From a virus (taxonomy: Duplodnaviria; Caudoviricetes): a stretch of 52,555 nucleotides of DNA. Each line of letters opens with the position of its first letter. Within the stretch, counting starts at the first letter, position 1. The stretch spans positions 1-52,555 of the IMG/VR virus record IMGVR_UViG_3300029998_000044. One strand, given 5' to 3'. A model generated the notes under the pieces. The model did no database searches and was not told the origin of the DNA. It saw nothing but the letters and a program-made list of their open reading frames with translations. Shown here piece by piece: positions 1 through 52,555 of this stretch. The translations under genes were made by a program, and so were the position numbers.

Positions 1-183
1 CAGGCAAATATGGAAAAGAAATCAGAAATCAATCAAGAGTTAGTGTTAAAGAGCTTGCAGGAATTAAGAGATAAACCTGTAAAAAATTATGACCAAATAA
101 AAATGGCAGTATGGATTTTCATTGCTACCTATATCATAGGTAATATTTTTGGATTGATGAAGATTTTCACGCCCGCCAGCTAA
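1..183 (+). CDS. Partial small membrane protein (holin/XhlA-like C-terminus)
   Basis: Frame open from base 1 to TAA 181-183; hydrophobic C-terminus MAVWIFIATYIIGNIFGLM; directly upstream of an amidase. Confidence 0.55.
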   Translation, partial: QANMEKKSEINQELVLKSLQELRDKPVKNYDQIKMAVWIFIATYIIGNIFGLMKIFTPAS

Positions 184-207
184 AAAGTAACGAAAGGAGA
201 CGATATT

Positions 208-933
208 TTGATTGACGAACATATTGTATGTCTAAATCCATCCAAACAGGGTTCAAACATAGGCGTGGATGATTACGGAACAGAGAAGGACAACGCCCAC
301 ATCATAGGCTATCGTGTCAAAGATATTCTGGACTGGAACGGTGGCTTTAAAAAAGCATATTGCACGCCTAAGACAATGACATTATCCGAAGGTATCAAAT
401 TCAGCAACGATGTTAAAGCTACAATCCATGTAGATATACATAGTAACGCATGGATGTATAAAAACAGAGGATGCCAAGCTTGCTACAAGTCGGCAAAGGG
501 CAAGGTCCTCGCAAAGTGCATATATGATGAAGTTGCATCCGTTACACCAACAGCAGATGAAGGACTTAAATACAGAGATGATTTAGGAGCCCTTAATCAG
601 ACAAATGCAACAGCCGCATTGGTCGAAATGTTCTATCACGACAACTATGACGATGTGGAATTTTACAAAAACCACAAAGAGGAATTTGCAAGAGCAATAG
701 CTGCAGGCATTATGAAATACGCTGGGGTTCCAGAGAGACAGGAAACAGTATATAAAACTGTAACAGCTACGCAACTTAATGTTAGGGACACACCATCAGC
801 AGCAAGCCCTGATACTATTATTGGCCATTTAAACAATGGAGATAAAGTTCATGTTGGTTTTGAAAAGAACGGATGGGCCAACATATTCTTTGGTAACAAT
901 GGTGGCTGGGTATCATCAGCATACTTAAAATAA
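208..933 (+). CDS. Endolysin: Amidase_3-type N-acetylmuramoyl-L-alanine amidase with SH3b domain
   Basis: GTEK, DIHSNA and LVEMFYHDN motifs; C-terminal LNVR..P...IIG.L..GDKV...NGW...GWVSSAYL. Confidence 0.9.
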   Translation: MIDEHIVCLNPSKQGSNIGVDDYGTEKDNAHIIGYRVKDILDWNGGFKKAYCTPKTMTLSEGIKFSNDVKATIHVDIHSNAWMYKNRGCQACYKSAKGKVLAKCIYDEVASVTPTADEGLKYRDDLGALNQTNATAALVEMFYHDNYDDVEFYKNHKEEFARAIAAGIMKYAGVPERQETVYKTVTATQLNVRDTPSAASPDTIIGHLNNGDKVHVGFEKNGWANIFFGNNGGWVSSAYLK

Positions 934-1550
934 TGGGAGGTACAGAAGAAATGCAAGATTTAATAAACCAAATTGCAGTTGTTATACTTACATCAATTGC
1001 AGCTTATACCGGAACGATTCTTACTCATTGGTGGAATGAAAATCAGGCCTTGATAGAATCAAAAATGCAGCAGATTCAGCAGGCTATGGGAATAGAAAAG
1101 TACAATAAAGACATTAAGACAGCAAAAATTCTCATAGGCAGCATAGAACAACAGGCCATTAAAAATGATTGGATAGGAGTAACCAAGAGGTCCAAGGCTT
1201 GCAGCCTGATACAACAGTACACAGGCCTCACTAATGACCAAATAGGCCACATTATAGAATCAACAGTCAATGAATTTAAGATGAACACCAGCACCATTGA
1301 CTTGAACAAATTAACGGTTCCGGGAACAGATACGAAGGAGGTTACAGTTTTAAGACTAGCCGATGATGGAAAGTACAAAGAAGAAAAAGCGACCATCCCG
1401 GTAGAAGTAGCCTCCTTAGAAGAACCTGCAGCAGTAGAAGAAGTTCCGGCAGCAGAGCCAGTAGCAGAGGCAACCCCGATAGTAGAACCAGTAGTAAATC
1501 CACAGAGTATCACAATTAACGGAATAGAATATGTTCCTGCAACCGCTTAA
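933..1550 (+). CDS. Holin-like protein (LL-H-like) with acidic Pro/Ala/Glu tail
   Basis: N-terminal TM helix, IESTVNEF motif, adjacent to endolysin. Confidence 0.65.
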   Translation: MGGTEEMQDLINQIAVVILTSIAAYTGTILTHWWNENQALIESKMQQIQQAMGIEKYNKDIKTAKILIGSIEQQAIKNDWIGVTKRSKACSLIQQYTGLTNDQIGHIIESTVNEFKMNTSTIDLNKLTVPGTDTKEVTVLRLADDGKYKEEKATIPVEVASLEEPAAVEEVPAAEPVAEATPIVEPVVNPQSITINGIEYVPATA

Positions 1551-1560
1551 TATAGAAGTA

Positions 1561-1591
1561 AAAAGCCTTGAGTTAAATCAGGGCTTTTTTT
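1561..1591 (+). terminator. Rho-independent terminator
   Basis: AAAAGCCTTGA-GTTAAA-TCAGGGCTTTTTTT. Confidence 0.8.
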
Positions 1592-1614
1592 ATATAATTA
1601 TTTAGCCAAAACAC

Positions 1615-1643
1615 TTGACATAACGGAAACGGTAGTTTACACT
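1615..1643 (+). promoter_or_regulatory. SigmaA promoter
   Basis: TTGACA-17bp-TACACT. Confidence 0.7.
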
Positions 1644-1672
1644 TAGAATAATGAAAGTTTGGAGGTGATTAG

Positions 1673-1876
1673 ATGAAAAACAGACTAAAAGAATTAAGGG
1701 CTAGACACAATATAACTCAGCAGGAACTAGCTACTAATGTGGGCGTAAGCAGACAAAGCATAAACGCAATAGAGAATGGAGATACTACCCCGGCAGGAGA
1801 CACAATGCTTAAAATAGCTAATTACTTCAATATGAATGCAAGCGAAGTATTTGAGCTTAACGAAAAGGAGGTCTAA
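1673..1876 (+). CDS. Cro/XRE-family HTH regulator
   Basis: RLKELR...TQQELA..VGVSRQSINAIENG..TP. Confidence 0.9.
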   Translation: MKNRLKELRARHNITQQELATNVGVSRQSINAIENGDTTPAGDTMLKIANYFNMNASEVFELNEKEV

Positions 1877-1880
1877 AATT

Positions 1881-2006
1881 ATGACATTCGATTTTGGAAC
1901 ATTAACCCCACAGGAACACAGAAAAGTATCTGAAATAATATCCATAATAGCTACAATAACATTCTTGTCAGCAATAATAATAGGTCTAGCGGTTTACTGC
2001 TCATAG
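1881..2006 (+). CDS. 41-aa membrane peptide
   Basis: RBS AAGGAGG; MTFDFGTLTPQEHRKVSEIISIIATITFLSAIIIGLAVYCS. Confidence 0.55.
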   Translation: MTFDFGTLTPQEHRKVSEIISIIATITFLSAIIIGLAVYCS

Positions 2007-2015
2007 GAGGAAAAT

Positions 2016-2264
2016 ATGGAGCAACAGCCAAATTATGATGAAAAAGGAAGGATGAAGTATAGCCCTGAATACCATAGCAAAAACGGAACTTTATGGACTT
2101 ATGATGAACTTGACTACTTAATAACATGGTATGCAAAAATAGGCCCGGTAGAAATGTCTTTTGCACTTGAAAGAACAGTAGCATCCATTAACAAGAAGGT
2201 AGCAGACTTGAAAAAATCCGGCAAGATGGAAGATAAACCGAATGAAAAACATTTTACAAGATAA
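2016..2264 (+). CDS. Small phage protein, possibly DNA-binding (Myb/HTH-like)
   Basis: RBS GGAGG; WTYDELDYL...MSFALERT..SI pattern. Confidence 0.6.
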   Translation: MEQQPNYDEKGRMKYSPEYHSKNGTLWTYDELDYLITWYAKIGPVEMSFALERTVASINKKVADLKKSGKMEDKPNEKHFTR

Positions 2265-2290
2265 TCGCAACCTGAATAAATTGCGTCCGA
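2261..2290 (+). repeat. 30-bp cassette-boundary site
   Basis: ATAATCGCAAC-CTGAATAA-ATTGCGTCCGA; stop codon in left arm, RBS follows. Confidence 0.75.
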
Positions 2291-2299
2291 CTTTAGGAG

Positions 2300-3031
2300 G
2301 TGGGGAAAATCGAACAAAATAAAATATATTTAGGTGATTGTTTGGAATTGATGCCTAAAATAAAAGACAAATCGGTGGATATGATACTATGCGACCTTCC
2401 CTACGGAACAACACAAAACAAATGGGATAGCGTGATACCTTTGAATGAACTTTGGGGGCAGTATAACAGAGTTATAAAAGACAATGGAGTAATTGCATTA
2501 TGTTGTGTTGAGCCTTTTACATCAAGCCTTATAATGAGCAATTTGAAGCATTTTAAATATAAATTAGTATGGGAAAAGTCGAAAGCAACTAATTTTTTAA
2601 ATGCTAAAAAACAACCTTTAAGGAAATATGAAGAAGTAGCAATATTTTATAAGAAACCGCCTGTATATAATCCGCAAATGAGAGCAGGAGAGCCATACAA
2701 CAAAGGAATAAGGAAAGACCAACTAACAGGTAGTTATGGTGATTTTAAGCCCGTAGAAGTTAAGAGCGGAGGGTTAAGATACCCAACCGACATATTGTAT
2801 TTTAAGACAGCAGAAAGCGAGGGCGAAGTTTTTCACTCAACACAAAAACCTAAATCTTTGTATGAATATTTGATTAGAACATATAGCAACGAAGGTGATT
2901 TAATACTTGATAATGCTTGCGGTAGCGGAACAATAGGAGTTGCTCAAAGTATAGGTAGAAACTTCATGGGAATAGAAAAAGACGAACATTATCACGAAAT
3001 AGCAGTAAACAGAATTAAGGATTTTAAATAG
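2300..3031 (+). CDS. Orphan beta-class N6A/N4C DNA methyltransferase
   Basis: IYLGDCLE, DLPYG (motif IV), HSTQKP, DNACGSGT (motif I). Confidence 0.9.
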   Translation: MGKIEQNKIYLGDCLELMPKIKDKSVDMILCDLPYGTTQNKWDSVIPLNELWGQYNRVIKDNGVIALCCVEPFTSSLIMSNLKHFKYKLVWEKSKATNFLNAKKQPLRKYEEVAIFYKKPPVYNPQMRAGEPYNKGIRKDQLTGSYGDFKPVEVKSGGLRYPTDILYFKTAESEGEVFHSTQKPKSLYEYLIRTYSNEGDLILDNACGSGTIGVAQSIGRNFMGIEKDEHYHEIAVNRIKDFK

Positions 3032-3035
3032 TAAA

Positions 3036-3065
3036 TCACGAACAATTCAAATATGTTTTTCGTAA
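3036..3065 (+). repeat. 30-bp cassette-boundary site
   Basis: TCACGAACAAT-TCAAATAT-GTTTTTCGTAA. Confidence 0.8.
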
Positions 3066-3091
3066 TAAATTAAATGAAAGAAGGTATAAAA

Positions 3092-3334
3092 ATGAAAAAA
3101 TTATCAGTAACAATCAATTCAGGATTAATGGAATTGTCCAGCTACAGCAACGAAGTGAGAATTGAAAATATCAGAATCGAAGAAATCATAAGGTATAACT
3201 TGCCAAAAGAAATTCAAGTATCAAAGCCTTATATTGTAAACGCAAAGATTGAAATTGAAATCATAGAATCAGGAATACATGTTGATTCTGAGGGCTACGA
3301 AAATAAGGAGGGTATCACAAATGGAGAAGGTTAA
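3092..3334 (+). CDS. Hypothetical protein
   Basis: RBS GAAGG before MKKLSV; overlaps the next gene. Confidence 0.6.
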   Translation: MKKLSVTINSGLMELSSYSNEVRIENIRIEEIIRYNLPKEIQVSKPYIVNAKIEIEIIESGIHVDSEGYENKEGITNGEG

Positions 3335-3986
3335 TAAGGAACTTGAATTAAAGCCTGCAACAATGAACATATACCAGAAAATCCAGAAATGTAAATGTGA
3401 GCTTGGCAAGGCAGACCTGAAAAAATCAGGGAAGAATACCTATAGTAACTACAATTACTATGAATTAGGAGACTTCCTCCCAAAGATAAATGATGTAATG
3501 GACAAATACGGATTGACAGCAATATTTAACTTCAAGGAGGATTTAGCCTCCCTCACAGTAGTAAATTGCGAGAACCCATCCGAGACATTATATTTTAGCA
3601 CACCAATCTCAATAGCAACTTTAAAAGGGACCTACGCAATCCAGAACATAGGAGCTACACAGACCTATGCTAGGAGATACTTGTATGTAATGGCCTTTGA
3701 GATAGCTGAATCCGATGTACTGGACGAGAAGGAACATGACGAGGACCTTATAGAGAGAGGCCAAAAGATTAATAAGGTTAGAGCAGCAAGCATAAATGCT
3801 ATGTTGGAACAGACCGGAGCGGATGTTAAGGGATTCCTGAGATACTACAAGCTAAAGGAAATCGAGGACATAACAAATGACTTATTCCCGGACATAATGG
3901 CAGAACTGCAGAAGAAACTTGAAAAGGTAAAGAAAGCTCCGCTCCCGGAAGTAGGTAAAAATAAAGTACCGGACCTTGGTATGTAG
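3321..3986 (+). CDS. erf: ERF-family ssDNA-annealing protein
   Basis: KKSGKN..NYNYYELGD, IQNIGATQTYARRY.....F.I motifs. Confidence 0.85.
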   Translation: MEKVNKELELKPATMNIYQKIQKCKCELGKADLKKSGKNTYSNYNYYELGDFLPKINDVMDKYGLTAIFNFKEDLASLTVVNCENPSETLYFSTPISIATLKGTYAIQNIGATQTYARRYLYVMAFEIAESDVLDEKEHDEDLIERGQKINKVRAASINAMLEQTGADVKGFLRYYKLKEIEDITNDLFPDIMAELQKKLEKVKKAPLPEVGKNKVPDLGM

Positions 3987-4011
3987 CACAACATGAATAT
4001 ATGGTCCGTAA
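3982..4011 (+). repeat. 30-bp cassette-boundary site
   Basis: TGTAGCACAAC-ATGAATAT-ATGGTCCGTAA followed by TTAGAAAGGAG. Confidence 0.7.
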
Positions 4012-4014
4012 TTA

Positions 4015-4121
4015 GAAAGGAGAAAAATATGAGAACAACGGAAAAAAATAAAGAAATGGCAAATGCCTTACTTAAACTAATAGCGGAAAATCCAGAATTA
4101 GAAGTAGTCCCAATGGTGGAC
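4015..4121 (+). repeat. 107-bp exact direct repeat, copy 1
   Basis: Identical to 52449-52555. Confidence 0.95.
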
Positions 4122-4385
4122 ACAGAGTGTATTTTTGATGATAGCTACAGCACTTGGATGGCTAGATGGGGCAGTGCAGACATAGATGAATACTGGTGTT
4201 CAAATGAACGAGTGTATTTCAAATCAATAGATTTCGATACTTTAGTCGAAGAATTTATTGATAACAACTACGAAGATTATCCGACACTTTCGGATGAAGA
4301 TGAAGAATTGCAAAAGTTAGCAGAAGAAAAAATAAATGCCTACGATTGGATTAAGGCAATATCGGTCAATATTGTACATTGCTAA
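4029..4385 (+). CDS. Acidic hypothetical phage protein (118 aa)
   Basis: RBS GAAAGGAG; LLKLIAENPELEVVPMVD; flanked by 30-bp sites. Confidence 0.75.
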   Translation: MRTTEKNKEMANALLKLIAENPELEVVPMVDTECIFDDSYSTWMARWGSADIDEYWCSNERVYFKSIDFDTLVEEFIDNNYEDYPTLSDEDEELQKLAEEKINAYDWIKAISVNIVHC

Positions 4386-4460
4386 TCACGAACAATTCAA
4401 AGCTATTTCGCTATATGAAAAAATGGCGCACGATTCACAACTGCATAAAATTTTGAAAGA
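4386..4460 (+). repeat. Three stacked or overlapping degenerate 30-bp sites
   Basis: TCACGAACAAT-TCAAAGCT-..., TATTTCGCTAT-ATGAAAAA-ATGGCGCACGA, CGATTCACAAC-TGCATAAA-ATTTTGAAAGA. Confidence 0.6.
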
Positions 4461-4465
4461 GGTGT

Positions 4466-4690
4466 ATGAATATGAATTATGACAAAATGCCAAGCAGGGG
4501 CAAAATAACTTCTGATGGAGAATGGGCTAAGGATTGTGGTTGCGGTGGCAAAGCCTATGTCTTTTATGATGAAGATGCCACATACAATGTTGAATGTGAA
4601 AATTGCGGTACAGTTCTCAGGCTTATAACATCAAGCTTGGATGGGGCAATAAAGTTTTGGAATAATACATTAGAAGTTGGAGGTAATTAA
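4466..4690 (+). CDS. Zn-ribbon protein, Lar (restriction alleviation)-like
   Basis: CGCGG...VECENCG...AIKFWN pattern. Confidence 0.6.
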   Translation: MNMNYDKMPSRGKITSDGEWAKDCGCGGKAYVFYDEDATYNVECENCGTVLRLITSSLDGAIKFWNNTLEVGGN

Positions 4691-4948
4691 ATGAGTGCTG
4701 AAATAGTAATGGGAAACCTTGTTATGTGTAATATATGCCATAAAAGAATAGCCACAAAACTATGTGATATGCCTGTTAGAAGAACAAAAAACTTTCACAT
4801 AAAGATTAATGGAATGACAGATACAAATTTGAGCTTTAAAGAATATACCGCAACTTGTGACAAATATATCTGCGACAAATGTGCTGCAGAAGTTGGAAAC
4901 GGAATACACTTTTGCAAATCGTGTATGTCAAAGCTAAAAAGGGTATGA
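4691..4948 (+). CDS. Cys-rich Zn-binding hypothetical protein
   Basis: CNIC..ATKLCD...TCD..IC.KC......HFCKSC. Confidence 0.7.
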   Translation: MSAEIVMGNLVMCNICHKRIATKLCDMPVRRTKNFHIKINGMTDTNLSFKEYTATCDKYICDKCAAEVGNGIHFCKSCMSKLKRV

Positions 4949-5139
4949 CCATGATAAATAAATACAATTTAAACGATATTGTTAAAATTGAAAAAGGAAA
5001 TGAAGTTTACAAAATAGTTGGAATGCACTTAAACACATACAATAACCCCAAAAAGGTATGGTATTCGCTATATCGTTTATCGGATGGATATATATGCAAT
5101 ATTGCCGAAAATATACTTACACCTGTTATTGCTGTTTAG
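4945..5139 (+). CDS. Hypothetical protein
   Basis: ATGA overlap with previous stop; KYNLNDIVKI start; ends in a 30-bp site. Confidence 0.6.
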   Translation: MTMINKYNLNDIVKIEKGNEVYKIVGMHLNTYNNPKKVWYSLYRLSDGYICNIAENILTPVIAV

Positions 5140-5166
5140 TGCGCAATACAAAAATATTCTACATAA
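5137..5166 (+). repeat. 30-bp cassette-boundary site
   Basis: TAGTGCGCAAT-ACAAAAAT-ATTCTACATAA followed by GGAGG. Confidence 0.65.
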
Positions 5167-5178
5167 GGAGGTCTCAAC

Positions 5179-5319
5179 ATGGGTGGAAAGTATGAAGTAC
5201 GATATTGTTACAACGATACATTGCAAGTTTATCTATCGGAATATACAAACAGCTGGTTCAAATTTATGATACTGAGGTTCACCAAAAAGGTCATATATTA
5301 CAAGGTACAAATGTTTTGA
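5179..5319 (+). CDS. 46-aa hypothetical protein (not in ORF track)
   Basis: RBS AAGGAGG; MGGKYEVRYCYNDTLQVYLSEYTNSWFKFMILRFTKKVIYYKVQMF. Confidence 0.6.
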   Translation: MGGKYEVRYCYNDTLQVYLSEYTNSWFKFMILRFTKKVIYYKVQMF

Positions 5320-5446
5320 GCAAGAGAGATTGGATGGATGAAAGGAACAGAAGAATGCGGAGAGAGAAGAATATGGATGCAAGCTAAAAGAAATCAGCAT
5401 TAAAGGCTGGATTAAGGTAATATCGGTTGATATTGTACCTTGCTAA

Positions 5447-5476
5447 TCACGAACAATTCAAAAATATTATTCACAA
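5447..5476 (+). repeat. 30-bp cassette-boundary site
   Basis: TCACGAACAAT-TCAAAAAT-ATTATTCACAA. Confidence 0.8.
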
Positions 5477-5481
5477 TGTAC

Positions 5482-5510
5482 TTGACATACCCAATATATC
5501 ATGCTATAAT
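5482..5510 (+). promoter_or_regulatory. SigmaA promoter (extended -10)
   Basis: TTGACA-17bp-TATAAT with TG. Confidence 0.85.
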
Positions 5511-5543
5511 AAGTTATAAAGTTAAATAAAGGAGAGATAAATT

Positions 5544-5864
5544 ATGAAAAGAGCAGAGATATATTGGGTAGACTTAGGGGAAACAGTAGGTAGTGAACAG
5601 AGGAGATGTAGACCATGCTTAATAATACAAGCCAATTTAGGTAATGCAACCTCGCCTACAGTAACAATTGTTCCAATAACGTCTGCTACCAAGAGTTTCA
5701 CGATAACTCATGCCCCAGTAGATGGTCTTATTAAACCATCAATAGCATTATGTGAGCAGATAAGAACAGTTGATAAGAAAAGAGTAAAGGGTTATATTGC
5801 TACGGTAAGTGATTATACTATGATTAATATATCTGAAACAATAAGGTTGACATTAGGCTTATAA
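5544..5864 (+). CDS. mazF: PemK/MazF-family endoribonuclease, no adjacent antitoxin
   Basis: MKRAEIYWVDL...GSEQ...RPCLIIQ...N..SPTV..VPITS...EQIRTVDKKR. Confidence 0.9.
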   Translation: MKRAEIYWVDLGETVGSEQRRCRPCLIIQANLGNATSPTVTIVPITSATKSFTITHAPVDGLIKPSIALCEQIRTVDKKRVKGYIATVSDYTMINISETIRLTLGL

Positions 5865-5875
5865 TGTGGTATAAT
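5847..5875 (+). promoter_or_regulatory. SigmaA promoter
   Basis: TTGACA-17bp-TATAAT. Confidence 0.8.
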
Positions 5876-5909
5876 GATTACAGAAGTTAAATTTAAGGAG
5901 GATTAATAA

Positions 5910-6113
5910 TTGATACTTTATAGTAACGGATGCACAAACTGTGAACGATTGAAAGAGCAACTGGATATATCTAAAATTGAATATCAAGTTTCAAGTGATT
6001 ACAGAAGGTTGATTGAATTGAATATAAGGTCTGCACCATGCTTAGAATTTGAAGATGGAAGTTTCATGCTCTATGATGAAGCCATGATGTATGCCATAAA
6101 GAAAAGGGGATAG
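5910..6113 (+). CDS. Glutaredoxin/NrdH-like redoxin
   Basis: ILYSNGCTNC (CxxC) and cis-Pro motif SAPCL; upstream of nrdD. Confidence 0.75.
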   Translation: MILYSNGCTNCERLKEQLDISKIEYQVSSDYRRLIELNIRSAPCLEFEDGSFMLYDEAMMYAIKKRG

Positions 6114-6116
6114 ACA

Positions 6117-7895
6117 ATGGAAAAGCAATTATTAGATTCTAAAACATTAGTGGAGGATTATTTATTCAATAAAGATTGGAGGACAAAAGAAAATTCAAAC
6201 GCACCTAGAAGTTTTGGCTCGCTCAATAAATATATAATTGGAGAAGTTAGTAAAAACTATTGGTTGAATGAAGTATACAATAAAGAAATAAAATGTGCAT
6301 ATCTTAATGGTGATTTTCACATCCATGATTTAGGGGCATTAACATTATACTGCGTTGGATATTCATTAGAAAACATACTATTAATGGGGGTACAAGGTAT
6401 AAGTAATATACCAGTATCAAGTCCACCTAAACATTTCAAAAGTGCTTTATCACAAGTTGTAAATTTGGCAACAGTATACCAAAATGAACAAGCTGGAGCA
6501 GTAGCATTCAATTCCGTAGATACGTTATTAGCACCTTTTATACGAGAAGATGATTTGGATAAAATCCAAGTTAAACAAGAATTACAGAATTTTATATTTG
6601 CCTTAAATAGCAATTCAAGAATGGGGGCAGAACCAGCATTTACAAATATAACATTAGATATAACTCCTTCACCAGATATGTTGCGTAAAAATATAATCAT
6701 AGGTGGAGATTATAGATTGGATGTATATGGTGATTTTCAAAAGGAAATGGATTTATTTAATGAATGTTTTGCTGAAATAATGCTAGAAGGAGATAGTAAG
6801 GGTCAGCCATTTTCATATCCAGTATTGACTTATAATATAGGAAAGAGATTTGATTGGAATAATCCTAAAAATGATAAAATATTTGAAATGGCTGGTAAGT
6901 TTGGATATCCATATTTTTCAAATTTTATAAATTCTGAAATGGATGAATCTGATATAAGAAGTATGTGCTGTAGACTTAGATTAGATTTAACCGAGTTAAG
7001 AAGAAGAAATGGTGGATTATTTGGAGCAGGAGATTCAACTGGTTCAATTGGTGTAGTGACTCTAAATATGCCTAGAATAGGTTATATATCATCAAATGAG
7101 ATTGAATTTTTTAATAAACTAGATATTATATTGAATTTAGCAAAAGATTCATTAGAACTCAAACGAGTATTCTTGCAAAATGAAGTATTGGATGGTGGAT
7201 TAATTCCAGCTTATTCTCAATATGTTGGAACGATTGATAATCATTTTAGCACTATTGGTATAATTGGGTTTAATGAAATGTGTGAAAACTTTTTAGGAAA
7301 AGACATACTATCAATAGAAGGTAAAGAGTTCTCCGTAAAAGTTGGTGAATATATCTTAAATAAAATAAAAGAATTTCAAGTAGAAACTGGTCATCTATAT
7401 AATTATGAAGCATCACCTAGCGAATCAACTTGTTATAGACTGGCTAAAAAAGATAAAGAGTTATTTCCCGATATAATAACACAAGGTAATTCAGTTCCAT
7501 ACTACACTAATTCTTCTCATATACCAGTATCCAAAGTAACTACTATCAATGATATGATGGCACATCAAGAAGCTTTACAAGTTCAATTTACTGGAGGATG
7601 TGTAAATCATATATATTTAGATGGAGCAATATCTGGTGAACAAGCTAAACATATGGTTAAAACTTGTTTAACAAATTATAGAAATCCATATATAAGCCTT
7701 TCTCCAGTAAATAGATATTGTCCAGAACATGGTTATATTGAAGAACGAGTTGAAAATTGTCCTAAGTGTGGTATGAAGTTGGATATTATGCAACGCGTAA
7801 CTGGTTATTTAAGGAAAGTTGAAAATTTCAATGATGGTAAAAAAGAAGAATTTTATGATAGAAAACAATTTAATGGTATAATTGATTTAAAATAA
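6117..7895 (+). CDS. nrdD: Anaerobic class III ribonucleotide reductase (no ATP cone)
   Basis: GDFHIHDL, SMCCRL, YYTNSSH, C-terminal Zn site and glycyl-radical RVTGYL. Confidence 0.95.
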   Translation: MEKQLLDSKTLVEDYLFNKDWRTKENSNAPRSFGSLNKYIIGEVSKNYWLNEVYNKEIKCAYLNGDFHIHDLGALTLYCVGYSLENILLMGVQGISNIPVSSPPKHFKSALSQVVNLATVYQNEQAGAVAFNSVDTLLAPFIREDDLDKIQVKQELQNFIFALNSNSRMGAEPAFTNITLDITPSPDMLRKNIIIGGDYRLDVYGDFQKEMDLFNECFAEIMLEGDSKGQPFSYPVLTYNIGKRFDWNNPKNDKIFEMAGKFGYPYFSNFINSEMDESDIRSMCCRLRLDLTELRRRNGGLFGAGDSTGSIGVVTLNMPRIGYISSNEIEFFNKLDIILNLAKDSLELKRVFLQNEVLDGGLIPAYSQYVGTIDNHFSTIGIIGFNEMCENFLGKDILSIEGKEFSVKVGEYILNKIKEFQVETGHLYNYEASPSESTCYRLAKKDKELFPDIITQGNSVPYYTNSSHIPVSKVTTINDMMAHQEALQVQFTGGCVNHIYLDGAISGEQAKHMVKTCLTNYRNPYISLSPVNRYCPEHGYIEERVENCPKCGMKLDIMQRVTGYLRKVENFNDGKKEEFYDRKQFNGIIDLK

Positions 7896-7951
7896 AGATT
7901 GACAATGTATAAGTGACATAAATAATAATAGAAGGTGGAGGTATACAACAA

Positions 7952-8509
7952 ATGGTTAGATATAAATATATAGAACATGAACGCAGTGAAGATGCTAATT
8001 TTATTGGAGCATTGATAGTAGCATCTGATTGCAAAATAAAATGTAGAGGATGTTTTAACCGTGACATCAAAAAGATGGAAACGAAGAAGGATACTGCACA
8101 GAATATCATCAAGGAGGTGCTTTCTAATCCATTCAACGAGGGTATTATACTAGCTGGCTTGGAGTGGTCTAGCACACCTACAGACCTCGTAGAACTGGTC
8201 ACAGAAGCCGATAAACATGGTCTGAAGATAATGATATACACAGGATTAGATTTGGGTGAGTTTGAAATGAGGATAGGCAAGGCTTGTTGCGATAAGGTTG
8301 GAATTAAAGAACTTCCAAAAGATTACAATGATACTTCAATGATGTATGCTTGTATTGGTGGGATGGTTCTTGATAATGCAATCCATAGTGATTATTATAT
8401 AAAATCTGGAGCATATGTAAAGGAACTGGAAGTAACTGGTAGAGAAGCATTTGGTGTGACATTGGCAACAAGTAATCAGAATGTTATAAAAATTCAGAAA
8501 GAGGTGTAG
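7952..8509 (+). CDS. nrdG: RNR-activating radical SAM protein
   Basis: CKIKCRGCFN (CxxxCxxC), IYTG, SNQ; follows nrdD. Confidence 0.85.
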   Translation: MVRYKYIEHERSEDANFIGALIVASDCKIKCRGCFNRDIKKMETKKDTAQNIIKEVLSNPFNEGIILAGLEWSSTPTDLVELVTEADKHGLKIMIYTGLDLGEFEMRIGKACCDKVGIKELPKDYNDTSMMYACIGGMVLDNAIHSDYYIKSGAYVKELEVTGREAFGVTLATSNQNVIKIQKEV

Positions 8510-8510
8510 T

Positions 8511-9011
8511 ATGGAGAGGGAGATATGTTTCGCAAAAATGAGAGTGGATGCAATCATTCCTAGTAAGAATCTGGAAAATGCTGGGTATGATGTGTATGCC
8601 AACTTTCCAGAGGAATATATAGTTATAGAGCCACATGAAACCAAGATGATACCAACAGGAATTGCTAGTGTCCTTCCAGATAGCCTAGTGTTCGTTCTAA
8701 AGGAGCGAGGGTCTACTGGTACTAATGGTATGGGACAGAGGGCAGGAGTCATTGATAGTGGCTATAGAGGTGAATGGTTTGTACCTATCACCAATCACAA
8801 TGATGTTCCACTGGTAATCTATAAATGTATAGAATTGTTGGACTCAGACTTATTTCCAATAGATACCATATTCTATTCTTATAAGAAAGCAGTCTGCCAA
8901 GCAATATTGGTGGATGTTCCAGTTGTAAGAATCAAACAAATTCACAAAGACCAGCTTTCAAATTATGTGTCCGAGCGAGGTTCGGGGTCATGTGGTTCGT
9001 CTGGTAAATAA
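8511..9011 (+). CDS. dut: Trimeric dUTPase
   Basis: AGYD, IPTG, ERGS, GVIDSGYRGE, RGSGSCGSSG. Confidence 0.93.
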   Translation: MEREICFAKMRVDAIIPSKNLENAGYDVYANFPEEYIVIEPHETKMIPTGIASVLPDSLVFVLKERGSTGTNGMGQRAGVIDSGYRGEWFVPITNHNDVPLVIYKCIELLDSDLFPIDTIFYSYKKAVCQAILVDVPVVRIKQIHKDQLSNYVSERGSGSCGSSGK

Positions 9012-9037
9012 TCATAATATGAATAAATGGCGAGCAA
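9008..9037 (+). repeat. 30-bp cassette-boundary site
   Basis: ATAATCATAAT-ATGAATAA-ATGGCGAGCAA; contains the dut stop codon. Confidence 0.7.
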
Positions 9038-9055
9038 CTATATGGAGGTTCAAAA

Positions 9056-9205
9056 ATGGGAGATAATAACTATATTGTTTGTAACAATGATTTGTGCAAA
9101 TATTGGCGAACAGAGGGTAAATGCACATATTGGAAAACAGGAAACTGTGTAGAAATTGAAGTTGAAAATGGTGTATCAATATGCAAATCTTTTGAAGCGG
9201 ATTAA
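9056..9205 (+). CDS. 49-aa Cys-rich protein (single-gene cassette; not in ORF track)
   Basis: RBS GGAGG; MGDNNYIVCNNDLCKYWRTEGKCTYWKTGNCVEIEVENGVSICKSFEAD. Confidence 0.7.
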   Translation: MGDNNYIVCNNDLCKYWRTEGKCTYWKTGNCVEIEVENGVSICKSFEAD

Positions 9206-9231
9206 TCGCAATACAAAAATAGTGTGATTGA
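9202..9231 (+). repeat. 30-bp cassette-boundary site
   Basis: TTAATCGCAAT-ACAAAAAT-AGTGTGATTGA. Confidence 0.8.
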
Positions 9232-9255
9232 GAGGGGAGGAATCCTCTCTTTTTT
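9231..9255 (+). terminator. Rho-independent terminator
   Basis: AGAGGGGA-GGAA-TCCTCTCT-TTTTT. Confidence 0.8.
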
Positions 9256-9269
9256 ATTTTTAAAAAGGG

Positions 9270-9298
9270 TTGACATGGTGTAATATTCATGGTAGAAT
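9270..9298 (+). promoter_or_regulatory. SigmaA promoter
   Basis: TTGACA-17bp-TAGAAT. Confidence 0.75.
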
Positions 9299-9437
9299 AA
9301 GGTATAGTCAAATTAAAGAAGGAGTGAGATACATGAGTGGTCAAGAAATGGTAGTGGTTTGCATAATTAAATTATGGTGGATAATAATTCCATGTATCAT
9401 AGGTGGAATATTAGTCTACAAAACTGAAAAATAGTTG

Positions 9438-9466
9438 TTGACAAGTACACTTCAAAGTGGTATACT
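9438..9466 (+). promoter_or_regulatory. SigmaA promoter
   Basis: TTGACA-17bp-TATACT. Confidence 0.8.
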
Positions 9467-9506
9467 AAGTATAGAAAGTTAAATAAATCAAACGGAGGTA
9501 GTTAAA

Positions 9507-10139
9507 ATGAAAGCATCAATTAGACCAATGATAGAAAACCTAGAGTTATTATTTGTAGTACTTAATGAAGAATACTTTAATGGTGAATTGGAAAAACCAG
9601 TTATAACAATCGCACCAGACACTACTAAAGGTGCTTATGGATGGCTGACTAATTGGAGGGCATGGCAAGAAGAAGGTACAGAAGGTTACTATGAAATCAA
9701 CTTGTGTGCAGAACATACTGCAAGAGGTTACAAAGCATTAGCTGAAACATTATTACACGAACTAGTTCATCTGTACAATCTCCAGAAGGGTATAAAGGAC
9801 TGTTCAAGAGGTGGCACTTACCATAACAGGAAATTCAAAATCATGGCTGAAACAAAGGGACTCATGGTAGAGCAGAGCCAGAAAAACGGATGGGCATACA
9901 CACAGTTGAACCCAGAAACCAACAGATTCCTTGACACTGTAACAGGAATAGATTTTGTACTATTCAGAAGCAAAGTTGAAAGTTCATCTTCAACAAAGAA
10001 GTCAAGTAGTAGAAAATACGTATGTACACAATGTGGTCAGTCAATCAGAGCCACTAAAGAAATCAAAATACTTTGTGGTGAGTGTTCAACAGAAGATGAT
10101 TTATGGATGATGATATGCGAAGAAAGTGATGAAGATTAA
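9507..10139 (+). CDS. SprT-like zinc metalloprotease
   Basis: TLLHELVH (HExxH), YHNRKFK, C-terminal Zn ribbon KYVCTQCG..IRATK....CGEC. Confidence 0.88.
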   Translation: MKASIRPMIENLELLFVVLNEEYFNGELEKPVITIAPDTTKGAYGWLTNWRAWQEEGTEGYYEINLCAEHTARGYKALAETLLHELVHLYNLQKGIKDCSRGGTYHNRKFKIMAETKGLMVEQSQKNGWAYTQLNPETNRFLDTVTGIDFVLFRSKVESSSSTKKSSSRKYVCTQCGQSIRATKEIKILCGECSTEDDLWMMICEESDED

Positions 10140-10165
10140 TCACAACATGAAAAAATTGTGACCGA
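10136..10165 (+). repeat. 30-bp cassette-boundary site
   Basis: TTAATCACAAC-ATGAAAAA-ATTGTGACCGA. Confidence 0.8.
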
Positions 10166-10177
10166 TTGAGGGGGGGT

Positions 10178-10345
10178 ATGATTATGAAAAATAGATATGA
10201 TGGAGTATGTGTATTTTGCTCTTGCAAAGTGCCTAAAAAAGATGGTATATGCTTTGAAAATAAAGAAAAAGGTTGGGTAATATCATGTTTTAAATGTGCT
10301 AATGTAGGTGTTAATTTAAACAAAAGATTAGATAAATTACGTTAA
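10178..10345 (+). CDS. 55-aa Cys-rich protein (not in ORF track)
   Basis: MIMKNRYDGVCVFCSCKV...SCFKC...; G-rich RBS; stop codon lies in the next site arm. Confidence 0.65.
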   Translation: MIMKNRYDGVCVFCSCKVPKKDGICFENKEKGWVISCFKCANVGVNLNKRLDKLR

Positions 10346-10364
10346 TCGCAATTCGAGCGAGCAA
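10342..10364 (+). repeat. Collapsed 30-bp site (left arm plus right-arm remnant)
   Basis: TTAATCGCAAT-TC-GAGCGAGCAA; compare right arm ATGGCGAGCAA at 9027. Confidence 0.6.
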
Positions 10365-10376
10365 GGAGATAAGTTT

Positions 10377-10508
10377 ATGGAAACTGTAAAAATTGATTGT
10401 AGATGTAAAGATTGTGAACACAGTGAAATTAAAGGTGATGGAGTAGGTAATGACAATATCATAGAATGTGACAGCTACGCATCGAAAAATGAGGAATGGG
10501 GAAAATAA
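10377..10508 (+). CDS. 43-aa Cys-rich protein (not in ORF track)
   Basis: RBS AAGGAG; METVKIDCRCKDCEHSEIKG... Confidence 0.6.
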   Translation: METVKIDCRCKDCEHSEIKGDGVGNDNIIECDSYASKNEEWGK

Positions 10509-10510
10509 AG

Positions 10511-10540
10511 TTACGAACAATTCAAATAAATTATTCGTAA
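10511..10540 (+). repeat. 30-bp cassette-boundary site (most symmetric copy)
   Basis: TTACGAACAAT-TCAAATAA-ATTATTCGTAA (10/11 inverted-repeat match). Confidence 0.85.
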
Positions 10541-10556
10541 TTTGAAAGGAGAAATC

Positions 10557-10853
10557 ATGGAAAAGAAAAATTGTTGGAACTGTAAACACTATGTGTTTTC
10601 AATGATTGTTTTACCTTGTTGTTATTGTAAGGATTGTAATAAATGGGAAAGAAGAAATTATGATGATTCAAAATGTCCATGTTGCCCTAAGTGTGGTTCA
10701 GAGGATTATGTTGAAGTAGAGGAAGGTATCAAATGCCCATTCTGTGGTCAGATAGATGATAGGGGTGATAAAGAATGTTCAATGTGTAGAAGGTCATTGG
10801 ATGATGGTATAGAAGTGGTGTACGGTGATGGCGAAGTATGGGAGGTAGAATAA
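10557..10853 (+). CDS. Multi-CxxC Zn-finger hypothetical protein
   Basis: RBS GAAAGGAG; several CxxC pairs. Confidence 0.65.
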   Translation: MEKKNCWNCKHYVFSMIVLPCCYCKDCNKWERRNYDDSKCPCCPKCGSEDYVEVEEGIKCPFCGQIDDRGDKECSMCRRSLDDGIEVVYGDGEVWEVE

Positions 10854-11003
10854 TGAGTATTCTTACAATTGATTATGGTTTAATTCCAATAGTATTAGTA
10901 GAGAATAGAAGGGGAATTAGATGTATAGATGGTGTTGAAACCTCAGAAGGGGAGTATTATGATATAATTCAAGTAGCCGATGAATTTTATGCAATGAAGG
11001 AGT

Positions 11004-11219
11004 GTGTGTAATATGGGTAGAAGACCAAAGGAAGACCTAAGTTTTTTTGAAAATGCAAAAGGTGAGATAGAGTATCTAAAGTGTTGTAATGAGTGTCCAG
11101 AGGCTTGTAAACAGTCACACAAGGTAGTCAGTATTTGTTGCAGGACATATAATGAAATGAAAAAGAATTTAAGAAAAAAGAAAAAAGATGTTGACAAGAT
11201 ACTACCTCGCATGGTATAA
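11004..11219 (+). CDS. Cys-rich hypothetical protein
   Basis: RBS AAGGAG; CNECPEACKQSH. Confidence 0.55.
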   Translation: MCNMGRRPKEDLSFFENAKGEIEYLKCCNECPEACKQSHKVVSICCRTYNEMKKNLRKKKKDVDKILPRMV

Positions 11220-11220
11220 T
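11191..11220 (+). promoter_or_regulatory. SigmaA promoter
   Basis: TTGACA-18bp-TATAAT. Confidence 0.7.
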
Positions 11221-11247
11221 AAGTTCATAAGGTTAAGGAGGTAGCAC

Positions 11248-11427
11248 ATGAGCAAGAAAGATATACACATAGGCACAATAAACGGAATAGACTTACTACT
11301 GCACAGGAGAGGTAAGGTTGATAGGACAGATGATAATGTCAAGAGAGGGGTGGGAGTACATATTCCCAACAAGTACAAGACCAAGACAAAGCAACGAGAA
11401 CAGAACGAACTAAGGAGGATGTATTAA
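11248..11427 (+). CDS. 59-aa basic protein (not in ORF track)
   Basis: RBS AAGGAGG; MSKKDIHIGTINGIDLL...; TAATG overlap with next gene. Confidence 0.6.
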   Translation: MSKKDIHIGTINGIDLLLHRRGKVDRTDDNVKRGVGVHIPNKYKTKTKQREQNELRRMY

Positions 11428-12662
11428 TGAAAAAGTTTAGAAAAGGTGACAAAGTAAGGTTTATAAATAACGCATCATTCGTACCAAAAGGATACACCGG
11501 AACAGCAATGGGTGATGATAGAAAAGATTGTGAGGTATTAGTTGAGGTAGATAACTGGCATGATGGTCATGGTGGACATGAATTTGGAATTGGTGGAGAT
11601 AGTTGTTGGTACTGCTGGACTGATTCATTGGAACTGGATAGAAAATTCAAGGCTGGAGATATCGTAAAGATAATAAATAATGGTGCTTCTTATACTACCT
11701 ACAGAGATTGGTATGAAGAATACTTAGCAGATTGTGGTTTTTATGAAGACAATGCATCACCAGAAGATGGCGAGTATGAGGTCATGGTAGTAGCAAGTCA
11801 TGGTAGTTGGAGTGGAACTCTTTATGGAATAAGAGAAGCCAAAGGAGATTTTTCATCACAAGTTTATATCATAGGTGAGAATGGTTTGGAGTTAGTTTCA
11901 GAAATAGTGAAGGAGGAAGTTGAATTGAAATCAGACGAGAATCCAGTATATAAAATGGGAGAATTTGTAAGATGTATCTCCAGAACAAAGGACAATGTCG
12001 AGGGTCTTATCCTTGGCGAAGTTTATGAAATGGTCGGAGCAAGTATGTATGACGGTAATTTGATACTCTCAGTAAAAGGAAAAGATGGTAAGTTGTTCCA
12101 TTCCATAGATAGATTTGAAAGTGTAGATTCAGAAAAGGTTACAGAAGATGATTTCTATATCATGAAGTGTGATATTGCTCCATTGGGTAAGGTTGGATAT
12201 AAAGAAATGGGAATCTGTGAAATTGCTCCAGATATGGTCAACGAGCCACCACACTACAAGACTGGTGGAATAGAGTGTATCGACTACCTTGAAGCCAAGA
12301 TGGGTATAGAAGCCTTTGAGGGATTCTGTATAGGTAATACACTCAAGTACCTCTCAAGGCTTGGACAGAAGGGTGACAGGCTTGAAGATATGCTCAAGGC
12401 ACAGTTCTATCTGAATAAGGCAATTAGTCTTCATACTGCCCCTACAGAGCCTACAGAGGTGGATGGTGCTTGTAATAGACCAATAACCTCCAAGCAGATA
12501 GGTTATATAGCAGGACTTACCAAGAAATTAGAAATAGATAGGTATGACCTACCAGAATATATCTCACCATTATACAACTACAAAGAACTATCAGAAGCAG
12601 AAGCAAGCATAGTCATAGACAAGCTTATAGCAATTAAAGATTACAAGGAGATTGGGTTATAA
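11427..12662 (+). CDS. Mosaic protein: repeated KF.GD.V modules plus DUF3310-like domain
   Basis: KFRKGDKVR, KFKAGDIVK and YKMGEFVR repeats; DMVNEPPHYKTGGIECID...GFCIGN.LKYL.R...KG...ED..KA.FYL. Confidence 0.75.
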   Translation: MKKFRKGDKVRFINNASFVPKGYTGTAMGDDRKDCEVLVEVDNWHDGHGGHEFGIGGDSCWYCWTDSLELDRKFKAGDIVKIINNGASYTTYRDWYEEYLADCGFYEDNASPEDGEYEVMVVASHGSWSGTLYGIREAKGDFSSQVYIIGENGLELVSEIVKEEVELKSDENPVYKMGEFVRCISRTKDNVEGLILGEVYEMVGASMYDGNLILSVKGKDGKLFHSIDRFESVDSEKVTEDDFYIMKCDIAPLGKVGYKEMGICEIAPDMVNEPPHYKTGGIECIDYLEAKMGIEAFEGFCIGNTLKYLSRLGQKGDRLEDMLKAQFYLNKAISLHTAPTEPTEVDGACNRPITSKQIGYIAGLTKKLEIDRYDLPEYISPLYNYKELSEAEASIVIDKLIAIKDYKEIGL

Positions 12663-12770
12663 TGTTCTGGGCAATAGTATTCAATCTAATAATGATAGGC
12701 ATAACGGGTGGATGGTGGATATTAATAATGCTCATAGCATTGTTTGTAAAATTAATGAGGGGGTAATAAA

Positions 12771-12986
12771 ATGGAAGAATTTGTAAAGTCACTAGTTGAA
12801 CAGGCAATATTACTAGAGGAAACCCTGATACAAACCATAAAAGTTATGGAAGTATTTGAGGAAATGGTTGAGGGTGCTAGAAATAATCCAGACATGGATA
12901 TAGACCGACTCTCTGATGAAATTGACATATATCCAATATTCGACAGGATAGCTAAACTTGTAGATAATTTAAGTAGTAGATTATAA
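12771..12986 (+). CDS. Hypothetical protein
   Basis: RBS GAGGGG; ORF track. Confidence 0.6.
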   Translation: MEEFVKSLVEQAILLEETLIQTIKVMEVFEEMVEGARNNPDMDIDRLSDEIDIYPIFDRIAKLVDNLSSRL

Positions 12987-12993
12987 AAAACAG

Positions 12994-13022
12994 TTGACAA
13001 AGTTCCTTGCTTATAGTATACT
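12994..13022 (+). promoter_or_regulatory. SigmaA promoter
   Basis: TTGACA-17bp-TATACT. Confidence 0.75.
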
Positions 13023-13135
13023 TATATTAGTGGCAAGGGATTGCTACATAACAGAAAAGGATGGTGTTGGGGACGGTAGAAATGTGGATTGATTTAATGG
13101 ACGAGAATAAGGTGTATATTAAGGAGGAATTTATA

Positions 13136-13327
13136 ATGGAAATTAATGTAGCAGGAGATTGGAGAGAAGTAATAGACATTCACAGCACAGCAATATCATA
13201 TCGAAAGGTAGTCAAGGGTAGTCCAGATGTATTTATAATCGGCTCATGCTCACCAGATAAAGCCAAACTTAGATTCCAAGACCAGTTTGATGGTTGGGTA
13301 TACTTCAAACTTGAAAGAGGGTTATAA
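13136..13327 (+). CDS. Hypothetical protein
   Basis: RBS AAGGAGG before MEINVAGDW. Confidence 0.6.
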   Translation: MEINVAGDWREVIDIHSTAISYRKVVKGSPDVFIIGSCSPDKAKLRFQDQFDGWVYFKLERGL

Positions 13328-13328
13328 C

Positions 13329-13502
13329 ATGGAAGGGAGAACACTTACAATCATAATGTTCATTATCCTATTGATATTAAATATAATAACAACAATTATG
13401 TTTGTACTTTCCAATGCTGGTATAGTAAACATAATAATAGAAGTGGTATCAATTGTAACTTGCATCGCATTATTAATTTCAACAATAAGAGGAGGAAAAT
13501 AA
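13329..13502 (+). CDS. Small two-TM membrane protein
   Basis: RBS GAGG; two hydrophobic segments. Confidence 0.6.
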   Translation: MEGRTLTIIMFIILLILNIITTIMFVLSNAGIVNIIIEVVSIVTCIALLISTIRGGK

Positions 13503-13702
13503 TGGAAAAGAATAGTTGTATGGAGTGTGGAGATACAGTCAGAAAATCATGTGGGTGTGGTAAGTCAGTCATGGGTGTACCACTTTGCAATCAATGTTTC
13601 TTCGGTAGCATCAAAGTGAATGACTATCCTTGCAACGATTGTTCTGGAACATTAGCCACAAGTAAATGTCACTTTGCTCCAAAGAATTTGGGAGGTTATT
13701 AG
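13502..13702 (+). CDS. Cys-rich hypothetical protein
   Basis: RBS GAGGAGG; MEKNSCMECG... Confidence 0.6.
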   Translation: MEKNSCMECGDTVRKSCGCGKSVMGVPLCNQCFFGSIKVNDYPCNDCSGTLATSKCHFAPKNLGGY

Positions 13703-14023
13703 ATGATTTGGGTTAAATCACAGGAAGGTAATGCAATACACGAATGTTCTGGTGTATTTGTCAATGAATGTTCGCTTAGGGTATTCAGTGGGGAACAGTG
13801 GAACACAGTTGGTAGATATGATACTCCAGAGATAGCACAGGATGTTATGAGGATTGTCTGGAGGGCAATACAGAGTGGTGGTAATGCAGTAAACTTACCT
13901 ATCAATTCGGATGGCTCATACACTGACAAAATAGATGTAACTTCCTTTGAAGGTGGTAAAAGAGAGATAGATGGTTTGAAACATAGTCCCGATGAATATA
14001 TTATAAATTTTGCGAGGGTGTGA
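13703..14023 (+). CDS. Hypothetical protein
   Basis: RBS GGAGG; MIWVKSQ start and GRY.T.E.A motif. Confidence 0.6.
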   Translation: MIWVKSQEGNAIHECSGVFVNECSLRVFSGEQWNTVGRYDTPEIAQDVMRIVWRAIQSGGNAVNLPINSDGSYTDKIDVTSFEGGKREIDGLKHSPDEYIINFARV

Positions 14024-14027
14024 GATA

Positions 14028-14357
14028 GTGGATACTAATAGATTAAAGGTCATGCTAAATGAGGTATCTGACATAAAAGGTAAACGAAAAGCTATGAATT
14101 ATTGGTTTAGGTGTGAATGTGAAAAGTTAAAACCAACTACTGTAAATTGGTGGTTGGGAACTTCACCTAAAATACTTGACAGAGTTATTATAGATGTGTA
14201 TAATGAATATGTAGAGTATTGTCATGTAAAACACAAAAGACCATTCAAAAGGACAAAGTTTGGAATTGAAATGACATCGTTTGGATATGTGTCAAAGGTA
14301 AAAACTATAAAAGGTGCAAATTACCGAGTGTATGATAAAGTTACAGATTACAATTAA
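14028..14357 (+). CDS. Stand-alone winged-helix domain resembling the C-terminus of D5/P4-type helicases
   Basis: DVYNEYVEYC...F...VSKVKTIKG...RVY aligns with the primase C-terminus DVYLAYQVWC...F...VSKPKTIQG...RVY. Confidence 0.7.
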   Translation: MDTNRLKVMLNEVSDIKGKRKAMNYWFRCECEKLKPTTVNWWLGTSPKILDRVIIDVYNEYVEYCHVKHKRPFKRTKFGIEMTSFGYVSKVKTIKGANYRVYDKVTDYN

Positions 14358-14660
14358 ATTACAGACCAGTTACAAGTTGAATTGAAATCAGTACAATGAT
14401 TGGTATCACTGGGTTACAACTACTATTATAATTTTAATATATTAAAAAGGTTGTAACCTTCTGTAATTATTGATATGACTGGATGGAGCATATATATTAC
14501 TATATAATACAACTATTTCTTCTAATAAAAAGTAATATAAAGTAATATATAAATGATATATATAGAGAATAGGAAAGTTGCGTAATCTGTAATTTGAAAT
14601 TTAAAGAATTAAGCTATTACTTGCTTGCGAGGATTTCAAAAATTACAAAATTACAGAACG
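14338..14660. other. Putative replication origin 1 (TTACA/TGTAA iterons around an AT-rich core)
   Basis: Many TTACA(G) and (C)TGTAA repeats; blocks shared with 41410-41665. Confidence 0.6.
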
Positions 14661-14724
14661 ATTTTCGACTATTCTAATTTTCGACCAAAACGGTTATAGT
14701 ATTACTGAAAAGGAGTTGATATAA

Positions 14725-15246
14725 TTGGCAAATAAAGGAATTCATACTTCGCCAGAAACTGCTGGTATACAAAATATGCCACCAAATTATCCAGATACAC
14801 ATAAAGATGATTTAGGAACAATGAAAGGCTTAATGCCTATATGGAACAGAGGATTTCAAAACAGAGAGAATTATAAAGGCCTTTGGACTCCAGAAACTTT
14901 GAAAATGGAAATTAATGCCTTTTTTGAATATTGTTTCGATAATGAAGTCAAACCAGCTAAAGTGGGGCTATCACTATGGTTAGGGGTTACGAAACAAACT
15001 TTATGGGTTTGGGAAAAAGAATCTACGGATTTCAAATCTGACCTTATAAGATGGGCAACATCATTAATTGAAATGTCTTATGTGGGCAGAGCCGAGAAAT
15101 ACCCAACTGCAAACATATTCTTGCTAAAATCATCTCATGGTCATGTTGAAACTTCCAGATTGGATGTAGTTGCGACAAATGAGCAGATGCAGACTGATGA
15201 AGTACAAGACAGAATTGCACAACTTGGACTAGATAAGCCTAAATAA
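14725..15246 (+). CDS. terS: Terminase small subunit (gp3-like)
   Basis: TPE.LK.EI..FF..C, GL.LWLGV.KQTL..W, IFLLKS.HG..E. Confidence 0.75.
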   Translation: MANKGIHTSPETAGIQNMPPNYPDTHKDDLGTMKGLMPIWNRGFQNRENYKGLWTPETLKMEINAFFEYCFDNEVKPAKVGLSLWLGVTKQTLWVWEKESTDFKSDLIRWATSLIEMSYVGRAEKYPTANIFLLKSSHGHVETSRLDVVATNEQMQTDEVQDRIAQLGLDKPK

Positions 15247-15254
15247 TGTAAATT

Positions 15255-15277
15255 GCACTCAGAAATGGGTGCTTTTT
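15255..15277 (+). terminator. Rho-independent terminator
   Basis: GCACTC-AGAAAT-GGGTGC-TTTTT. Confidence 0.75.
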
Positions 15278-15570
15278 CTATGCCCAGAAATAATAGGGGT
15301 AGAGTGGTCAAAATAGGCATTTTTACGATGGGGCTATAGGCTGATTCCCAGACTTGATATTTTGATTTGCTCAACGGAGAGCATAGGGAAATGTGTTCAA
15401 CGTATACTTTGTTCACTAAGGGGGTAAAGTCGCTTAGAATGGCTCTAAATCGCATAAATAATCATTCTCCGTTAGACCTACTTTCAAACTCTATAGGTTT
15501 ATGTGAAAGTTTACTTTCAAACTCTATGGGTTTTTACTTTCAAACCCTATATGTCTATGACTGGATGTGC

Positions 15571-15790
15571 GAATGTTTCGAAAATTGTGAATCTTCTGAA
15601 TATTGTGAATGTTTTGAATTTTCAGACAATTCAGATTAGTGTGGGTTGTGCGAAATGTTCAAACAATTCAAACAAATAGAACAAATGAAATAATTCAGAA
15701 TATTGTGAATGTTCGGAATGGTACGAACGTTCGTGTTTTTTCCAATAATTCGAATAGTTCATACAATTCAAACAATATATCGAATTGTGT
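15571..15790. repeat. Degenerate 9-bp tandem array
   Basis: GAATGTTTC GAAAATTGT GAATCTTCT GAATATTGT GAATGTTTT GAATTTTCA GACAATTCA ... Confidence 0.75.
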
Positions 15791-15824
15791 TGTTGGAGGT
15801 AGGTTTTGGATTGGATAACTACCC

Positions 15825-15866
15825 TGTGGATAACTCTGTGGATAAGTATCATAAATCTGTGGATAA
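15825..15866. promoter_or_regulatory. Three perfect DnaA boxes
   Basis: TGTGGATAA (reverse complement TTATCCACA) at 15825, 15837 and 15858. Confidence 0.8.
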
Positions 15867-15872
15867 AATATG

Positions 15873-15901
15873 TTGACATTATATACTATGGATGTTATAC
15901 T
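15873..15901 (+). promoter_or_regulatory. SigmaA promoter
   Basis: TTGACA-17bp-TATACT. Confidence 0.8.
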
Positions 15902-15958
15902 ATATTTAGAGGTTAGGAAAACGGTAACCTACTAAATGGTAAAAGGTGGTAATACATT

Positions 15959-16171
15959 ATGAAAAGATTTGAATTAGTACTGAAACAAGGTAACATGGAG
16001 GTTTTGGTATCATTTGACAAAATAGACAATGACACGTCCGAGCAGTTCATGTTTTTAAGAGTCGCTAATAAGTCAATAGCTTTACTGGATAAAAAAAGAC
16101 AGCAGTTGACTTATAAGTTCCAAACAGTAGATACCGTATTCTTCACACTAACAGAAAAGGAGGTGAAATAA
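15959..16171 (+). CDS. Hypothetical early protein
   Basis: RBS AAGGTGG downstream of promoter. Confidence 0.6.
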   Translation: MKRFELVLKQGNMEVLVSFDKIDNDTSEQFMFLRVANKSIALLDKKRQQLTYKFQTVDTVFFTLTEKEVK

Positions 16172-16365
16172 TATGGAAGAAGAAAAAATCTACTATATTA
16201 CATGGGTTGATATGTTTGGAGAAATACAAGAATTCGAATATGACGAGCAGGGCAAAGAAGACGTACTAAAATATGCTAAATTGATTATTGAAATAGAAGA
16301 AATAGAGTAACAAAAAATAATGGTTCGCTGGTTCATCCATAAAGTCAGTAAATAAAGGGGATAAG

Positions 16366-16587
16366 ATGAAAAATACAATTGTTGGATATGATAGTATCAG
16401 CAAAAAGAAAATTGAATTAGAATATGAGGATATCTATTCTGTTAACTGTTGGCACAATGTCTACGGTAATCCACAGTATGGTGTATACATGAAGAATGGA
16501 AAAAATTATATATTAGTCGATAACTACTCATTATGCAGAAGTTATGTGAACAACTTACATTATGTATCACGCAAAAAAGATTTATAA
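16366..16587 (+). CDS. Hypothetical early protein
   Basis: RBS AAGGGG. Confidence 0.6.
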   Translation: MKNTIVGYDSISKKKIELEYEDIYSVNCWHNVYGNPQYGVYMKNGKNYILVDNYSLCRSYVNNLHYVSRKKDL

Positions 16588-16594
16588 AAAAGTG

Positions 16595-16624
16595 TTGACA
16601 GGATGCAAAATTACATGGTATAAT
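16595..16624 (+). promoter_or_regulatory. SigmaA promoter
   Basis: TTGACA-18bp-TATAAT. Confidence 0.7.
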
Positions 16625-16676
16625 TAGTTATAGGGTTTTGGGGGATTTGAGCCCCCGACCCATAGGAGGTAATTAC

Positions 16677-16832
16677 ATGAATAATGAATATATTTTAAAA
16701 TGTGATAGAATTTGTGCCGAAAATTCAATAACTTTAAGTGGTTGTAAAGGTTGTCCGAACTACGCAAACAAAAAAATAAGTTGTAGTGAAATAATGAATT
16801 TAGCTAGAAAAATTAAAAGGGGTGTAAAATAA
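16677..16832 (+). CDS. Small Cys-rich protein
   Basis: RBS AGGAGG before MNNEY; CDRIC...CKGC. Confidence 0.55.
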   Translation: MNNEYILKCDRICAENSITLSGCKGCPNYANKKISCSEIMNLARKIKRGVK

Positions 16833-17464
16833 TGAAAATATCTAAAGGCAATTCAAAACTTGGCAAAATAGCAAATTTTAACATTACTCCATTGAGAACT
16901 TGTTCCCCAGAAGCTTGTAATACATGTGGTAAAAATGGTTGCTATGCTTTGAAGGCTTATAGGCAATATCCAGCAGTTAGGACAGCATGGGACGAAAATA
17001 CCGAACTAGCAATAAATGACATTCCTACATTATATCAGGATTTAAGAAAATACTTTACTACATTTAAGGGAAAAATATTCCGTATCCATTCAGCAGGTGA
17101 TTTTGTATCAATTGACTATTTAAAAATGTGGGCTGATATAGCGTTTGAATTTAAAAATATCAACTTTATGGCGTATACAAAACAATTTAAAATATTGCAA
17201 TATTTTATAGATATCTATGGTCGCAATTACATGACACGTAACTTTAAAATAATACTTTCTTCGTGGACTGGATTAGATATACCTTCAGAACTCTCTTACA
17301 AGTTCTCTATTGCATGGTTATGTGAAGACGGACAGAACGCCCCTGTTATGGTATATAATCTTAAAAAGGCTGGTAGAAGTGTTAGGATATGTGGAGGGGA
17401 TTGCACTGTTTGCAAGTACTGTTATGAACCAACTGGATTAGATGTTATATTCATAAAGCATTAA
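16832..17464 (+). CDS. Gp88-like (radical-SAM-like Cys cluster) phage protein
   Basis: GNSKLG, TC....C..C....CYA, FRIHSAGDF, YTK, CGGDC..C..C. Confidence 0.75.
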   Translation: MKISKGNSKLGKIANFNITPLRTCSPEACNTCGKNGCYALKAYRQYPAVRTAWDENTELAINDIPTLYQDLRKYFTTFKGKIFRIHSAGDFVSIDYLKMWADIAFEFKNINFMAYTKQFKILQYFIDIYGRNYMTRNFKIILSSWTGLDIPSELSYKFSIAWLCEDGQNAPVMVYNLKKAGRSVRICGGDCTVCKYCYEPTGLDVIFIKH

Positions 17465-17729
17465 TAACATATACCTAATACTATAAAGGAGGGCATTATA
17501 TGTTTACTGTGCTGGTGTATATACTCATAATACCGATTGTTATAATAAAGAACTTAGTTAAGTTTAATGGTTAACATGATATAGATAACTACATTACATG
17601 ATATAATATACTGTATAGTTATACACTAATAATGTATAGTTATACAGTATTATTATGCCCTATTATTGCATACTAATTGTATGTATAGTGTACACAATGC
17701 ACACTAATCTGACTATTCATAATATTATT

Positions 17730-17900
17730 AATTATTTTAATTGTTTCGTTTGTACGAATTGTTTGATTTGTTTTAATTGTTTAAACAATGGTGAATTGCG
17801 TGAATATTCATACCCCTCCCACTATTCAGAATATTCTGACAATGACTAATCAGTCCCATTACCAACTTCTAAATTTTCTGAACAGTTTTAGTGACCTCAA
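17730..17900. repeat. Second degenerate 9-bp array, partly reverse-complementary to the first
   Basis: AATTGTTTC GTTTGTACG AATTGTTTG ATTTGTTTT AATTGTTTA ... TTCAGAATATTCTGACAAT. Confidence 0.6.
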
Positions 17901-18012
17901 AAAATTCTCGGAAAATTCTATAACAGTTTTTGCAAGTTACCGACAAGTTAGCAAAGCCAGTTATATCAATGGTTGTAGGGTTATGAATTAGTAGCAAATT
18001 AGTAGTTGCAAG

Positions 18013-18189
18013 TTAAACTACCATTACACCTCCAGTCATTATATTCCATGCCCATTTATGTCCTCGCTCATATGTGATTTCAGTTGAGTGCATTGTGGAG
18101 TAAAAGTATTCCCCATCCCAGAAAATTACTTCCTCCTCAAAGAATGTGTTTATGATTTCCATTATTGTGTATGGTGTTTTATTTGGCAT
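18013..18189 (-). CDS. 58-aa hypothetical protein (not in ORF track)
   Basis: RBS GGAGGAAG; MPNKTPYTIMEIINTFFEEEVIFWDGEYFYS... Confidence 0.6.
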   Translation of the reverse strand: MPNKTPYTIMEIINTFFEEEVIFWDGEYFYSTMHSTEITYERGHKWAWNIMTGGVMVV

Positions 18190-18328
18190 TTTTATCTTCC
18201 TCCTCCTTAATTGATTCTACTAATTGTGCATATGTGGTTCTAATTTCTATTGGTATCCTATTATCCATTAACATCAATCCTAGAACTCTACATATTGATG
18301 CTAATGTTTTTTTATGTTTATCTTCCAT
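18179..18328 (-). CDS. 49-aa hypothetical protein
   Basis: RBS GGAGGTGA before MEDKHKK; downstream of a consensus minus-strand promoter. Confidence 0.65.
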   Translation of the reverse strand: MEDKHKKTLASICRVLGLMLMDNRIPIEIRTTYAQLVESIKEEEDKNAK

Positions 18329-18347
18329 TCCCTCACCTCCTAAACAT

Positions 18348-18376
18348 ATTATACCATATAGGATAGGTAATGTCAA
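18348..18376 (-). promoter_or_regulatory. SigmaA promoter on the minus strand
   Basis: TTGACA-17bp-TATAAT with TG. Confidence 0.8.
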
Positions 18377-18482
18377 GAAATATTTTTGGAAATGTAGGTT
18401 AAAATGAGGTAAAATCAGTTATAGTAGTTATGAGAAATGACATAGGAAGAAAGAAGGGATTAATATTTTAAAAGATTACGAA

Positions 18483-19238
18483 ATGATAGTGCATAAATTT
18501 GGTAGGGATGTTGACCATATAAATCTGTATTCGCTGGGAGATTTGCATATAGGTTCTAGTGAGTTTTCATTGGAACAGTGGTATAAGTGGAAAACCAGAG
18601 TTATGGAGGATGAATTTGGATATATAGTAGTTTTAGGTGATTTAATGGACAATGGTTTAAAGAATAGCAAGACTGATTGTTTTGGAGCAACTATGCGACC
18701 AAGAGAGCAAAGAGAATGGCTTGTAGAGGAACTTAGACCGTTAAAAGATAAGATATTATGTATAACCAGAGGAAACCATGAAAAAAGGTCGGCTGACTTA
18801 TCAGATGATTGTCCCATTTATATAGTGGCTTGTATGCTAGGTATAGAGCATTTGTATCGTGAGAATATGTGTTTTGTCAAGGTATCTTTGGGTGACAAGA
18901 ATAAAGAAAGGCAGTATTCTTATGGAATAGCAGTTGGACATGGCTCGTCAAGAGGTAAGGCTAAAAATTTCAGCTATTCAATTGACAGCATGGATGTATT
19001 TTTTACTGGTCATACTCATACTCCAGAGGAAAGTTATCCAGCTAAACTGGTTATGGACTTGAGAAATGAAACTGTAGCACAAGTAGGCTTTATACACATG
19101 ATAGTGCCAAGTTTCTTGGAATTAGGTGGGTATGCCCTTGCTGGGATGTATATGCCCACAGACTTTAGAAGGATACCATATGTATCGTTGCTTGGAACAA
19201 AGAAACAAATAGATGTACACAATTTAGGGGGGATGTAG
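18483..19238 (+). CDS. Calcineurin-like metallophosphoesterase
   Basis: GDLHIG, LGDLMD, GNHE, HG, GHTH. Confidence 0.9.
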   Translation: MIVHKFGRDVDHINLYSLGDLHIGSSEFSLEQWYKWKTRVMEDEFGYIVVLGDLMDNGLKNSKTDCFGATMRPREQREWLVEELRPLKDKILCITRGNHEKRSADLSDDCPIYIVACMLGIEHLYRENMCFVKVSLGDKNKERQYSYGIAVGHGSSRGKAKNFSYSIDSMDVFFTGHTHTPEESYPAKLVMDLRNETVAQVGFIHMIVPSFLELGGYALAGMYMPTDFRRIPYVSLLGTKKQIDVHNLGGM

Positions 19239-19239
19239 G

Positions 19240-19482
19240 ATGGATATTAGAAATATAATGATTTTGTTTGATAAAACTAAATTTACAAAAGAGGAAATAG
19301 TAGCTGAATTAAAAGCTGAAGGTTATAAGCATAATTTCATATTTGCGAACAAGATAGATTTGGATTATGCGAAAGATTATATGCGAAAGTGTGAAGAAGT
19401 GTGGTGCTTCGGTGACTGTGAAGAAATGTTTATGTATATGATGGCAACAGATGAAGGTATGGATATATGGACAATGGGTTAG
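19240..19482 (+). CDS. Hypothetical protein
   Basis: ORF with RBS; CEEVWCFG motif. Confidence 0.6.
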   Translation: MDIRNIMILFDKTKFTKEEIVAELKAEGYKHNFIFANKIDLDYAKDYMRKCEEVWCFGDCEEMFMYMMATDEGMDIWTMG

Positions 19483-21023
19483 AATTAACTAAAGTAGAGG
19501 AATTGGTGAAGGTGGTAATACCTAATCTTGAAGATGAACTTTCAAGAGAGGGTGTTGCCCCTTCTGACCTTGTAGAATTATATAACCTCTATGTGGAAGT
19601 ATTGAGAATGGTTGCTCCATATGATTTTGTTTCTTATAACAAATATCTAGAATTGGATGAAGACCATTCGTCACCAACTAAAGCATTTTATCACCACAGG
19701 AAAAAGCACCTAGCTGAAATGTTTGAAGCTTTTAATGATATGGAAACTTACGATAAGTATGATGTATTATTAATTTCACTTCCTCCAAGAACTGGTAAGA
19801 CCACTACTGGTATACGGTTTTTGTCTTGGATTATAGGAAAGTACCCAGAGCATACTGAAATGGCAACTTCCTATTCAGATAGTATAACAACTTCCTTTTA
19901 TATGGGAGTCATGGAGATAATTCAGAACCCACGATACAATGAGATATTCCCAGATGCTCCACTTGTATCACAGAACGCAAAAAGGGAAGAAATCTGGTTA
20001 AAGGTGGCAAAGAGATATCCATCTATAACCTTTGTTCCTATTGGTGGTTCAATGACTGGTAGATGTGAAGCTGGTAAGTATTTGTATTGCGATGACTTGG
20101 TGTCTGGTATTGAAGAAGCACTTTCAATTACTAGACTTGATAAATTATGGCAGATGTATACAGTTAACTGTAAACAGAGAAAGAAGGATAAATGCAAGGA
20201 AGTACATTTGGCTACAAGATGGTCTGTCCATGATGTAATCACTAAACTTGGAACTGCACATGAGGATAATCCTCGATGCAAGGTTATTAATGTATCGTGT
20301 TATGACGAGAACGAGGAAAGCCAATTCGACTTCTTAGGTGGTTTTGGAACTGATTATTACAAGGACTTAGAAACTACAATGGATGAAGCCAGTTTTGGAG
20401 CATTGTATAAACAAGAGCCTATAGAACGAGAAGGATTATTGTACCATAAAGAGGACTTGCAGTATTTCTTTGACCTTCCAGAAGAACCAGCCGATTCAAT
20501 CGTTGCGATATGCGATAGTAAGAACATGGGTAAGGATTTTGTGTCTGCTCCTATTGGATATGTATATGGTGATACTGTATATATTGATGATGTGACTTAT
20601 AGTAATGCCCTTCCAGATATAACTAGACCAATGGTTGCTAATAAATGGGTAGAGCATAAAGTAGTTCGTGCTGATGTAGAGGTGAACAATGGTGGCAACT
20701 ACTATGCCGAGGATTTGGATGAACTAATTAAAGCCAAAGGTGGTAGAACCAGTATTAGGACTTTCTTCAGTAGCAATAACAAGCAAGTAAAGATTATAAC
20801 ATATGCTGATTATGTTGTGAAGCATTTCGTGTTCAAGCATCCTAGTAAATATTCACCGAATAGTCAATATTCCCAATTTATGAAAGATATGCTAAAATGG
20901 ACACAAATGGGTAATAATAAACATGACGATAGTGTTGATAGTATTGCGATGTTGGCACAATTAGTGCAATCATTATCAGATGGACAGATTAAGTTTTTAG
21001 ACCGTAGAAAATTAGGAATATAG
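19467..21023 (+). CDS. terL: Terminase large subunit
   Basis: Walker A PPRTGKT, Walker B LYCDD, TRW..HD, LY.QEP, nuclease HDDSVDS. Confidence 0.93.
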   Translation: MDNGLELTKVEELVKVVIPNLEDELSREGVAPSDLVELYNLYVEVLRMVAPYDFVSYNKYLELDEDHSSPTKAFYHHRKKHLAEMFEAFNDMETYDKYDVLLISLPPRTGKTTTGIRFLSWIIGKYPEHTEMATSYSDSITTSFYMGVMEIIQNPRYNEIFPDAPLVSQNAKREEIWLKVAKRYPSITFVPIGGSMTGRCEAGKYLYCDDLVSGIEEALSITRLDKLWQMYTVNCKQRKKDKCKEVHLATRWSVHDVITKLGTAHEDNPRCKVINVSCYDENEESQFDFLGGFGTDYYKDLETTMDEASFGALYKQEPIEREGLLYHKEDLQYFFDLPEEPADSIVAICDSKNMGKDFVSAPIGYVYGDTVYIDDVTYSNALPDITRPMVANKWVEHKVVRADVEVNNGGNYYAEDLDELIKAKGGRTSIRTFFSSNNKQVKIITYADYVVKHFVFKHPSKYSPNSQYSQFMKDMLKWTQMGNNKHDDSVDSIAMLAQLVQSLSDGQIKFLDRRKLGI

Positions 21024-21034
21024 GAGGTAAATAA

Positions 21035-22528
21035 ATGATTCTCAAAGGACGTAGAAAAATAACTAGTGAATTAACTCCAGAAGAACTTCACGATAAGTCT
21101 AAGTTGGCTAAATTACTTAATACTAGCCGAGTAATTCACTTACAGAATAAATCTGAGATAGATTATTTGGTTAATTATGGTAAAGGTGACCAGCCTGTTT
21201 TATTAAAAACTAAGGTAGTCAGAGATGAAATAAACCATAAGATAGTCATGAATCATGCTCAGATGATAACTAGAAGTGTTAATGGATACTTTCTTGGAAC
21301 ACCAATTCAGTTTATACAAAGTGGATATACGGATAAGAAAGAACAGATAGATATGCTCAATAGGTTTGTACAGTATGAGGACAAGTCCTCGTCTGATAGT
21401 GAACTTGGAGTATTTCAAAGTATGACTGGTACTGCATATAGGATAATCTATACCGATGGATTATTTGCAGATGAAGTTCCATTTGAGGAAAGAACTCTTG
21501 ACCCATCAACTACTTATGTGGTATATCAGAATAATATTGCAGAGAAACCATTATTGGGGGTAACTTATTATACCATAGTTAATGAGGATAATGCAATAGT
21601 TGGAATGAAAATATATGCATATACTGATAAGGGTAGATATGAAATAGTAACTGACGATTTAAGTGGACTTGTAAATGAAGATTCAATGATTGACTTTCTT
21701 CCATACTCAGTTGGTGGTATTCCAATAATAGAATATCCTAACAATATGTGGAGAATAGGTGACTGGGAATTATGTATTGGACTCATGGATGCCATAAATG
21801 ATTTACAGTCTGGCAGACTTGATGATATAGACCAAGTTATACAGTCATTGTTAGTATTTATAAATGCTGATGTAGACCAAAATGGATATGACCAGATGCG
21901 TGAGAGAGGTATCGTTCTACTGAAGAATACTACTGGAAATCCAAGTTCCGTTCAGACTATGAGTAATGAACTTGACCATACTGGTATGAATTTGTTTTCA
22001 CAGGAATTAGAATCTATGTTGTATGCCTTGATTGGTATACCAGATAGGAATAACCGTTCTGGTGGAGGTGGAGATACTGGACAGGCAGTTGAACTTAGAG
22101 ATGGCTGGGCAGATTTGGAAACACTTGCTAGGAATAAGGAACTTGCATTTAAGAAGTCAGAGAAACAGGCTTTGAGAATCATTCTCAATATAGTGAATGG
22201 TAAGTTAGGTTTTGACCTTTCTTTATTGGATATTGATATTAAATTCTCAAGAAATAAGAGCAATAACCTTTTGGTTAAAACACAGGGATATACAACTCTG
22301 TTGGCTACAAAAACTCTTAGTCCAGAAGATTGCTTGACAATCGTTGATATTGTTTCAGATGTAAATGAGTATATATCAAGAGGTAAAGCTTTTTGGGGAA
22401 CTGCATTTGCTGGATTAGAACAAGCTACTGTTGCTGTTGATTCTAGTAAAGTAGCATTGGAAACTGCAAAAAATCCTCCAGAACCAGTTGTACAGAAGGA
22501 AGTAGTTAAAAAGGAGGTTAGTAAATAA
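21035..22528 (+). CDS. Portal protein (SPP1 type)
   Basis: Follows terL; GYFLG.PI, IPIIEYPNN, LIDA-like motif. Confidence 0.9.
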   Translation: MILKGRRKITSELTPEELHDKSKLAKLLNTSRVIHLQNKSEIDYLVNYGKGDQPVLLKTKVVRDEINHKIVMNHAQMITRSVNGYFLGTPIQFIQSGYTDKKEQIDMLNRFVQYEDKSSSDSELGVFQSMTGTAYRIIYTDGLFADEVPFEERTLDPSTTYVVYQNNIAEKPLLGVTYYTIVNEDNAIVGMKIYAYTDKGRYEIVTDDLSGLVNEDSMIDFLPYSVGGIPIIEYPNNMWRIGDWELCIGLMDAINDLQSGRLDDIDQVIQSLLVFINADVDQNGYDQMRERGIVLLKNTTGNPSSVQTMSNELDHTGMNLFSQELESMLYALIGIPDRNNRSGGGGDTGQAVELRDGWADLETLARNKELAFKKSEKQALRIILNIVNGKLGFDLSLLDIDIKFSRNKSNNLLVKTQGYTTLLATKTLSPEDCLTIVDIVSDVNEYISRGKAFWGTAFAGLEQATVAVDSSKVALETAKNPPEPVVQKEVVKKEVSK

Positions 22529-23712
22529 TGGCAGAACAGAGAGTAATAGCAATTGATTTAGATAATATATCCACTACACTGACCTCCGATACCCTTATTA
22601 GACAGGGTGAGAGTAAAGCTTCAAGGCTTGAAATCACTCTCAATGAGGAATTTACTGGATTTGATTATGTGCTTGTATTCCAAATTAATGATAACATACC
22701 TTATTCGGCATCTGTAACACCAAGTGAAGGTATCTTATCATTTGAATTAAGTAATACAGTAACTTTTGATTCTGGATATTTAAAAGTTGAACTTCAAGCA
22801 TTTAATGTTGATGATGAGATATTAATAAAAACTTGTGTGTTCACATTCAAAATTAAAATGTCGGTAGAAGGAACACCTATTGATATACCTATATCTGATT
22901 ACACAGCTTATATTCAATTGGTCGAGTATTATATGAATAAAGATATATATGACCCACAGGGTATAGTATCTGACGCATTTGATATGGATAATATGACCGA
23001 TGGTGTGGATAAAGTGGCAATGTTAGTTAGTGAACGAATAAAATTAAATGAACTATCTACTGGTGGTAATTCGGCATATGCTAATCAAATTGATGCCCCA
23101 CCTATTGACCCTAATATTATAGATGATGAGTTTGATGGTGATTCTCTTGATGATAAATGGATATGGGTAAACCAAGGACTATCAAGTGTTTTAGTTGATA
23201 ATAGTATTATTGAATTAACTGCTGAAAATCAAGATAATGGAGTTGATTGTAGGGGTATAATTCAACCAGCACCTGATAGTATAGATTTCACTATTGTGAC
23301 TAAATTTTTAGGTACTAATCTTTGGAAAGATTATTCCAAAACTGGAATATTAATATCTGAATCTCCAACTGGTAAACAACTTGGTATTTGGCACGCATAT
23401 GATGGTAGTTGGAAAGGCTTGATGGGTGAATTTTTCGCAACTCCAGCTACAAGAGGTGCTTATACTTATTATGGTACACCAGTTCAAGCACAAGGTGGAT
23501 ATATTAAGACTAGGATATATAAAGTTGGTGAAATATGGTATGTTGATTTCTATTATAGTTTAAATGGATATGTTTGGATAACTTCCAAAATAGGATTGGA
23601 AATTGGGTTTACTCCAAATTATGTTGGTTTAGGATGGGACTTTGAAACAGCAGAAGTAGGAAAATCTTACTTTGATTGGTTTAGGGTTACAATTTATAAT
23701 ATTGGGTTATAG
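22528..23712 (+). CDS. BppU-like N-terminus plus lectin/ConA-like C-terminal domain (putative adsorption protein)
   Basis: IRQGE...L.I.L N-terminus; M.K.IYDP linker; DDEFDG..LD..W and FDWFRV beta-sandwich motifs. Confidence 0.6.
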   Translation: MAEQRVIAIDLDNISTTLTSDTLIRQGESKASRLEITLNEEFTGFDYVLVFQINDNIPYSASVTPSEGILSFELSNTVTFDSGYLKVELQAFNVDDEILIKTCVFTFKIKMSVEGTPIDIPISDYTAYIQLVEYYMNKDIYDPQGIVSDAFDMDNMTDGVDKVAMLVSERIKLNELSTGGNSAYANQIDAPPIDPNIIDDEFDGDSLDDKWIWVNQGLSSVLVDNSIIELTAENQDNGVDCRGIIQPAPDSIDFTIVTKFLGTNLWKDYSKTGILISESPTGKQLGIWHAYDGSWKGLMGEFFATPATRGAYTYYGTPVQAQGGYIKTRIYKVGEIWYVDFYYSLNGYVWITSKIGLEIGFTPNYVGLGWDFETAEVGKSYFDWFRVTIYNIGL

Positions 23713-23747
23713 TGTAAATGAATAATTAATAAAGGAGATTGATAAAT

Positions 23748-24284
23748 ATGGCAATAGTAAAAATATCAATAGATAATTTAGAAAGCAATGTAAAGCATTA
23801 TGTATGTCTTCCAACAGATGCAGTTTCTACCTTCGCAACGGATATAGGTGATGGGTCAACAATGTCGGTGAGAAATGCAGTATCACTTAAGCAAATTGCT
23901 AGACTTAGATTCGATGGAGTTGTTTGGCAGTATATTGAAGAACCAGAAGTTGAAGATTTATTCGATGTTAAAATAGTTGCTGGAAGTGGTACTGGTTTAG
24001 ACACTTATGCAATTGATTTGGAGAACAAGGCATTTAAGTATATCCAGATAGCAATAGCTGATACGGATTCCAAAACCTTGACAGTAGCTAATGTTCCTAC
24101 GGAAGCACAGTTTGAACTTAAAGTAGTAACAACTGCAACTGGTACAATGGGTGCATGGATGGCTGGAATAGTATGGGATGCTGGAACTGCTCCTACTCTT
24201 ACAACTGGTAAAACTATTAGATTGAAATTCTACACAGTAAACGGTGGAACTGCTTGGCATGGTAAAATACTCGGTACTTGGTAG
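23748..24284 (+). CDS. Virion structural/fibre-like protein
   Basis: C-terminal W..G.APTLT.GK...L.F.T..GG..W.G. Confidence 0.55.
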   Translation: MAIVKISIDNLESNVKHYVCLPTDAVSTFATDIGDGSTMSVRNAVSLKQIARLRFDGVVWQYIEEPEVEDLFDVKIVAGSGTGLDTYAIDLENKAFKYIQIAIADTDSKTLTVANVPTEAQFELKVVTTATGTMGAWMAGIVWDAGTAPTLTTGKTIRLKFYTVNGGTAWHGKILGTW

Positions 24285-24348
24285 TGAATAGGGAGATTAA
24301 ATTATCCCTTTCCATTGTAATAAATAATTGTAAATTTAGGAGGTTAAT

Positions 24349-24543
24349 ATGAGTGTAAAAGAAGTATTTAGAAATGAAGGAAGTAATATAAAAACATATA
24401 TGTGTTTGACAACTGATTTATCATCTACTTATCCAACTAATATAGCGTGTGACCCATTAAGTAAAATGATAGTGGTCAATGTTAGTACACATATAACAGA
24501 TAAGTATTTATTCTTTGATGGTACTAATTGGAATGAAGCATAA
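24349..24543 (+). CDS. Small protein paralogous to the N-terminus of the 23748 protein
   Basis: SNIKTYMCLTTD...FDGTNW versus SNVKHYVCLPTD...FDGVVW. Confidence 0.65.
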   Translation: MSVKEVFRNEGSNIKTYMCLTTDLSSTYPTNIACDPLSKMIVVNVSTHITDKYLFFDGTNWNEA

Positions 24544-24555
24544 AGGAGGTAAATT

Positions 24556-25965
24556 ATGGAAAGACAAGATGATTTTAAAACAATATTAGAGATGCACAAT
24601 GCTAATATTGGAAGATTAAATAGCAAACAATTGGAAAATATTGTTCGTGAACAGTACAAAGTTTACGGTTGTTTTTGGAACAAAGGCTCAAGCCCAACAT
24701 TGACAAGAATGCAGGACGCAAGGGGAGCAGTGGCAAACGCAGGAGTTGATGCAGTAAAAGCCTACAACGAATTTGATTTAACGCCGTTGTTTAAAGACTT
24801 TACGGAGGTTACTGACAGCTACGGCAATGTGTTTGTAAGAATCCCTAAGATGTATATTAAAAAGGTTGATGCAAGTGGCTACAAATCAAGACAGATAAGC
24901 AGAACGCCATTTACAGGAGCATATCTGCCAGAATGCTTTAAAAACCAAGCAACAGGCTTAGAACTTGATTATATTGATGTGGGTAAATATGTAGCCACTA
25001 CCACGGACGGTACAAAGCTTGAATCAAAAGCTGGCGCATATCCCCTGATAAACAAAAATATAGTACAGTTCAGGGATATGGCAAAAGCTAATAATATTGG
25101 CGCGATAAAAGGTTATCAGATAATGGACATCCATGTTATGGATTTATTGCAGACATTGTTTTTGATAGAGTTTGCAACGATAAACAGCCAGAGTATAGTT
25201 GCGGGATATACAAATGGCCAATATACGGATACGCACCTGATAACATTAGTTACGACAAACACGAACACAGCCATAGTGGCAAATGCAACAGCCGCGTTAT
25301 ATGCAGTAGGACAAGTAATATCAGTTGGCTCAACGCAAGGCGGAAATCAGAGATTTTACGGACGAACAATAACGGCAATAGGAGCAAACGATTCAGGCGG
25401 CGCAGGAAATGCCGTAATAACTTTTGATGGTGTGGTGGCAAGTTTATCCGTAAATGACAGACTGTATAATACGGGCATGAAAACAGGGTTTAGTTCTGCC
25501 ATAACCACAAGCGTTGGCAGCCCTACATCAAACTCAGATGGTAAAAAATCATTCGTTTATCATGGCATAGAATCGCTATACGGTGATGTTTGGCAGTTTG
25601 TAGATGGTCTTAATATTAACGAGAAGCAAGCGTGGGTTTGCAAAAATGCAGATAACTACGCAAGTAATGTGTTCGCGGCACCTTACGAGCAGTTAGGATA
25701 TGTCAACGGAAATACTGATGGATATACAACGGCAATGGGTTATGATGCAAATTTACCGTTTTGTGAACTACCAGTGGCAGTCGGCGGCGCATCAACAACT
25801 TATTACTCGGATTATTATTATCAGACCACCGGTCAGAAGGTGGCTCGTGTTGGCGGCAGCTGGAGCAATGGCGGTAATGCCGGTTTGTTCTTCTGGAGTC
25901 TGTACTACACGTCCTCCTATGCCGGCGTCGACATCTCCTCCCGCCTTCTTAGAAAAGCCCTGTGA
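24556..25965 (+). CDS. Receptor-binding/fibre protein with C-terminal CLec (FGE-like) DGR-target-type domain
   Basis: VFVRIPK, GIE.LYG.VWQFVDG, RVGGSW.NG..AGLF.W.L....S.....ISSRL. Confidence 0.8.
   Translation: MERQDDFKTILEMHNANIGRLNSKQLENIVREQYKVYGCFWNKGSSPTLTRMQDARGAVANAGVDAVKAYNEFDLTPLFKDFTEVTDSYGNVFVRIPKMYIKKVDASGYKSRQISRTPFTGAYLPECFKNQATGLELDYIDVGKYVATTTDGTKLESKAGAYPLINKNIVQFRDMAKANNIGAIKGYQIMDIHVMDLLQTLFLIEFATINSQSIVAGYTNGQYTDTHLITLVTTNTNTAIVANATAALYAVGQVISVGSTQGGNQRFYGRTITAIGANDSGGAGNAVITFDGVVASLSVNDRLYNTGMKTGFSSAITTSVGSPTSNSDGKKSFVYHGIESLYGDVWQFVDGLNINEKQAWVCKNADNYASNVFAAPYEQLGYVNGNTDGYTTAMGYDANLPFCELPVAVGGASTTYYSDYYYQTTGQKVARVGGSWSNGGNAGLFFWSLYYTSSYAGVDISSRLLRKAL
24621..24650 (+). 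repeat. 30-bp site embedded in frame in a CDS
   Basis: TAGCAAACAAT-TGGAAAAT-ATTGTTCGTGA; right arm is the exact reverse complement of TCACGAACAAT. Confidence 0.7.
25840..25950 (+). other. DGR variable-region-like segment (no TR or RT in window)
   Basis: 37 consecutive codons with no third-position A, GC-rich, ending TCCCGCCTTCTT. Confidence 0.75.
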
Positions 25966-26026
25966 GGGGGATAGGGGGTAAAGCCTGTAGTCAAAATACA
26001 CAAAGCAAGGAAGGTGGTTAGTAACC

Positions 26027-26299
26027 ATGACAAAAGAAATAAGATATGCAACAATACCTGAAACATTTGACGAAACAAAGCACTATATTGAGCAGTTGCC
26101 AGCAGTAGATATGGGTGAGTATCTGTGGGTTGATGTTATAGTCAAGAATTTAGATTTAACATCAACACCAGAGTCGGCACCCGTGACAAGCGAGCCATAT
26201 GTCCCAGAGCCTACAACGGAAGAAAATATAACATTAATGGCTGAACAATTAACTTTAGCACAAACTGCACTTGACTTTATATTGATGGGGGTTGTGTAA
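26027..26299 (+). CDS. Fibre-associated small protein
   Basis: PEPT.EE....L...Q.ALD pattern typical of genes following fibre genes. Confidence 0.6.
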   Translation: MTKEIRYATIPETFDETKHYIEQLPAVDMGEYLWVDVIVKNLDLTSTPESAPVTSEPYVPEPTTEENITLMAEQLTLAQTALDFILMGVV

Positions 26300-26434
26300 A
26301 TGAGCGGATATTTAGCAATGAGAATAGAATTAGGTAGATTGGATTATGCAGCAGTTGTGGCAAAATACACACAGTTTAAGGCTGAAATAGACGGAATACT
26401 TATCAATGACGGATTTCAAAGTTTAATAGTTTAA
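26300..26434 (+). CDS. 44-aa fibre-associated protein (not in ORF track)
   Basis: MSGYLAMRIELGRLDYAAVVAKYTQFKAEIDGILINDGFQSLIV; stop codon in site arm. Confidence 0.7.
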   Translation: MSGYLAMRIELGRLDYAAVVAKYTQFKAEIDGILINDGFQSLIV

Positions 26435-26461
26435 CTCGCAATTGATTAATATTGTTCGTAA
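26432..26461 (+). repeat. 30-bp cassette-boundary site
   Basis: TAACTCGCAAT-TGATTAAT-ATTGTTCGTAA. Confidence 0.8.
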
Positions 26462-26470
26462 CATTATTAT

Positions 26471-26497
26471 GGGAGATTGGATTCTCCCTAATTTTTT
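26471..26497 (+). terminator. Rho-independent terminator
   Basis: GGGAGA-TTGGAT-TCTCCC-TAATTTTTT. Confidence 0.7.
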
Positions 26498-26502
26498 AAT
26501 AT

Positions 26503-26531
26503 ATTATATCACAATGGAATAATATTGTCAA
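26503..26531 (-). promoter_or_regulatory. Consensus sigmaA promoter on the minus strand (antisense)
   Basis: TTGACA-17bp-TATAAT with TG. Confidence 0.55.
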
Positions 26532-26607
26532 TAGTCGGTTATAGTGTTTATGAAAATAATGTGATGGGGCGAGAGTCATGTCATGGGATTTAATAGGAGG
26601 AAGAAAG

Positions 26608-27210
26608 ATGGCAGATGTATTAACACAGGAACAGATTGACAAGTTGGTAGCAGATAAGATAGCAGAAGCAACTAAGGGATTACTTACTGAAGAAGAAGTA
26701 ACTCGCAGAGTAACTGCTGAAGCTGATAGACGAGTAGAGAGTGGTATCCAGAAAGGTCTGGAAACTAAAAAGCAAATATGGGAGAGAGAGTATGCAGAGA
26801 GATTACAACTTAGTGCAGAGGAACTTGCTCAAAAGGAATACTCAGAAAAACTTCAAAGTGTAACAGCAAAGGAGAAAGAGATTCAAAAGAAAGCAAATAA
26901 ACTCGAAGCAAAAGATATGTTATCCGAAGCATCTATTCCTAAAGCACAATATGAAAAACTACTAGGTATGCTTGTATCAGATGATGATGCTACTACAAAG
27001 GCAAATGTTCAAGGCTTTATTGATATGTATAATTCTACAAAAGTTGAATTAGAAACTTCAATAAAAAGCCAGTTCGCTAATATACCACCTCCACATACTG
27101 GTGGCAAAGATGATGTAGTAACTCAAGATTCTTTTAGGAAAATGGGATACGCAGACAAGTTAGCTTTTAAACAGGCTAATCCAGAACTTTACAAACAATA
27201 TATAAAATAA
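26608..27210 (+). CDS. Capsid scaffolding protein (DUF4355-like)
   Basis: TQEQID, EADRRV, coiled coil, C-terminal NPELY; precedes the capsid gene. Confidence 0.85.
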   Translation: MADVLTQEQIDKLVADKIAEATKGLLTEEEVTRRVTAEADRRVESGIQKGLETKKQIWEREYAERLQLSAEELAQKEYSEKLQSVTAKEKEIQKKANKLEAKDMLSEASIPKAQYEKLLGMLVSDDDATTKANVQGFIDMYNSTKVELETSIKSQFANIPPPHTGGKDDVVTQDSFRKMGYADKLAFKQANPELYKQYIK

Positions 27211-27225
27211 AGGAGATAATACAAT

Positions 27226-28242
27226 ATGGGTACAAATTTAAGTTTTCCTTATGATTCAGAGATATTCAACTATGATTGGAAAAATACACCAGATGTAATT
27301 CTTACGAGCCTTTTAGATTCTGGTGCTATGGTTAATGATAGTGAAATAGCAAATATGATTTCCAATGGTTCGAATTTCTTCACAGTTCCTTTCTACAATA
27401 TACTTGGTGGAACAGAGGATGTATACAACGGAGTAAGTAACTTTACTGGTGCTTCACTTACTGGTGGTAGCTATAGTGGTTGCGTATTCGGTAGAATGTC
27501 AAAATGGACTGCTAAATCGTTCATCAAAGACTTCAATAGTGGTGCTGACCCAATGGCACAGATAGTATCTGGAGTTGCTGGTTTCTGGCATAAAGCTAGA
27601 CAGACAAGAGTTATCGCAATTCTTGAAGCAGTATTCGGTATTACTGGAGATGCAGATTGGACTAAGCATAAGATTAATATAGCAACTACTGGTTCAACTA
27701 CTACTGATTCAAACAGAATGGGAGCAACAACTATCAATGATGCTTGTATATCAGCTTGTGGAGATATGGCTACAGACTTCACACTTGCCATCATGCATTC
27801 GAATGTTGCTAATAAACTGGCTAACCATCAGTTGCTTGAGTATAGCAAGTACACAGATGCAATGGGTATCACTAGAAATCTTCCAATAGGACAGATAAAT
27901 GGTAAGACTGTTGTAATCAATGATAATGTTCCTACTAAATCATCTTCAAGTGATACTGATGAATTTGAGTACACAACTTATGTCCTTGGACTTGGCTCAC
28001 TCAGATATGCACCAGCACCAGTTGATGTACCTTCCGAAATGGATAGAAACCCAGATACAAATGGTGGACTTGATATGATATACACTAGACTCAGAGAATG
28101 TATCCATCCTTATGGCTTCTCATTCAAGGGTGATGTTACAACTGATGTAGGTGTTCCAGATGCCGTTCTTACTGCTAGTGCTTCATACGAAAGAAAACTG
28201 CCAGCAAAGGCAATCAAAATGGTTAGAATTGTAACTAACTAG
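27226..28242 (+). CDS. Major capsid protein
   Basis: Position and size; AIMHS.VA..L, G..VVI.D..P, HPYGFSF. Confidence 0.88.
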   Translation: MGTNLSFPYDSEIFNYDWKNTPDVILTSLLDSGAMVNDSEIANMISNGSNFFTVPFYNILGGTEDVYNGVSNFTGASLTGGSYSGCVFGRMSKWTAKSFIKDFNSGADPMAQIVSGVAGFWHKARQTRVIAILEAVFGITGDADWTKHKINIATTGSTTTDSNRMGATTINDACISACGDMATDFTLAIMHSNVANKLANHQLLEYSKYTDAMGITRNLPIGQINGKTVVINDNVPTKSSSSDTDEFEYTTYVLGLGSLRYAPAPVDVPSEMDRNPDTNGGLDMIYTRLRECIHPYGFSFKGDVTTDVGVPDAVLTASASYERKLPAKAIKMVRIVTN

Positions 28243-28253
28243 TAGAGGAGATA

Positions 28254-28535
28254 ATGAGTATGTATATTTATCAGAACGGTAAGTTATATGCTCGTAAAGA
28301 TGATAAGCTAGTCGGAGTGGATTTCTGCTCCGACCAAGCTATTCCTGTTGAGGGAACTGAATGTGAACTTGCAGAAATATATCAAGACTTATCTCTTTAT
28401 GAGGTATTACGAAAGTTTCAGATTATAAATGGTAAGGATTATAAATTCCCTAGAGAGGTTGAGGTGAAAGCTGATGTCACAATCGAGCCAGTTGTCAAGC
28501 CTAAAAGAACTCCTAGGAAATCCATCAGTAAGTGA
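28254..28535 (+). CDS. Hypothetical head-associated protein
   Basis: Follows the capsid gene; basic C-terminus. Confidence 0.55.
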   Translation: MSMYIYQNGKLYARKDDKLVGVDFCSDQAIPVEGTECELAEIYQDLSLYEVLRKFQIINGKDYKFPREVEVKADVTIEPVVKPKRTPRKSISK

Positions 28536-28803
28536 TAGTATACTCCAGTTTTATCTGGATTGTGCTAGAGATATTATATGTGAGTTGAGAAACACAGATA
28601 TGATTGAACTTAAATATTTAACAATCCAAATTAGAATGGCAGTTGAAATGTACAATAAAAGTGGTGCAGAAGGTCAAACTGCTCATAGTGAAAATGGAAT
28701 TGCCAGAACCTATGAGAAAGGTGATATATCAGATTCACTTTTATCTAAGATTACTCCAGCAGTTAAAACCCCATTCTCAGAAGTTAGGATTGTTACAGTA
28801 TGA
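28474..28803 (+). CDS. Head-tail connector (adaptor)
   Basis: AVEMYNK.GAEG...HSENGI.R.Y. Confidence 0.85.
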   Translation: MSQSSQLSSLKELLGNPSVSDSILQFYLDCARDIICELRNTDMIELKYLTIQIRMAVEMYNKSGAEGQTAHSENGIARTYEKGDISDSLLSKITPAVKTPFSEVRIVTV

Positions 28804-29153
28804 GAACTTTAGGAATCAATAAAACAAAGTTATGGCTTGTTAGACAATCTGGTGTTACAGATAATTTTGATTCTGATGGATTTAAAACTGGAGAAAAGAT
28901 AAAAGTTTATAGCACACCGACAATTGTTTATATAAATATTTACCCTTCAAACGGTAAGATTGTAGAACAGATATTTGGTAAAGATTATTCATGTGATATG
29001 ATGGCAGTAAGCAACGAAGTACACTTGCTAAAAGATGATTTGTTATTCTTGTCATTACCAGTAAGTAATTATGATGAAACTTATGATTATAGATTGGACA
29101 AAATAAACAAGAGTATTAATACCACAAATTATGGATTAAGGATGCGAACTTAA
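28800..29153 (+). CDS. Head closure protein
   Basis: Synteny; D.DG..TGE...Y..P. Confidence 0.7.
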   Translation: MRTLGINKTKLWLVRQSGVTDNFDSDGFKTGEKIKVYSTPTIVYINIYPSNGKIVEQIFGKDYSCDMMAVSNEVHLLKDDLLFLSLPVSNYDETYDYRLDKINKSINTTNYGLRMRT

Positions 29154-29635
29154 TGTTTAAGGATATACAAGTAAACATAGATATTAATAATATTGATGTT
29201 GGCATTAGAGAATGGAAAGAAGTTCACGCAAAGTTTCAACGAGGTTATGAACTTGGAATAGAGGAATTAGCAATTAGAGTTGAAGGTAAGATTCAAGAGT
29301 ATTTAGATATGTATGGTCTTGGAGGTAGCGAATTATCAAGTACGGTTCACATATCAGAAGTTGAAGGTGGATTAAGAGTTGAAGTTGGCACAGACTATGC
29401 TATGTATGTTGAATATGGAACTGGTATCGTTGGTGAACAATCTCCACATCCCCATCCTTGGGCATATGATATAAACAATCATGGAGAACAAGGATGGCAG
29501 TATATTGGAAAAGATGGTAGACTTCATTGGACTATGGGTTCAGAAGCTAAACCTTTCATGTACAATTCATGGTTATGGGCAAAGCGAAGTGCATATAATA
29601 TCATAATGAAGAACATAAGAAAACAATTCAAGTAG
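29153..29635 (+). CDS. HK97 gp10-like tail completion protein
   Basis: YAMYVEYGTG, W.Y....G...WT.G..AKPFM. Confidence 0.85.
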   Translation: MFKDIQVNIDINNIDVGIREWKEVHAKFQRGYELGIEELAIRVEGKIQEYLDMYGLGGSELSSTVHISEVEGGLRVEVGTDYAMYVEYGTGIVGEQSPHPHPWAYDINNHGEQGWQYIGKDGRLHWTMGSEAKPFMYNSWLWAKRSAYNIIMKNIRKQFK

Positions 29636-29647
29636 GAGGATACGGTA

Positions 29648-30040
29648 TTGATAATTGATATAACAAATGAAGTTTTGACATACGTTCAAACTAATTACCC
29701 AACTATGAATTTATTATCTACCTATCCATCCACAACACCAGTTTTCCCATGCGTGGTAATGGAAGAAATGACTAATAACCAATTAAAGGAAACGGTTGAT
29801 AGTGATGGTGAACATCATAGTGATGTGATGATTCAAGTTGATATTTTCACTCAAGGAGATAGAAAAATATCAGATGCCAAAGCAATCAGAAAACAGATAG
29901 ATGATATAATGAGTGGTTATTATAAAATGGGTAGAACTTATTCTGGTATAACTCCAAACTTCTTGGATACAAATATATACCGATATACCTTGAGATATTC
30001 ATTTATAGTAAGTGAAAATAAAGTTATATATAGGGGGTAA
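29648..30040 (+). CDS. Tail terminator protein
   Basis: FP.V..EE..N, QVDIF, IYR..LRY. Confidence 0.8.
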   Translation: MIIDITNEVLTYVQTNYPTMNLLSTYPSTTPVFPCVVMEEMTNNQLKETVDSDGEHHSDVMIQVDIFTQGDRKISDAKAIRKQIDDIMSGYYKMGRTYSGITPNFLDTNIYRYTLRYSFIVSENKVIYRG

Positions 30041-30045
30041 AATAA

Positions 30046-30447
30046 ATGGCGGTTTCAACAGTTACTACCACACTAAATTATAAAGTTTTAGTTGGAGATA
30101 GTTATGCTAAGTTGTGCGATATAGTTAGTTATCCAGATTTGGGTTCAGCACCTTCCAAACTTGATACAACTGATTTAGCACAGACTAGTGTAAAAACTAA
30201 TATTCTTGGACTGCAAGATGCACCAGATTTAACATTTGAGTGTAATTATGATGAAGCAACGTATAACACAATAAATGCTTTGAATAAATCTACTGTATAT
30301 TTCATACAATTATTGTTTGGAACAGATGGTGCATTTACTTGGACTGGTCAAATAAGAGCATATGTAACTGGTGCTGGTGTTGACGAAGTTCGTAAAATGA
30401 GCATAGTCATTGGAACTTATACACCAATTGCATTCGCAGTAAACTAA
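30046..30447 (+). CDS. Tail tube protein, copy 1
   Basis: DI.SYPDLG..P..LDTTDL......I.GLQD...LTFECNY. Confidence 0.85.
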   Translation: MAVSTVTTTLNYKVLVGDSYAKLCDIVSYPDLGSAPSKLDTTDLAQTSVKTNILGLQDAPDLTFECNYDEATYNTINALNKSTVYFIQLLFGTDGAFTWTGQIRAYVTGAGVDEVRKMSIVIGTYTPIAFAVN

Positions 30448-30460
30448 TAGGAGGTAAATT

Positions 30461-30871
30461 ATGGCAATATTAAGTACAGCTAATACTACACTTAATTATT
30501 GTGCCACTCAAGGTGGAGTATATACGAAACTTGTTGATATAGTTTCTTATCCAGATATGGGTGCTTCTCCATCTAAGTTAGACACAACTGACCTAAGTGC
30601 TACGGTATCTAAGACTAATATTCTTGGACTGCAAGATGCACCAGATTTAACCTTTGAATGTAACTATGATGAAACAGCATATAATACTTTGAAAGGTCTT
30701 ACTGGTACTTACTGGTTTAACCTATTCTTTGGAACTGCTGGAGCAGATGGTATATTCGAATGGCAAGGAAAAATAAACGTATTTAGTACTGGTGGTGGAG
30801 TAGACGAAGTTAGAAAAATGTCTGTAGTTGTATCTAATGCTACACCAATAACTTTCGAATATTCTGCTTAA
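30461..30871 (+). CDS. Tail tube protein, copy 2
   Basis: Clear paralog of the 30046 protein. Confidence 0.85.
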   Translation: MAILSTANTTLNYCATQGGVYTKLVDIVSYPDMGASPSKLDTTDLSATVSKTNILGLQDAPDLTFECNYDETAYNTLKGLTGTYWFNLFFGTAGADGIFEWQGKINVFSTGGGVDEVRKMSVVVSNATPITFEYSA

Positions 30872-30901
30872 TAAAATAATGTGAAATTGTAGGAGGATGG
30901 A

Positions 30902-31246
30902 ATGAATATTAATATTGATGGCAAAGATGTGGAATTAGGATTCTCATATAACTCATTCAAGTATATGCAAGATTTTGACCTAAGTGAATTGGTAGGAATG
31001 GAAGGTAAACCTTTCAAGATTATAACAATTACGGAAAGCCTATTAATAGGAGCAGTTAATTGTGACCCTAAAGTTAAGTTTCCAGAAGCCAAAGTTACAG
31101 AGTTCCTTGAGGAATATGTAGTTGAAAATTCTATAGCTGACTTGTTAGAGGAATTAATGAAACTGTTGGAGGATTCACATTTTTTCAAGTCACTTCAAAA
31201 GACGAACCAGAAAGCACCAATGAGTGTGCCGAAGAAGAAGAAATAA
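30902..31246 (+). CDS. Tail assembly chaperone (gpG-like)
   Basis: Between tube genes and TMP; slippery heptamer near its end. Confidence 0.8.
   Translation: MNINIDGKDVELGFSYNSFKYMQDFDLSELVGMEGKPFKIITITESLLIGAVNCDPKVKFPEAKVTEFLEEYVVENSIADLLEELMKLLEDSHFFKSLQKTNQKAPMSVPKKKK
31180..31186 (+). other. Programmed -1 frameshift site
   Basis: T TTT TTC in frame; the -1 frame is open into the 31288-31632 ORF. Confidence 0.8.
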
Positions 31247-31287
31247 TTGCCGACACTTTTGAAGATGAATTAGATAGTATACCCTTC

Positions 31288-31632
31288 TTGCAAAAGATAG
31301 AGGATGAAGTTTTACCTAATGCCTTAATGATAGGGGTTGATTATGATTTGTTTTGGACATTAAATCCTAAATCATTATCCCCATTCGTTAAGGCTTTTTC
31401 TTTGAAGCAGAAACATGAAGATGCTTTGGCATGGTCACAGGGTATATATATCAGACTGGCAATTTCAAGTTGTTTAAATAAAGCAAGTAAATATCCAGAA
31501 AAGCCAATGATGGCTGATAAGATTAAAGTTGAACCAGAAAAGCCTATGAGTATGGAAGAAATAAAAAGAAGGTTTATGGCTCATGCTAATGATATAAATA
31601 TAAAATTTAGAAAGGAGGTAACTAATGGCTAA
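31288..31632 (+). CDS. Tail chaperone frameshift extension (gpT-like)
   Basis: IGV.YD.FW.L.P, AW.QG.Y, YPEKP; no good RBS of its own. Confidence 0.75.
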   Translation: MQKIEDEVLPNALMIGVDYDLFWTLNPKSLSPFVKAFSLKQKHEDALAWSQGIYIRLAISSCLNKASKYPEKPMMADKIKVEPEKPMSMEEIKRRFMAHANDINIKFRKEVTNG

Positions 31633-34168
31633 AGATACTATGGGTCTTGGCATACTGATTAGTGGTAATGCAAAAGGTGGAATAAAAGCTATTGATGATA
31701 CAACTAGTTCTTTTAAAAGACTGGGAACTGCTACTAAGGGTACTGCCGATAGTATGTCTAAATTTTATGATAAAACCAGAAATACAAATAACGCATTAAA
31801 CAATATAGCAAAAGATGCAAACCGTTCTGCTGAAGGACTTTCAAAAATGGGAAAGGCTATGAACCAGATGGCTGGTGCTACTGGAGTTTATATGCTTGCA
31901 AATGCACTTTCAAAAGCAATACAATCCTCTATGGATATGATAGAAACAGTCAATCTGTTTAGTGTATCAATGGGAGATATGGCAGTTGAAGGTCAGCAAT
32001 TTGTAGTTGCTATGAGTGATGCCTTTGGATTTGACCAGACTAACATACAGAATGCAGTAGGTAACTTTAATCTGTTGGCTAGGTCAATGGGATTCTCAAC
32101 AGAACAGGCACAAACTTTATCTACTAATACCTATAAACTAGGTAAGGATTTGGCTTCATTAACCAATGTACCTATAAATCAAGTTATGCAAGATTTACGT
32201 TCTGGTTTGATAGGTCAGACTGAAACTGTATATAAATATGGTATGGACTTAACAGAAGCAAGTTTGGGAGCAGAAGCAGTTGCACAAGGTATAACTAAGT
32301 CAGTAAGGTCAATGTCACAGGGAGAGAAGATGGCATTAAGGTATTCCTTGATGTTGAAACAAAGTACTTTGGCTCAAGGTGACTTTGCACGAACTATTCA
32401 ATCTCCAGCTAATCAGTTGAAGGTTCTTAGTGAAAGATTTGTTACACTTGGTAGGTCAGTTGGTTCAATGTTCATTCCACTACTTACTTCTATCTTACCA
32501 TATCTGAATGCGTTTGTCAAGACTCTTACTGGAATATTTAATACGATAGCAACATTCTTCGGTTATGTTCCACCAACAGTAAGTGATATGTCTGGAACAT
32601 TTAGTGGAGTAGAAGATGGTGCTGATGCAGCAACTGATGCAGTAGATGGTACAACTACGGCAATAAAAGAAATGAAAACTGCTACACTTGGTATAGATGA
32701 ACTTAATCTCATTCCAGATACTTCGGCTAGTGATAGTGCAAAAAAAGCTGGCTCTGGTGTAGGTGGAGCATCTATATTACCTAATTTTGAAATGCCATCA
32801 TATGACGATTTAATGAGTTCAGTTAAAAACACTAGTGATGAAATAGCTAAGAGCATGAAAACTGTTTGGGATAATTTTGTTAAGTTATCACAACCGTTGA
32901 TATTCGCAAATTGGGAGTCACTTAAATATAGTGTTGAGCAACTTGGTAAAGCATTAGGTAATCTAGGTAAAGTATCCCTTGCTGGATTATCATGGTTCTA
33001 TAAAGAAGTATTAGTTCCAATAGGTGTTTGGTTAATTGAAAAAGGATTGCCAGCATTCGTAAATGTACTCGCTCAATCATTCCAAACTTTAGCAGATGTA
33101 TTTACTGCACTTGCACCAGAAGGTCAGAAGTTTACTGAGAACATAATAAAACCTTTAGGAGAACTGGCTGGAACATTCATAATAGATACTCTTAACGGAA
33201 TAACTGGAGCATTAAAAGGTATAAGTGATTGGGCAAAGAATAATAAAACTGATGTAAAAGCTTGTGCTGATATTATTGCTGGATTCTTCACAGTATGGCA
33301 AGTTGGTAAGATGGTTGAATTTGTAACCAATGCTGGTGGAGTAGTAGACGCATTGTTGAAGTTTAAAAACGGTTTCATGGAACTAACAATAATAGAAACT
33401 ATAGCAACTACCATGACAACCATATTTACTGGTGCTTGTTGGTTGCTGGAAACTGCTATAGCAGTATTAACTTCTCCAATAACTTTGACTATATTAGCAA
33501 TAGCAGGAGTAATCGCAATAGGATATTTGCTTATAAAGAACTGGGATTTAGTTATCCAGACTGCTCAAAATCTAGCAATGGGAACTGCTAATGCATTCCG
33601 TAATCTTGGAGATTGGATGCAGAAAAATGTTGGTGATAAATTAACCAAGATGTTTAATGACACTTGGAATAATATATACAACAATATAAGATGGGCAATT
33701 AATGGTATAATAGGTTTAATGAATGGTATGATAGATGGTATGGGAGGTTTGATTGAAGGTATATTAGTTGGTATCAATAAAATGATATTAGCTTTCAGTT
33801 TAGCAAAATCGGCTCTAGGTATTGCTGGATGGGTATATCCAATATCATTCTCAACATCAATGCCCCATATACCATATCTCGCAAAGGGTGGACAGTTAGA
33901 TGCTGGACAACAATTTGTAGCAGGGGAATCTGGAGCAGAGATGATTGGTAGTTACAAAGGTAAGACAACCGTTATGCCATTGGAGAATACAGACTTTGTA
34001 CAAGCTATGCATGATGCAGTTCTTAGTGCAATGACTAAGAGTGGGGCAGAGAATAACCAAGTTATAGAGAATGTAGTAAATCTTGATGGTCAAGTTATAT
34101 ACGCAAATCAGCAGAAGGTTTCAACTCAACGAGGTAAGAACTTTGGAATGGGGGTATTCGCAAGATGA
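31625..34168 (+). CDS. Tape measure protein
   Basis: 847 aa; GDFART..S.ANQL, periodic Trp, IPYLAKGG...AGE.GAE. Confidence 0.9.
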   Translation: MAKDTMGLGILISGNAKGGIKAIDDTTSSFKRLGTATKGTADSMSKFYDKTRNTNNALNNIAKDANRSAEGLSKMGKAMNQMAGATGVYMLANALSKAIQSSMDMIETVNLFSVSMGDMAVEGQQFVVAMSDAFGFDQTNIQNAVGNFNLLARSMGFSTEQAQTLSTNTYKLGKDLASLTNVPINQVMQDLRSGLIGQTETVYKYGMDLTEASLGAEAVAQGITKSVRSMSQGEKMALRYSLMLKQSTLAQGDFARTIQSPANQLKVLSERFVTLGRSVGSMFIPLLTSILPYLNAFVKTLTGIFNTIATFFGYVPPTVSDMSGTFSGVEDGADAATDAVDGTTTAIKEMKTATLGIDELNLIPDTSASDSAKKAGSGVGGASILPNFEMPSYDDLMSSVKNTSDEIAKSMKTVWDNFVKLSQPLIFANWESLKYSVEQLGKALGNLGKVSLAGLSWFYKEVLVPIGVWLIEKGLPAFVNVLAQSFQTLADVFTALAPEGQKFTENIIKPLGELAGTFIIDTLNGITGALKGISDWAKNNKTDVKACADIIAGFFTVWQVGKMVEFVTNAGGVVDALLKFKNGFMELTIIETIATTMTTIFTGACWLLETAIAVLTSPITLTILAIAGVIAIGYLLIKNWDLVIQTAQNLAMGTANAFRNLGDWMQKNVGDKLTKMFNDTWNNIYNNIRWAINGIIGLMNGMIDGMGGLIEGILVGINKMILAFSLAKSALGIAGWVYPISFSTSMPHIPYLAKGGQLDAGQQFVAGESGAEMIGSYKGKTTVMPLENTDFVQAMHDAVLSAMTKSGAENNQVIENVVNLDGQVIYANQQKVSTQRGKNFGMGVFAR

Positions 34169-34548
34169 TAAGTAATGGTTTTATTAAAGTGAACGGTGTG
34201 GTACTCCCATACCCTTCCTATGGTGTTAATATTCAAAGACAACAGTTTGTAGATAGTGCAAGAAATGCTTATGGTCAAGTCATAGCACAGAAGGTTAATC
34301 GAAGAATAGTTAAGATAGATGGACTAGAATGGAGTCATTTAACTTCAGCACAATGGCATACTATACTAGTTGAGATAGAGAAGTTTACTGGTACACTTGA
34401 GTTTTGGGATTCCTTATCAATGAGTTATATTACACGAACTGTTTATTGGGGTGATGCTAGTGAAGAAATATATAGGATTGACCCATCAACTGGTGAAGTA
34501 ACTGAATATATAAATTGTAAATGCAACTTAATTGATATGGGATATTAA
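34165..34548 (+). CDS. Distal tail protein (Dit-like)
   Basis: Follows TMP; NG..LP.P, DS.RNA.G. Confidence 0.7.
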   Translation: MISNGFIKVNGVVLPYPSYGVNIQRQQFVDSARNAYGQVIAQKVNRRIVKIDGLEWSHLTSAQWHTILVEIEKFTGTLEFWDSLSMSYITRTVYWGDASEEIYRIDPSTGEVTEYINCKCNLIDMGY

Positions 34549-34562
34549 GGAAGGAGGTAGCT

Positions 34563-36440
34563 ATGTATATTGTTTCAGATGAATATAAAGAACAAATAAG
34601 GCAACCTCTTAGAAATTCATCAAGTGTTAAGGTGTTGTTGGATATAGAAAATGCAGATGCAGATGATGATTCAACTATAACAGAGTCAGCACCAGCAAGT
34701 CCTATATCAAATGCTTCAGTATTAAATGATGATTATTTTGTAAATGATAGAATTGGTACTATGGAGATAAATAGGTTCATACTTGATGGTGAGTCTAATT
34801 TTGGAAAATATGCTGACCAAGAAATATATCAAGGATATATAAGTCAGATTCCAAGTAGTTCATCAAATGTATGGGCAAGTAATCCATATATAACTATAGA
34901 TTTTTCATATGAACAGATACTAGATGGACTATCGTTTGTATTCGATAACCTATTATATGGTTATCCTACAGATATGAGAATAGAAGTATTCAATGGAGTA
35001 ACATCAGTATTAGATACTCATGTATATCCAGATAGTTATGAGTGGACATATAACTCTCCTATACCAGCTTGTACTAAGATTATTTTAACTGCACAGGCAA
35101 CTAGTCTTCGATACTGGAGATTCAGAATAGAAGATATAATATTTGGAATAGTCAAACAATTAGATTCTAGTGTAATAACAACTTGCAATTGGAAACAAGA
35201 AGTTGATTTAGTTGATGCTAAACTTCCAACATATGATTTTGATTTTTCATTCTTAGATATTGCTGGTGAATTTAATCCAGATGATGATACTAGTTTGTAT
35301 CAGTATTTAGGTAGAAGACAAAGGGTTAGATTCTATTTCGGATATGAATTAAATGATGCTACTATAGAATGGGTAAAAGGTAGTGAGTATTTTACAACTG
35401 GTGAGGTATCAGTTGATGCTCAGTCCAATATACCAATAGTTTCCATAAAGAGTTCTTCACGATTATATTTCTTAACAGAAGAATATACAGAAGGTAAGTA
35501 TCTTAATGTATCATGGTCATTAGGTGGATTACTAGAAGACTTAACTACTTTCATGGGTATAAATCCATTGTATAATGATATACTGCATCAGTATTCATAT
35601 GTAATATCTGACTATACTTATTTTAATGTACAGACAAAACTTCCATTACCCAAACTTCCAATAAATCAGTGCTTACAATTATTGGCTAATGCTAGTATGT
35701 GCGTATTGGAAATTGATAGAGATGGTAAAATAGTAATGTTCCCTAGGAAATTAGGAGCAGAAGATTTCGCATTGACTTTTACAGATATGTATAAAGCACC
35801 ATTGATTAAGAAATATCCTCAACTTCAAGGTGTTGATACTGCAATAAATTTAATATCAAAAGAGAGTTCGCTTAGTACAATATTGACAACTGATGTTACT
35901 GGAGCAGTAGCAAGATTTTATGAGTTTTCATATGATGGATATACGGATGTTATTGTAACTTTGACTGGTTTATCCTATGTTGGAACTCCAGAAATATATG
36001 ATGGTCTTATGAGATGTTATGTAACTGGAACTGGAAGTATCAAAATAGAAGGTAAACAATTAATAACAACTGAACAATTAGTATCATACGAATATCAATT
36101 AAGAGGTGAAAGATGTCCTTCTAAAAATGAATTGATATACACTCTAGAACACGCATTAGATTATGCTGAATGGATTTCTGAATATGCATCATGTACCAAT
36201 CAATATGAAATTGAAAATAGAGGATTTCCAGAATTAGATATGGATAATATAACTTTTGATACAGTTCTTAATACCAATTTATATGGTACTGTATTCTATA
36301 ATGAAGTAACATATGATGGAACTCTTAAAGGTAAGACTAAAATATTGATGGCTAAAAATTTATTTACAACAATTGTAAATGTTTCTGGTACTTTCGCTTC
36401 TGGACAGGAATTAATCCTTCCAATAGGTTATAGTAAGTAG
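34563..36440 (+). CDS. Tail tip/baseplate hub protein
   Basis: Synteny; LQLLANA, DRDG.I, RG.PELD. Confidence 0.7.
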   Translation: MYIVSDEYKEQIRQPLRNSSSVKVLLDIENADADDDSTITESAPASPISNASVLNDDYFVNDRIGTMEINRFILDGESNFGKYADQEIYQGYISQIPSSSSNVWASNPYITIDFSYEQILDGLSFVFDNLLYGYPTDMRIEVFNGVTSVLDTHVYPDSYEWTYNSPIPACTKIILTAQATSLRYWRFRIEDIIFGIVKQLDSSVITTCNWKQEVDLVDAKLPTYDFDFSFLDIAGEFNPDDDTSLYQYLGRRQRVRFYFGYELNDATIEWVKGSEYFTTGEVSVDAQSNIPIVSIKSSSRLYFLTEEYTEGKYLNVSWSLGGLLEDLTTFMGINPLYNDILHQYSYVISDYTYFNVQTKLPLPKLPINQCLQLLANASMCVLEIDRDGKIVMFPRKLGAEDFALTFTDMYKAPLIKKYPQLQGVDTAINLISKESSLSTILTTDVTGAVARFYEFSYDGYTDVIVTLTGLSYVGTPEIYDGLMRCYVTGTGSIKIEGKQLITTEQLVSYEYQLRGERCPSKNELIYTLEHALDYAEWISEYASCTNQYEIENRGFPELDMDNITFDTVLNTNLYGTVFYNEVTYDGTLKGKTKILMAKNLFTTIVNVSGTFASGQELILPIGYSK

Positions 36441-36452
36441 AGGTGATAATTT

Positions 36453-36953
36453 ATGGCATGGGTAGAACCTATAAAAGACAGAACGAAAGCTGATGTCGAT
36501 TATATAAAATCAATAGTATCAAGGATAAAAGATATAGGGTATAGTGGACTAACAGTTGGAGAAAAAGCTGATTGGGAATCTGCTACCCTCAAGGGTGCAT
36601 TTAATATGGTAGACTTACAGAGAATTGAAGATGATATAACTTATCTTGCAACTAAACTTTCAAGTTATGGATTTACAGTTCCAATAACTGCTGGAATAAC
36701 TTGGACTAGGAATTCAATTCCATATATGGATGACCTTGATAGAATAAAGAATAATATAATTTCTATTGTAAATGGATTTTATAATGATGCAAATAATCCA
36801 ATATTACCTATTACTGGTGTAAGAACTATGGATTATATCATAGCAAATAACATTGAACAAGTGTTATATAATACAAAATTACTATTGGATAGTATGGTTT
36901 TGAGTATGAAACCTTGTGGAACATTCAATTGTGGAGCAACTATATTTTTATAA
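36453..36953 (+). CDS. Tail tip-associated protein
   Basis: DRT.ADV, KGA.N..DL.RIE, N.IE..L. Confidence 0.7.
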   Translation: MAWVEPIKDRTKADVDYIKSIVSRIKDIGYSGLTVGEKADWESATLKGAFNMVDLQRIEDDITYLATKLSSYGFTVPITAGITWTRNSIPYMDDLDRIKNNIISIVNGFYNDANNPILPITGVRTMDYIIANNIEQVLYNTKLLLDSMVLSMKPCGTFNCGATIFL

Positions 36954-36967
36954 ATGGAGGTAATTAA

Positions 36968-37474
36968 ATGGCTTATACTAAAACGGTTTGGGTTGATAGA
37001 GTAGTACAGTACCCAACAAAATATACTACAACTGGTTCTGTTCCAGGGGATATTGTACTAACTGCAAATACAGGAACTATAACACAGGCTGGTACACCAG
37101 TAAATGCAACTAATTTGAATAAGATTGAACGGGCAATATTTGATATGGATGCCAAAGTGAATTATACAGAAGAATGGACTACACCAGCACTATCAAATAG
37201 TTGGGTGCCATATGATACTATAAATGGCTCATATGCTTATAAGAAAGATAGTGATGGAGTAGTTTGGTGTAGAGGCGCTATTAAAAGTGGTACTCTTGGT
37301 GCTGTTATTTGTACACTTCCTGCTGGATATAGACCAACTAAAGCACAAAACTTTTCTGGATGTTCTGGTGATTATAATGGTGCTAGAATAAAAGTTGGAA
37401 CAGATGGTACAGTAGAAGTTAATGGTGGAAGTAATACACTTATCACAACTTGTTTCTCGTTTCGAACAGACTAA
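36968..37474 (+). CDS. Short tail fibre/receptor-binding protein
   Basis: AY.K..W.DR, GTPVNA.NLN.IE, C-terminal G.V..RG.IK.G....I.TLP.GYRP. Confidence 0.7.
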   Translation: MAYTKTVWVDRVVQYPTKYTTTGSVPGDIVLTANTGTITQAGTPVNATNLNKIERAIFDMDAKVNYTEEWTTPALSNSWVPYDTINGSYAYKKDSDGVVWCRGAIKSGTLGAVICTLPAGYRPTKAQNFSGCSGDYNGARIKVGTDGTVEVNGGSNTLITTCFSFRTD

Positions 37475-37490
37475 TGGAGGATTGTAAATA

Positions 37491-38369
37491 ATGATTAATG
37501 AAATTTTGTATATAGACCCATCCCATCAGCATGAAAATCAAGGTGTTGCTGGATATGGAACAGAAGCAGATAATGCGTTCGTAATTGCTAAAAGAGTTTA
37601 TGAAATACTCCAAGGTTCTGGTTTGTATAAAGCAGTTCATCTTGGTGGATTTGGATTAACACTTGCTCAAGCCATTGCAGAAGCTAATAGTTTGGGTGCT
37701 ACACTAATTCTGGATATTCATTCAGATGCTGGTGGTAGTAGAGGATGTACTGGATTATACAAATCTGCAAAAGGAAAAGAGTTTATACAATGTGTTTATA
37801 ATAAAGTGTCGGCTCTTACACCATCTTCTGATAGAGGTGTATCACAGAGAACTGATTTAGGTATTCTTAACCAGACCAAAGGTGTTGCTGGATTGATAGA
37901 GATGTTTTTCCATGATTCACCAGAAGATGTTGCGTTTTTCGAATCACACAAAGAAGATTTCGCAGTTGCAATAGCACAGGGTATATGTGATTATTTCAAA
38001 GTAGCATTACCTTCTGGTGGAGTAACTCCAGTACCAGCACCGATAGTTAAGCCAGTTTCTGGTGGGAATGAGTTTGTAAAAGCATTGCAGAATGAATGTA
38101 ATGCACAGGGTTTTAAAGATGTAAACAGAAGTCCATTAGGTGTTGATGGAATTGCTGGTAATCACACACTTGAAGCACTTGGAAAAGTTATACTAAAAGA
38201 AGGAAGTGCTGGAAACTTTGTTAAAATATTACAAGGTAAGATTGGTGTAACAGCCGATGGTAAGTTTGGAGTAATAACAAAAACAAAAGTAATTGAATTT
38301 CAGAAGTCAGCAAGACTATCTCCAGATGGTATCGTTGGGTATAACACTTGGTATGCACTTACCAGATAG
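37491..38369 (+). CDS. Endolysin: Amidase_3 with PG-binding_1 domains
   Basis: DPSH, GTE, DIHSDA, LIEMFFHD; DGI.G..T repeats. Confidence 0.9.
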   Translation: MINEILYIDPSHQHENQGVAGYGTEADNAFVIAKRVYEILQGSGLYKAVHLGGFGLTLAQAIAEANSLGATLILDIHSDAGGSRGCTGLYKSAKGKEFIQCVYNKVSALTPSSDRGVSQRTDLGILNQTKGVAGLIEMFFHDSPEDVAFFESHKEDFAVAIAQGICDYFKVALPSGGVTPVPAPIVKPVSGGNEFVKALQNECNAQGFKDVNRSPLGVDGIAGNHTLEALGKVILKEGSAGNFVKILQGKIGVTADGKFGVITKTKVIEFQKSARLSPDGIVGYNTWYALTR

Positions 38370-38380
38370 GAGATGGTATT

Positions 38381-39019
38381 ATGAAACTTGCTATAATGGG
38401 TAATAGTATTATATCGGTAGATGCTATGGTAAAATATTTACTATCCAAAAATAGTAATCCGAAAATTGACATTTCAGTAAAGGAATTCTGTCAATTGTAT
38501 ATAGATTTAGGTTTATTAGAAGGGGTAAGGGGAGATATTGCCTTTGCCCAATCTTGTGAAGAAACTGGACATTTCAAATTTGGTGGAATGGTAACTCCAG
38601 ATATGCACAATTATGGTGGACTTGGTGCTACAGATGGTTCTCCTAAAGGTACTGGTGGAAGGTTTCCAGATGCTAGGACTGGTATTCTCGCTCAAATACA
38701 GCATCTCAAAGCATATGCTAGTACAGAAGACTTGAACAAATATGATATAATGGTTGACCAAAGATTCAATCTTGTAACTAGAGGTATAGCACCATATGTG
38801 GAAGACCTTGTTGGAAGATGGGCAACTAATCCATCATATGCTAAAAATATATATGATATTTATAATGAACTAGCTAAGACAAAAGTTGAACCAGTAATAG
38901 AACCAGTTAAACCAATAATTAAACCAATAGAACCAATTAAACCAGTAGTAATAACAACACCATATAAAAAGATAGTCAGTAATGTTAGGAAGTATTTCAA
39001 AAATATATTCATAGGTTAG
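38381..39019 (+). CDS. Glucosaminidase (GH73-like) peptidoglycan hydrolase
   Basis: AFAQSC.ETG...FGG.V....HNY.GLGA, AQIQHL.AYA, WAT.P.Y. Confidence 0.85.
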   Translation: MKLAIMGNSIISVDAMVKYLLSKNSNPKIDISVKEFCQLYIDLGLLEGVRGDIAFAQSCEETGHFKFGGMVTPDMHNYGGLGATDGSPKGTGGRFPDARTGILAQIQHLKAYASTEDLNKYDIMVDQRFNLVTRGIAPYVEDLVGRWATNPSYAKNIYDIYNELAKTKVEPVIEPVKPIIKPIEPIKPVVITTPYKKIVSNVRKYFKNIFIG

Positions 39020-39031
39020 GAGGTTGGTAGA

Positions 39032-39172
39032 ATGGAAGTTGGAAATATTGTGGAACACATCTTATCTAAGGATTGGCTTTTGATTATTGAAGTTAATGAT
39101 TCAAAAATAATGTGTAGAAAGAAAGATTTACAGTTAATTGAGTTGTTCAAATTCGAAGTCAAACTAAGATAG
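39032..39172 (+). CDS. 46-aa hypothetical protein (not in ORF track)
   Basis: RBS AGGAGG; MEVGNIVEHILSKDWLLIIE... Confidence 0.55.
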   Translation: MEVGNIVEHILSKDWLLIIEVNDSKIMCRKKDLQLIELFKFEVKLR

Positions 39173-39182
39173 GAGAATTAAA

Positions 39183-39509
39183 ATGCAAGAATGGTTTCAG
39201 AAATATTGGGTAGAAGTTGCCCTTGGATTAACTACTACTGTCACAGCATATGTTATGAGAAGGATAAACAAAAAAGTAAATGAACAAGAAGCATTAAAAC
39301 TTGGTGTTCAAGCATTACTAAGAGATAGGATAATTCAGTCCTATAATCATCATTCAGAAAAAGGTTATTGTCAGATTTATGCAAGAGAGAACCTTGATGA
39401 ACTGGCAAAACAATATTATAATTTAGGTGGCAATGGGGTTGTTCATAAACTAATGGACTTGACATTTTCATTACCCACAGCACCACAAGATATAGATACT
39501 AAATCTTAG
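39183..39509 (+). CDS. Holin-like lysis-associated membrane protein
   Basis: N-terminal TM; GVQALLRDRI..Y..Y..LGGNG......LP. Confidence 0.7.
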   Translation: MQEWFQKYWVEVALGLTTTVTAYVMRRINKKVNEQEALKLGVQALLRDRIIQSYNHHSEKGYCQIYARENLDELAKQYYNLGGNGVVHKLMDLTFSLPTAPQDIDTKS

Positions 39510-39518
39510 GAGGGTATT

Positions 39519-40319
39519 ATGGAAAAACATATATTTAATTATGTAAGAGATACAATAGATTTAAGAGATTATAAATTTTCAAAAGCAGTTGGACAAAAAG
39601 TAGAAGTACCTTCCAGTATAGACTTATCTCCTAAGATGCCTAAGATTTTTAATCAGTTGACATTAGGTAGTTGTTCATCGAACTCTACTGCAAGAGGATT
39701 AATGTTTGCTAGGAACGATACTGAAAGTGTACTTTCAAGACTGTTTCAGTACTACAAGACAAGAGAACTTGAAGGAACTATTCCAGAAGATAGTGGAGCG
39801 AGTAACAGAAATGCTATAAAGTCAACTAATAAGTTTGGAATATGTAAAGAAGAATTAATGCCATATGAAATATCTAAGTTTACAGAAGCACCTACAGAAG
39901 AAGCAGTATTAGAAGCTATGAACCACAAGTCCCATTCTTACTACTCATGTGATTCATTGGATGATGTATTCCAAGCACTAGCACAGGGTTATCCTGTTGT
40001 TATTGGAATGGAAGTATTTGAATCATTTGAAACCAAAACTGTAGCAAGAACTGGAAAAATGGTAATGCCTAGTATGACTGAAACTATATTGGGTGGTCAT
40101 AGTGTATTGATAGAAGGTAAATTTGACAACATGAAAGTTAGCAAGTTGACATTCTTCAGAAAAATAGCAAACTTCCTGTTTGGAACTAAGATGCACGTCA
40201 ACAAAGGGTATTTAAAAGTAGCCAATAGTTGGGGTGAAGAATGGGGAGATAAGGGATATTTTTATATGCCATACGAATATTTTGAAAAATATGTGTTCGA
40301 TTGTTGGTGTATAGTATAA
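39519..40319 (+). CDS. Papain-like C1 cysteine protease
   Basis: Q..LGSC, GGHSV, NSWG..WGDKGY catalytic motifs. Confidence 0.9.
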   Translation: MEKHIFNYVRDTIDLRDYKFSKAVGQKVEVPSSIDLSPKMPKIFNQLTLGSCSSNSTARGLMFARNDTESVLSRLFQYYKTRELEGTIPEDSGASNRNAIKSTNKFGICKEELMPYEISKFTEAPTEEAVLEAMNHKSHSYYSCDSLDDVFQALAQGYPVVIGMEVFESFETKTVARTGKMVMPSMTETILGGHSVLIEGKFDNMKVSKLTFFRKIANFLFGTKMHVNKGYLKVANSWGEEWGDKGYFYMPYEYFEKYVFDCWCIV

Positions 40320-40335
40320 AACAGGAGGATTAAGG

Positions 40336-40746
40336 ATGCCAGTAATGGATGATGTAAAAGAATTGGTAGATAGTGTAAAATCTATTGGGGAGAATGGTGC
40401 AACGATTGCCCAGAATGTAACCCAGAATATGAACACTACTTCCCAAATAACAGGAGACGCCACCTTGGAAGAAGGGTGTACTTATATAGCAACACCTTAT
40501 ATGTCGCATACCGTTAAATTGGTATGGACTATAACTATATTTTCGATGTTATTGTTTATAGTAACCATTGCATCGGATGTAATATTTCATGTAAATGTAA
40601 GTTATGTATTGACATATGACATAGGTGTATGGGTTCCAATGTTGATAACATATTGTACCAAGTCTTATCTTGAGAAGAAACATAATATCATCGGAGCAGA
40701 AACACTTGTAAATCCAATCGTTAGTCCTGTTGAGGAGGTTAAATAA
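40336..40746 (+). CDS. Two-TM membrane protein
   Basis: Hydrophobic segments, Y..KS..E motif. Confidence 0.65.
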   Translation: MPVMDDVKELVDSVKSIGENGATIAQNVTQNMNTTSQITGDATLEEGCTYIATPYMSHTVKLVWTITIFSMLLFIVTIASDVIFHVNVSYVLTYDIGVWVPMLITYCTKSYLEKKHNIIGAETLVNPIVSPVEEVK

Positions 40747-41210
40747 TGAATTTGAACAGTTTTATAATATTTATTCAGACTAATCCAATATTTATGATTT
40801 TATTTGGTGGTGTGGTAGTAGTCGGTGGACTTGCCATAGTACTGAAATTGTTTGGTTTGAAGTATATAAATATAACCAAAAGTATAGTTTTATTTGCCAA
40901 GAATAACTTGGAACAGTTAGGTATGAGTAACGAAAAGATAAAACTCATATTGGATATAATGTTGCAGGCAATTACAACTGCTATCGTAATAGATTCCAAC
41001 CAGACAACTGATGAAAAAGTTGAAAATGCAATGACCTTTGTGTCCAATATATGTGGTGAACTTGGTCTGACATTTACTGATTTTGAAAAGACAATCATAA
41101 GAGATGTGTTTATATTGGTATTTATATTCATTAACACATTGAAGATTTCTCCGACAAAGGTGAGTTACAACAAACTCGCAAAAGCAAATTTAAAATTGAA
41201 TCAGAAATAA
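40746..41210 (+). CDS. Membrane protein, possible holin
   Basis: N-terminal TM; last gene before the terminator. Confidence 0.55.
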   Translation: MNLNSFIIFIQTNPIFMILFGGVVVVGGLAIVLKLFGLKYINITKSIVLFAKNNLEQLGMSNEKIKLILDIMLQAITTAIVIDSNQTTDEKVENAMTFVSNICGELGLTFTDFEKTIIRDVFILVFIFINTLKISPTKVSYNKLAKANLKLNQK

Positions 41211-41215
41211 AACTT

Positions 41216-41241
41216 AGCGACCAGAAATGGTTGCTTTTTTT
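41216..41241 (+). terminator. Rho-independent terminator ending the late operon
   Basis: AGCGACC-AGAAAT-GGTTGCT-TTTTTT (same loop as 15255). Confidence 0.8.
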
Positions 41242-41409
41242 CGCTTACTTTCAAAAACTGAAGCCTTGCTTTCAAAAAGGCAGAGGGGTCACTTTCAAAA
41301 AACGCAAACCTCTTGCTTTCAAAATGTAAGACCTTCCAACATTCCTAGAAAAATTAACAGAATGTTAATATGTAAATATATGTATAATCAGAATAGTCTG
41401 AATATTCCT

Positions 41410-41665
41410 AATTACACAGAATATTCTGTCTGTAATTGCGTAATCTCCATCTGTAACCCAGCAAACCGTTGATATGACTAAGTTCTTTCTTCATAAATTA
41501 CAGATTACACCTTTTTTCTAAATAAAAAGTAATATTAGTAATAGTATAAAGTATATATAAGGAGTATAGGAAATCAGCGTAATTTTGTAATTTACATGAC
41601 TTAGACCAGTAATAGCCTTATTCTTTGAGTAATTAAATCTGTAATGTTCTGTAACCTAAAGTAAT
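41410..41665. other. Putative replication origin 2
   Basis: TTACA/TGTAA iterons; blocks homologous to 14338-14660. Confidence 0.6.
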
Positions 41666-41667
41666 TG

Positions 41668-41696
41668 TTGACATTGTTTGGAATGTATGATATAAT
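41668..41696 (+). promoter_or_regulatory. SigmaA promoter
   Basis: TTGACA-17bp-TATAAT. Confidence 0.85.
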
Positions 41697-41734
41697 GTCT
41701 GTAGAGAGAAAAATTATAAAAGGAGGAAGTTATT

Positions 41735-42199
41735 ATGAAGTTGACAAAAGAACAGGCTGAATTAGTTACCAAACATCATTCTCTTATATACTGGTATATC
41801 AATATGTATCATTTGGAAGTTAGTGAGTGGTATGACCTATTGGCAATAGAGTTGTGCTATACTGCTATGAACTATGATGCTGAGAAGGGTGCGTTTTCAT
41901 CTTATTTTAAAAAGAGAGCCAATTGGAAACGAGCCAAAGAATATAGAAAGTCCCAGACTCAGAAAAGAAGTTTTCAAGGAGTTACCTATATAGAAGGGTT
42001 TCACAATACCAACTATCAATCAGATGTACACGATATATTGGAACTGCAAGATTGGATTGAGGATGACGCAACGGACGTACTACTATATAAGAGTAGAGGG
42101 TTCAACCAAAGTGAGATAGGAGATATACTTGGAGTGAGCCAGACTCATGTATCCAAAACACTTAAAAAATTAAAGGAGGAATATACTATTGACAGATAA
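41735..42199 (+). CDS. Phage sigma70-like factor
   Basis: Region 2 (LV..H..LI...YD...G.FS.Y) and region 4 HTH (GFNQSEIG..LGVSQ..VS). Confidence 0.8.
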   Translation: MKLTKEQAELVTKHHSLIYWYINMYHLEVSEWYDLLAIELCYTAMNYDAEKGAFSSYFKKRANWKRAKEYRKSQTQKRSFQGVTYIEGFHNTNYQSDVHDILELQDWIEDDATDVLLYKSRGFNQSEIGDILGVSQTHVSKTLKKLKEEYTIDR

Positions 42200-42692
42200 G
42201 AAGATGTCTGATATAATGAGTAATATAGTAGTGGTAGTAGATTCCAGAGAGAAACAGAATGACCATATCCTTTCATATCTCAAGGATAATGATATTCCCT
42301 ATATCGTAGAAAAACTTCATTCTGCGGACTACTCATTTATATTGCCCGACTATCCAGAACTTAACATGGACAGAAAGATACTTGTGGAAAAGAAGAACTC
42401 ATTGGATGAAATATCACAGAACTTCACAAGTGGTCGAGAACGGTTCGCCAGAGAATTTGAAAGACTTACCGATGAAAAGATACACTTGGTAGTCGAGGAT
42501 GCCACATGGAAGAAGTTGACAAAAGGTTCGTATAGAAGCAAACTACCTCCAAAATCATTCACTGCTTCTATGCTTACTTGGAGTATAAGGTATCGGTGTC
42601 CAGTATGGTTTGTTGGAAGGGATGAAAGTCCAGAGTTGATACACAAGTTGTTACACTATGAATTATTAGAATTTTTGAAAGGGATGAAATAA
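42189..42692 (+). CDS. ERCC4/XPF-family nuclease (resolvase-like)
   Basis: VDSREK, L..ADY, VEKKNSLDE, RF.REF. Confidence 0.88.
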   Translation: MTDKKMSDIMSNIVVVVDSREKQNDHILSYLKDNDIPYIVEKLHSADYSFILPDYPELNMDRKILVEKKNSLDEISQNFTSGRERFAREFERLTDEKIHLVVEDATWKKLTKGSYRSKLPPKSFTASMLTWSIRYRCPVWFVGRDESPELIHKLLHYELLEFLKGMK

Positions 42693-42693
42693 A

Positions 42694-42891
42694 ATGAGTT
42701 TATGGCAATCAATTCTTCATAAAAAAGACCACAGAAAATTATATATTGGATGTAGGTGTGACCATTGTATTGCTGGTAAACTTCATAGACAAAATAAAAA
42801 AAGAGTATTGACAAGGATAGATAAGGATGATATACTTAGTGTAACAAGTCGATACGATTTAAAAGAACCAACTAAACTTGGAATATTTTAA
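42694..42891 (+). CDS. Small hypothetical protein
   Basis: GCRCDHC motif; coupled to the upstream gene. Confidence 0.45.
   Translation: MSLWQSILHKKDHRKLYIGCRCDHCIAGKLHRQNKKRVLTRIDKDDILSVTSRYDLKEPTKLGIF
42808..42836 (+). promoter_or_regulatory. SigmaA promoter
   Basis: TTGACA-17bp-TATACT. Confidence 0.65.
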
Positions 42892-42899
42892 AATAGTTA

Positions 42900-42928
42900 T
42901 TGACAGATTAAACTATATGTGTTATAAT
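42900..42928 (+). promoter_or_regulatory. SigmaA promoter
   Basis: TTGACA-17bp-TATAAT. Confidence 0.85.
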
Positions 42929-42961
42929 AAGATATAAAGAAAGTTTGAAGGAGGAATACTT

Positions 42962-43591
42962 ATGGAAGAAATTAATGCATTAGAAACCGTAGCAAATTCA
43001 GTAGCAGTAAGACCAGATGCAACATCCACAGTAATGACTACCGAGAAGTTGATGGATATGAGCATGATGTTGGCCAAGTCCACAATAGTTCCTGTGATGT
43101 ACCAGAATAGACCAGAGAACTGCTTCGTAGCACTTGATATGGCTTCAAGGATGGGTTTGTCACCAATGGTGGTTATGCAGAACCTATTCGTTATTCAAGG
43201 TAAACCATCATGGTCTGGACAGGCAATAGCTTCAATGATTAGAGCCAATCCAAACTATCGTGATGTAGAACTTCATTTTGTAGGACAGGAAGGTACTGAT
43301 CAGAGAGGTGCATTTGTAACTGCTCATAGAATATCAACTGGTAAGACCATTGTAGGCTCAACTGTCACAATCGGCATAGCTAAGAAAGAAGGATGGTATC
43401 AGAAAGCAGGAAGTAAATGGCAGTCAATTCCAGAGGTAATGTTATCATACAGAGCATATGCTTGGTTCGGTAGGGTTCACTGTCCAGAGTTAATGATGGG
43501 TATGCAGACAATCGAAGAAGTACAAGATGTAATAATTGAAGATGCCAAAGCCAAAGTACTCAATCCATATGAAGGTGGTGTATCCAAATAA
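42962..43591 (+). CDS. RecT/Red-beta-like ssDNA-annealing protein
   Basis: LA.S.IVP..YQ..P.NC, VMQNL.VI.GKP.W, SKW...PE.ML.YRA..F.R..CPE. Confidence 0.8.
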   Translation: MEEINALETVANSVAVRPDATSTVMTTEKLMDMSMMLAKSTIVPVMYQNRPENCFVALDMASRMGLSPMVVMQNLFVIQGKPSWSGQAIASMIRANPNYRDVELHFVGQEGTDQRGAFVTAHRISTGKTIVGSTVTIGIAKKEGWYQKAGSKWQSIPEVMLSYRAYAWFGRVHCPELMMGMQTIEEVQDVIIEDAKAKVLNPYEGGVSK

Positions 43592-43763
43592 TGGCAACTT
43601 TTATATTAGCATTATATATGTTATTCGTATTCATGACAGTTGCAGTAATGATATTAAAGGATGAAAAAACATCAACAGGATTAAAAGTATCATCCTTAAT
43701 ATTTGTAGTATTTCCAGTACTCTATCTGATATTGACTATAATATTCAGTAGAGTAGTATTTAT

Positions 43764-44522
43764 ATGAATTTAACAAATGCCAACTACTTTGAGGATACAC
43801 ACTATATGTCTGTGTCCTCATATAAACTCTTTAAGCATTGTGAGAACAAAGGTCTTAAAGGCTTTGGTACTCCATCTAAAGATATGTTGGTTGGTTCATA
43901 CGTTGATGCATATGTTGAAGGTACACTTTCAGAATTCTGTGCAGAGCATCCAGAAATCATATCCTCTCAAGGTAAGACAAAAGGTGAATTGAAAGCTGAG
44001 TTCAAAAAGGCAGTAGAGGTTTGCGACTTCATAGACCATGACAAAGTATTACAACAGTTCCTATCTGGAGAGAAGCAAGTCATAATGACTGGTGAGATTA
44101 CGGATGTTCCATTTAAAATCAAAATGGATAGTTATTCTCCAAAGATTGCTATTAATGACTTAAAGGTAATGTATACCATCACAGATAGTAGAGGAAATTA
44201 TATAGACTTTATATCTAAATGGGGTTACGATTTACAGCTTGCGTGTTATCAAGAGATAGTTTTCCAGAACACAGGAGATAGACTTCCAGTATATATTTGT
44301 GCAGTTACAAAAGAAAATCCAATCAATAGTGCAGTAATAAACATACCACAGGTAGTATTAGATAGGGCATTATACTCCGTACAAGCCGATTTAAGCCATT
44401 ATTATGATGTTAGGCGAGGTATAGTACTACCTAAAGGATGTGGTTTATGTGCAGAATGTATAAGCAAACGAGAGAAGACTCCAATAATAAGCATGATTGA
44501 TATTATGGAAGGAGGATATTAA
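43764..44522 (+). CDS. PD-(D/E)XK exonuclease (DUF3799-like)
   Basis: YMSVS..K.F..CE, FKIK.D, DLK, GYD.QLA.YQ. Confidence 0.85.
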   Translation: MNLTNANYFEDTHYMSVSSYKLFKHCENKGLKGFGTPSKDMLVGSYVDAYVEGTLSEFCAEHPEIISSQGKTKGELKAEFKKAVEVCDFIDHDKVLQQFLSGEKQVIMTGEITDVPFKIKMDSYSPKIAINDLKVMYTITDSRGNYIDFISKWGYDLQLACYQEIVFQNTGDRLPVYICAVTKENPINSAVINIPQVVLDRALYSVQADLSHYYDVRRGIVLPKGCGLCAECISKREKTPIISMIDIMEGGY

Positions 44523-44717
44523 ATGGATGAATTATTTTTAGTTGGAAGATTTGATATGGATGGTAGATTTTTAAGTTATGTGGCAACTGGCAGAGGTGGT
44601 GGGGTGGCTTGTTTTACAGAATTATCCAGTGCTAAACGATGTATGGCACAGATGAAATGTAGAAGTTATACCTATGCTATATTGAGTACAAGTGATGCCA
44701 CAATTTGGGAGGGTTAA
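44523..44717 (+). CDS. Hypothetical protein
   Basis: RBS AAGGAGG. Confidence 0.55.
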   Translation: MDELFLVGRFDMDGRFLSYVATGRGGGVACFTELSSAKRCMAQMKCRSYTYAILSTSDATIWEG

Positions 44718-44850
44718 AATGAGTGATAAAGTAGAAGTAAATTGGGAAAAAATGGTTGACATTTCATGTGGTCTTTCATGCAAAGAATGTGAAGACAGAT
44801 GTGAGGAAGACAAGTCGATATTTGGCTTTGATGAAAAATTAAAATAATGT

Positions 44851-44879
44851 TTGACATCCACACTTCGGTGTGGTATACT
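44851..44879 (+). promoter_or_regulatory. SigmaA promoter with palindromic spacer
   Basis: TTGACA-17bp-TATACT; spacer contains CCACAC-TTCG-GTGTGG. Confidence 0.8.
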
Positions 44880-44910
44880 TGATTCATAAGGTTGAAGAAG
44901 GAGGTATTGG

Positions 44911-45462
44911 ATGATAGATTATAAACAGGAATTTAAAAAGATAGTTAGAAACAATATCAAAAGAGAAGGTATTAATGAGTTGATGACATCACTTGAAAAG
45001 TCTGACTTTTATACTGCCCCAGCATCTACAAGATACCATGATTCAGAAGAAGGTGGATTGGTAAAACATTCGGTAGAAGTGTTTGATTGGTTGATGAAAG
45101 ATTATGGAGATAAGTATGACCATGAAACAATAGCATTGGTTAGTCTGTTCCATGACATATGTAAAATTGGTTATTATAAGGTTGAAATGCGTAATGCCAA
45201 AGATGATAAGGGTAAATGGGTACAAGTTCCATATTATACAGTTGACGATAAATTACCAATTAATCATGCTTGTAAAAGTGTAATAATGTTACAACAAGTT
45301 ATAAAATTAAACAATGATGAAATATTAGCAATTGCATCCCATATGGGATTATCTGAACCGAAGGAAAATTATAGTACTATATCTAAAGCATTTACAGAAT
45401 GTCATTTAGCATTGCACTTGCATCTATCGGATATGAAATCCACATATATAGGTGGTGTTTAA
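44911..45462 (+). CDS. HD-domain phosphohydrolase
   Basis: FYTAPASTRYH...GGL..HS, LFHDICK, HMG, LH.SD. Confidence 0.88.
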   Translation: MIDYKQEFKKIVRNNIKREGINELMTSLEKSDFYTAPASTRYHDSEEGGLVKHSVEVFDWLMKDYGDKYDHETIALVSLFHDICKIGYYKVEMRNAKDDKGKWVQVPYYTVDDKLPINHACKSVIMLQQVIKLNNDEILAIASHMGLSEPKENYSTISKAFTECHLALHLHLSDMKSTYIGGV

Positions 45463-45514
45463 AGTTAAAAAACGAAGAAGTAATATAAATATAAAACTTT
45501 AAGGAGGAATAATA

Positions 45515-45745
45515 ATGAATATTGAAAAGAAGATTGCAAAACTCGATAAGGTTAATATGAAGGTACTGGATGTTTTCGACAAATCACTTGACCTCATGGA
45601 AGCCAATAACAGGGTTATGCTGGCACATCAAGGAGTATTAGAAGCAGAGATAGAAGCAAGTAAAAGACTTGTATCTGAAATTGAAGTTAAGGTTTCAAGA
45701 ACTGAACTAGTTATACAAAATTTCAAAACTCTTTTAGGAAGATAG
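45515..45745 (+). CDS. Coiled-coil hypothetical protein
   Basis: RBS AAGGAGG. Confidence 0.6.
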   Translation: MNIEKKIAKLDKVNMKVLDVFDKSLDLMEANNRVMLAHQGVLEAEIEASKRLVSEIEVKVSRTELVIQNFKTLLGR

Positions 45746-45774
45746 TTGACAGACAGTAATCAGTATGGTATAAT
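45746..45774 (+). promoter_or_regulatory. SigmaA promoter
   Basis: TTGACA-17bp-TATAAT. Confidence 0.8.
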
Positions 45775-45836
45775 GTATATATGAGGTTGAGGTTGAGGGA
45801 AGTACATTCTCTCTCCTACAATAAATATGATGGAGG

Positions 45837-46301
45837 ATGATGGTTATGGGATTTAAAGTTGGAGATAAGGTAAGGGTTAAGTCAAATCTTATAGTGGGTA
45901 AATCATACGCAGGAATCGGTGGGATCGAAGATACGTTTGTAGCACCAATGGATGATGTTAGTGGAAAAGTGGTAACTATTACCGATAAAAGAAGTGGATT
46001 GTATTTTATAGACGAGAGTAGAGGTTGGGCTTTCACAGATGAAATGTTTGAGCCAGTTCAAGAAGTTGTTCCAGAACCAATCCCAACACCTATTTCAAAA
46101 GCTGAAAAGACTAAGATTGAGTTCATAGCCACATCAATTACACACTTTATTGTTATAGGTGATGTTACAATCTGTATTCCACTTGATTGTCCAGTAGGAG
46201 TTGCAGTAAAACATCCAAATGATGAACCAGATGCAGAATTTGGTATGGCTCTTGCTCAGTTCAGAATGTTCAATGATGCAGAAGCAAATGATTTACTTTA
46301 A
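45837..46301 (+). CDS. Hypothetical protein with FKVGDKVRV module
   Basis: FKVGDKVRVK...W.FTDEM.E; G.A..HP.D..D...G..LA..R. Confidence 0.65.
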   Translation: MMVMGFKVGDKVRVKSNLIVGKSYAGIGGIEDTFVAPMDDVSGKVVTITDKRSGLYFIDESRGWAFTDEMFEPVQEVVPEPIPTPISKAEKTKIEFIATSITHFIVIGDVTICIPLDCPVGVAVKHPNDEPDAEFGMALAQFRMFNDAEANDLL

Positions 46302-46310
46302 AAATAATAG

Positions 46311-46339
46311 TTGACAAGTAGTTGTATATGTGTTATAAT
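46311..46339 (+). promoter_or_regulatory. SigmaA promoter
   Basis: TTGACA-17bp-TATAAT. Confidence 0.85.
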
Positions 46340-46382
46340 AAGTGTATAGCAAATAAATAAAAATTAAAGGAGAAATGATAAT

Positions 46383-46874
46383 ATGAGTAATTTATGGGAA
46401 AGATTTGATGGTATAGTAACTGCAACAGAGGTGGATGAAGTAGTAAAGAGTTTTGCACCATTGGTGGCTGGTGAATACGAAGGCAACCTTGAAGAACTAG
46501 TAGCTGGTGAAAGTAAGTCTGGTCTTCCAATGCTTAAAGGTAAGTTTAGACTTGCTTCTAACAGAGTTGTATTTTACAATCAAGTATTGCAGAACGCAAA
46601 CAATCCAGCATTTACTGCTATGAATGTTGCAAAGGCAGTCAATGATGTTGGTTTCATTCTGGGAGAAGAAATTGAGTTTACTACTCTCGGCGAGTTCGCT
46701 GGTATAGTAATGGGAATGACAGGAATGGATGGAAAAGTATTACCAGAATTTGCTGATAAGGTGCTTAGACTCAAGATTTCATACGGTAAGAATGACCTTG
46801 AGATGAAGTTTCCAATAGTATCAGTAGAAGGTGAAGCATTAGTATCAGTAGATGATGGTGATGTTCCTTTCTAA
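46383..46874 (+). CDS. Putative ssDNA-binding protein (DUF669-like)
   Basis: F.P...GEY......ESKSG.PML..F; acidic C-terminal DGDVPF. Confidence 0.7.
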   Translation: MSNLWERFDGIVTATEVDEVVKSFAPLVAGEYEGNLEELVAGESKSGLPMLKGKFRLASNRVVFYNQVLQNANNPAFTAMNVAKAVNDVGFILGEEIEFTTLGEFAGIVMGMTGMDGKVLPEFADKVLRLKISYGKNDLEMKFPIVSVEGEALVSVDDGDVPF

Positions 46875-46913
46875 GCAGAAGACAAGGAGGTGCGAGTCCT
46901 CCAATACATATGA

Positions 46914-46988
46914 TAAATCGTAGTCTAATGGTAAGACAACACACTTTGACTGTGTTAATTAGAAGTTCGAATCTTCTCGATTTAACCA
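46914..46988 (+). tRNA. tRNA-Gln(TTG)
   Basis: Acceptor TAAATCG/CGATTTA, D arm GTCT/AGAC, anticodon ACACA-CTTTGAC-TGTGT, T arm AGAAG-TTCGAAT-CTTCT, encoded CCA. Confidence 0.9.
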
Positions 46989-47120
46989 ATAGACCCACAA
47001 GGCTAATTAAGTGGATTCCATTCGTACGATGGGGAGTTGCTTAAAATCCTCAAATGGTGCTGACCTTAAAAGTGCTAAGTACACGCACAACTCCGTAGGG
47101 TCTGGTCAGCTACGGAATAC
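46989..47120 (+). ncRNA. Candidate structured (pseudoknotted) ncRNA between the tRNAs
   Basis: Several 6-7 bp complementary pairs in a GC-richer intergenic stretch. Confidence 0.45.
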
Positions 47121-47122
47121 AT

Positions 47123-47195
47123 GGGAGGTTAAATAGTAGTAATTGCGTGGACTCCAAACCCATGCACAGATGTTCGATTCGTCTATCTCCCGCCA
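47123..47195 (+). tRNA. tRNA-Trp(CCA) with atypical D arm
   Basis: Acceptor GGGAGGT/ATCTCCC, loop CTCCAAA, T arm AGATG-TTCGATT-CGTCT, encoded CCA. Confidence 0.75.
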
Positions 47196-47205
47196 AAACA
47201 AAAGG

Positions 47206-47234
47206 TTGACCACACACCTAAAGTGTGGTATAAT
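47206..47234 (+). promoter_or_regulatory. SigmaA promoter
   Basis: TTGACC-17bp-TATAAT. Confidence 0.75.
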
Positions 47235-47249
47235 ACATTTAAGAGGTGA

Positions 47250-47789
47250 GTGAGTATGGATGAAATATGGAAACCAATTAAAGATTACGAATGTCTTTAT
47301 GAGGTGAGTAATTGGGGTAGAGTTAAAAGTTTAGAAAAAATTAGGGATACTCCCAACGGTGGAGTTAGAGTATATCCAACTAAAATATTAAAACAACTTA
47401 TAGTAACTGGTGGATATACTAGAGTTAAATTATGTAAAGATGGGAATGTAATTGGTCATTTAACTCATAGATTGGTGGGTGAAACACATATAAATAATGA
47501 TTTTAATAAATTATATATAAACCACAAAGATGGCAATAAAACAAATAACAATGTAGATAATTTGGAATGGTGTACTGCAAAAGAAAATGTAATACACGCT
47601 TTTGCAACAGGGTTAAATCCAATACAACGAATCGTATATCAATTTAATTTAAAATATGAACACATAGGAACATTTAAATCTACAAGAGATGCCGAACGAA
47701 TAACTGGTATAAATCATAGTGGAATTAGTTATTGTGCGTTAGGAAATTACAAACAGTATAAGGGATTTATATGGAGGTATGAATTATGA
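47250..47789 (+). CDS. Free-standing NUMOD4-HNH homing endonuclease
   Basis: EIWKPI.DYE.LYEVSN.GRVKS, HRLV, NHKDGNK.NN...NLEWCT..EN. Confidence 0.92.
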   Translation: MSMDEIWKPIKDYECLYEVSNWGRVKSLEKIRDTPNGGVRVYPTKILKQLIVTGGYTRVKLCKDGNVIGHLTHRLVGETHINNDFNKLYINHKDGNKTNNNVDNLEWCTAKENVIHAFATGLNPIQRIVYQFNLKYEHIGTFKSTRDAERITGINHSGISYCALGNYKQYKGFIWRYEL

Positions 47790-49504
47790 TTTTCTATGAT
47801 TTTGAATGTTTTAAAGAGGACTGGATTATTTGCTGGCTAGATGCAGAAACAAGAAAGATGCACCATATTGTAAATGACAAAGAGAAATTTGAGAAGTTCT
47901 ATGAATATTATAAACATAGAATATGGGTAGGGTATAATAGTAGAAATTACGACCAGTGGATTGCAAAGGCAATATTATGTGACTTCAATCCTTATGATAT
48001 GTCTGATTGGCTCATTAATAAGGGACAAAAGGGATTCATGTTTTCAAAACTACTTAATAAATTTCCAATATTAAACTACGATTGTTCAGTTGGATTCAGA
48101 GGATTAAAAGAACTTGAAGCATTTATGGGACACGATATCCAAGAAACTTCAGTACCATTTGACATTGATAGAAAATTAACAAATGCTGAAATTAACTTGA
48201 CATTGAAATATTGCAAGCATGATGTTATGGAAACATTTGCAGTATTCATAGAAACCAAACAGGAGTTCGAAAGCCATACTGGATTGATAAAGGAATTTGG
48301 TATGCCGATAACAGAGATTAACAAAACCAAAGCACAACTGTCTGCCATGATTCTGGGAGCGAGCAAAAGACCACACAATGATGAATTTGACATTTCATTT
48401 CCAGATACTATGGACTTAGGAAAGCATAACTGGATAGCAGATTGGTATATGGAATGGGCAACAAATGAAAAGGATTATGAAACCATGAAACTCCAGACTG
48501 ATATTAATGGTGTACCACATACTTTTGGAATAGGTGGATTGCATGGTAGCCGAGATAAGTATTTTGGAGAGGGAATATATATCATGGCTGATGTAGGTTC
48601 GTACTATCCAGCTTTAATGATAGAGTATAATTTCCTATCCAGAAATGTATCTAATCCAGCTAAGTACAAAATCATGAGGGATGAAAGGCTCGTTATGAAA
48701 GCCAATAAAGACCCTAGAGAAGCACCTAGAAAGATTGTACTTAATGGTTCATTCGGTGCATCTAAAGACCAGTACAATGCCCTATATGACCCTCTACAGG
48801 CTAATAACACTTGTATTGCTGGTCAGTTACTCCTAATTGATTTGCTTGAAAAACTTGAAGGGAAATGTGAATTGATACAGAGTAATACGGATGGTATTCT
48901 AGTTAAGGTGTATAATTTAGCAGAGAAGGATGAAGTTATTGCTATGTGTGAAGCATGGGGAGCAAGAACTAGAATGACTATGGAATACGATATGTATTCT
49001 AAGGTTATCCAGAAGGATGTAAACAACTATATCATAATTCCAGAAGGTGAATTGTATGATAGCAAAGGCAAGCCAAAATGGAAGTGTAAAGGAGCATGGG
49101 TAAAGAAGTTGAGCCTATTGGACAATGACCTTCCTATCGTAAACAAGGCAGTCAAGGACTACTTTATTTTTGGAATACCAGTGGAGCAGACTATTGGACA
49201 GGCTAATATGTTAATAGACTTCCAGAAGGTTACAAAAATATCCAGTAAGTATTCTCATGGACACCATAATGGAAAGGTAATAACTGGAAAAGTACACAGA
49301 TGTTTTGCAAGTGCAGATTCAAAAGATGGTACACTTTACAAGTATCACAAAGGAAAAGAAGCATTGGAAAAGACTTCCAGTACACCAGTAAACTGTTTTT
49401 TGGATGATGGGAATATTGAAGGTAAGAGAGTGCCAGCTAAACTTGACAAAAACTGGTATATAGATTTAGCCAATCAGAGAATAAAAGATTTTGTTGACAG
49501 ATAG
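47786..49504 (+). CDS. Family B DNA polymerase
   Basis: Exonuclease YDFE and GYN..YD; polymerase DVGSYYP, K..LNG.FG, NTDG. Confidence 0.9.
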   Translation: MIFYDFECFKEDWIICWLDAETRKMHHIVNDKEKFEKFYEYYKHRIWVGYNSRNYDQWIAKAILCDFNPYDMSDWLINKGQKGFMFSKLLNKFPILNYDCSVGFRGLKELEAFMGHDIQETSVPFDIDRKLTNAEINLTLKYCKHDVMETFAVFIETKQEFESHTGLIKEFGMPITEINKTKAQLSAMILGASKRPHNDEFDISFPDTMDLGKHNWIADWYMEWATNEKDYETMKLQTDINGVPHTFGIGGLHGSRDKYFGEGIYIMADVGSYYPALMIEYNFLSRNVSNPAKYKIMRDERLVMKANKDPREAPRKIVLNGSFGASKDQYNALYDPLQANNTCIAGQLLLIDLLEKLEGKCELIQSNTDGILVKVYNLAEKDEVIAMCEAWGARTRMTMEYDMYSKVIQKDVNNYIIIPEGELYDSKGKPKWKCKGAWVKKLSLLDNDLPIVNKAVKDYFIFGIPVEQTIGQANMLIDFQKVTKISSKYSHGHHNGKVITGKVHRCFASADSKDGTLYKYHKGKEALEKTSSTPVNCFLDDGNIEGKRVPAKLDKNWYIDLANQRIKDFVDR

Positions 49505-49522
49505 TGAAAAGCATGATATACT
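49494..49522 (+). promoter_or_regulatory. SigmaA promoter
   Basis: TTGACA-17bp-TATACT. Confidence 0.75.
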
Positions 49523-49553
49523 AGGTTTATGTTAGAGGAAGGGGATTGAGCCT

Positions 49554-51482
49554 ATGCAACTTTTTAAGGGGTATATAGCAAGTAATGGTAAAATTCCCTT
49601 GTCGAGTGTTAAGACAGGGGATATACTTCCAGAGCCACCAGCAACAGGAGATTTTGTAGGGGTTCTGAAAGACAATATAATTCAACTTGATTTTGATGAT
49701 GAAGAAAGTTCCAAGATAGCTTTAGAGATAGTCAACGAGTACAAACTTAGATGTGACATACTCAAGACCACAAGAGGTATTCATTTATACTTCATAGAGG
49801 ATGGCACAGTAAAAAGTCAATCCGTTGGAGTATTCAATGCTATTGGACTTCATTGTGATATTGGATTAGGATTCAAGAACAGAGTGATACCACTCAAAGT
49901 GACCAAGGATAAGAATGTAATCAGAATTGTGAATGGGGAAGAAGTTCAATCGACTACCAAAGAAACCACATTAAGAGAGTGGGTTCAGACATATGATGAA
50001 TTGGATAAACTACCAGCATTTTTCAGACCGATAGGAAAAGTAGACCATAACCTAAAAGGATGTAATACTAGAAACCAAAGCCTATTCAGTTATATACTTG
50101 TACTTCAAACTCACAATTTCAATAAGGATGAAACCAGAAGGACTATCAAAATCATAAACAAGTATGTAGTGGAGTCAGCTTTGGATGATAGCGAGATTGA
50201 TACCATAACAAGGGATGAAGCTTTCTCAGAAGAATTGTTCTACAATGAGAGAGGTAGTTTCCTCCATGACCGTTTCGGTAACTATATGCTCACAAACTGC
50301 AACATCATAATGATTGACGGACAGATACACATTTATACGCACGATAATCTATACAGTAATGACCCAGCAGAGTTTGAAAAAGTAATGCTTGACAAAATAC
50401 CAAGTTTGAGAGATAATCAAAGAAAGGAAGTTTACAAGTATATTGCTTTGAAATGCAGTGCCATTGGAGAGTTCGCTAATTCCAAATATATTGGGTTAAA
50501 AACTACTATATTGGATATTGAAACAGGGGATGAATTTCCATATTCTCCTAAATGGATTATAAACAATAGAATCAATATCGACTATGACCAGACTGCGTAT
50601 TCCAAAGTTATGAATGATACACTGAATAAGGTATGTTGCCATGACCCACAGATAAGGTCTTTACTGGAAGAAATGATAGGGTACACTATGTATCGCAAGA
50701 ACTCAATGCAAGTATGTTTCATATTGACAGGGGAGGGTTCAAATGGTAAGTCAACAATCCTTAATTGTATCAAAAAACTGCTCGGTAAGCAAAATTATAC
50801 TTCACTCGATTTACGGGAACTTGAAGAAACCTTCAAACCAGCCGAACTATACAATAAACTCGCCAATATCGGTGATGATATATCAGCGAAATACCTTGAA
50901 AATTCCTCCGTATTCAAAAAAGTGGTTACAGGAGAATCCTTCATGGTACAACGCAAATATGCTCAGCCGTTTGAACTTGAGTGTTATGCCACACAGATAT
51001 TCTGTGCCAACGAACTTCCACAAGTGCATGACAAGTCAGACGGATTCTCAAGGCGAATAGTGCTTGTACCATTCAATGCCAAATTCCAGAAAACGGATGC
51101 CGATTATGACCCATTCATAGAGGACAAACTTCTATCAGATGAAGCTATAAACTATTTGTTAAAAATTGGCGTTGAGGGATTGACCAGAGTAATATACAAT
51201 AAGCAGTTCACTAAGTCAAGTGCTGGAGAATCTGAGAAGGATGATTATATGAAACTCAATAACAATATGCTTGAATGGTTCGAGAATGACCCTAGCATAG
51301 AGAATGAGAGTGTCAACGATGTATACCTTGCCTATCAAGTCTGGTGCGTTCAGAATGGATGTATGGCAGTTAAAAAGCTTAATTTCAGCAAGGATATAAA
51401 GAAACATAAGAAACTGGTGTCAAAACCTAAGACAATTCAAGGAAAGTCGGTTCGAGTGTATGTGAGGGAGGATGATGTGTAA
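49554..51482 (+). CDS. Primase with SF3 (D5/P4-type) helicase
   Basis: DFD, T.RG.HLYF, RN..LF; Walker A GEGSNGKST; C-terminal winged helix. Confidence 0.9.
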   Translation: MQLFKGYIASNGKIPLSSVKTGDILPEPPATGDFVGVLKDNIIQLDFDDEESSKIALEIVNEYKLRCDILKTTRGIHLYFIEDGTVKSQSVGVFNAIGLHCDIGLGFKNRVIPLKVTKDKNVIRIVNGEEVQSTTKETTLREWVQTYDELDKLPAFFRPIGKVDHNLKGCNTRNQSLFSYILVLQTHNFNKDETRRTIKIINKYVVESALDDSEIDTITRDEAFSEELFYNERGSFLHDRFGNYMLTNCNIIMIDGQIHIYTHDNLYSNDPAEFEKVMLDKIPSLRDNQRKEVYKYIALKCSAIGEFANSKYIGLKTTILDIETGDEFPYSPKWIINNRINIDYDQTAYSKVMNDTLNKVCCHDPQIRSLLEEMIGYTMYRKNSMQVCFILTGEGSNGKSTILNCIKKLLGKQNYTSLDLRELEETFKPAELYNKLANIGDDISAKYLENSSVFKKVVTGESFMVQRKYAQPFELECYATQIFCANELPQVHDKSDGFSRRIVLVPFNAKFQKTDADYDPFIEDKLLSDEAINYLLKIGVEGLTRVIYNKQFTKSSAGESEKDDYMKLNNNMLEWFENDPSIENESVNDVYLAYQVWCVQNGCMAVKKLNFSKDIKKHKKLVSKPKTIQGKSVRVYVREDDV

Positions 51483-52088
51483 ATGAAAACAATAATAAAT
51501 AATGTAGATGGTAGTTGGAAAAATGTTAAAAACAAGTGTCGCACCACTATAAACAAGGAATATTCGGAGGTGGATGCGTCACCTTCCTTTATTTACAAAT
51601 TGCTAATATCAGAGCATAGTCCAATTAGATTGATAAGTGTGGATTGGTCTTGGAAGAAAATACCATATTGGGTTTCAACTGAATGGAGTAGACACAAATT
51701 TGAAAAGTTCATTTCAACACAGAGAACGGATAGGACAGGGATTGAACGAGCCATACTTCCACAAGGAGTTGATGTAAACTTTGATGGATATGCTAATGCT
51801 CAAAACCTCATAGATGCTTGGCGAAAGAGATTATGCTTTCAAGCCACACCAGAAGCCAGAGGACTTGCTATGGACTTCAAATTGAAACTGCAAGATGTGG
51901 AAGTAGAACTTGCAAACGTGCTTGTTCCTAATTGTGTATATCGTGGTGGGTGTCCAGAATTTGTACCTTGTGATTTCTATGGTAAGTTTGTAAATTATTG
52001 TTATGAACATAGTGTGAACATGAATAACATTCAATCCAGATATGATGCTTATAATGAGTTTGTAAGTATACCAGAGTGGTTAAAATAG
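51483..52088 (+). CDS. thyX: FAD-dependent thymidylate synthase
   Basis: EHSP, SRH, STQR, RKRLC.QA..E, PNC.YRGGCPE. Confidence 0.8.
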   Translation: MKTIINNVDGSWKNVKNKCRTTINKEYSEVDASPSFIYKLLISEHSPIRLISVDWSWKKIPYWVSTEWSRHKFEKFISTQRTDRTGIERAILPQGVDVNFDGYANAQNLIDAWRKRLCFQATPEARGLAMDFKLKLQDVEVELANVLVPNCVYRGGCPEFVPCDFYGKFVNYCYEHSVNMNNIQSRYDAYNEFVSIPEWLK

Positions 52089-52115
52089 GGTACAATATGA
52101 ATATATTGTTCGTTA
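52086..52115 (+). repeat. 30-bp cassette-boundary site
   Basis: TAGGGTACAAT-ATGAATAT-ATTGTTCGTTA followed by TTAGAAAGGAG. Confidence 0.8.
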
Positions 52116-52135
52116 TTAGAAAGGAGAATTAAACA

Positions 52136-52339
52136 ATGAGTAAAGCAGACCATCCATATAATAACGTCTTAGGAACACTTGATTTTACAGAAAAGGAAGG
52201 ACTTTTCAAGATAGTACAAAGTAGGTTTGATGATGCGATTAGCATCTTGATAGCAGGACATTTATGGATTGATATAACCGAAGAACAATATGCACATCTG
52301 CAAGATGCAATAAATCTAAGAACAGAAAGAGGATATTAA
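52136..52339 (+). CDS. Hypothetical cassette protein
   Basis: RBS GAAAGGAG after a site. Confidence 0.65.
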   Translation: MSKADHPYNNVLGTLDFTEKEGLFKIVQSRFDDAISILIAGHLWIDITEEQYAHLQDAINLRTERGY

Positions 52340-52340
52340 T

Positions 52341-52416
52341 ATGCTTGGATTAAACACTATTTACAATATGGATTGCTTATGAAGAATATTTAAAATTTCC
52401 AGAATGGTTAAGATAA
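52341..52416 (+). pseudogene. Fused remnants: MTase N-terminus plus diverged thyX 3' end
   Basis: MLGLNTIYNMDCL* overlaps AYEEYLKFPEWLR* (thyX ends AYNEFVSIPEWLK*). Confidence 0.65.
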
Positions 52417-52442
52417 GAATAATATGAATAAATTGTGATTAA
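52413..52442 (+). repeat. 30-bp cassette-boundary site
   Basis: ATAAGAATAAT-ATGAATAA-ATTGTGATTAA. Confidence 0.75.
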
Positions 52443-52448
52443 CATTTT

Positions 52449-52555
52449 GAAAGGAGAAAAATATGAGAACAACGGAAAAAAATAAAGAAATGGCAAATGC
52501 CTTACTTAAACTAATAGCGGAAAATCCAGAATTAGAAGTAGTCCCAATGGTGGAC
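52449..52555 (+). repeat. 107-bp exact direct repeat, copy 2 (window end)
   Basis: Identical to 4015-4121. Confidence 0.95.

Follow-up and report, generated by a model that had tools for sequence, protein, structure and literature searches.

The window, the whole 52,555-nucleotide stretch of viral DNA analyzed here (G000), carries small accessory genes joined by copies of a short repeat element (Table 1). Many of these genes encode Cys-rich Zn-ribbon peptides, and a methyltransferase gene and an Erf gene lie with them. The initial annotation had taken the copies for the sites of a new gene-cassette exchange system bracketing promoterless small accessory genes, and this bracketing is borne out by the gene layout and by a promoter scan. 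The cargo identities it proposed find support for the methyltransferase and ERF, but not for the "Lar-like" gene, which has no Pfam match at E ≤ 0.01. Among the 69 ORFs that flank sites, no family other than that of gene X recurs.

The window was probably assembled as a chimera from two phages that occur together, with 1–4014 and 4015–52445 as the putative two genomes, so the sites would belong to more than one genome. A 1374-nt unitig (4015–5388) has in run X7 a depth of about the sum of both flanks, and is also present in run X16, where 5506–11000 is nearly absent; the low coverage of that region in X16 was weighed only together with the depth ratios of the other runs. Recombination genes are encoded as well, for a RecT-like protein, an exonuclease and an ERCC4-type nuclease, with Erf in the second phage.

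Table 1. Copies of the element and associated features in the window (PWM, position weight matrix; R1, sequence-only model)
Feature	Position	Strand	Context	Basis
Site	2261–2290	+	After 82-aa ORF (stop 2262–2264), before DNA methyltransferase gene (2300–3031)	PWM 26.5, leave-one-out 12.7; R1 E = 5.8e-4; methyltransferase is phrog_67
Site	3036–3065	+	Methyltransferase gene upstream, 80/86-aa ORF downstream	B-type pattern, 2 mismatches; R1 E = 1.1e-5; population contigs branch to other upstream contexts (3070, 3085)
Site	3982–4011	+	Erf-like gene (3321–3986) upstream, gene X (4029–4385) downstream	R1 E = 3.6e-5; population branch points 4002, 4015, 4027; left half and Erf 3' end duplicated in L160
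Multi-gene block	4015–5395	+	X, two Zn-ribbon genes, two small ORFs	1.38 kb, in two co-occurring phages at ~100% identity
Site 4386 with stacked partial copies 4404 and 4431	4386–4460	+	Between gene X and 72-aa Zn-ribbon gene	R1 E = 9.4e-4 and 7.1e-3; homology to G001 copy of X stops in spacer, at 4401
Weak site	5137–5166	+	Between 62-aa and 46-aa ORFs	Leave-one-out PWM 6.5; R1 E = 2.6e-5, though R1 training set included this site
39-nt gene X 3' remnant (5408–5446) and site 5447	5408–5476	+	Followed by consensus promoter at 5482	61-nt repeat 4347–4407/5408–5468, 90% identity; promoter 12/12; right-arm variant in run X3 (5464)
Site	9008–9037	+	Between dUTPase gene (phrog_135) and 49-aa Cys-rich ORF	R1 E = 1e-5
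Site	9202–9231	+	Behind 49-aa ORF; intrinsic terminator 9230–9254 directly after	A-type pattern, 2 mismatches
Site	10136–10165	+	Between SprT-like gene (Pfam) and 55-aa Cys-rich ORF	A-type pattern; R1 E = 2.9e-6
Collapsed copy	10342–10368	+	Left arm, shortened middle, Shine-Dalgarno; 43-aa ORF downstream	Read from the sequence; not detected by R1 at E ≤ 5
Best palindromic copy	10511–10540	+	Upstream of 98-aa ORF with 14 Cys	1 mismatch to ACGAACAAT-N8-ATTGTTCGT; RNA fold −9.4 kcal/mol, z = −3.0
In-frame look-alike	24621–24650	+	Inside tail-type gene; encodes KQLENIVRE	PWM 20.0
Isolated site	26432–26461	+	Structural region, behind 44-aa ORF; followed by terminator-like hairpin	R1 E = 4e-4
Site	52086–52115	+	Between 201-aa ThyX-like gene (weak Thy1 Pfam hit) and 67-aa ORF	R1 E = 5.6e-6
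ThyX-like 3' remnant (ends 52416) and site 52413	52340–52442	+	Followed by second start of gene X	Alignment of repeat; A-type pattern; 52446–52555 identical to 4012–4121 from Shine-Dalgarno onward

Definition and placement of the element

The repeat family is real, and its arm-based patterns occur far above chance. With up to three mismatches, the B-type pattern (ACGAACAAT-N8-ATTGTTCGT) has 6 matches in the window against 0.02 expected, a number reached by none of 100 shuffles, and three sites fit the A-type pattern (TAATCRCAAY-N8-ATTGYGATTA), for which 0.08 matches are expected. Leave-one-out PWM scores exceed 12 bits in 12 of 13 sites, the exception being 5137 at 6.5, and shuffled genomes give 0.33 hits at or above 12 bits. 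R1 finds 14 hits on the plus strand of the window at E < 1e-3; the three that it finds on the minus strand at E < 0.01 mirror the palindromic sites and are weaker.

The strict core CAAY-N8-ATTG, by which the sites had initially been described, was dropped as the family definition. It is not enriched over shuffles (12 matches in the window against 8.2 expected, with 12 reached by 17 of 100 shuffles), and just 6 of the 17 listed sites hold it. The consensus of the element is GAACAATTCAAAAATATTGTGA, with a weakly structured, conserved A-rich block of about 22 nt, and several columns of its asymmetric A-rich middle are conserved at 90% or more. Membership of the 17 sites also needs qualification. 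The family as such stands, but 4404 and 4431 are only partial copies, 10342 is collapsed and 24621 is probably not a member; we read the latter as a coincidence, since coding look-alikes of the same kind occur in the unrelated loci L023 and L026:336. Wide pattern scans likewise match mostly coding coincidences (for example YEQFKNI, or a conserved gene read antisense), which accounted in separate scans for 26 of 27 loci, about 51 of 56, 19 of 20 scanned and 7 of 9. The stacked partial sites at 4386, 4404 and 4431 resemble scars.

All 14 intergenic copies have the orientation of the genes, in agreement with the single orientation first described. In all 14 the upstream stop codon ends 2–11 nt ahead of the CAAY core, and a Shine-Dalgarno sequence and start codon follow in 11, so that the proposed position of stop codon and ribosome binding site holds. 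Independent assortment of the two arm types was likewise confirmed. The arms are degenerate, however, and the right arm is absent from several copies (10342 in the window, 10150 in G001, and 1401 and 522 in L091). When the 8-nt spacers of the 17 listed sites are compared pairwise, 4 of 136 pairs match, none of them made up of neighboring sites.

Distribution among phages and tests of structure and regulation

The element is present in at least five other phage or prophage records from Clostridia, which have almost no genes in common with the window. G001 has 8 intergenic copies in gene orientation and G002 at least 11 copies on the gene strand, and the family is also found in G005, in the genome of Clostridium cuniculi and in a Lachnospiraceae metagenome-assembled genome, so that the suggested sharing of sites between phages extends to unrelated ones. 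The genes held in common are only X, or the methyltransferase, Erf and HNH genes, or a few replication genes. We considered whether cassettes generally travel with their sites and rejected this, since G002 has homologues of the methyltransferase and Erf without flanking sites and only X is shared. Phages that bear sites are siphovirus-sized or belong to a 124-kb type and span 28–39% G+C, and the sequence of the element is conserved across them. This conservation suggests a constraint stronger than evolvability, in the form of a molecular function of the element, and weighs against the linker reading preferred below. Closer relatives of the window (62–76% primase identity) have no site, yet their accessory genes vary. 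No match to named phages was found at the DNA level.

Pairing between the arms is not selected. Over 40 sites the arms pair in 64.4% of arm cells against 64.6% after shuffling, with 278 of 500 shuffles equal or better, and covariation is 0.163 against 0.167 in shuffles. As the arms do not covary, there is no selection for a folded attC-like strand or a hairpin. Site fold energies range from 0 to −9.4 kcal/mol, with no T-run, and in eight site-plus-Shine-Dalgarno stretches compared with shuffles z was at or below −2 in two and positive in four. Weak folds and the lack of covariation rule out an RNA or single-stranded DNA hairpin. Rfam gave no match at E ≤ 1 over positions 1–11000, and only a tRNA at the gathering score. 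No promoter with at least an 11/12 match lies inside a site; strong promoters lie outside the sites, at 5482, 5847, 7899, 9270, 9438 and 11191. A sigma-70 promoter is not consistent across sites, and ECF-type (GAAC-N17-CGTA), extended −10, sigma-54, CodY, LexA, NrdR and ArgR-like motifs, compared by eye with their consensus, each fit only a few copies.

These results bear on a purely regulatory reading, in which a host protein or RNase binds the block (as an operator, a stoperator-like roadblock, or a site of processing or translational control) and junctions fall at the element merely since selection keeps junctions between genes. The strict co-orientation with transcription, the fixed placement between stop codon and Shine-Dalgarno sequence, the conserved A-rich middle and the clustering of sites only in early or accessory operons all agree with it, and a host factor is suggested by the fact that unrelated phages differing in G+C conserve the element. 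It fares less well against the missing Rfam matches, the lack of a selected hairpin and of a consensus promoter in the sites, and the same-lineage relatives that express comparable operons without the site. In addition, a 4.2-Mb Clostridium genome, in a rough search that scored 150 of 8004 candidates, has few hits, in prophage-like clusters and not across host operons. We consider a regulatory role alone, which the initial annotation had named as its alternative in the form of a start-associated element, rather unlikely though plausible.

A partner protein was sought among the encoded genes. Neither tyrosine (PF00589) nor serine (PF00239) recombinases were found in the window or in G001, which for the window agrees with the initial annotation. 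G002 has two PF00589 matches, of which neither is adjacent to a site cluster. An all-against-all comparison of the ORFs of phages A and B, G001, G002 and G005, of which G001 and A are incomplete, gave no protein family specific to site-bearing phages and no DNA-binding protein or repressor common to them. The sole family common to three (B, G002 and G005) is the ERCC4-type nuclease, which was rejected as a partner because it also occurs in the site-less relatives L009, L013, L014 and L015.

Mosaic junctions and duplicated gene ends

Mosaic junctions cluster in the element. Between G000 and G001, homology of gene X at 92% identity starts exactly at one site and stops in the spacer of the following one. 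Population contigs from four peat runs, among the 24 of 42 loose ends listed, branch at 4002, 4015, 4027, 3070, 3085 and 5464; a joint from 4002 to 5375 in these contigs, for which the sequence in between is not given, was kept out of the evidence. Five of six junctions within sites fall at the edge of spacer and right arm (core +8 to +15), and five junctions split the site so that left arm and spacer accompany the gene upstream of it and the right arm accompanies the one downstream. Further junctions lie at core +26/27 and +38/42, reaching the start codon. Several junctions are inside sites, and positions scatter from spacer to start codon. Because five or six junctions lie in genes or elsewhere (4064, 4993, 5102, 5395/5407 and 9423), recombination also takes place away from the element.

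In three insertions the 3' end of the gene upstream is duplicated, the copy extending some 39 to 155 nt past the site. The direct repeats consist of this 3' end, the left arm and the spacer: 61 nt at 90% identity for gene X, 155 nt at 98.7% identity for the Erf 3' end and left half-site in L160, and a weaker third one from the ThyX-like 3' end. One join has a 16-nt microhomology. Duplicated ends of this kind are the mark of recombination that is homology-driven or illegitimate, and not of conservative site-specific exchange.

Site-specific cassette exchange, as initially proposed, would have a recombinase supplied in trans by the host or another element bind both arms, with crossover inside the 8-nt spacer or beside it and gene-plus-site units excised and inserted. 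The cassette-like anatomy is real, half-sites are split between upstream and downstream genes at five junctions, the stacked partial copies look like scars and G002 has its two PF00589 recombinases. Tyrosine recombinases, however, require matching overlap regions between partner sites, and the few site pairs whose spacers match include no neighbors. Further points against the mechanism are arms that are degenerate, do not covary and in several copies lack the right one, the junctions at +26/27 and +38/42, the gene remnants of 39–155 nt that flank inserts, and the absence of PF00589 and PF00239 from G000 and G001. No protein family is specific to site bearers, the ERCC4-type nuclease being found in four site-less relatives, and relatives at 62–76% primase identity vary in accessory genes without any site. 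Cassette exchange by a tyrosine-recombinase or integron mechanism is thus improbable. In a version to which we give a slim chance, Clostridia phages would exchange cassettes at the element through an enzyme encoded away from the sites, for example a Xer-like recombinase of the host or a nuclease not recognised as one, cutting where the spacer meets the right arm; left half-sites would then keep the upstream gene and right half-sites the downstream gene, and the remnants would be one-ended by-products.

The copies might also have no function and be inherited intergenic DNA of small genes, duplicated and passed on with its flanks. Many copies are degenerate or collapsed, and some of the repeats run into flanking genes, as this would predict. 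Yet the flanking genes are mutually unrelated apart from the X family, the 22-nt block is kept regardless, and neutral intergenic DNA is not expected to out-conserve genes. We find this account very doubtful.

A proposed portable intercistronic linker and comparison with known systems

The explanation we prefer, although to us its chances are evenly poised, takes the element for a portable intercistronic linker whose short stretch of homology lets modules be exchanged; it resembles the PeSLs of T4-type phages but lacks promoter and terminator. In its layout, the upstream stop codon is followed by the conserved block GAACAATTCAAAAATATTGTGA, a variable tail, a Shine-Dalgarno sequence and the start codon of the next gene, and the linker joins promoterless small accessory genes in operon-internal arrays in several phages of Clostridia. 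The block may act as a homology patch because otherwise unrelated modules have it in common. Modules would be joined there by general or short-homology recombination, through the phage RecT and exonuclease, Erf or host functions, and illegitimate joins may contribute alongside. If modules can be joined at the block, new genes would accrete one by one at operon ends. The conserved patch is short, about 16–22 nt, which is no more than single-strand annealing proteins usually require, or less, and this counts against the linker. The narrow junction zone at core +8 to +15 would also be expected from a fixed crossover point, a second point against the linker, as are the junctions in genes or elsewhere. 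In its everyday role the element may provide an open, context-independent translation start region for any downstream gene. The swaps of gene blocks at the element look like ordinary homology-driven recombination and not a new integron-like cassette machine.

Several known systems share parts of this anatomy. In integron attC and dif/pdif systems each unit is a promoterless ORF with one imperfect inverted-repeat site, in direct arrays. The arrays described here likewise have promoterless ORFs, one site at the 3' end and a common orientation, but they differ in having no integrase in the window, no conserved site folding, non-matching spacers, variable junctions and duplicated gene remnants. 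The two conserved inverted arms around a matching 6–8 bp overlap of loxP, FRT, dif and pdif are not found. Mycobacteriophage SAS/ESAS and the stoperators of cluster A are many co-oriented short sites near gene starts or stops. The element is similarly co-oriented beside gene starts and stops across the genome, but the sequences and hosts of those sites are different, and here an ordinary Shine-Dalgarno sequence lies between site and start codon. The sites here are confined to accessory arrays, and the phages that bear them have no common repressor.

The closest likeness is to PeSLs, described from T4-type phages as lying between a stop codon and a Shine-Dalgarno sequence with its start codon and as shuffling genes via homologous recombination (PMC2839356; PMC4122927). 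Both are repeated short intergenic motifs of the same layout, in regions rich in small non-essential ORFs, and in both cases the motif forms the border of indels and replacements that distinguish phages. PeSLs, for which mini-circles have been shown, are described as containing a promoter of sigma-70 consensus and, as terminator, a stable stem-loop that is often G/C-rich (PMC2839356; PMC4122927). The element has neither; the hosts here are Clostridia and the phages are not T4-like. Phage mosaicism has been proposed to arise by homologous recombination where short conserved sequences mark the borders of modules (as cited in PMC3029335).

Such boundary sequences, long proposed but rarely found, are described as undetectable at most mosaic boundaries (PMC3029335), whereas here one explicit family lies at many of them, and the element is precisely where variants found together in natural samples differ. 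This offers a concrete and testable way to study the movement of small accessory genes among phages of anaerobic Firmicutes. Should exchange prove to be truly site-specific, the element would represent a cassette system of a new kind; should the linker have the proposed role, it would lend itself to the engineering of such phages as a natural, portable connector of genes.

The repeat family and its layout

The repeat family reported in the initial annotation is real. Patterns built on its arms gave 6 matches where 0.02 were expected, and 3 sites where 0.08 were. The strict core CAAY-N8-ATTG that was taken to define it is not above chance (12 matches versus 8.2 expected) and was abandoned as a definition. 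Leave-one-out position weight matrices (PWM) score above 12 bits in 12 of 13 sites, and shuffled genomes give 0.33 PWM matches at that level over both strands. R1, a sequence-only model built from the sites, recovers 14 + strand matches in the window at E<1e-3; on the minus strand it finds only the lower-scoring mirror images that palindromic copies produce. At 24621, the in-frame sequence previously counted as a member encodes KQLENIVRE; since coding look-alikes occur in unrelated loci, it is treated as a coincidence. The consensus from 40 intergenic copies is nnnAnTnAnGAACAATTCAAAAATATTGTGAnnAAnnnn.

The proposed placement between genes was borne out. In 14 of 14 intergenic copies, the preceding gene's stop codon ends 2-11 nt ahead of the core, and in 11 of the 14 a Shine-Dalgarno sequence and start codon come within ~30-50 nt of the core. 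Many site-adjacent ORFs, in the window and in four other records (G001, G002, L091 and L109), encode Cys-rich Zn-ribbon-like peptides of 32-98 aa with no family assigned.

Promoter and terminator scans found neither consensus signal in the element, and no known RNA family was matched in Rfam. A hairpin maintained by selection was considered and rejected: fold energies are only 0 to -9.4 kcal/mol, z<=-2 is reached in only 2 of 8 site-plus-Shine-Dalgarno stretches, and arm pairing equals the shuffled expectation (65.6% versus 62.2% for 21 sites, 64.4% versus 64.6% for 40 sites). Pairing at the shuffle level argues against folded-strand recognition as in attC.

Probably two phages in one record

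The window is a complete viral record of 52,555 bp with 34.8% G+C, and its + strand carries every called gene. PHROG and Pfam matches include endolysin, DNA methyltransferase, Erf-like, MazF-like, RecT-like and NrdG-like proteins, NrdD, dUTPase, exonuclease, SSB, HNH endonuclease, DNA polymerase, primase, small and large terminase, portal and major head protein. Phages of Paenibacillus, Staphylococcus and Bacillus have DNA polymerases ~52% identical to the one encoded here, which identifies the virus as a Firmicutes phage. Individual features are collected in the table; the promoter family is common to relatives that are without sites.

Sites and other features of the window, by position
Position	Feature	Detail
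4404, 4431	Sites	Stacked partial copies
5447	Site	Consensus promoter after site (promoter scan)
9202	Site	Terminator-like hairpin after site (terminator scan)
10342	Site	Collapsed copy
26432	Site	Terminator-like hairpin after site (read from sequence)
5482, 5847, 9270, 9438, 11191	Promoter family at operon starts	Near-consensus TTGACA-N17-TATAAT/TATACT, often with upstream TG
9427, 42797, 42889, 44840, 46300; also 11182, 16586	Same promoter family, as repeat family	
5544-5864	MazF-like gene	Own consensus promoter; no obvious antitoxin gene adjacent
14524-14586, 41521-41583	AT-rich 63-nt repeat, 76% identity	At both structural-block borders
15479-15719	Clustered short direct repeats	Units of 25-26 nt, in part at 9-nt spacing; just 3' of small terminase gene; possible role in packaging or replication
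30046-30447, 30461-30871	Adjacent paralogous genes	Tandem duplication in tail region; 77-nt and 56-nt stretches, 90% and 77% identity
42189-42692	ERCC4-type nuclease gene	Adjoins RecT/exonuclease module
46914-46985	tRNA gene	Rfam RF00005, 69 bits; between SSB-like and HNH endonuclease genes

The window is probably a chimera of two phages. Its last 110 bases repeat 4012-4121, identically from the Shine-Dalgarno sequence of gene X (the gene between sites 3982 and 4386) onwards. Contigs of four runs labelled as peat metagenome were mapped to window 1-11000. In run X16 the depth is 9-15 over 1-5395 and only 0-3 over 5506-11000; in run X7 it is ~7-10 over 1-3877, ~26 over 4015-5388 and 18.6 over 5435-11000. 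A 7,556-nt contig of run X3 reaches 3.7 kb past the first base of the window. We read the evidence as two entities, phage A (1 to ~5395) and phage B (a circle of 48,434 bp, 4015-52445), with a 1.38-kb block, 4015-5395, common to both at ~100% identity. The whole resembles a lariat assembled from two phages that occur together (1-4014 versus 4015-52445, with a contig end at 52446-52555): depth ratios vary from run to run, the endolysin has two paralogues, and single-strand annealing is represented by two systems, the second endolysin and Erf lying in 1-4011 and RecT with its exonuclease in the remainder.

In L006, a relative of phage B, the primase directly precedes a promoter and genes for a MazF-like protein, a small redoxin-like protein and NrdD. 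Compared with L006, phage B therefore has an insertion between primase and this promoter, namely its ~3.9-kb array of small genes and sites. The MazF-like gene holds the same place in this site-less locus (3468-3785), ahead of the redoxin-like gene and NrdD.

Distribution of the element and mosaic junctions

In 16 loci whose primases are 34-76% identical, the PWM scan found no site of at least 12 bits; they contain no analogous intergenic repeat family and have only promoters in common. The element does occur in records with little else in common with the window. G001 (16.4 kb) shares only gene X and has 8 intergenic copies, one collapsed. G002 (124 kb, 28% G+C) shares only methyltransferase, Erf and HNH homologues; in the stretches fetched from it the gene strand holds 11 matches with E<=0.05, and genes lie on one strand throughout the site-holding region. 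Three copies are present in G005 (49.7 kb, with terminal repeats), 2-4 in a Lachnospiraceae MAG, and 7 clustered matches in a Clostridium cuniculi genome, the last from a rough search in which 150 of 8004 candidates were scored. Most other matches of the wide pattern scan were rejected as coding coincidences. In a C. cuniculi contig (L175), a longer non-coding repeat at 919-977 and 1342-1400, each copy after a T-run, contains the element followed by a second half-copy; the family may take another arrangement there.

The stop-to-start element is clearly where mosaic junctions concentrate, by counts that are incomplete (24 of 42 loose ends listed), and left half-sites tend to remain attached to the gene upstream of them. 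It had been asked whether breakpoints fall within the spacer. Several lie inside the site, at +10 to +14 where counted from the core; others lie between right arm and start codon (4015, 4027, 3070, 3085) or elsewhere (4064, 4993, 5102, 5395/5407, 9423). Gene X is 92% identical between the window and G001 from the upstream site to 4401, in the spacer of the downstream site. A repeat of the gene X 3' end, left arm and spacer (4347-4407 and 5408-5468) stops at core +14. In run X3, one contig diverges from the window at core +10 (5464), from where it continues with a G001-type right arm. Behind the shared block, locus L160 carries the Erf 3' end, left arm and spacer a second time (155 nt, 98.7%), a copy which stops at 4002 (core +13) and gives way to a different right arm and gene; run X23 has the same join. 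Block and second Erf 3' copy meet at a 16-nt near-identity (5380-5395 versus 3848-3863). A ThyX-like 3' remnant with left arm and spacer is repeated on either side of a 67-aa gene.

Mechanism and likeness to known systems

The initial annotation had proposed a cassette system driven by a recombinase supplied in trans. Its statement that none is encoded here is correct (PF00589 and PF00239 are absent from the window), and the system itself is not supported, though it keeps a low probability. The 8-nt spacers are identical in just 4 of 136 site pairs, never in neighbours. A search for a phage-encoded partner left the ERCC4-type nuclease as the only family common to phage B, G002 and G005, and it is also present in four site-less relatives. 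Of the defining features of integron attC and dif-type sites, an integrase beside the array, selected arm pairing and matching spacers are lacking here, while direct arrays of promoterless ORFs, each with one site, are shared with integrons. Scattered junction positions, duplicated gene ends flanking inserts and extending far past the site, and one microhomology join point to homology-driven and illegitimate recombination, not conservative site-specific exchange. Candidate enzymes would be the phage RecT/exonuclease, Erf, or host functions.

The closest analogue is the promoter-early stem-loop element (PeSL) of T4-type phages, as far as layout, location among small accessory genes and a role in modular shuffling are treated in PMC2839356 and PMC4122927. 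The element matches PeSLs in these respects but is without the promoter and terminator stem-loop that define them there, and would work like a PeSL without being one. Mycobacteriophage SAS/ESAS sites and stoperators, also compared, resemble it in being numerous, short and co-oriented near gene starts or stops, but differ in sequence and host. Full-text literature searches found no description of the element in Clostridia phages, which is not proof of absence. The old proposal of short conserved boundary sequences for phage mosaicism, as presented in PMC3029335, also fits.

A portable, open intercistronic leader would be consistent with how the element is conserved and oriented and with its lack of structure; alternatively, the conserved block could be bound by a host factor. 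The element is a real feature of these phages, best read as a recombination-prone intercistronic linker.

Follow-up and report, generated by a model that had tools for sequence, protein, structure and literature searches.

Site-linked exchange of host-recognition genes has been described in several forms. Invertible tail-fibre segments and shufflons, represented by the G segment of Mu and the C segment of P1 with Gin and Cin and by the R64 shufflon with Rci, place a recombination-associated site inside a host-recognition coding region, which allows a single N-terminal part to be combined with alternative C-terminal ones. PeSLs, which combine a sigma-70 promoter with a strong stem-loop, are short conserved motifs repeated between small early genes, and a 2014 paper by Comeau et al. 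is said to be a further one on them. Recombination in the AT-rich centre of PeSLs has been proposed (PMC2839356). Rad52-like recombinases, Erf among them, promote mosaics between diverged sequences, according to De Paepe et al. (2014; PMC3945230), whose work deals with temperate coliphages and prophages under the term relaxed recombination. Finally, DGR targets lying away from their retroelement are known, and for phage DGRs such targets stay within the phage (PMC5758913).

The locus described here shares features with each of these systems. It lies in a viral sequence of 52,555 nt, called the window throughout (the whole 52.5-kb stretch that was analysed), and the coordinates of its features are collected in Table 1. 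As with PeSLs, the intergenic regions of variable clusters of small early genes hold repeated copies of one short conserved motif, insertion, duplication and replacement borders fall at its copies, and cassettes are flanked by them; what the copies show fits PeSL-style recombination in the AT-rich centre. The window motif differs in being an imperfect dyad of ~30 bp with weak hairpins and no sigma-70 consensus of its own, promoters and terminators merely adjoining some copies (5446, 9201, and 26431), in belonging to a low-GC, siphophage-like phage from peat metagenomes, and in having one copy in frame inside a structural gene. This in-frame copy is the likeness to shufflons and Mu G, whereas the window holds a single cassette, with no Rci/Gin/Cin/Hin-type recombinase gene, no alternative segments at inverted sites and no invertible arrangement, and the variation is found between genomes. 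With relaxed recombination the phage has in common an encoded Erf protein and exonuclease, although the role of Erf here is putative, and recent fragments bordered by short residual similarity.

Table 1. Coordinates of the features discussed, numbered from the first letter of the window.
Feature	Position	Strand	Evidence or context
Recently exchanged core (gene body and first two thirds of the 90-aa gene)	~24645-26160	+	Nucleotide identity, GC/CpG island
469-aa DGR-type variable (putative receptor-binding) protein gene, CLec-like fold	24556-25965	+	phrog_5302, AF2, Foldseek
Lineage-specific N-terminal 21 codons of the 469-aa gene	24556-24620	+	Native-like composition
In-frame motif copy at left homology/composition junction, encoding helix 2 (residues 23-33)	24620-24651	+	PWM, CM
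Variable-region (VR) equivalent of DGR target	25841-25951	+	Aligns with VRs of TR-bearing relatives
Degenerate left terminator-hairpin copy, left edge of module missing in L040	24291-24308	+	Alignment with L040
64-aa gene, part of inserted module	24349-24543	+	Paralogue of N-terminus of 181-aa protein
90-aa gene travelling with target gene	26027-26299	+	Homologues follow target or RT
44-aa gene (phrog_8908), outside exchanged core	26300-26434	+	phrog_8908, 1.3e-9
Right-end motif copy, better on minus strand	26431-26462	-	CM 21.5 bits (E 0.066); PWM 23.4 minus, 15.6 plus
Intact right terminator hairpin and T-run, where backbone resumes	26471-26498 (hairpin 26471-26488)	+	Terminator scan, L040 alignment
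Motif copy, early region	2260-2291	+	CM 27.4 bits
Motif copy	3035-3066	+	CM 34.7 bits
Motif copy	3981-4012	+	G004 99.4% match stops inside at 4002; L080 93% match starts at 4012
Motif copy	4385-4416	+	L080 match stops at 4401; internal repeat D8 stops at 4407
Motif copy	4403-4434	+	CM 29.4 bits
Motif copy	5136-5167	+	CM 30.7 bits
Motif copy	5446-5477	+	D8 and L080 match stop at 5467/5468; perfect sigma-70-type promoter next (5482-5510)
Motif copy	9007-9038	+	CM 30.0 bits
Motif copy	9201-9232	+	Followed by terminator (9230-9254) and promoter (9270-9298)
Motif copy	10135-10166	+	CM 36.4 bits
Motif copy	10510-10541	+	CM 36.4 bits
Motif copy nearest to in-frame site (81% over 31 nt), family D11	52085-52116	+	CM 35.9 bits
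Motif copy at start of duplicated 130-aa gene cassette and of L080 match	52412-52443	+	CM, alignments
Erf-family single-strand annealing protein, candidate catalyst of short-homology recombination	3279-3986	+	PF04404 ERF, 1.7e-9
PD-(D/E)XK-like exonuclease (DUF3799), candidate Erf partner	43764-44522	+	PF12684, 6.8e-59

The gene at the centre of the locus encodes a protein of 469 aa that matches the PHROGs family phrog_5302 'tail protein' (2e-46) and has 781 homologues at E≤1e-30, DGR targets among them. A Foldseek search of the PDB with its AF2 model (pLDDT 79.9, pTM 0.83) returned at E≤1e-3 only three chains of 5vf4, the DGR variable protein TaqVP (E 1e-6, probability 1.0). These predictions identify it as a DGR-type variable protein with a C-type-lectin-like body, which the first-pass annotation of this DNA had already recognised, and a C-terminal variable region; that annotation overlooked the main identity of the gene, a DGR target parted from its retroelement. 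The Mtd protein of Bordetella phage BPP-1 is another DGR variable protein with a C-type-lectin fold. A receptor-binding role of the kind hypermutated by DGRs is probable. In the model a helix at residues 4-15, predicted with low confidence, precedes a predicted domain boundary made up of a second helix (23-33) and a body starting at residue 37. The family joins many N-terminal domains (Collagen, BppU_N, TIG, Big) to the same body, and four different N-termini were found on bodies at least 86% identical at the protein level, the joint lying at the same helix in all of them. One protein from another source (P0001) has the same N-terminus and body as the window protein, with 460 of 469 residues identical and eight of its nine differences within residues 426-460. 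Among INPHARED phages, 21035-28242 had no blastn match, and tblastn with the 469-aa protein gave five weak partial matches of at most 43% identity, none covering 80%.

The body of this gene has close relatives in a very different setting. Six of the 39 related loci (L001-L004, L007, and L008, hereafter L001-type), from otherwise unrelated phages, are 97.0-97.9% identical to the window in nucleotide sequence over 24625-25961 and 94.0% identical over 26012-26160, with no further matches to the rest of the 52.5-kb window. Their target gene stands behind unrelated upstream genes and has a different 10-aa N-terminus, for which no similarity to the 21 N-terminal codons of the window gene (GC 0.262, no CpG) was found. 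The L005-type loci are 82-84% identical over 24649-25943 and 26025-26172, and the borders are thus alike in the two comparisons, 24625/24649 on the left and 26160/26172 on the right. A search of metagenome contigs for the 5'-terminal part of the body, used as a sequence pattern, gave only L005-type and L001-type contexts, with no further N-termini at the DNA level. Composition follows the same limits: the CpG island that best fits two boundaries within 21035-31000 runs from 24645 to 25945 (46.9 vs. 11.0 CpG/kb, LLR 33.9), its left edge being the sharpest CpG change point of the neighbourhood, the GC island is 24685-26220 (0.433 vs. 0.342), and both coincide with the L001-matching segment. No 1.4-kb stretch elsewhere in the genome exceeds the gene body in GC or CpG, and the GC content of the body is 0.426, compared to 0.41-0.42 in the flanks of L001-type loci and 0.348 in the window genome. 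The composition of the gene body is evidently foreign and, as sequence comparison indicates, the body has been laterally exchanged with an otherwise unrelated phage of the same samples.

Mismatches to the L001-type loci number nine in 24621-24650 and three more by 24669 and are sparse beyond, a gradual decay consistent with homologous recombination and speaking against a precise cut. At the right border (26160-26172) no motif copy was found, so at least one crossover needed none. The first-pass annotation had proposed a cassette at 24621-26461, fused through the in-frame site to a resident N-terminal peptide and closed by a second site. Much of the left side of that proposal stands: the ORF does read 24621-24650 as NSKQLENIVR(E) at codons 22-32, L001-type homology is not continuous across the site, beginning at 24625, the CpG break at 24645 falls close to the ~24640 expected, and the body was laterally exchanged. 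The right side does not, since the compositional break lies at 25945-26220 and not at ~26445, the exchanged unit is the shorter core with a motif-free right joint, and the second site, a look-alike located just before a terminator-like hairpin as described, is not where the exchanged segment ends. The N-terminal peptide can hardly be called resident, being absent from L040, the closest backbone relative.

Within the VR the near-identical alleles part company. The window and L001 have no mismatch over 25255-25844 (590 bases) and then 12 within 25845-25933, eight of them at columns with A in at least seven of nine related TRs (template repeats; background 28 of 111 columns), the template-adenine columns being those of these nine relatives and not of a cognate TR. 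Variation of this kind and the fold are shared with DGR variable proteins, the fold match being limited to TaqVP. Among the relatives, a TR lies downstream in 11 of the 15 checked, 198 of 220 TR/VR mismatches fall at TR adenines, and RVT_1 is present in eight of 11 downstream ORFs scanned, with target, TR, and reverse transcriptase (RT) in the usual order in the DGR-bearing ones. The window differs from these systems. No RVT_1 was detected at E≤1 in six frames of the whole 52.5-kb genome or in the Pfam ORF scans, sensitive self-BLAST of 25700-25990 against the window gave no second copy, and an R-degenerate (IUPAC) pattern of the VR, searched in viral contigs for the cognate TR, recovered only the VRs of three L001-type contigs. 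TR and RT were not found in the complete L005-type genome G005 either. Judged by these searches, the 469-aa gene is an orphan DGR target in a complete genome with neither TR nor RT, and it stands within the head-gene cluster, not at the end of the tail module as in DGR systems.

The exchanged core is part of a larger insertion. In comparison with L040 the inserted module covers ~24309-26470 (2.2 kb) and comprises the 64-aa gene, the target gene, the 90-aa gene, the 44-aa gene, and the right-end motif. L040 lacks all of it, from the 64-aa gene to the second site, and none of the 10 backbone relatives that reach the scaffold gene has the 64-aa, 469-aa, 90-aa, or 44-aa genes. L040 has a single terminator hairpin, which separates its 178-aa gene from the scaffold promoter; in the window there are two, one on each side of the module. 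The module probably sits in a hypervariable slot whose neighbours are the head-associated 181-aa gene and the scaffold gene. Over 60 aa the 64-aa protein is 40% identical (E 2e-8) to the first 60 residues of the 181-aa protein (23739-24284), and its gene is native-like in composition (GC 0.277, 5.1 CpG/kb); in L005 a homologue of 44% identity lies immediately ahead of the target gene, and a search of viral contigs gave no relatives. Homologues of the 90-aa gene follow the target or the RT in L001, L005, L009, L010, L015, L023, L024, L034, and L039. Its N-terminal domain belongs to the exchanged core, while the C-terminal third is lineage-specific, L001 identity stopping at 26160. This last third and the 44-aa gene, opposite which L001 and L005 carry unrelated sequence, are again native-like in composition.

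The left border coincides with a copy of the dyad motif. Against a PWM made from 11 other copies, with both test sites left out, 24632(+) scores 20.0 bits, within the leave-one-out range of true members (12.1-24.4), and in 200 Markov-2 random genomes 0.005 matches per strand reached this score; a covariance model (CM) of 13 copies gives 24620-24651(+) 25.3 bits (E 0.01). There are 13 motif copies besides the 24621-24650 site, all in early-gene regions (2.2-10.5 kb and 52 kb). The right-end copy begins at the stop of the 44-aa ORF, 9 nt before the hairpin at 26471-26488, and its position is kept at the cassette end in the L001-type phages, where L001 4636-4667 scores 27.5 bits (minus). An exact 12-mer is common to both sites (24637-24648 and 26448-26459) and recurs with one mismatch at 52102; these three matches compare with 0.45 expected, and 1 of 100 shuffles reached three. 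The left and right motif halves combine differently among the copies. The dyad symmetry is modest, 70% of cells pairing compared to 26-46% with partners slid, a value reached by 14 of 500 shuffles.

Homology also breaks at other copies. Of the homology-end loci, merged to 12, five are no more than 5 nt away from a copy, and the copies with 5 nt on either side make up 1.15% of the genome. The count is biased by L080 having been found through the motif pattern; leaving out L080 and internal repeats it is two of seven. The 130-aa gene cassette has copies on both sides, and its protein was found among viral contigs only on that of L080. The motif 17-mer gave 17 loci in viral contigs, of which L080 alone aligned to the window, the 16 others looking like coincidental matches in unrelated sequence. 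G004, a record of 24.8 kb, has just three nucleotide segments in common with the window and, the target gene aside, only weak protein matches of 32-38% identity (two HNH-endonuclease-like ORFs, one ERCC4-like ORF, and one small ORF); it carries seven motif copies at E≤1, six of them directly ahead of an RBS and start codon. Two other roles for the motif were rejected. As a stable RNA hairpin or known RNA family it fails, RNAalifold giving no consensus structure on the copies, folding energies ranging from 0 to -6.8 kcal/mol with two of 12 copies not folding at all, and Rfam reporting only a tRNA. A role as promoter for the ECF-like sigma factor (41735-42199) is likewise unsupported: the backbone relatives G001-G003 have sigma homologues and just one or two weak motif matches each, and neither G004, a fragment 58% complete and carrying the seven copies, nor complete G005 yielded a sigma homologue.

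The best reading is a homology-driven mosaic exchange between co-occurring phages, whose left crossover either used a PeSL-like copy or was merely selected at a domain boundary. The overall explanation that we favour, and consider probable, is that of an orphan DGR target whose core was recently replaced by homology-driven recombination, with the left crossover at the in-frame motif. The exchange and its borders, the identity of the gene as a DGR target, the motif family, and the homology breaks at other copies are shown: the core was very recently exchanged for the allele of a higher-GC, otherwise unrelated phage present in the same samples. The exchange would have come about through relaxed recombination during co-infection, plausibly catalysed by the phage's own Erf-type annealing protein, for which viral contigs yielded no relatives, together with the exonuclease. 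The left crossover may have taken place at the motif copy, in frame in helix 2, acting as a patch of shared sequence, and the right one in the linker of the 90-aa protein, with no motif involved; selection would then have kept only in-frame joints at domain boundaries. The outcome would be a host-recognition module exchanged between phages, not switched within one genome.

The most serious competitor, possible if clearly less probable, is that selection at domain boundaries is all there is: ordinary homologous or illegitimate recombination would leave joints wherever a chimera can still fold, here at the passage from the N-terminal docking helices to the body and within the linker of the 90-aa protein, and the motif likeness of 24620-24651 would be a by-product of ancestral codons or regulatory, not a guide of recombination. 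The right joint without a motif, the predicted boundary at residues 33-37, the many N-terminal domains seen on the same body, and the identical pair of borders in L001-type and L005-type comparisons, as expected of functional module limits, all point this way. The PWM gives the equivalents of the site only 6.5 bits in L001-type and 8.1 bits in L005-type genes, and under the CM both stay below 11 bits, so the donor side was not a good motif copy. Moreover, the S-x-x-L-x-x-I helix encoded by the site is kept in homologues down to ~58-65% identity, which makes the likeness partly ancestral coding (CAATTG and ATT of codons Q-L and I). Against selection alone stands the rarity of a 20-bit match, one of which falls exactly on the junction; the V-R codons, found in the window allele alone, fill out the right half to a 9-mer that copies 26443 and 52097 share exactly, and homology also breaks inside the copies at 4002, 4401/4407, 5467, and 52413, in non-coding DNA, where protein domains cannot be the cause.

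A more ambitious version of motif-guided exchange appears doubtful: the motif as a portable recombination element common to unrelated peat phages, its in-frame copy permitting body swapping, with the orphan VR rewritten in trans by the DGR of a co-infecting phage or of the host. Trans rewriting would explain why same-flank alleles differ only at template-adenine positions in a genome with no TR or RT. If true, the motif would delimit exchangeable early-region cassettes, and phages would plug foreign host-recognition bodies behind their own docking leader.

It is very unlikely that a dedicated site-specific system operates here, the model to which the shufflon-like switching of the first-pass annotation leads. 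In such a system the two sites would be att- or attC-like, with the 12-mer as crossover core, and a recombinase would insert or switch a cassette lacking its own start, in frame after a resident leader, as in shufflons or the Mu G segment. The exact 12-mer does form a direct repeat on both sides of the unit, the motif halves do occur in different combinations, and left homology stops just past the 8-nt spacer of the motif in four comparisons (window/G004 at copy 3993, repeat D8, window/L080 at copy 4397, and the window/L001 right-end site), which could hint at a fixed crossover. Against this, Pfam searches of 73 plus-strand ORFs (~44 aa up) and 10 minus-strand ORFs (72 aa up) and PHROGs searches of 32 ORFs gave no domain of an integrase, an invertase, or any other site-specific recombinase, and the genome contains no alternative cassette or second copy of the body; shufflon-like switching is therefore unsupported. 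The right compositional and homology borders fall 270-490 nt short of the second site, that site scores better inverted, and identity decays gradually across the left one.

Contigs of both phage types occur in all four sequencing runs examined, with branch points at 24630-24699 and 26060-26160 (X12 has no cover at 24762-25762 and after 26225, and X19 none at its ends), and the graph collapses over ~24700-26060. Short-read assemblies therefore cannot link the middle of the body to either flank, and the SNP patterns, which vary between runs, are not readable as haplotypes because contigs collapse variants. These contigs, the form in which the runs were covered, list no circular joints. A chimeric window contig, routed by the assembler through a gene that only the L001-type phage has, is nevertheless highly improbable, given that window-type flank contigs, SNPs of their own included, enter the body for 50-75 nt (record 1 as far as 24699, record 6 starting at 26086, with 0 differences in either), body depth is about the sum of the two flank depths (15.2 + 9 vs. 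21.6 in X10, 6.5 + 10.6 vs. 14.8 in X15), the window-type VR contig of X12 has a depth of 23.6 compared to 24.2 for the window-type flank, and P0001 carries the same fusion.

The host range of tailed phages is set largely by their receptor-binding modules, and the movement of these modules is usually inferred from old, blurred mosaics. Here the event has been caught early, a host-recognition core of 1.5 kb being 97-98% identical in two co-occurring phages with unrelated structural genes, and its borders are resolved to a few tens of bases. With one border in a motif that also borders early-gene cassettes, motif-guided shuffling becomes directly testable; so far it has been documented for T4-type phages, and this would be a very different phage group, with the motif in frame in a structural gene. 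A DGR target that stands apart from its retroelement, and whose VR still differs between near-identical alleles, also bears on how DGR-diversified genes spread and decay.

The 469-aa target gene lies in a record made up of one contig of 52,555 bp, labelled linear and rated 100% complete, with a genome-wide GC of 0.348 and all scanned genes on the plus strand. The minus strand carries a perfect sigma-70-type promoter (26503–26531; 12/12 matches, upstream TG) that faces left into the terminator and the cassette and from which an antisense transcript could arise; the equivalent place in L040, the closest backbone relative, also reads as a minus-strand promoter. Elsewhere we found two tandem paralogous major-tail-protein-like genes (30046–30447 and 30461–30871, with repeats 77–90% identical), of which backbone loci such as L040, L041 and L043 likewise have two or three, three cell-wall hydrolase genes (208–933, 37491–38369 and 38348–39019; two Amidase_3 with differing binding domains and a glucosaminidase), a papain-like peptidase (39519–40319) and a single tRNA gene (46914–46985; Rfam RF00005, 69.2 bits). 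Short tandem repeat clusters with 9-nt and about 25–33-nt periods (15479–15719 and 17675–17766), accompanied by a 64-nt inverted repeat pair with halves 2 kb apart, resemble iterons or replication or packaging origins.

Features around the target gene, with their positions in the window
Feature	Position	Strand
Large terminase	19467–21023	+
SPP1-type portal	21035–22528	+
394-aa protein	between portal and 181-aa gene	+
181-aa protein, fibre-like C-terminus	23739–24284	+
64-aa gene	24349–24543	+
469-aa target gene	24556–25965	+
90-aa gene	26027–26299	+
44-aa gene	26300–26434	+
Terminator	26471–26488	+
Scaffold	26578–27210	+
Major capsid protein	27226–28242	+

Relatives of the target gene were found at 39 loci among viral contigs, six of which (L001–L004, L007 and L008, the L001 type) are 97.0–97.9% identical in nucleotides to the window from 24625 through the stop codon and 94% over 26012–26160, with no other match to it; their target gene has a different 10-residue leader and unrelated genes upstream. 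The L005/L006 type is 82–84% identical over 24649–25943 and 26025–26172, with both borders as in the L001 type. Compared with L001, the window shows dense mismatches until 24648, three more by 24669, few beyond, and zero over 25255–25844. The full 24.8-kb record of one L001-type phage (G004) has only three nucleotide segments in common with the window, and its proteins besides the target gene give only weak matches of 32–38% (two HNH-endonuclease-like, one ERCC4-like and one small ORF). At the protein level, bodies at least 86% identical bear four different N-termini, while a homologue from another source (P0001) has the window's N-terminus and 460 of 469 identical residues.

Composition follows a similar partition. 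The target-gene body (GC 0.428, GC3 0.431, CpG observed/expected 1.01) is the top 1.4-kb window of the genome for both GC and CpG, and the 64-aa gene, target-gene codons 1–21 and the 44-aa gene are native-like. Since the flanks of the L001 type have a GC of 0.41–0.42, matching the gene body, the body is at home in such a genome and foreign in the window. The best CpG and GC islands within 21–31 kb span 24645–25945 and 24685–26220, so the left break falls where the first-pass annotation had predicted it (CpG change point at 24645), and the right one, expected near 26445, lies 220–500 nt earlier.

The gap between portal and scaffold, compared with the backbone loci L040–L056 (21035–26577 in the window), is a hypervariable slot of this lineage, with 0, 1, 2 or 6 genes. 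Out of 19 portal-sharing loci, 11 were examined and ten reach the scaffold gene, and none of these ten has the 64-, 469-, 90- or 44-aa genes. In L040 (62–88% protein identity in head and tail genes) the scaffold gene comes 43 nt after the 181-aa gene homologue, and in five other backbone relatives it directly follows the portal. The alignment places one terminator hairpin in L040 and two in the window, one degenerate (24291–24308) and one intact (26471–26488), so the backbone gained a module at about 24309–26470. This module takes in the 64-aa gene and also the leader. The proposal of a cassette fused behind a resident leader stands as regards the foreign body and the different leaders on near-identical bodies, but the leader itself lies inside the gained module. 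The 64-aa protein resembles residues 1–60 of the 181-aa protein (40% identity) and has a counterpart, 44% identical, upstream of the L005 target gene. The module is larger relative to L040 and the core smaller relative to the L001 type, so two nested events took place: the hypervariable slot first acquired a fibre module, whose core was later swapped.

In 11 of 15 target-gene relatives checked, the last ~110 nt of the gene (the variable region, VR) are repeated 50–100 nt downstream, 198 of 220 differences between this template repeat (TR) and the VR fall on adenines of the repeat, and a reverse transcriptase (RT) is the next gene in 8 of the 11 downstream ORFs scanned. A repeat differing at adenines with an adjacent RT is the hallmark of diversity-generating retroelements (DGRs). 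The AlphaFold model (52 homologues; pLDDT 79.9, pTM 0.83) has N-terminal helices at residues 4–15 and 23–33 and a body from residue 37, and among PDB entries it significantly matches three chains, all from the Thermus aquaticus DGR variable protein, and nothing else. The window has neither a template repeat nor, in six frames, an RT; no RT was found in the L001-type fragments or the complete L005-type genome either, nor does a template repeat lie near the target gene in L001 or L005. After 590 identical bases, the window and L001 differ at 12 positions in 25845–25933, eight of them at columns with A in at least seven of nine related template repeats (background, 28 of 111 columns), and the differences between P0001 and the window are almost confined to the VR. 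The VR was therefore rewritten after the last common ancestor of these alleles, either shortly before loss of the retroelement or in trans. The window retains, downstream of the target-gene stop codon, a G-run as in the DGR-bearing relatives, whereas L001 and L005 have a different shared segment, which suggests that the retroelement was lost in separate events. We are almost certain that the exchange is real and that the gene is a DGR target.

The left border coincides with 24621–24650, translated in frame as NSKQLENIVR(E), which has a look-alike at 26431–26462 just 5' of the terminator. Both sites contain an exact 12-mer (three copies with at most one mismatch against 0.45 expected, a number reached in 1 of 100 shuffles) and belong to a family already divided by the repeat search into D2, D3, D7, D8 and D11. 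The motif is an imperfect dyad of ~30 bp, in which an A-rich spacer of 8 nt separates two 9-nt halves, the left one ending in CAAT/CAAC and the right one starting with ATTG/ATGG. There are 13 further copies, all gene-strand, at 2.2–10.5 kb (2260–10541) and 52 kb (52085–52443), and most sit between a stop codon and the following ribosome-binding site (RBS) of early genes. With the two test sites left out of its construction, a weight matrix scores the in-frame site at 20.0 bits (true members, leave-one-out, 12.1–24.4), and random Markov-2 genomes give 0.005 matches that good per strand; the covariance model gives it 25.3 bits (E 0.01) and the second site 21.5 bits on the minus strand. The dyad symmetry is real but weak (70% pairing cells against 26–46% with partners slid), individual hairpins reach just 0 to -6.8 kcal/mol, RNAalifold gave no consensus structure for the copies and Rfam no matching family. 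The right-end site keeps its position at the L001 cassette end (27.5 bits); there the left half from the window and the right half from L001 form a perfect pair, and the window's right half is a variant also present at 24640 and 52105. G004 has seven matches at E<=1, six directly 5' of an RBS, and backbone relatives have only one or two. A literature search not aimed at this phage group did not bring up any account of a motif like this one. It may act as a promoter, an operator or a processing site; in several copies an 'AAC – 16/17 nt – CGT/CGA' spacing may recall ECF-sigma promoters. An ECF-like sigma-70 family factor (41735–42199; TIGR02937, 2.9e-9), kept in the backbone genomes G001–G003, is probably the late-gene regulator of this lineage. 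A perfect sigma-70-type promoter (5482–5510) and a motif copy precede an early PemK/MazF-like toxin domain gene (5544–5864; PF02452, 5.5e-27).

Motif copies also mark other homology junctions. A 99.4% match to G004 (3848–4002) ends within the copy at 3981–4012, right after the spacer; a 130-aa gene cassette (4012–4401), 93% identical to the viral contig L080, has copies at both ends; and repeat D8 ends within the copies at 4385 and 5446. The cassette is duplicated at the window's end behind another copy (3990–4121 and 52421–52555; blastn 92.6% over 135 nt, 99% over the 110-nt core 4012–4121), and this duplicate runs past the record end, so the record may be cut inside a repeat or have terminal redundancy. 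Homology ends, merged within 12 nt, lie at most 5 nt from a motif copy at 5 of 12 loci, against about 0.14 expected from the 1.15% of the genome within 5 nt of the motif, a count biased by L080, which came to light by way of the motif itself; leaving out L080 and the internal repeats gives 2 of 7. The motif may equally have had no causal role: the right exchange border lacks it, the equivalent sequences on the donor side, those of L001 and L005, match poorly (6.5 and 8.1 bits by weight matrix, below 11 by covariance model), the helix encoded by the site is kept in distant homologues, and the left joint falls at a predicted domain boundary. We consider the case for a causal role evenly balanced.

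The first-pass annotation also envisaged shufflon-like switching, which is not supported, since no site-specific recombinase was found among the scanned ORFs and the genome holds no alternative cassette. The phage does encode Erf, a single-strand annealing protein, and a PD-(D/E)XK nuclease. Rad52-like recombinases, Erf included, are known to make mosaics between diverged sequences (PMC3945230), and in T4-type phages conserved regulatory motifs are described as preferred crossover patches (PMC2839356). Taken together, these points lead us to read the event as a module exchange that would be driven by homology. The left crossover would lie in or at the in-frame motif copy, and selection would retain in-frame joints at domain boundaries.

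Among the runs listed, 24 contain the stretch, all bearing the label peat metagenome, and this DNA may come from any of nine of these. Both phage types have contigs in all four runs examined, and these contigs branch at 24630–24699 and 26060–26160; this branching, and a body depth about equal to the summed depths of the two flanks, count against a simple assembly chimera. Co-occurrence and branching at the borders therefore indicate a recent exchange between habitat-sharing phages, which probably have a host in common. Short contigs of runs X15 and X19, with four differences and flanked at either end by unrelated sequence, reach the target-gene start at 24543–24576; they may represent a third context or be similar by chance. 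DGR targets, swapping of receptor-binding modules and motif-associated shuffling are each known; what is unusual is that they come together, with an orphan DGR target occupying a head-gene slot, unrelated phages that co-occur having made the swap very recently, and the joint lying in a copy, read in frame, of an otherwise intergenic family of motifs.
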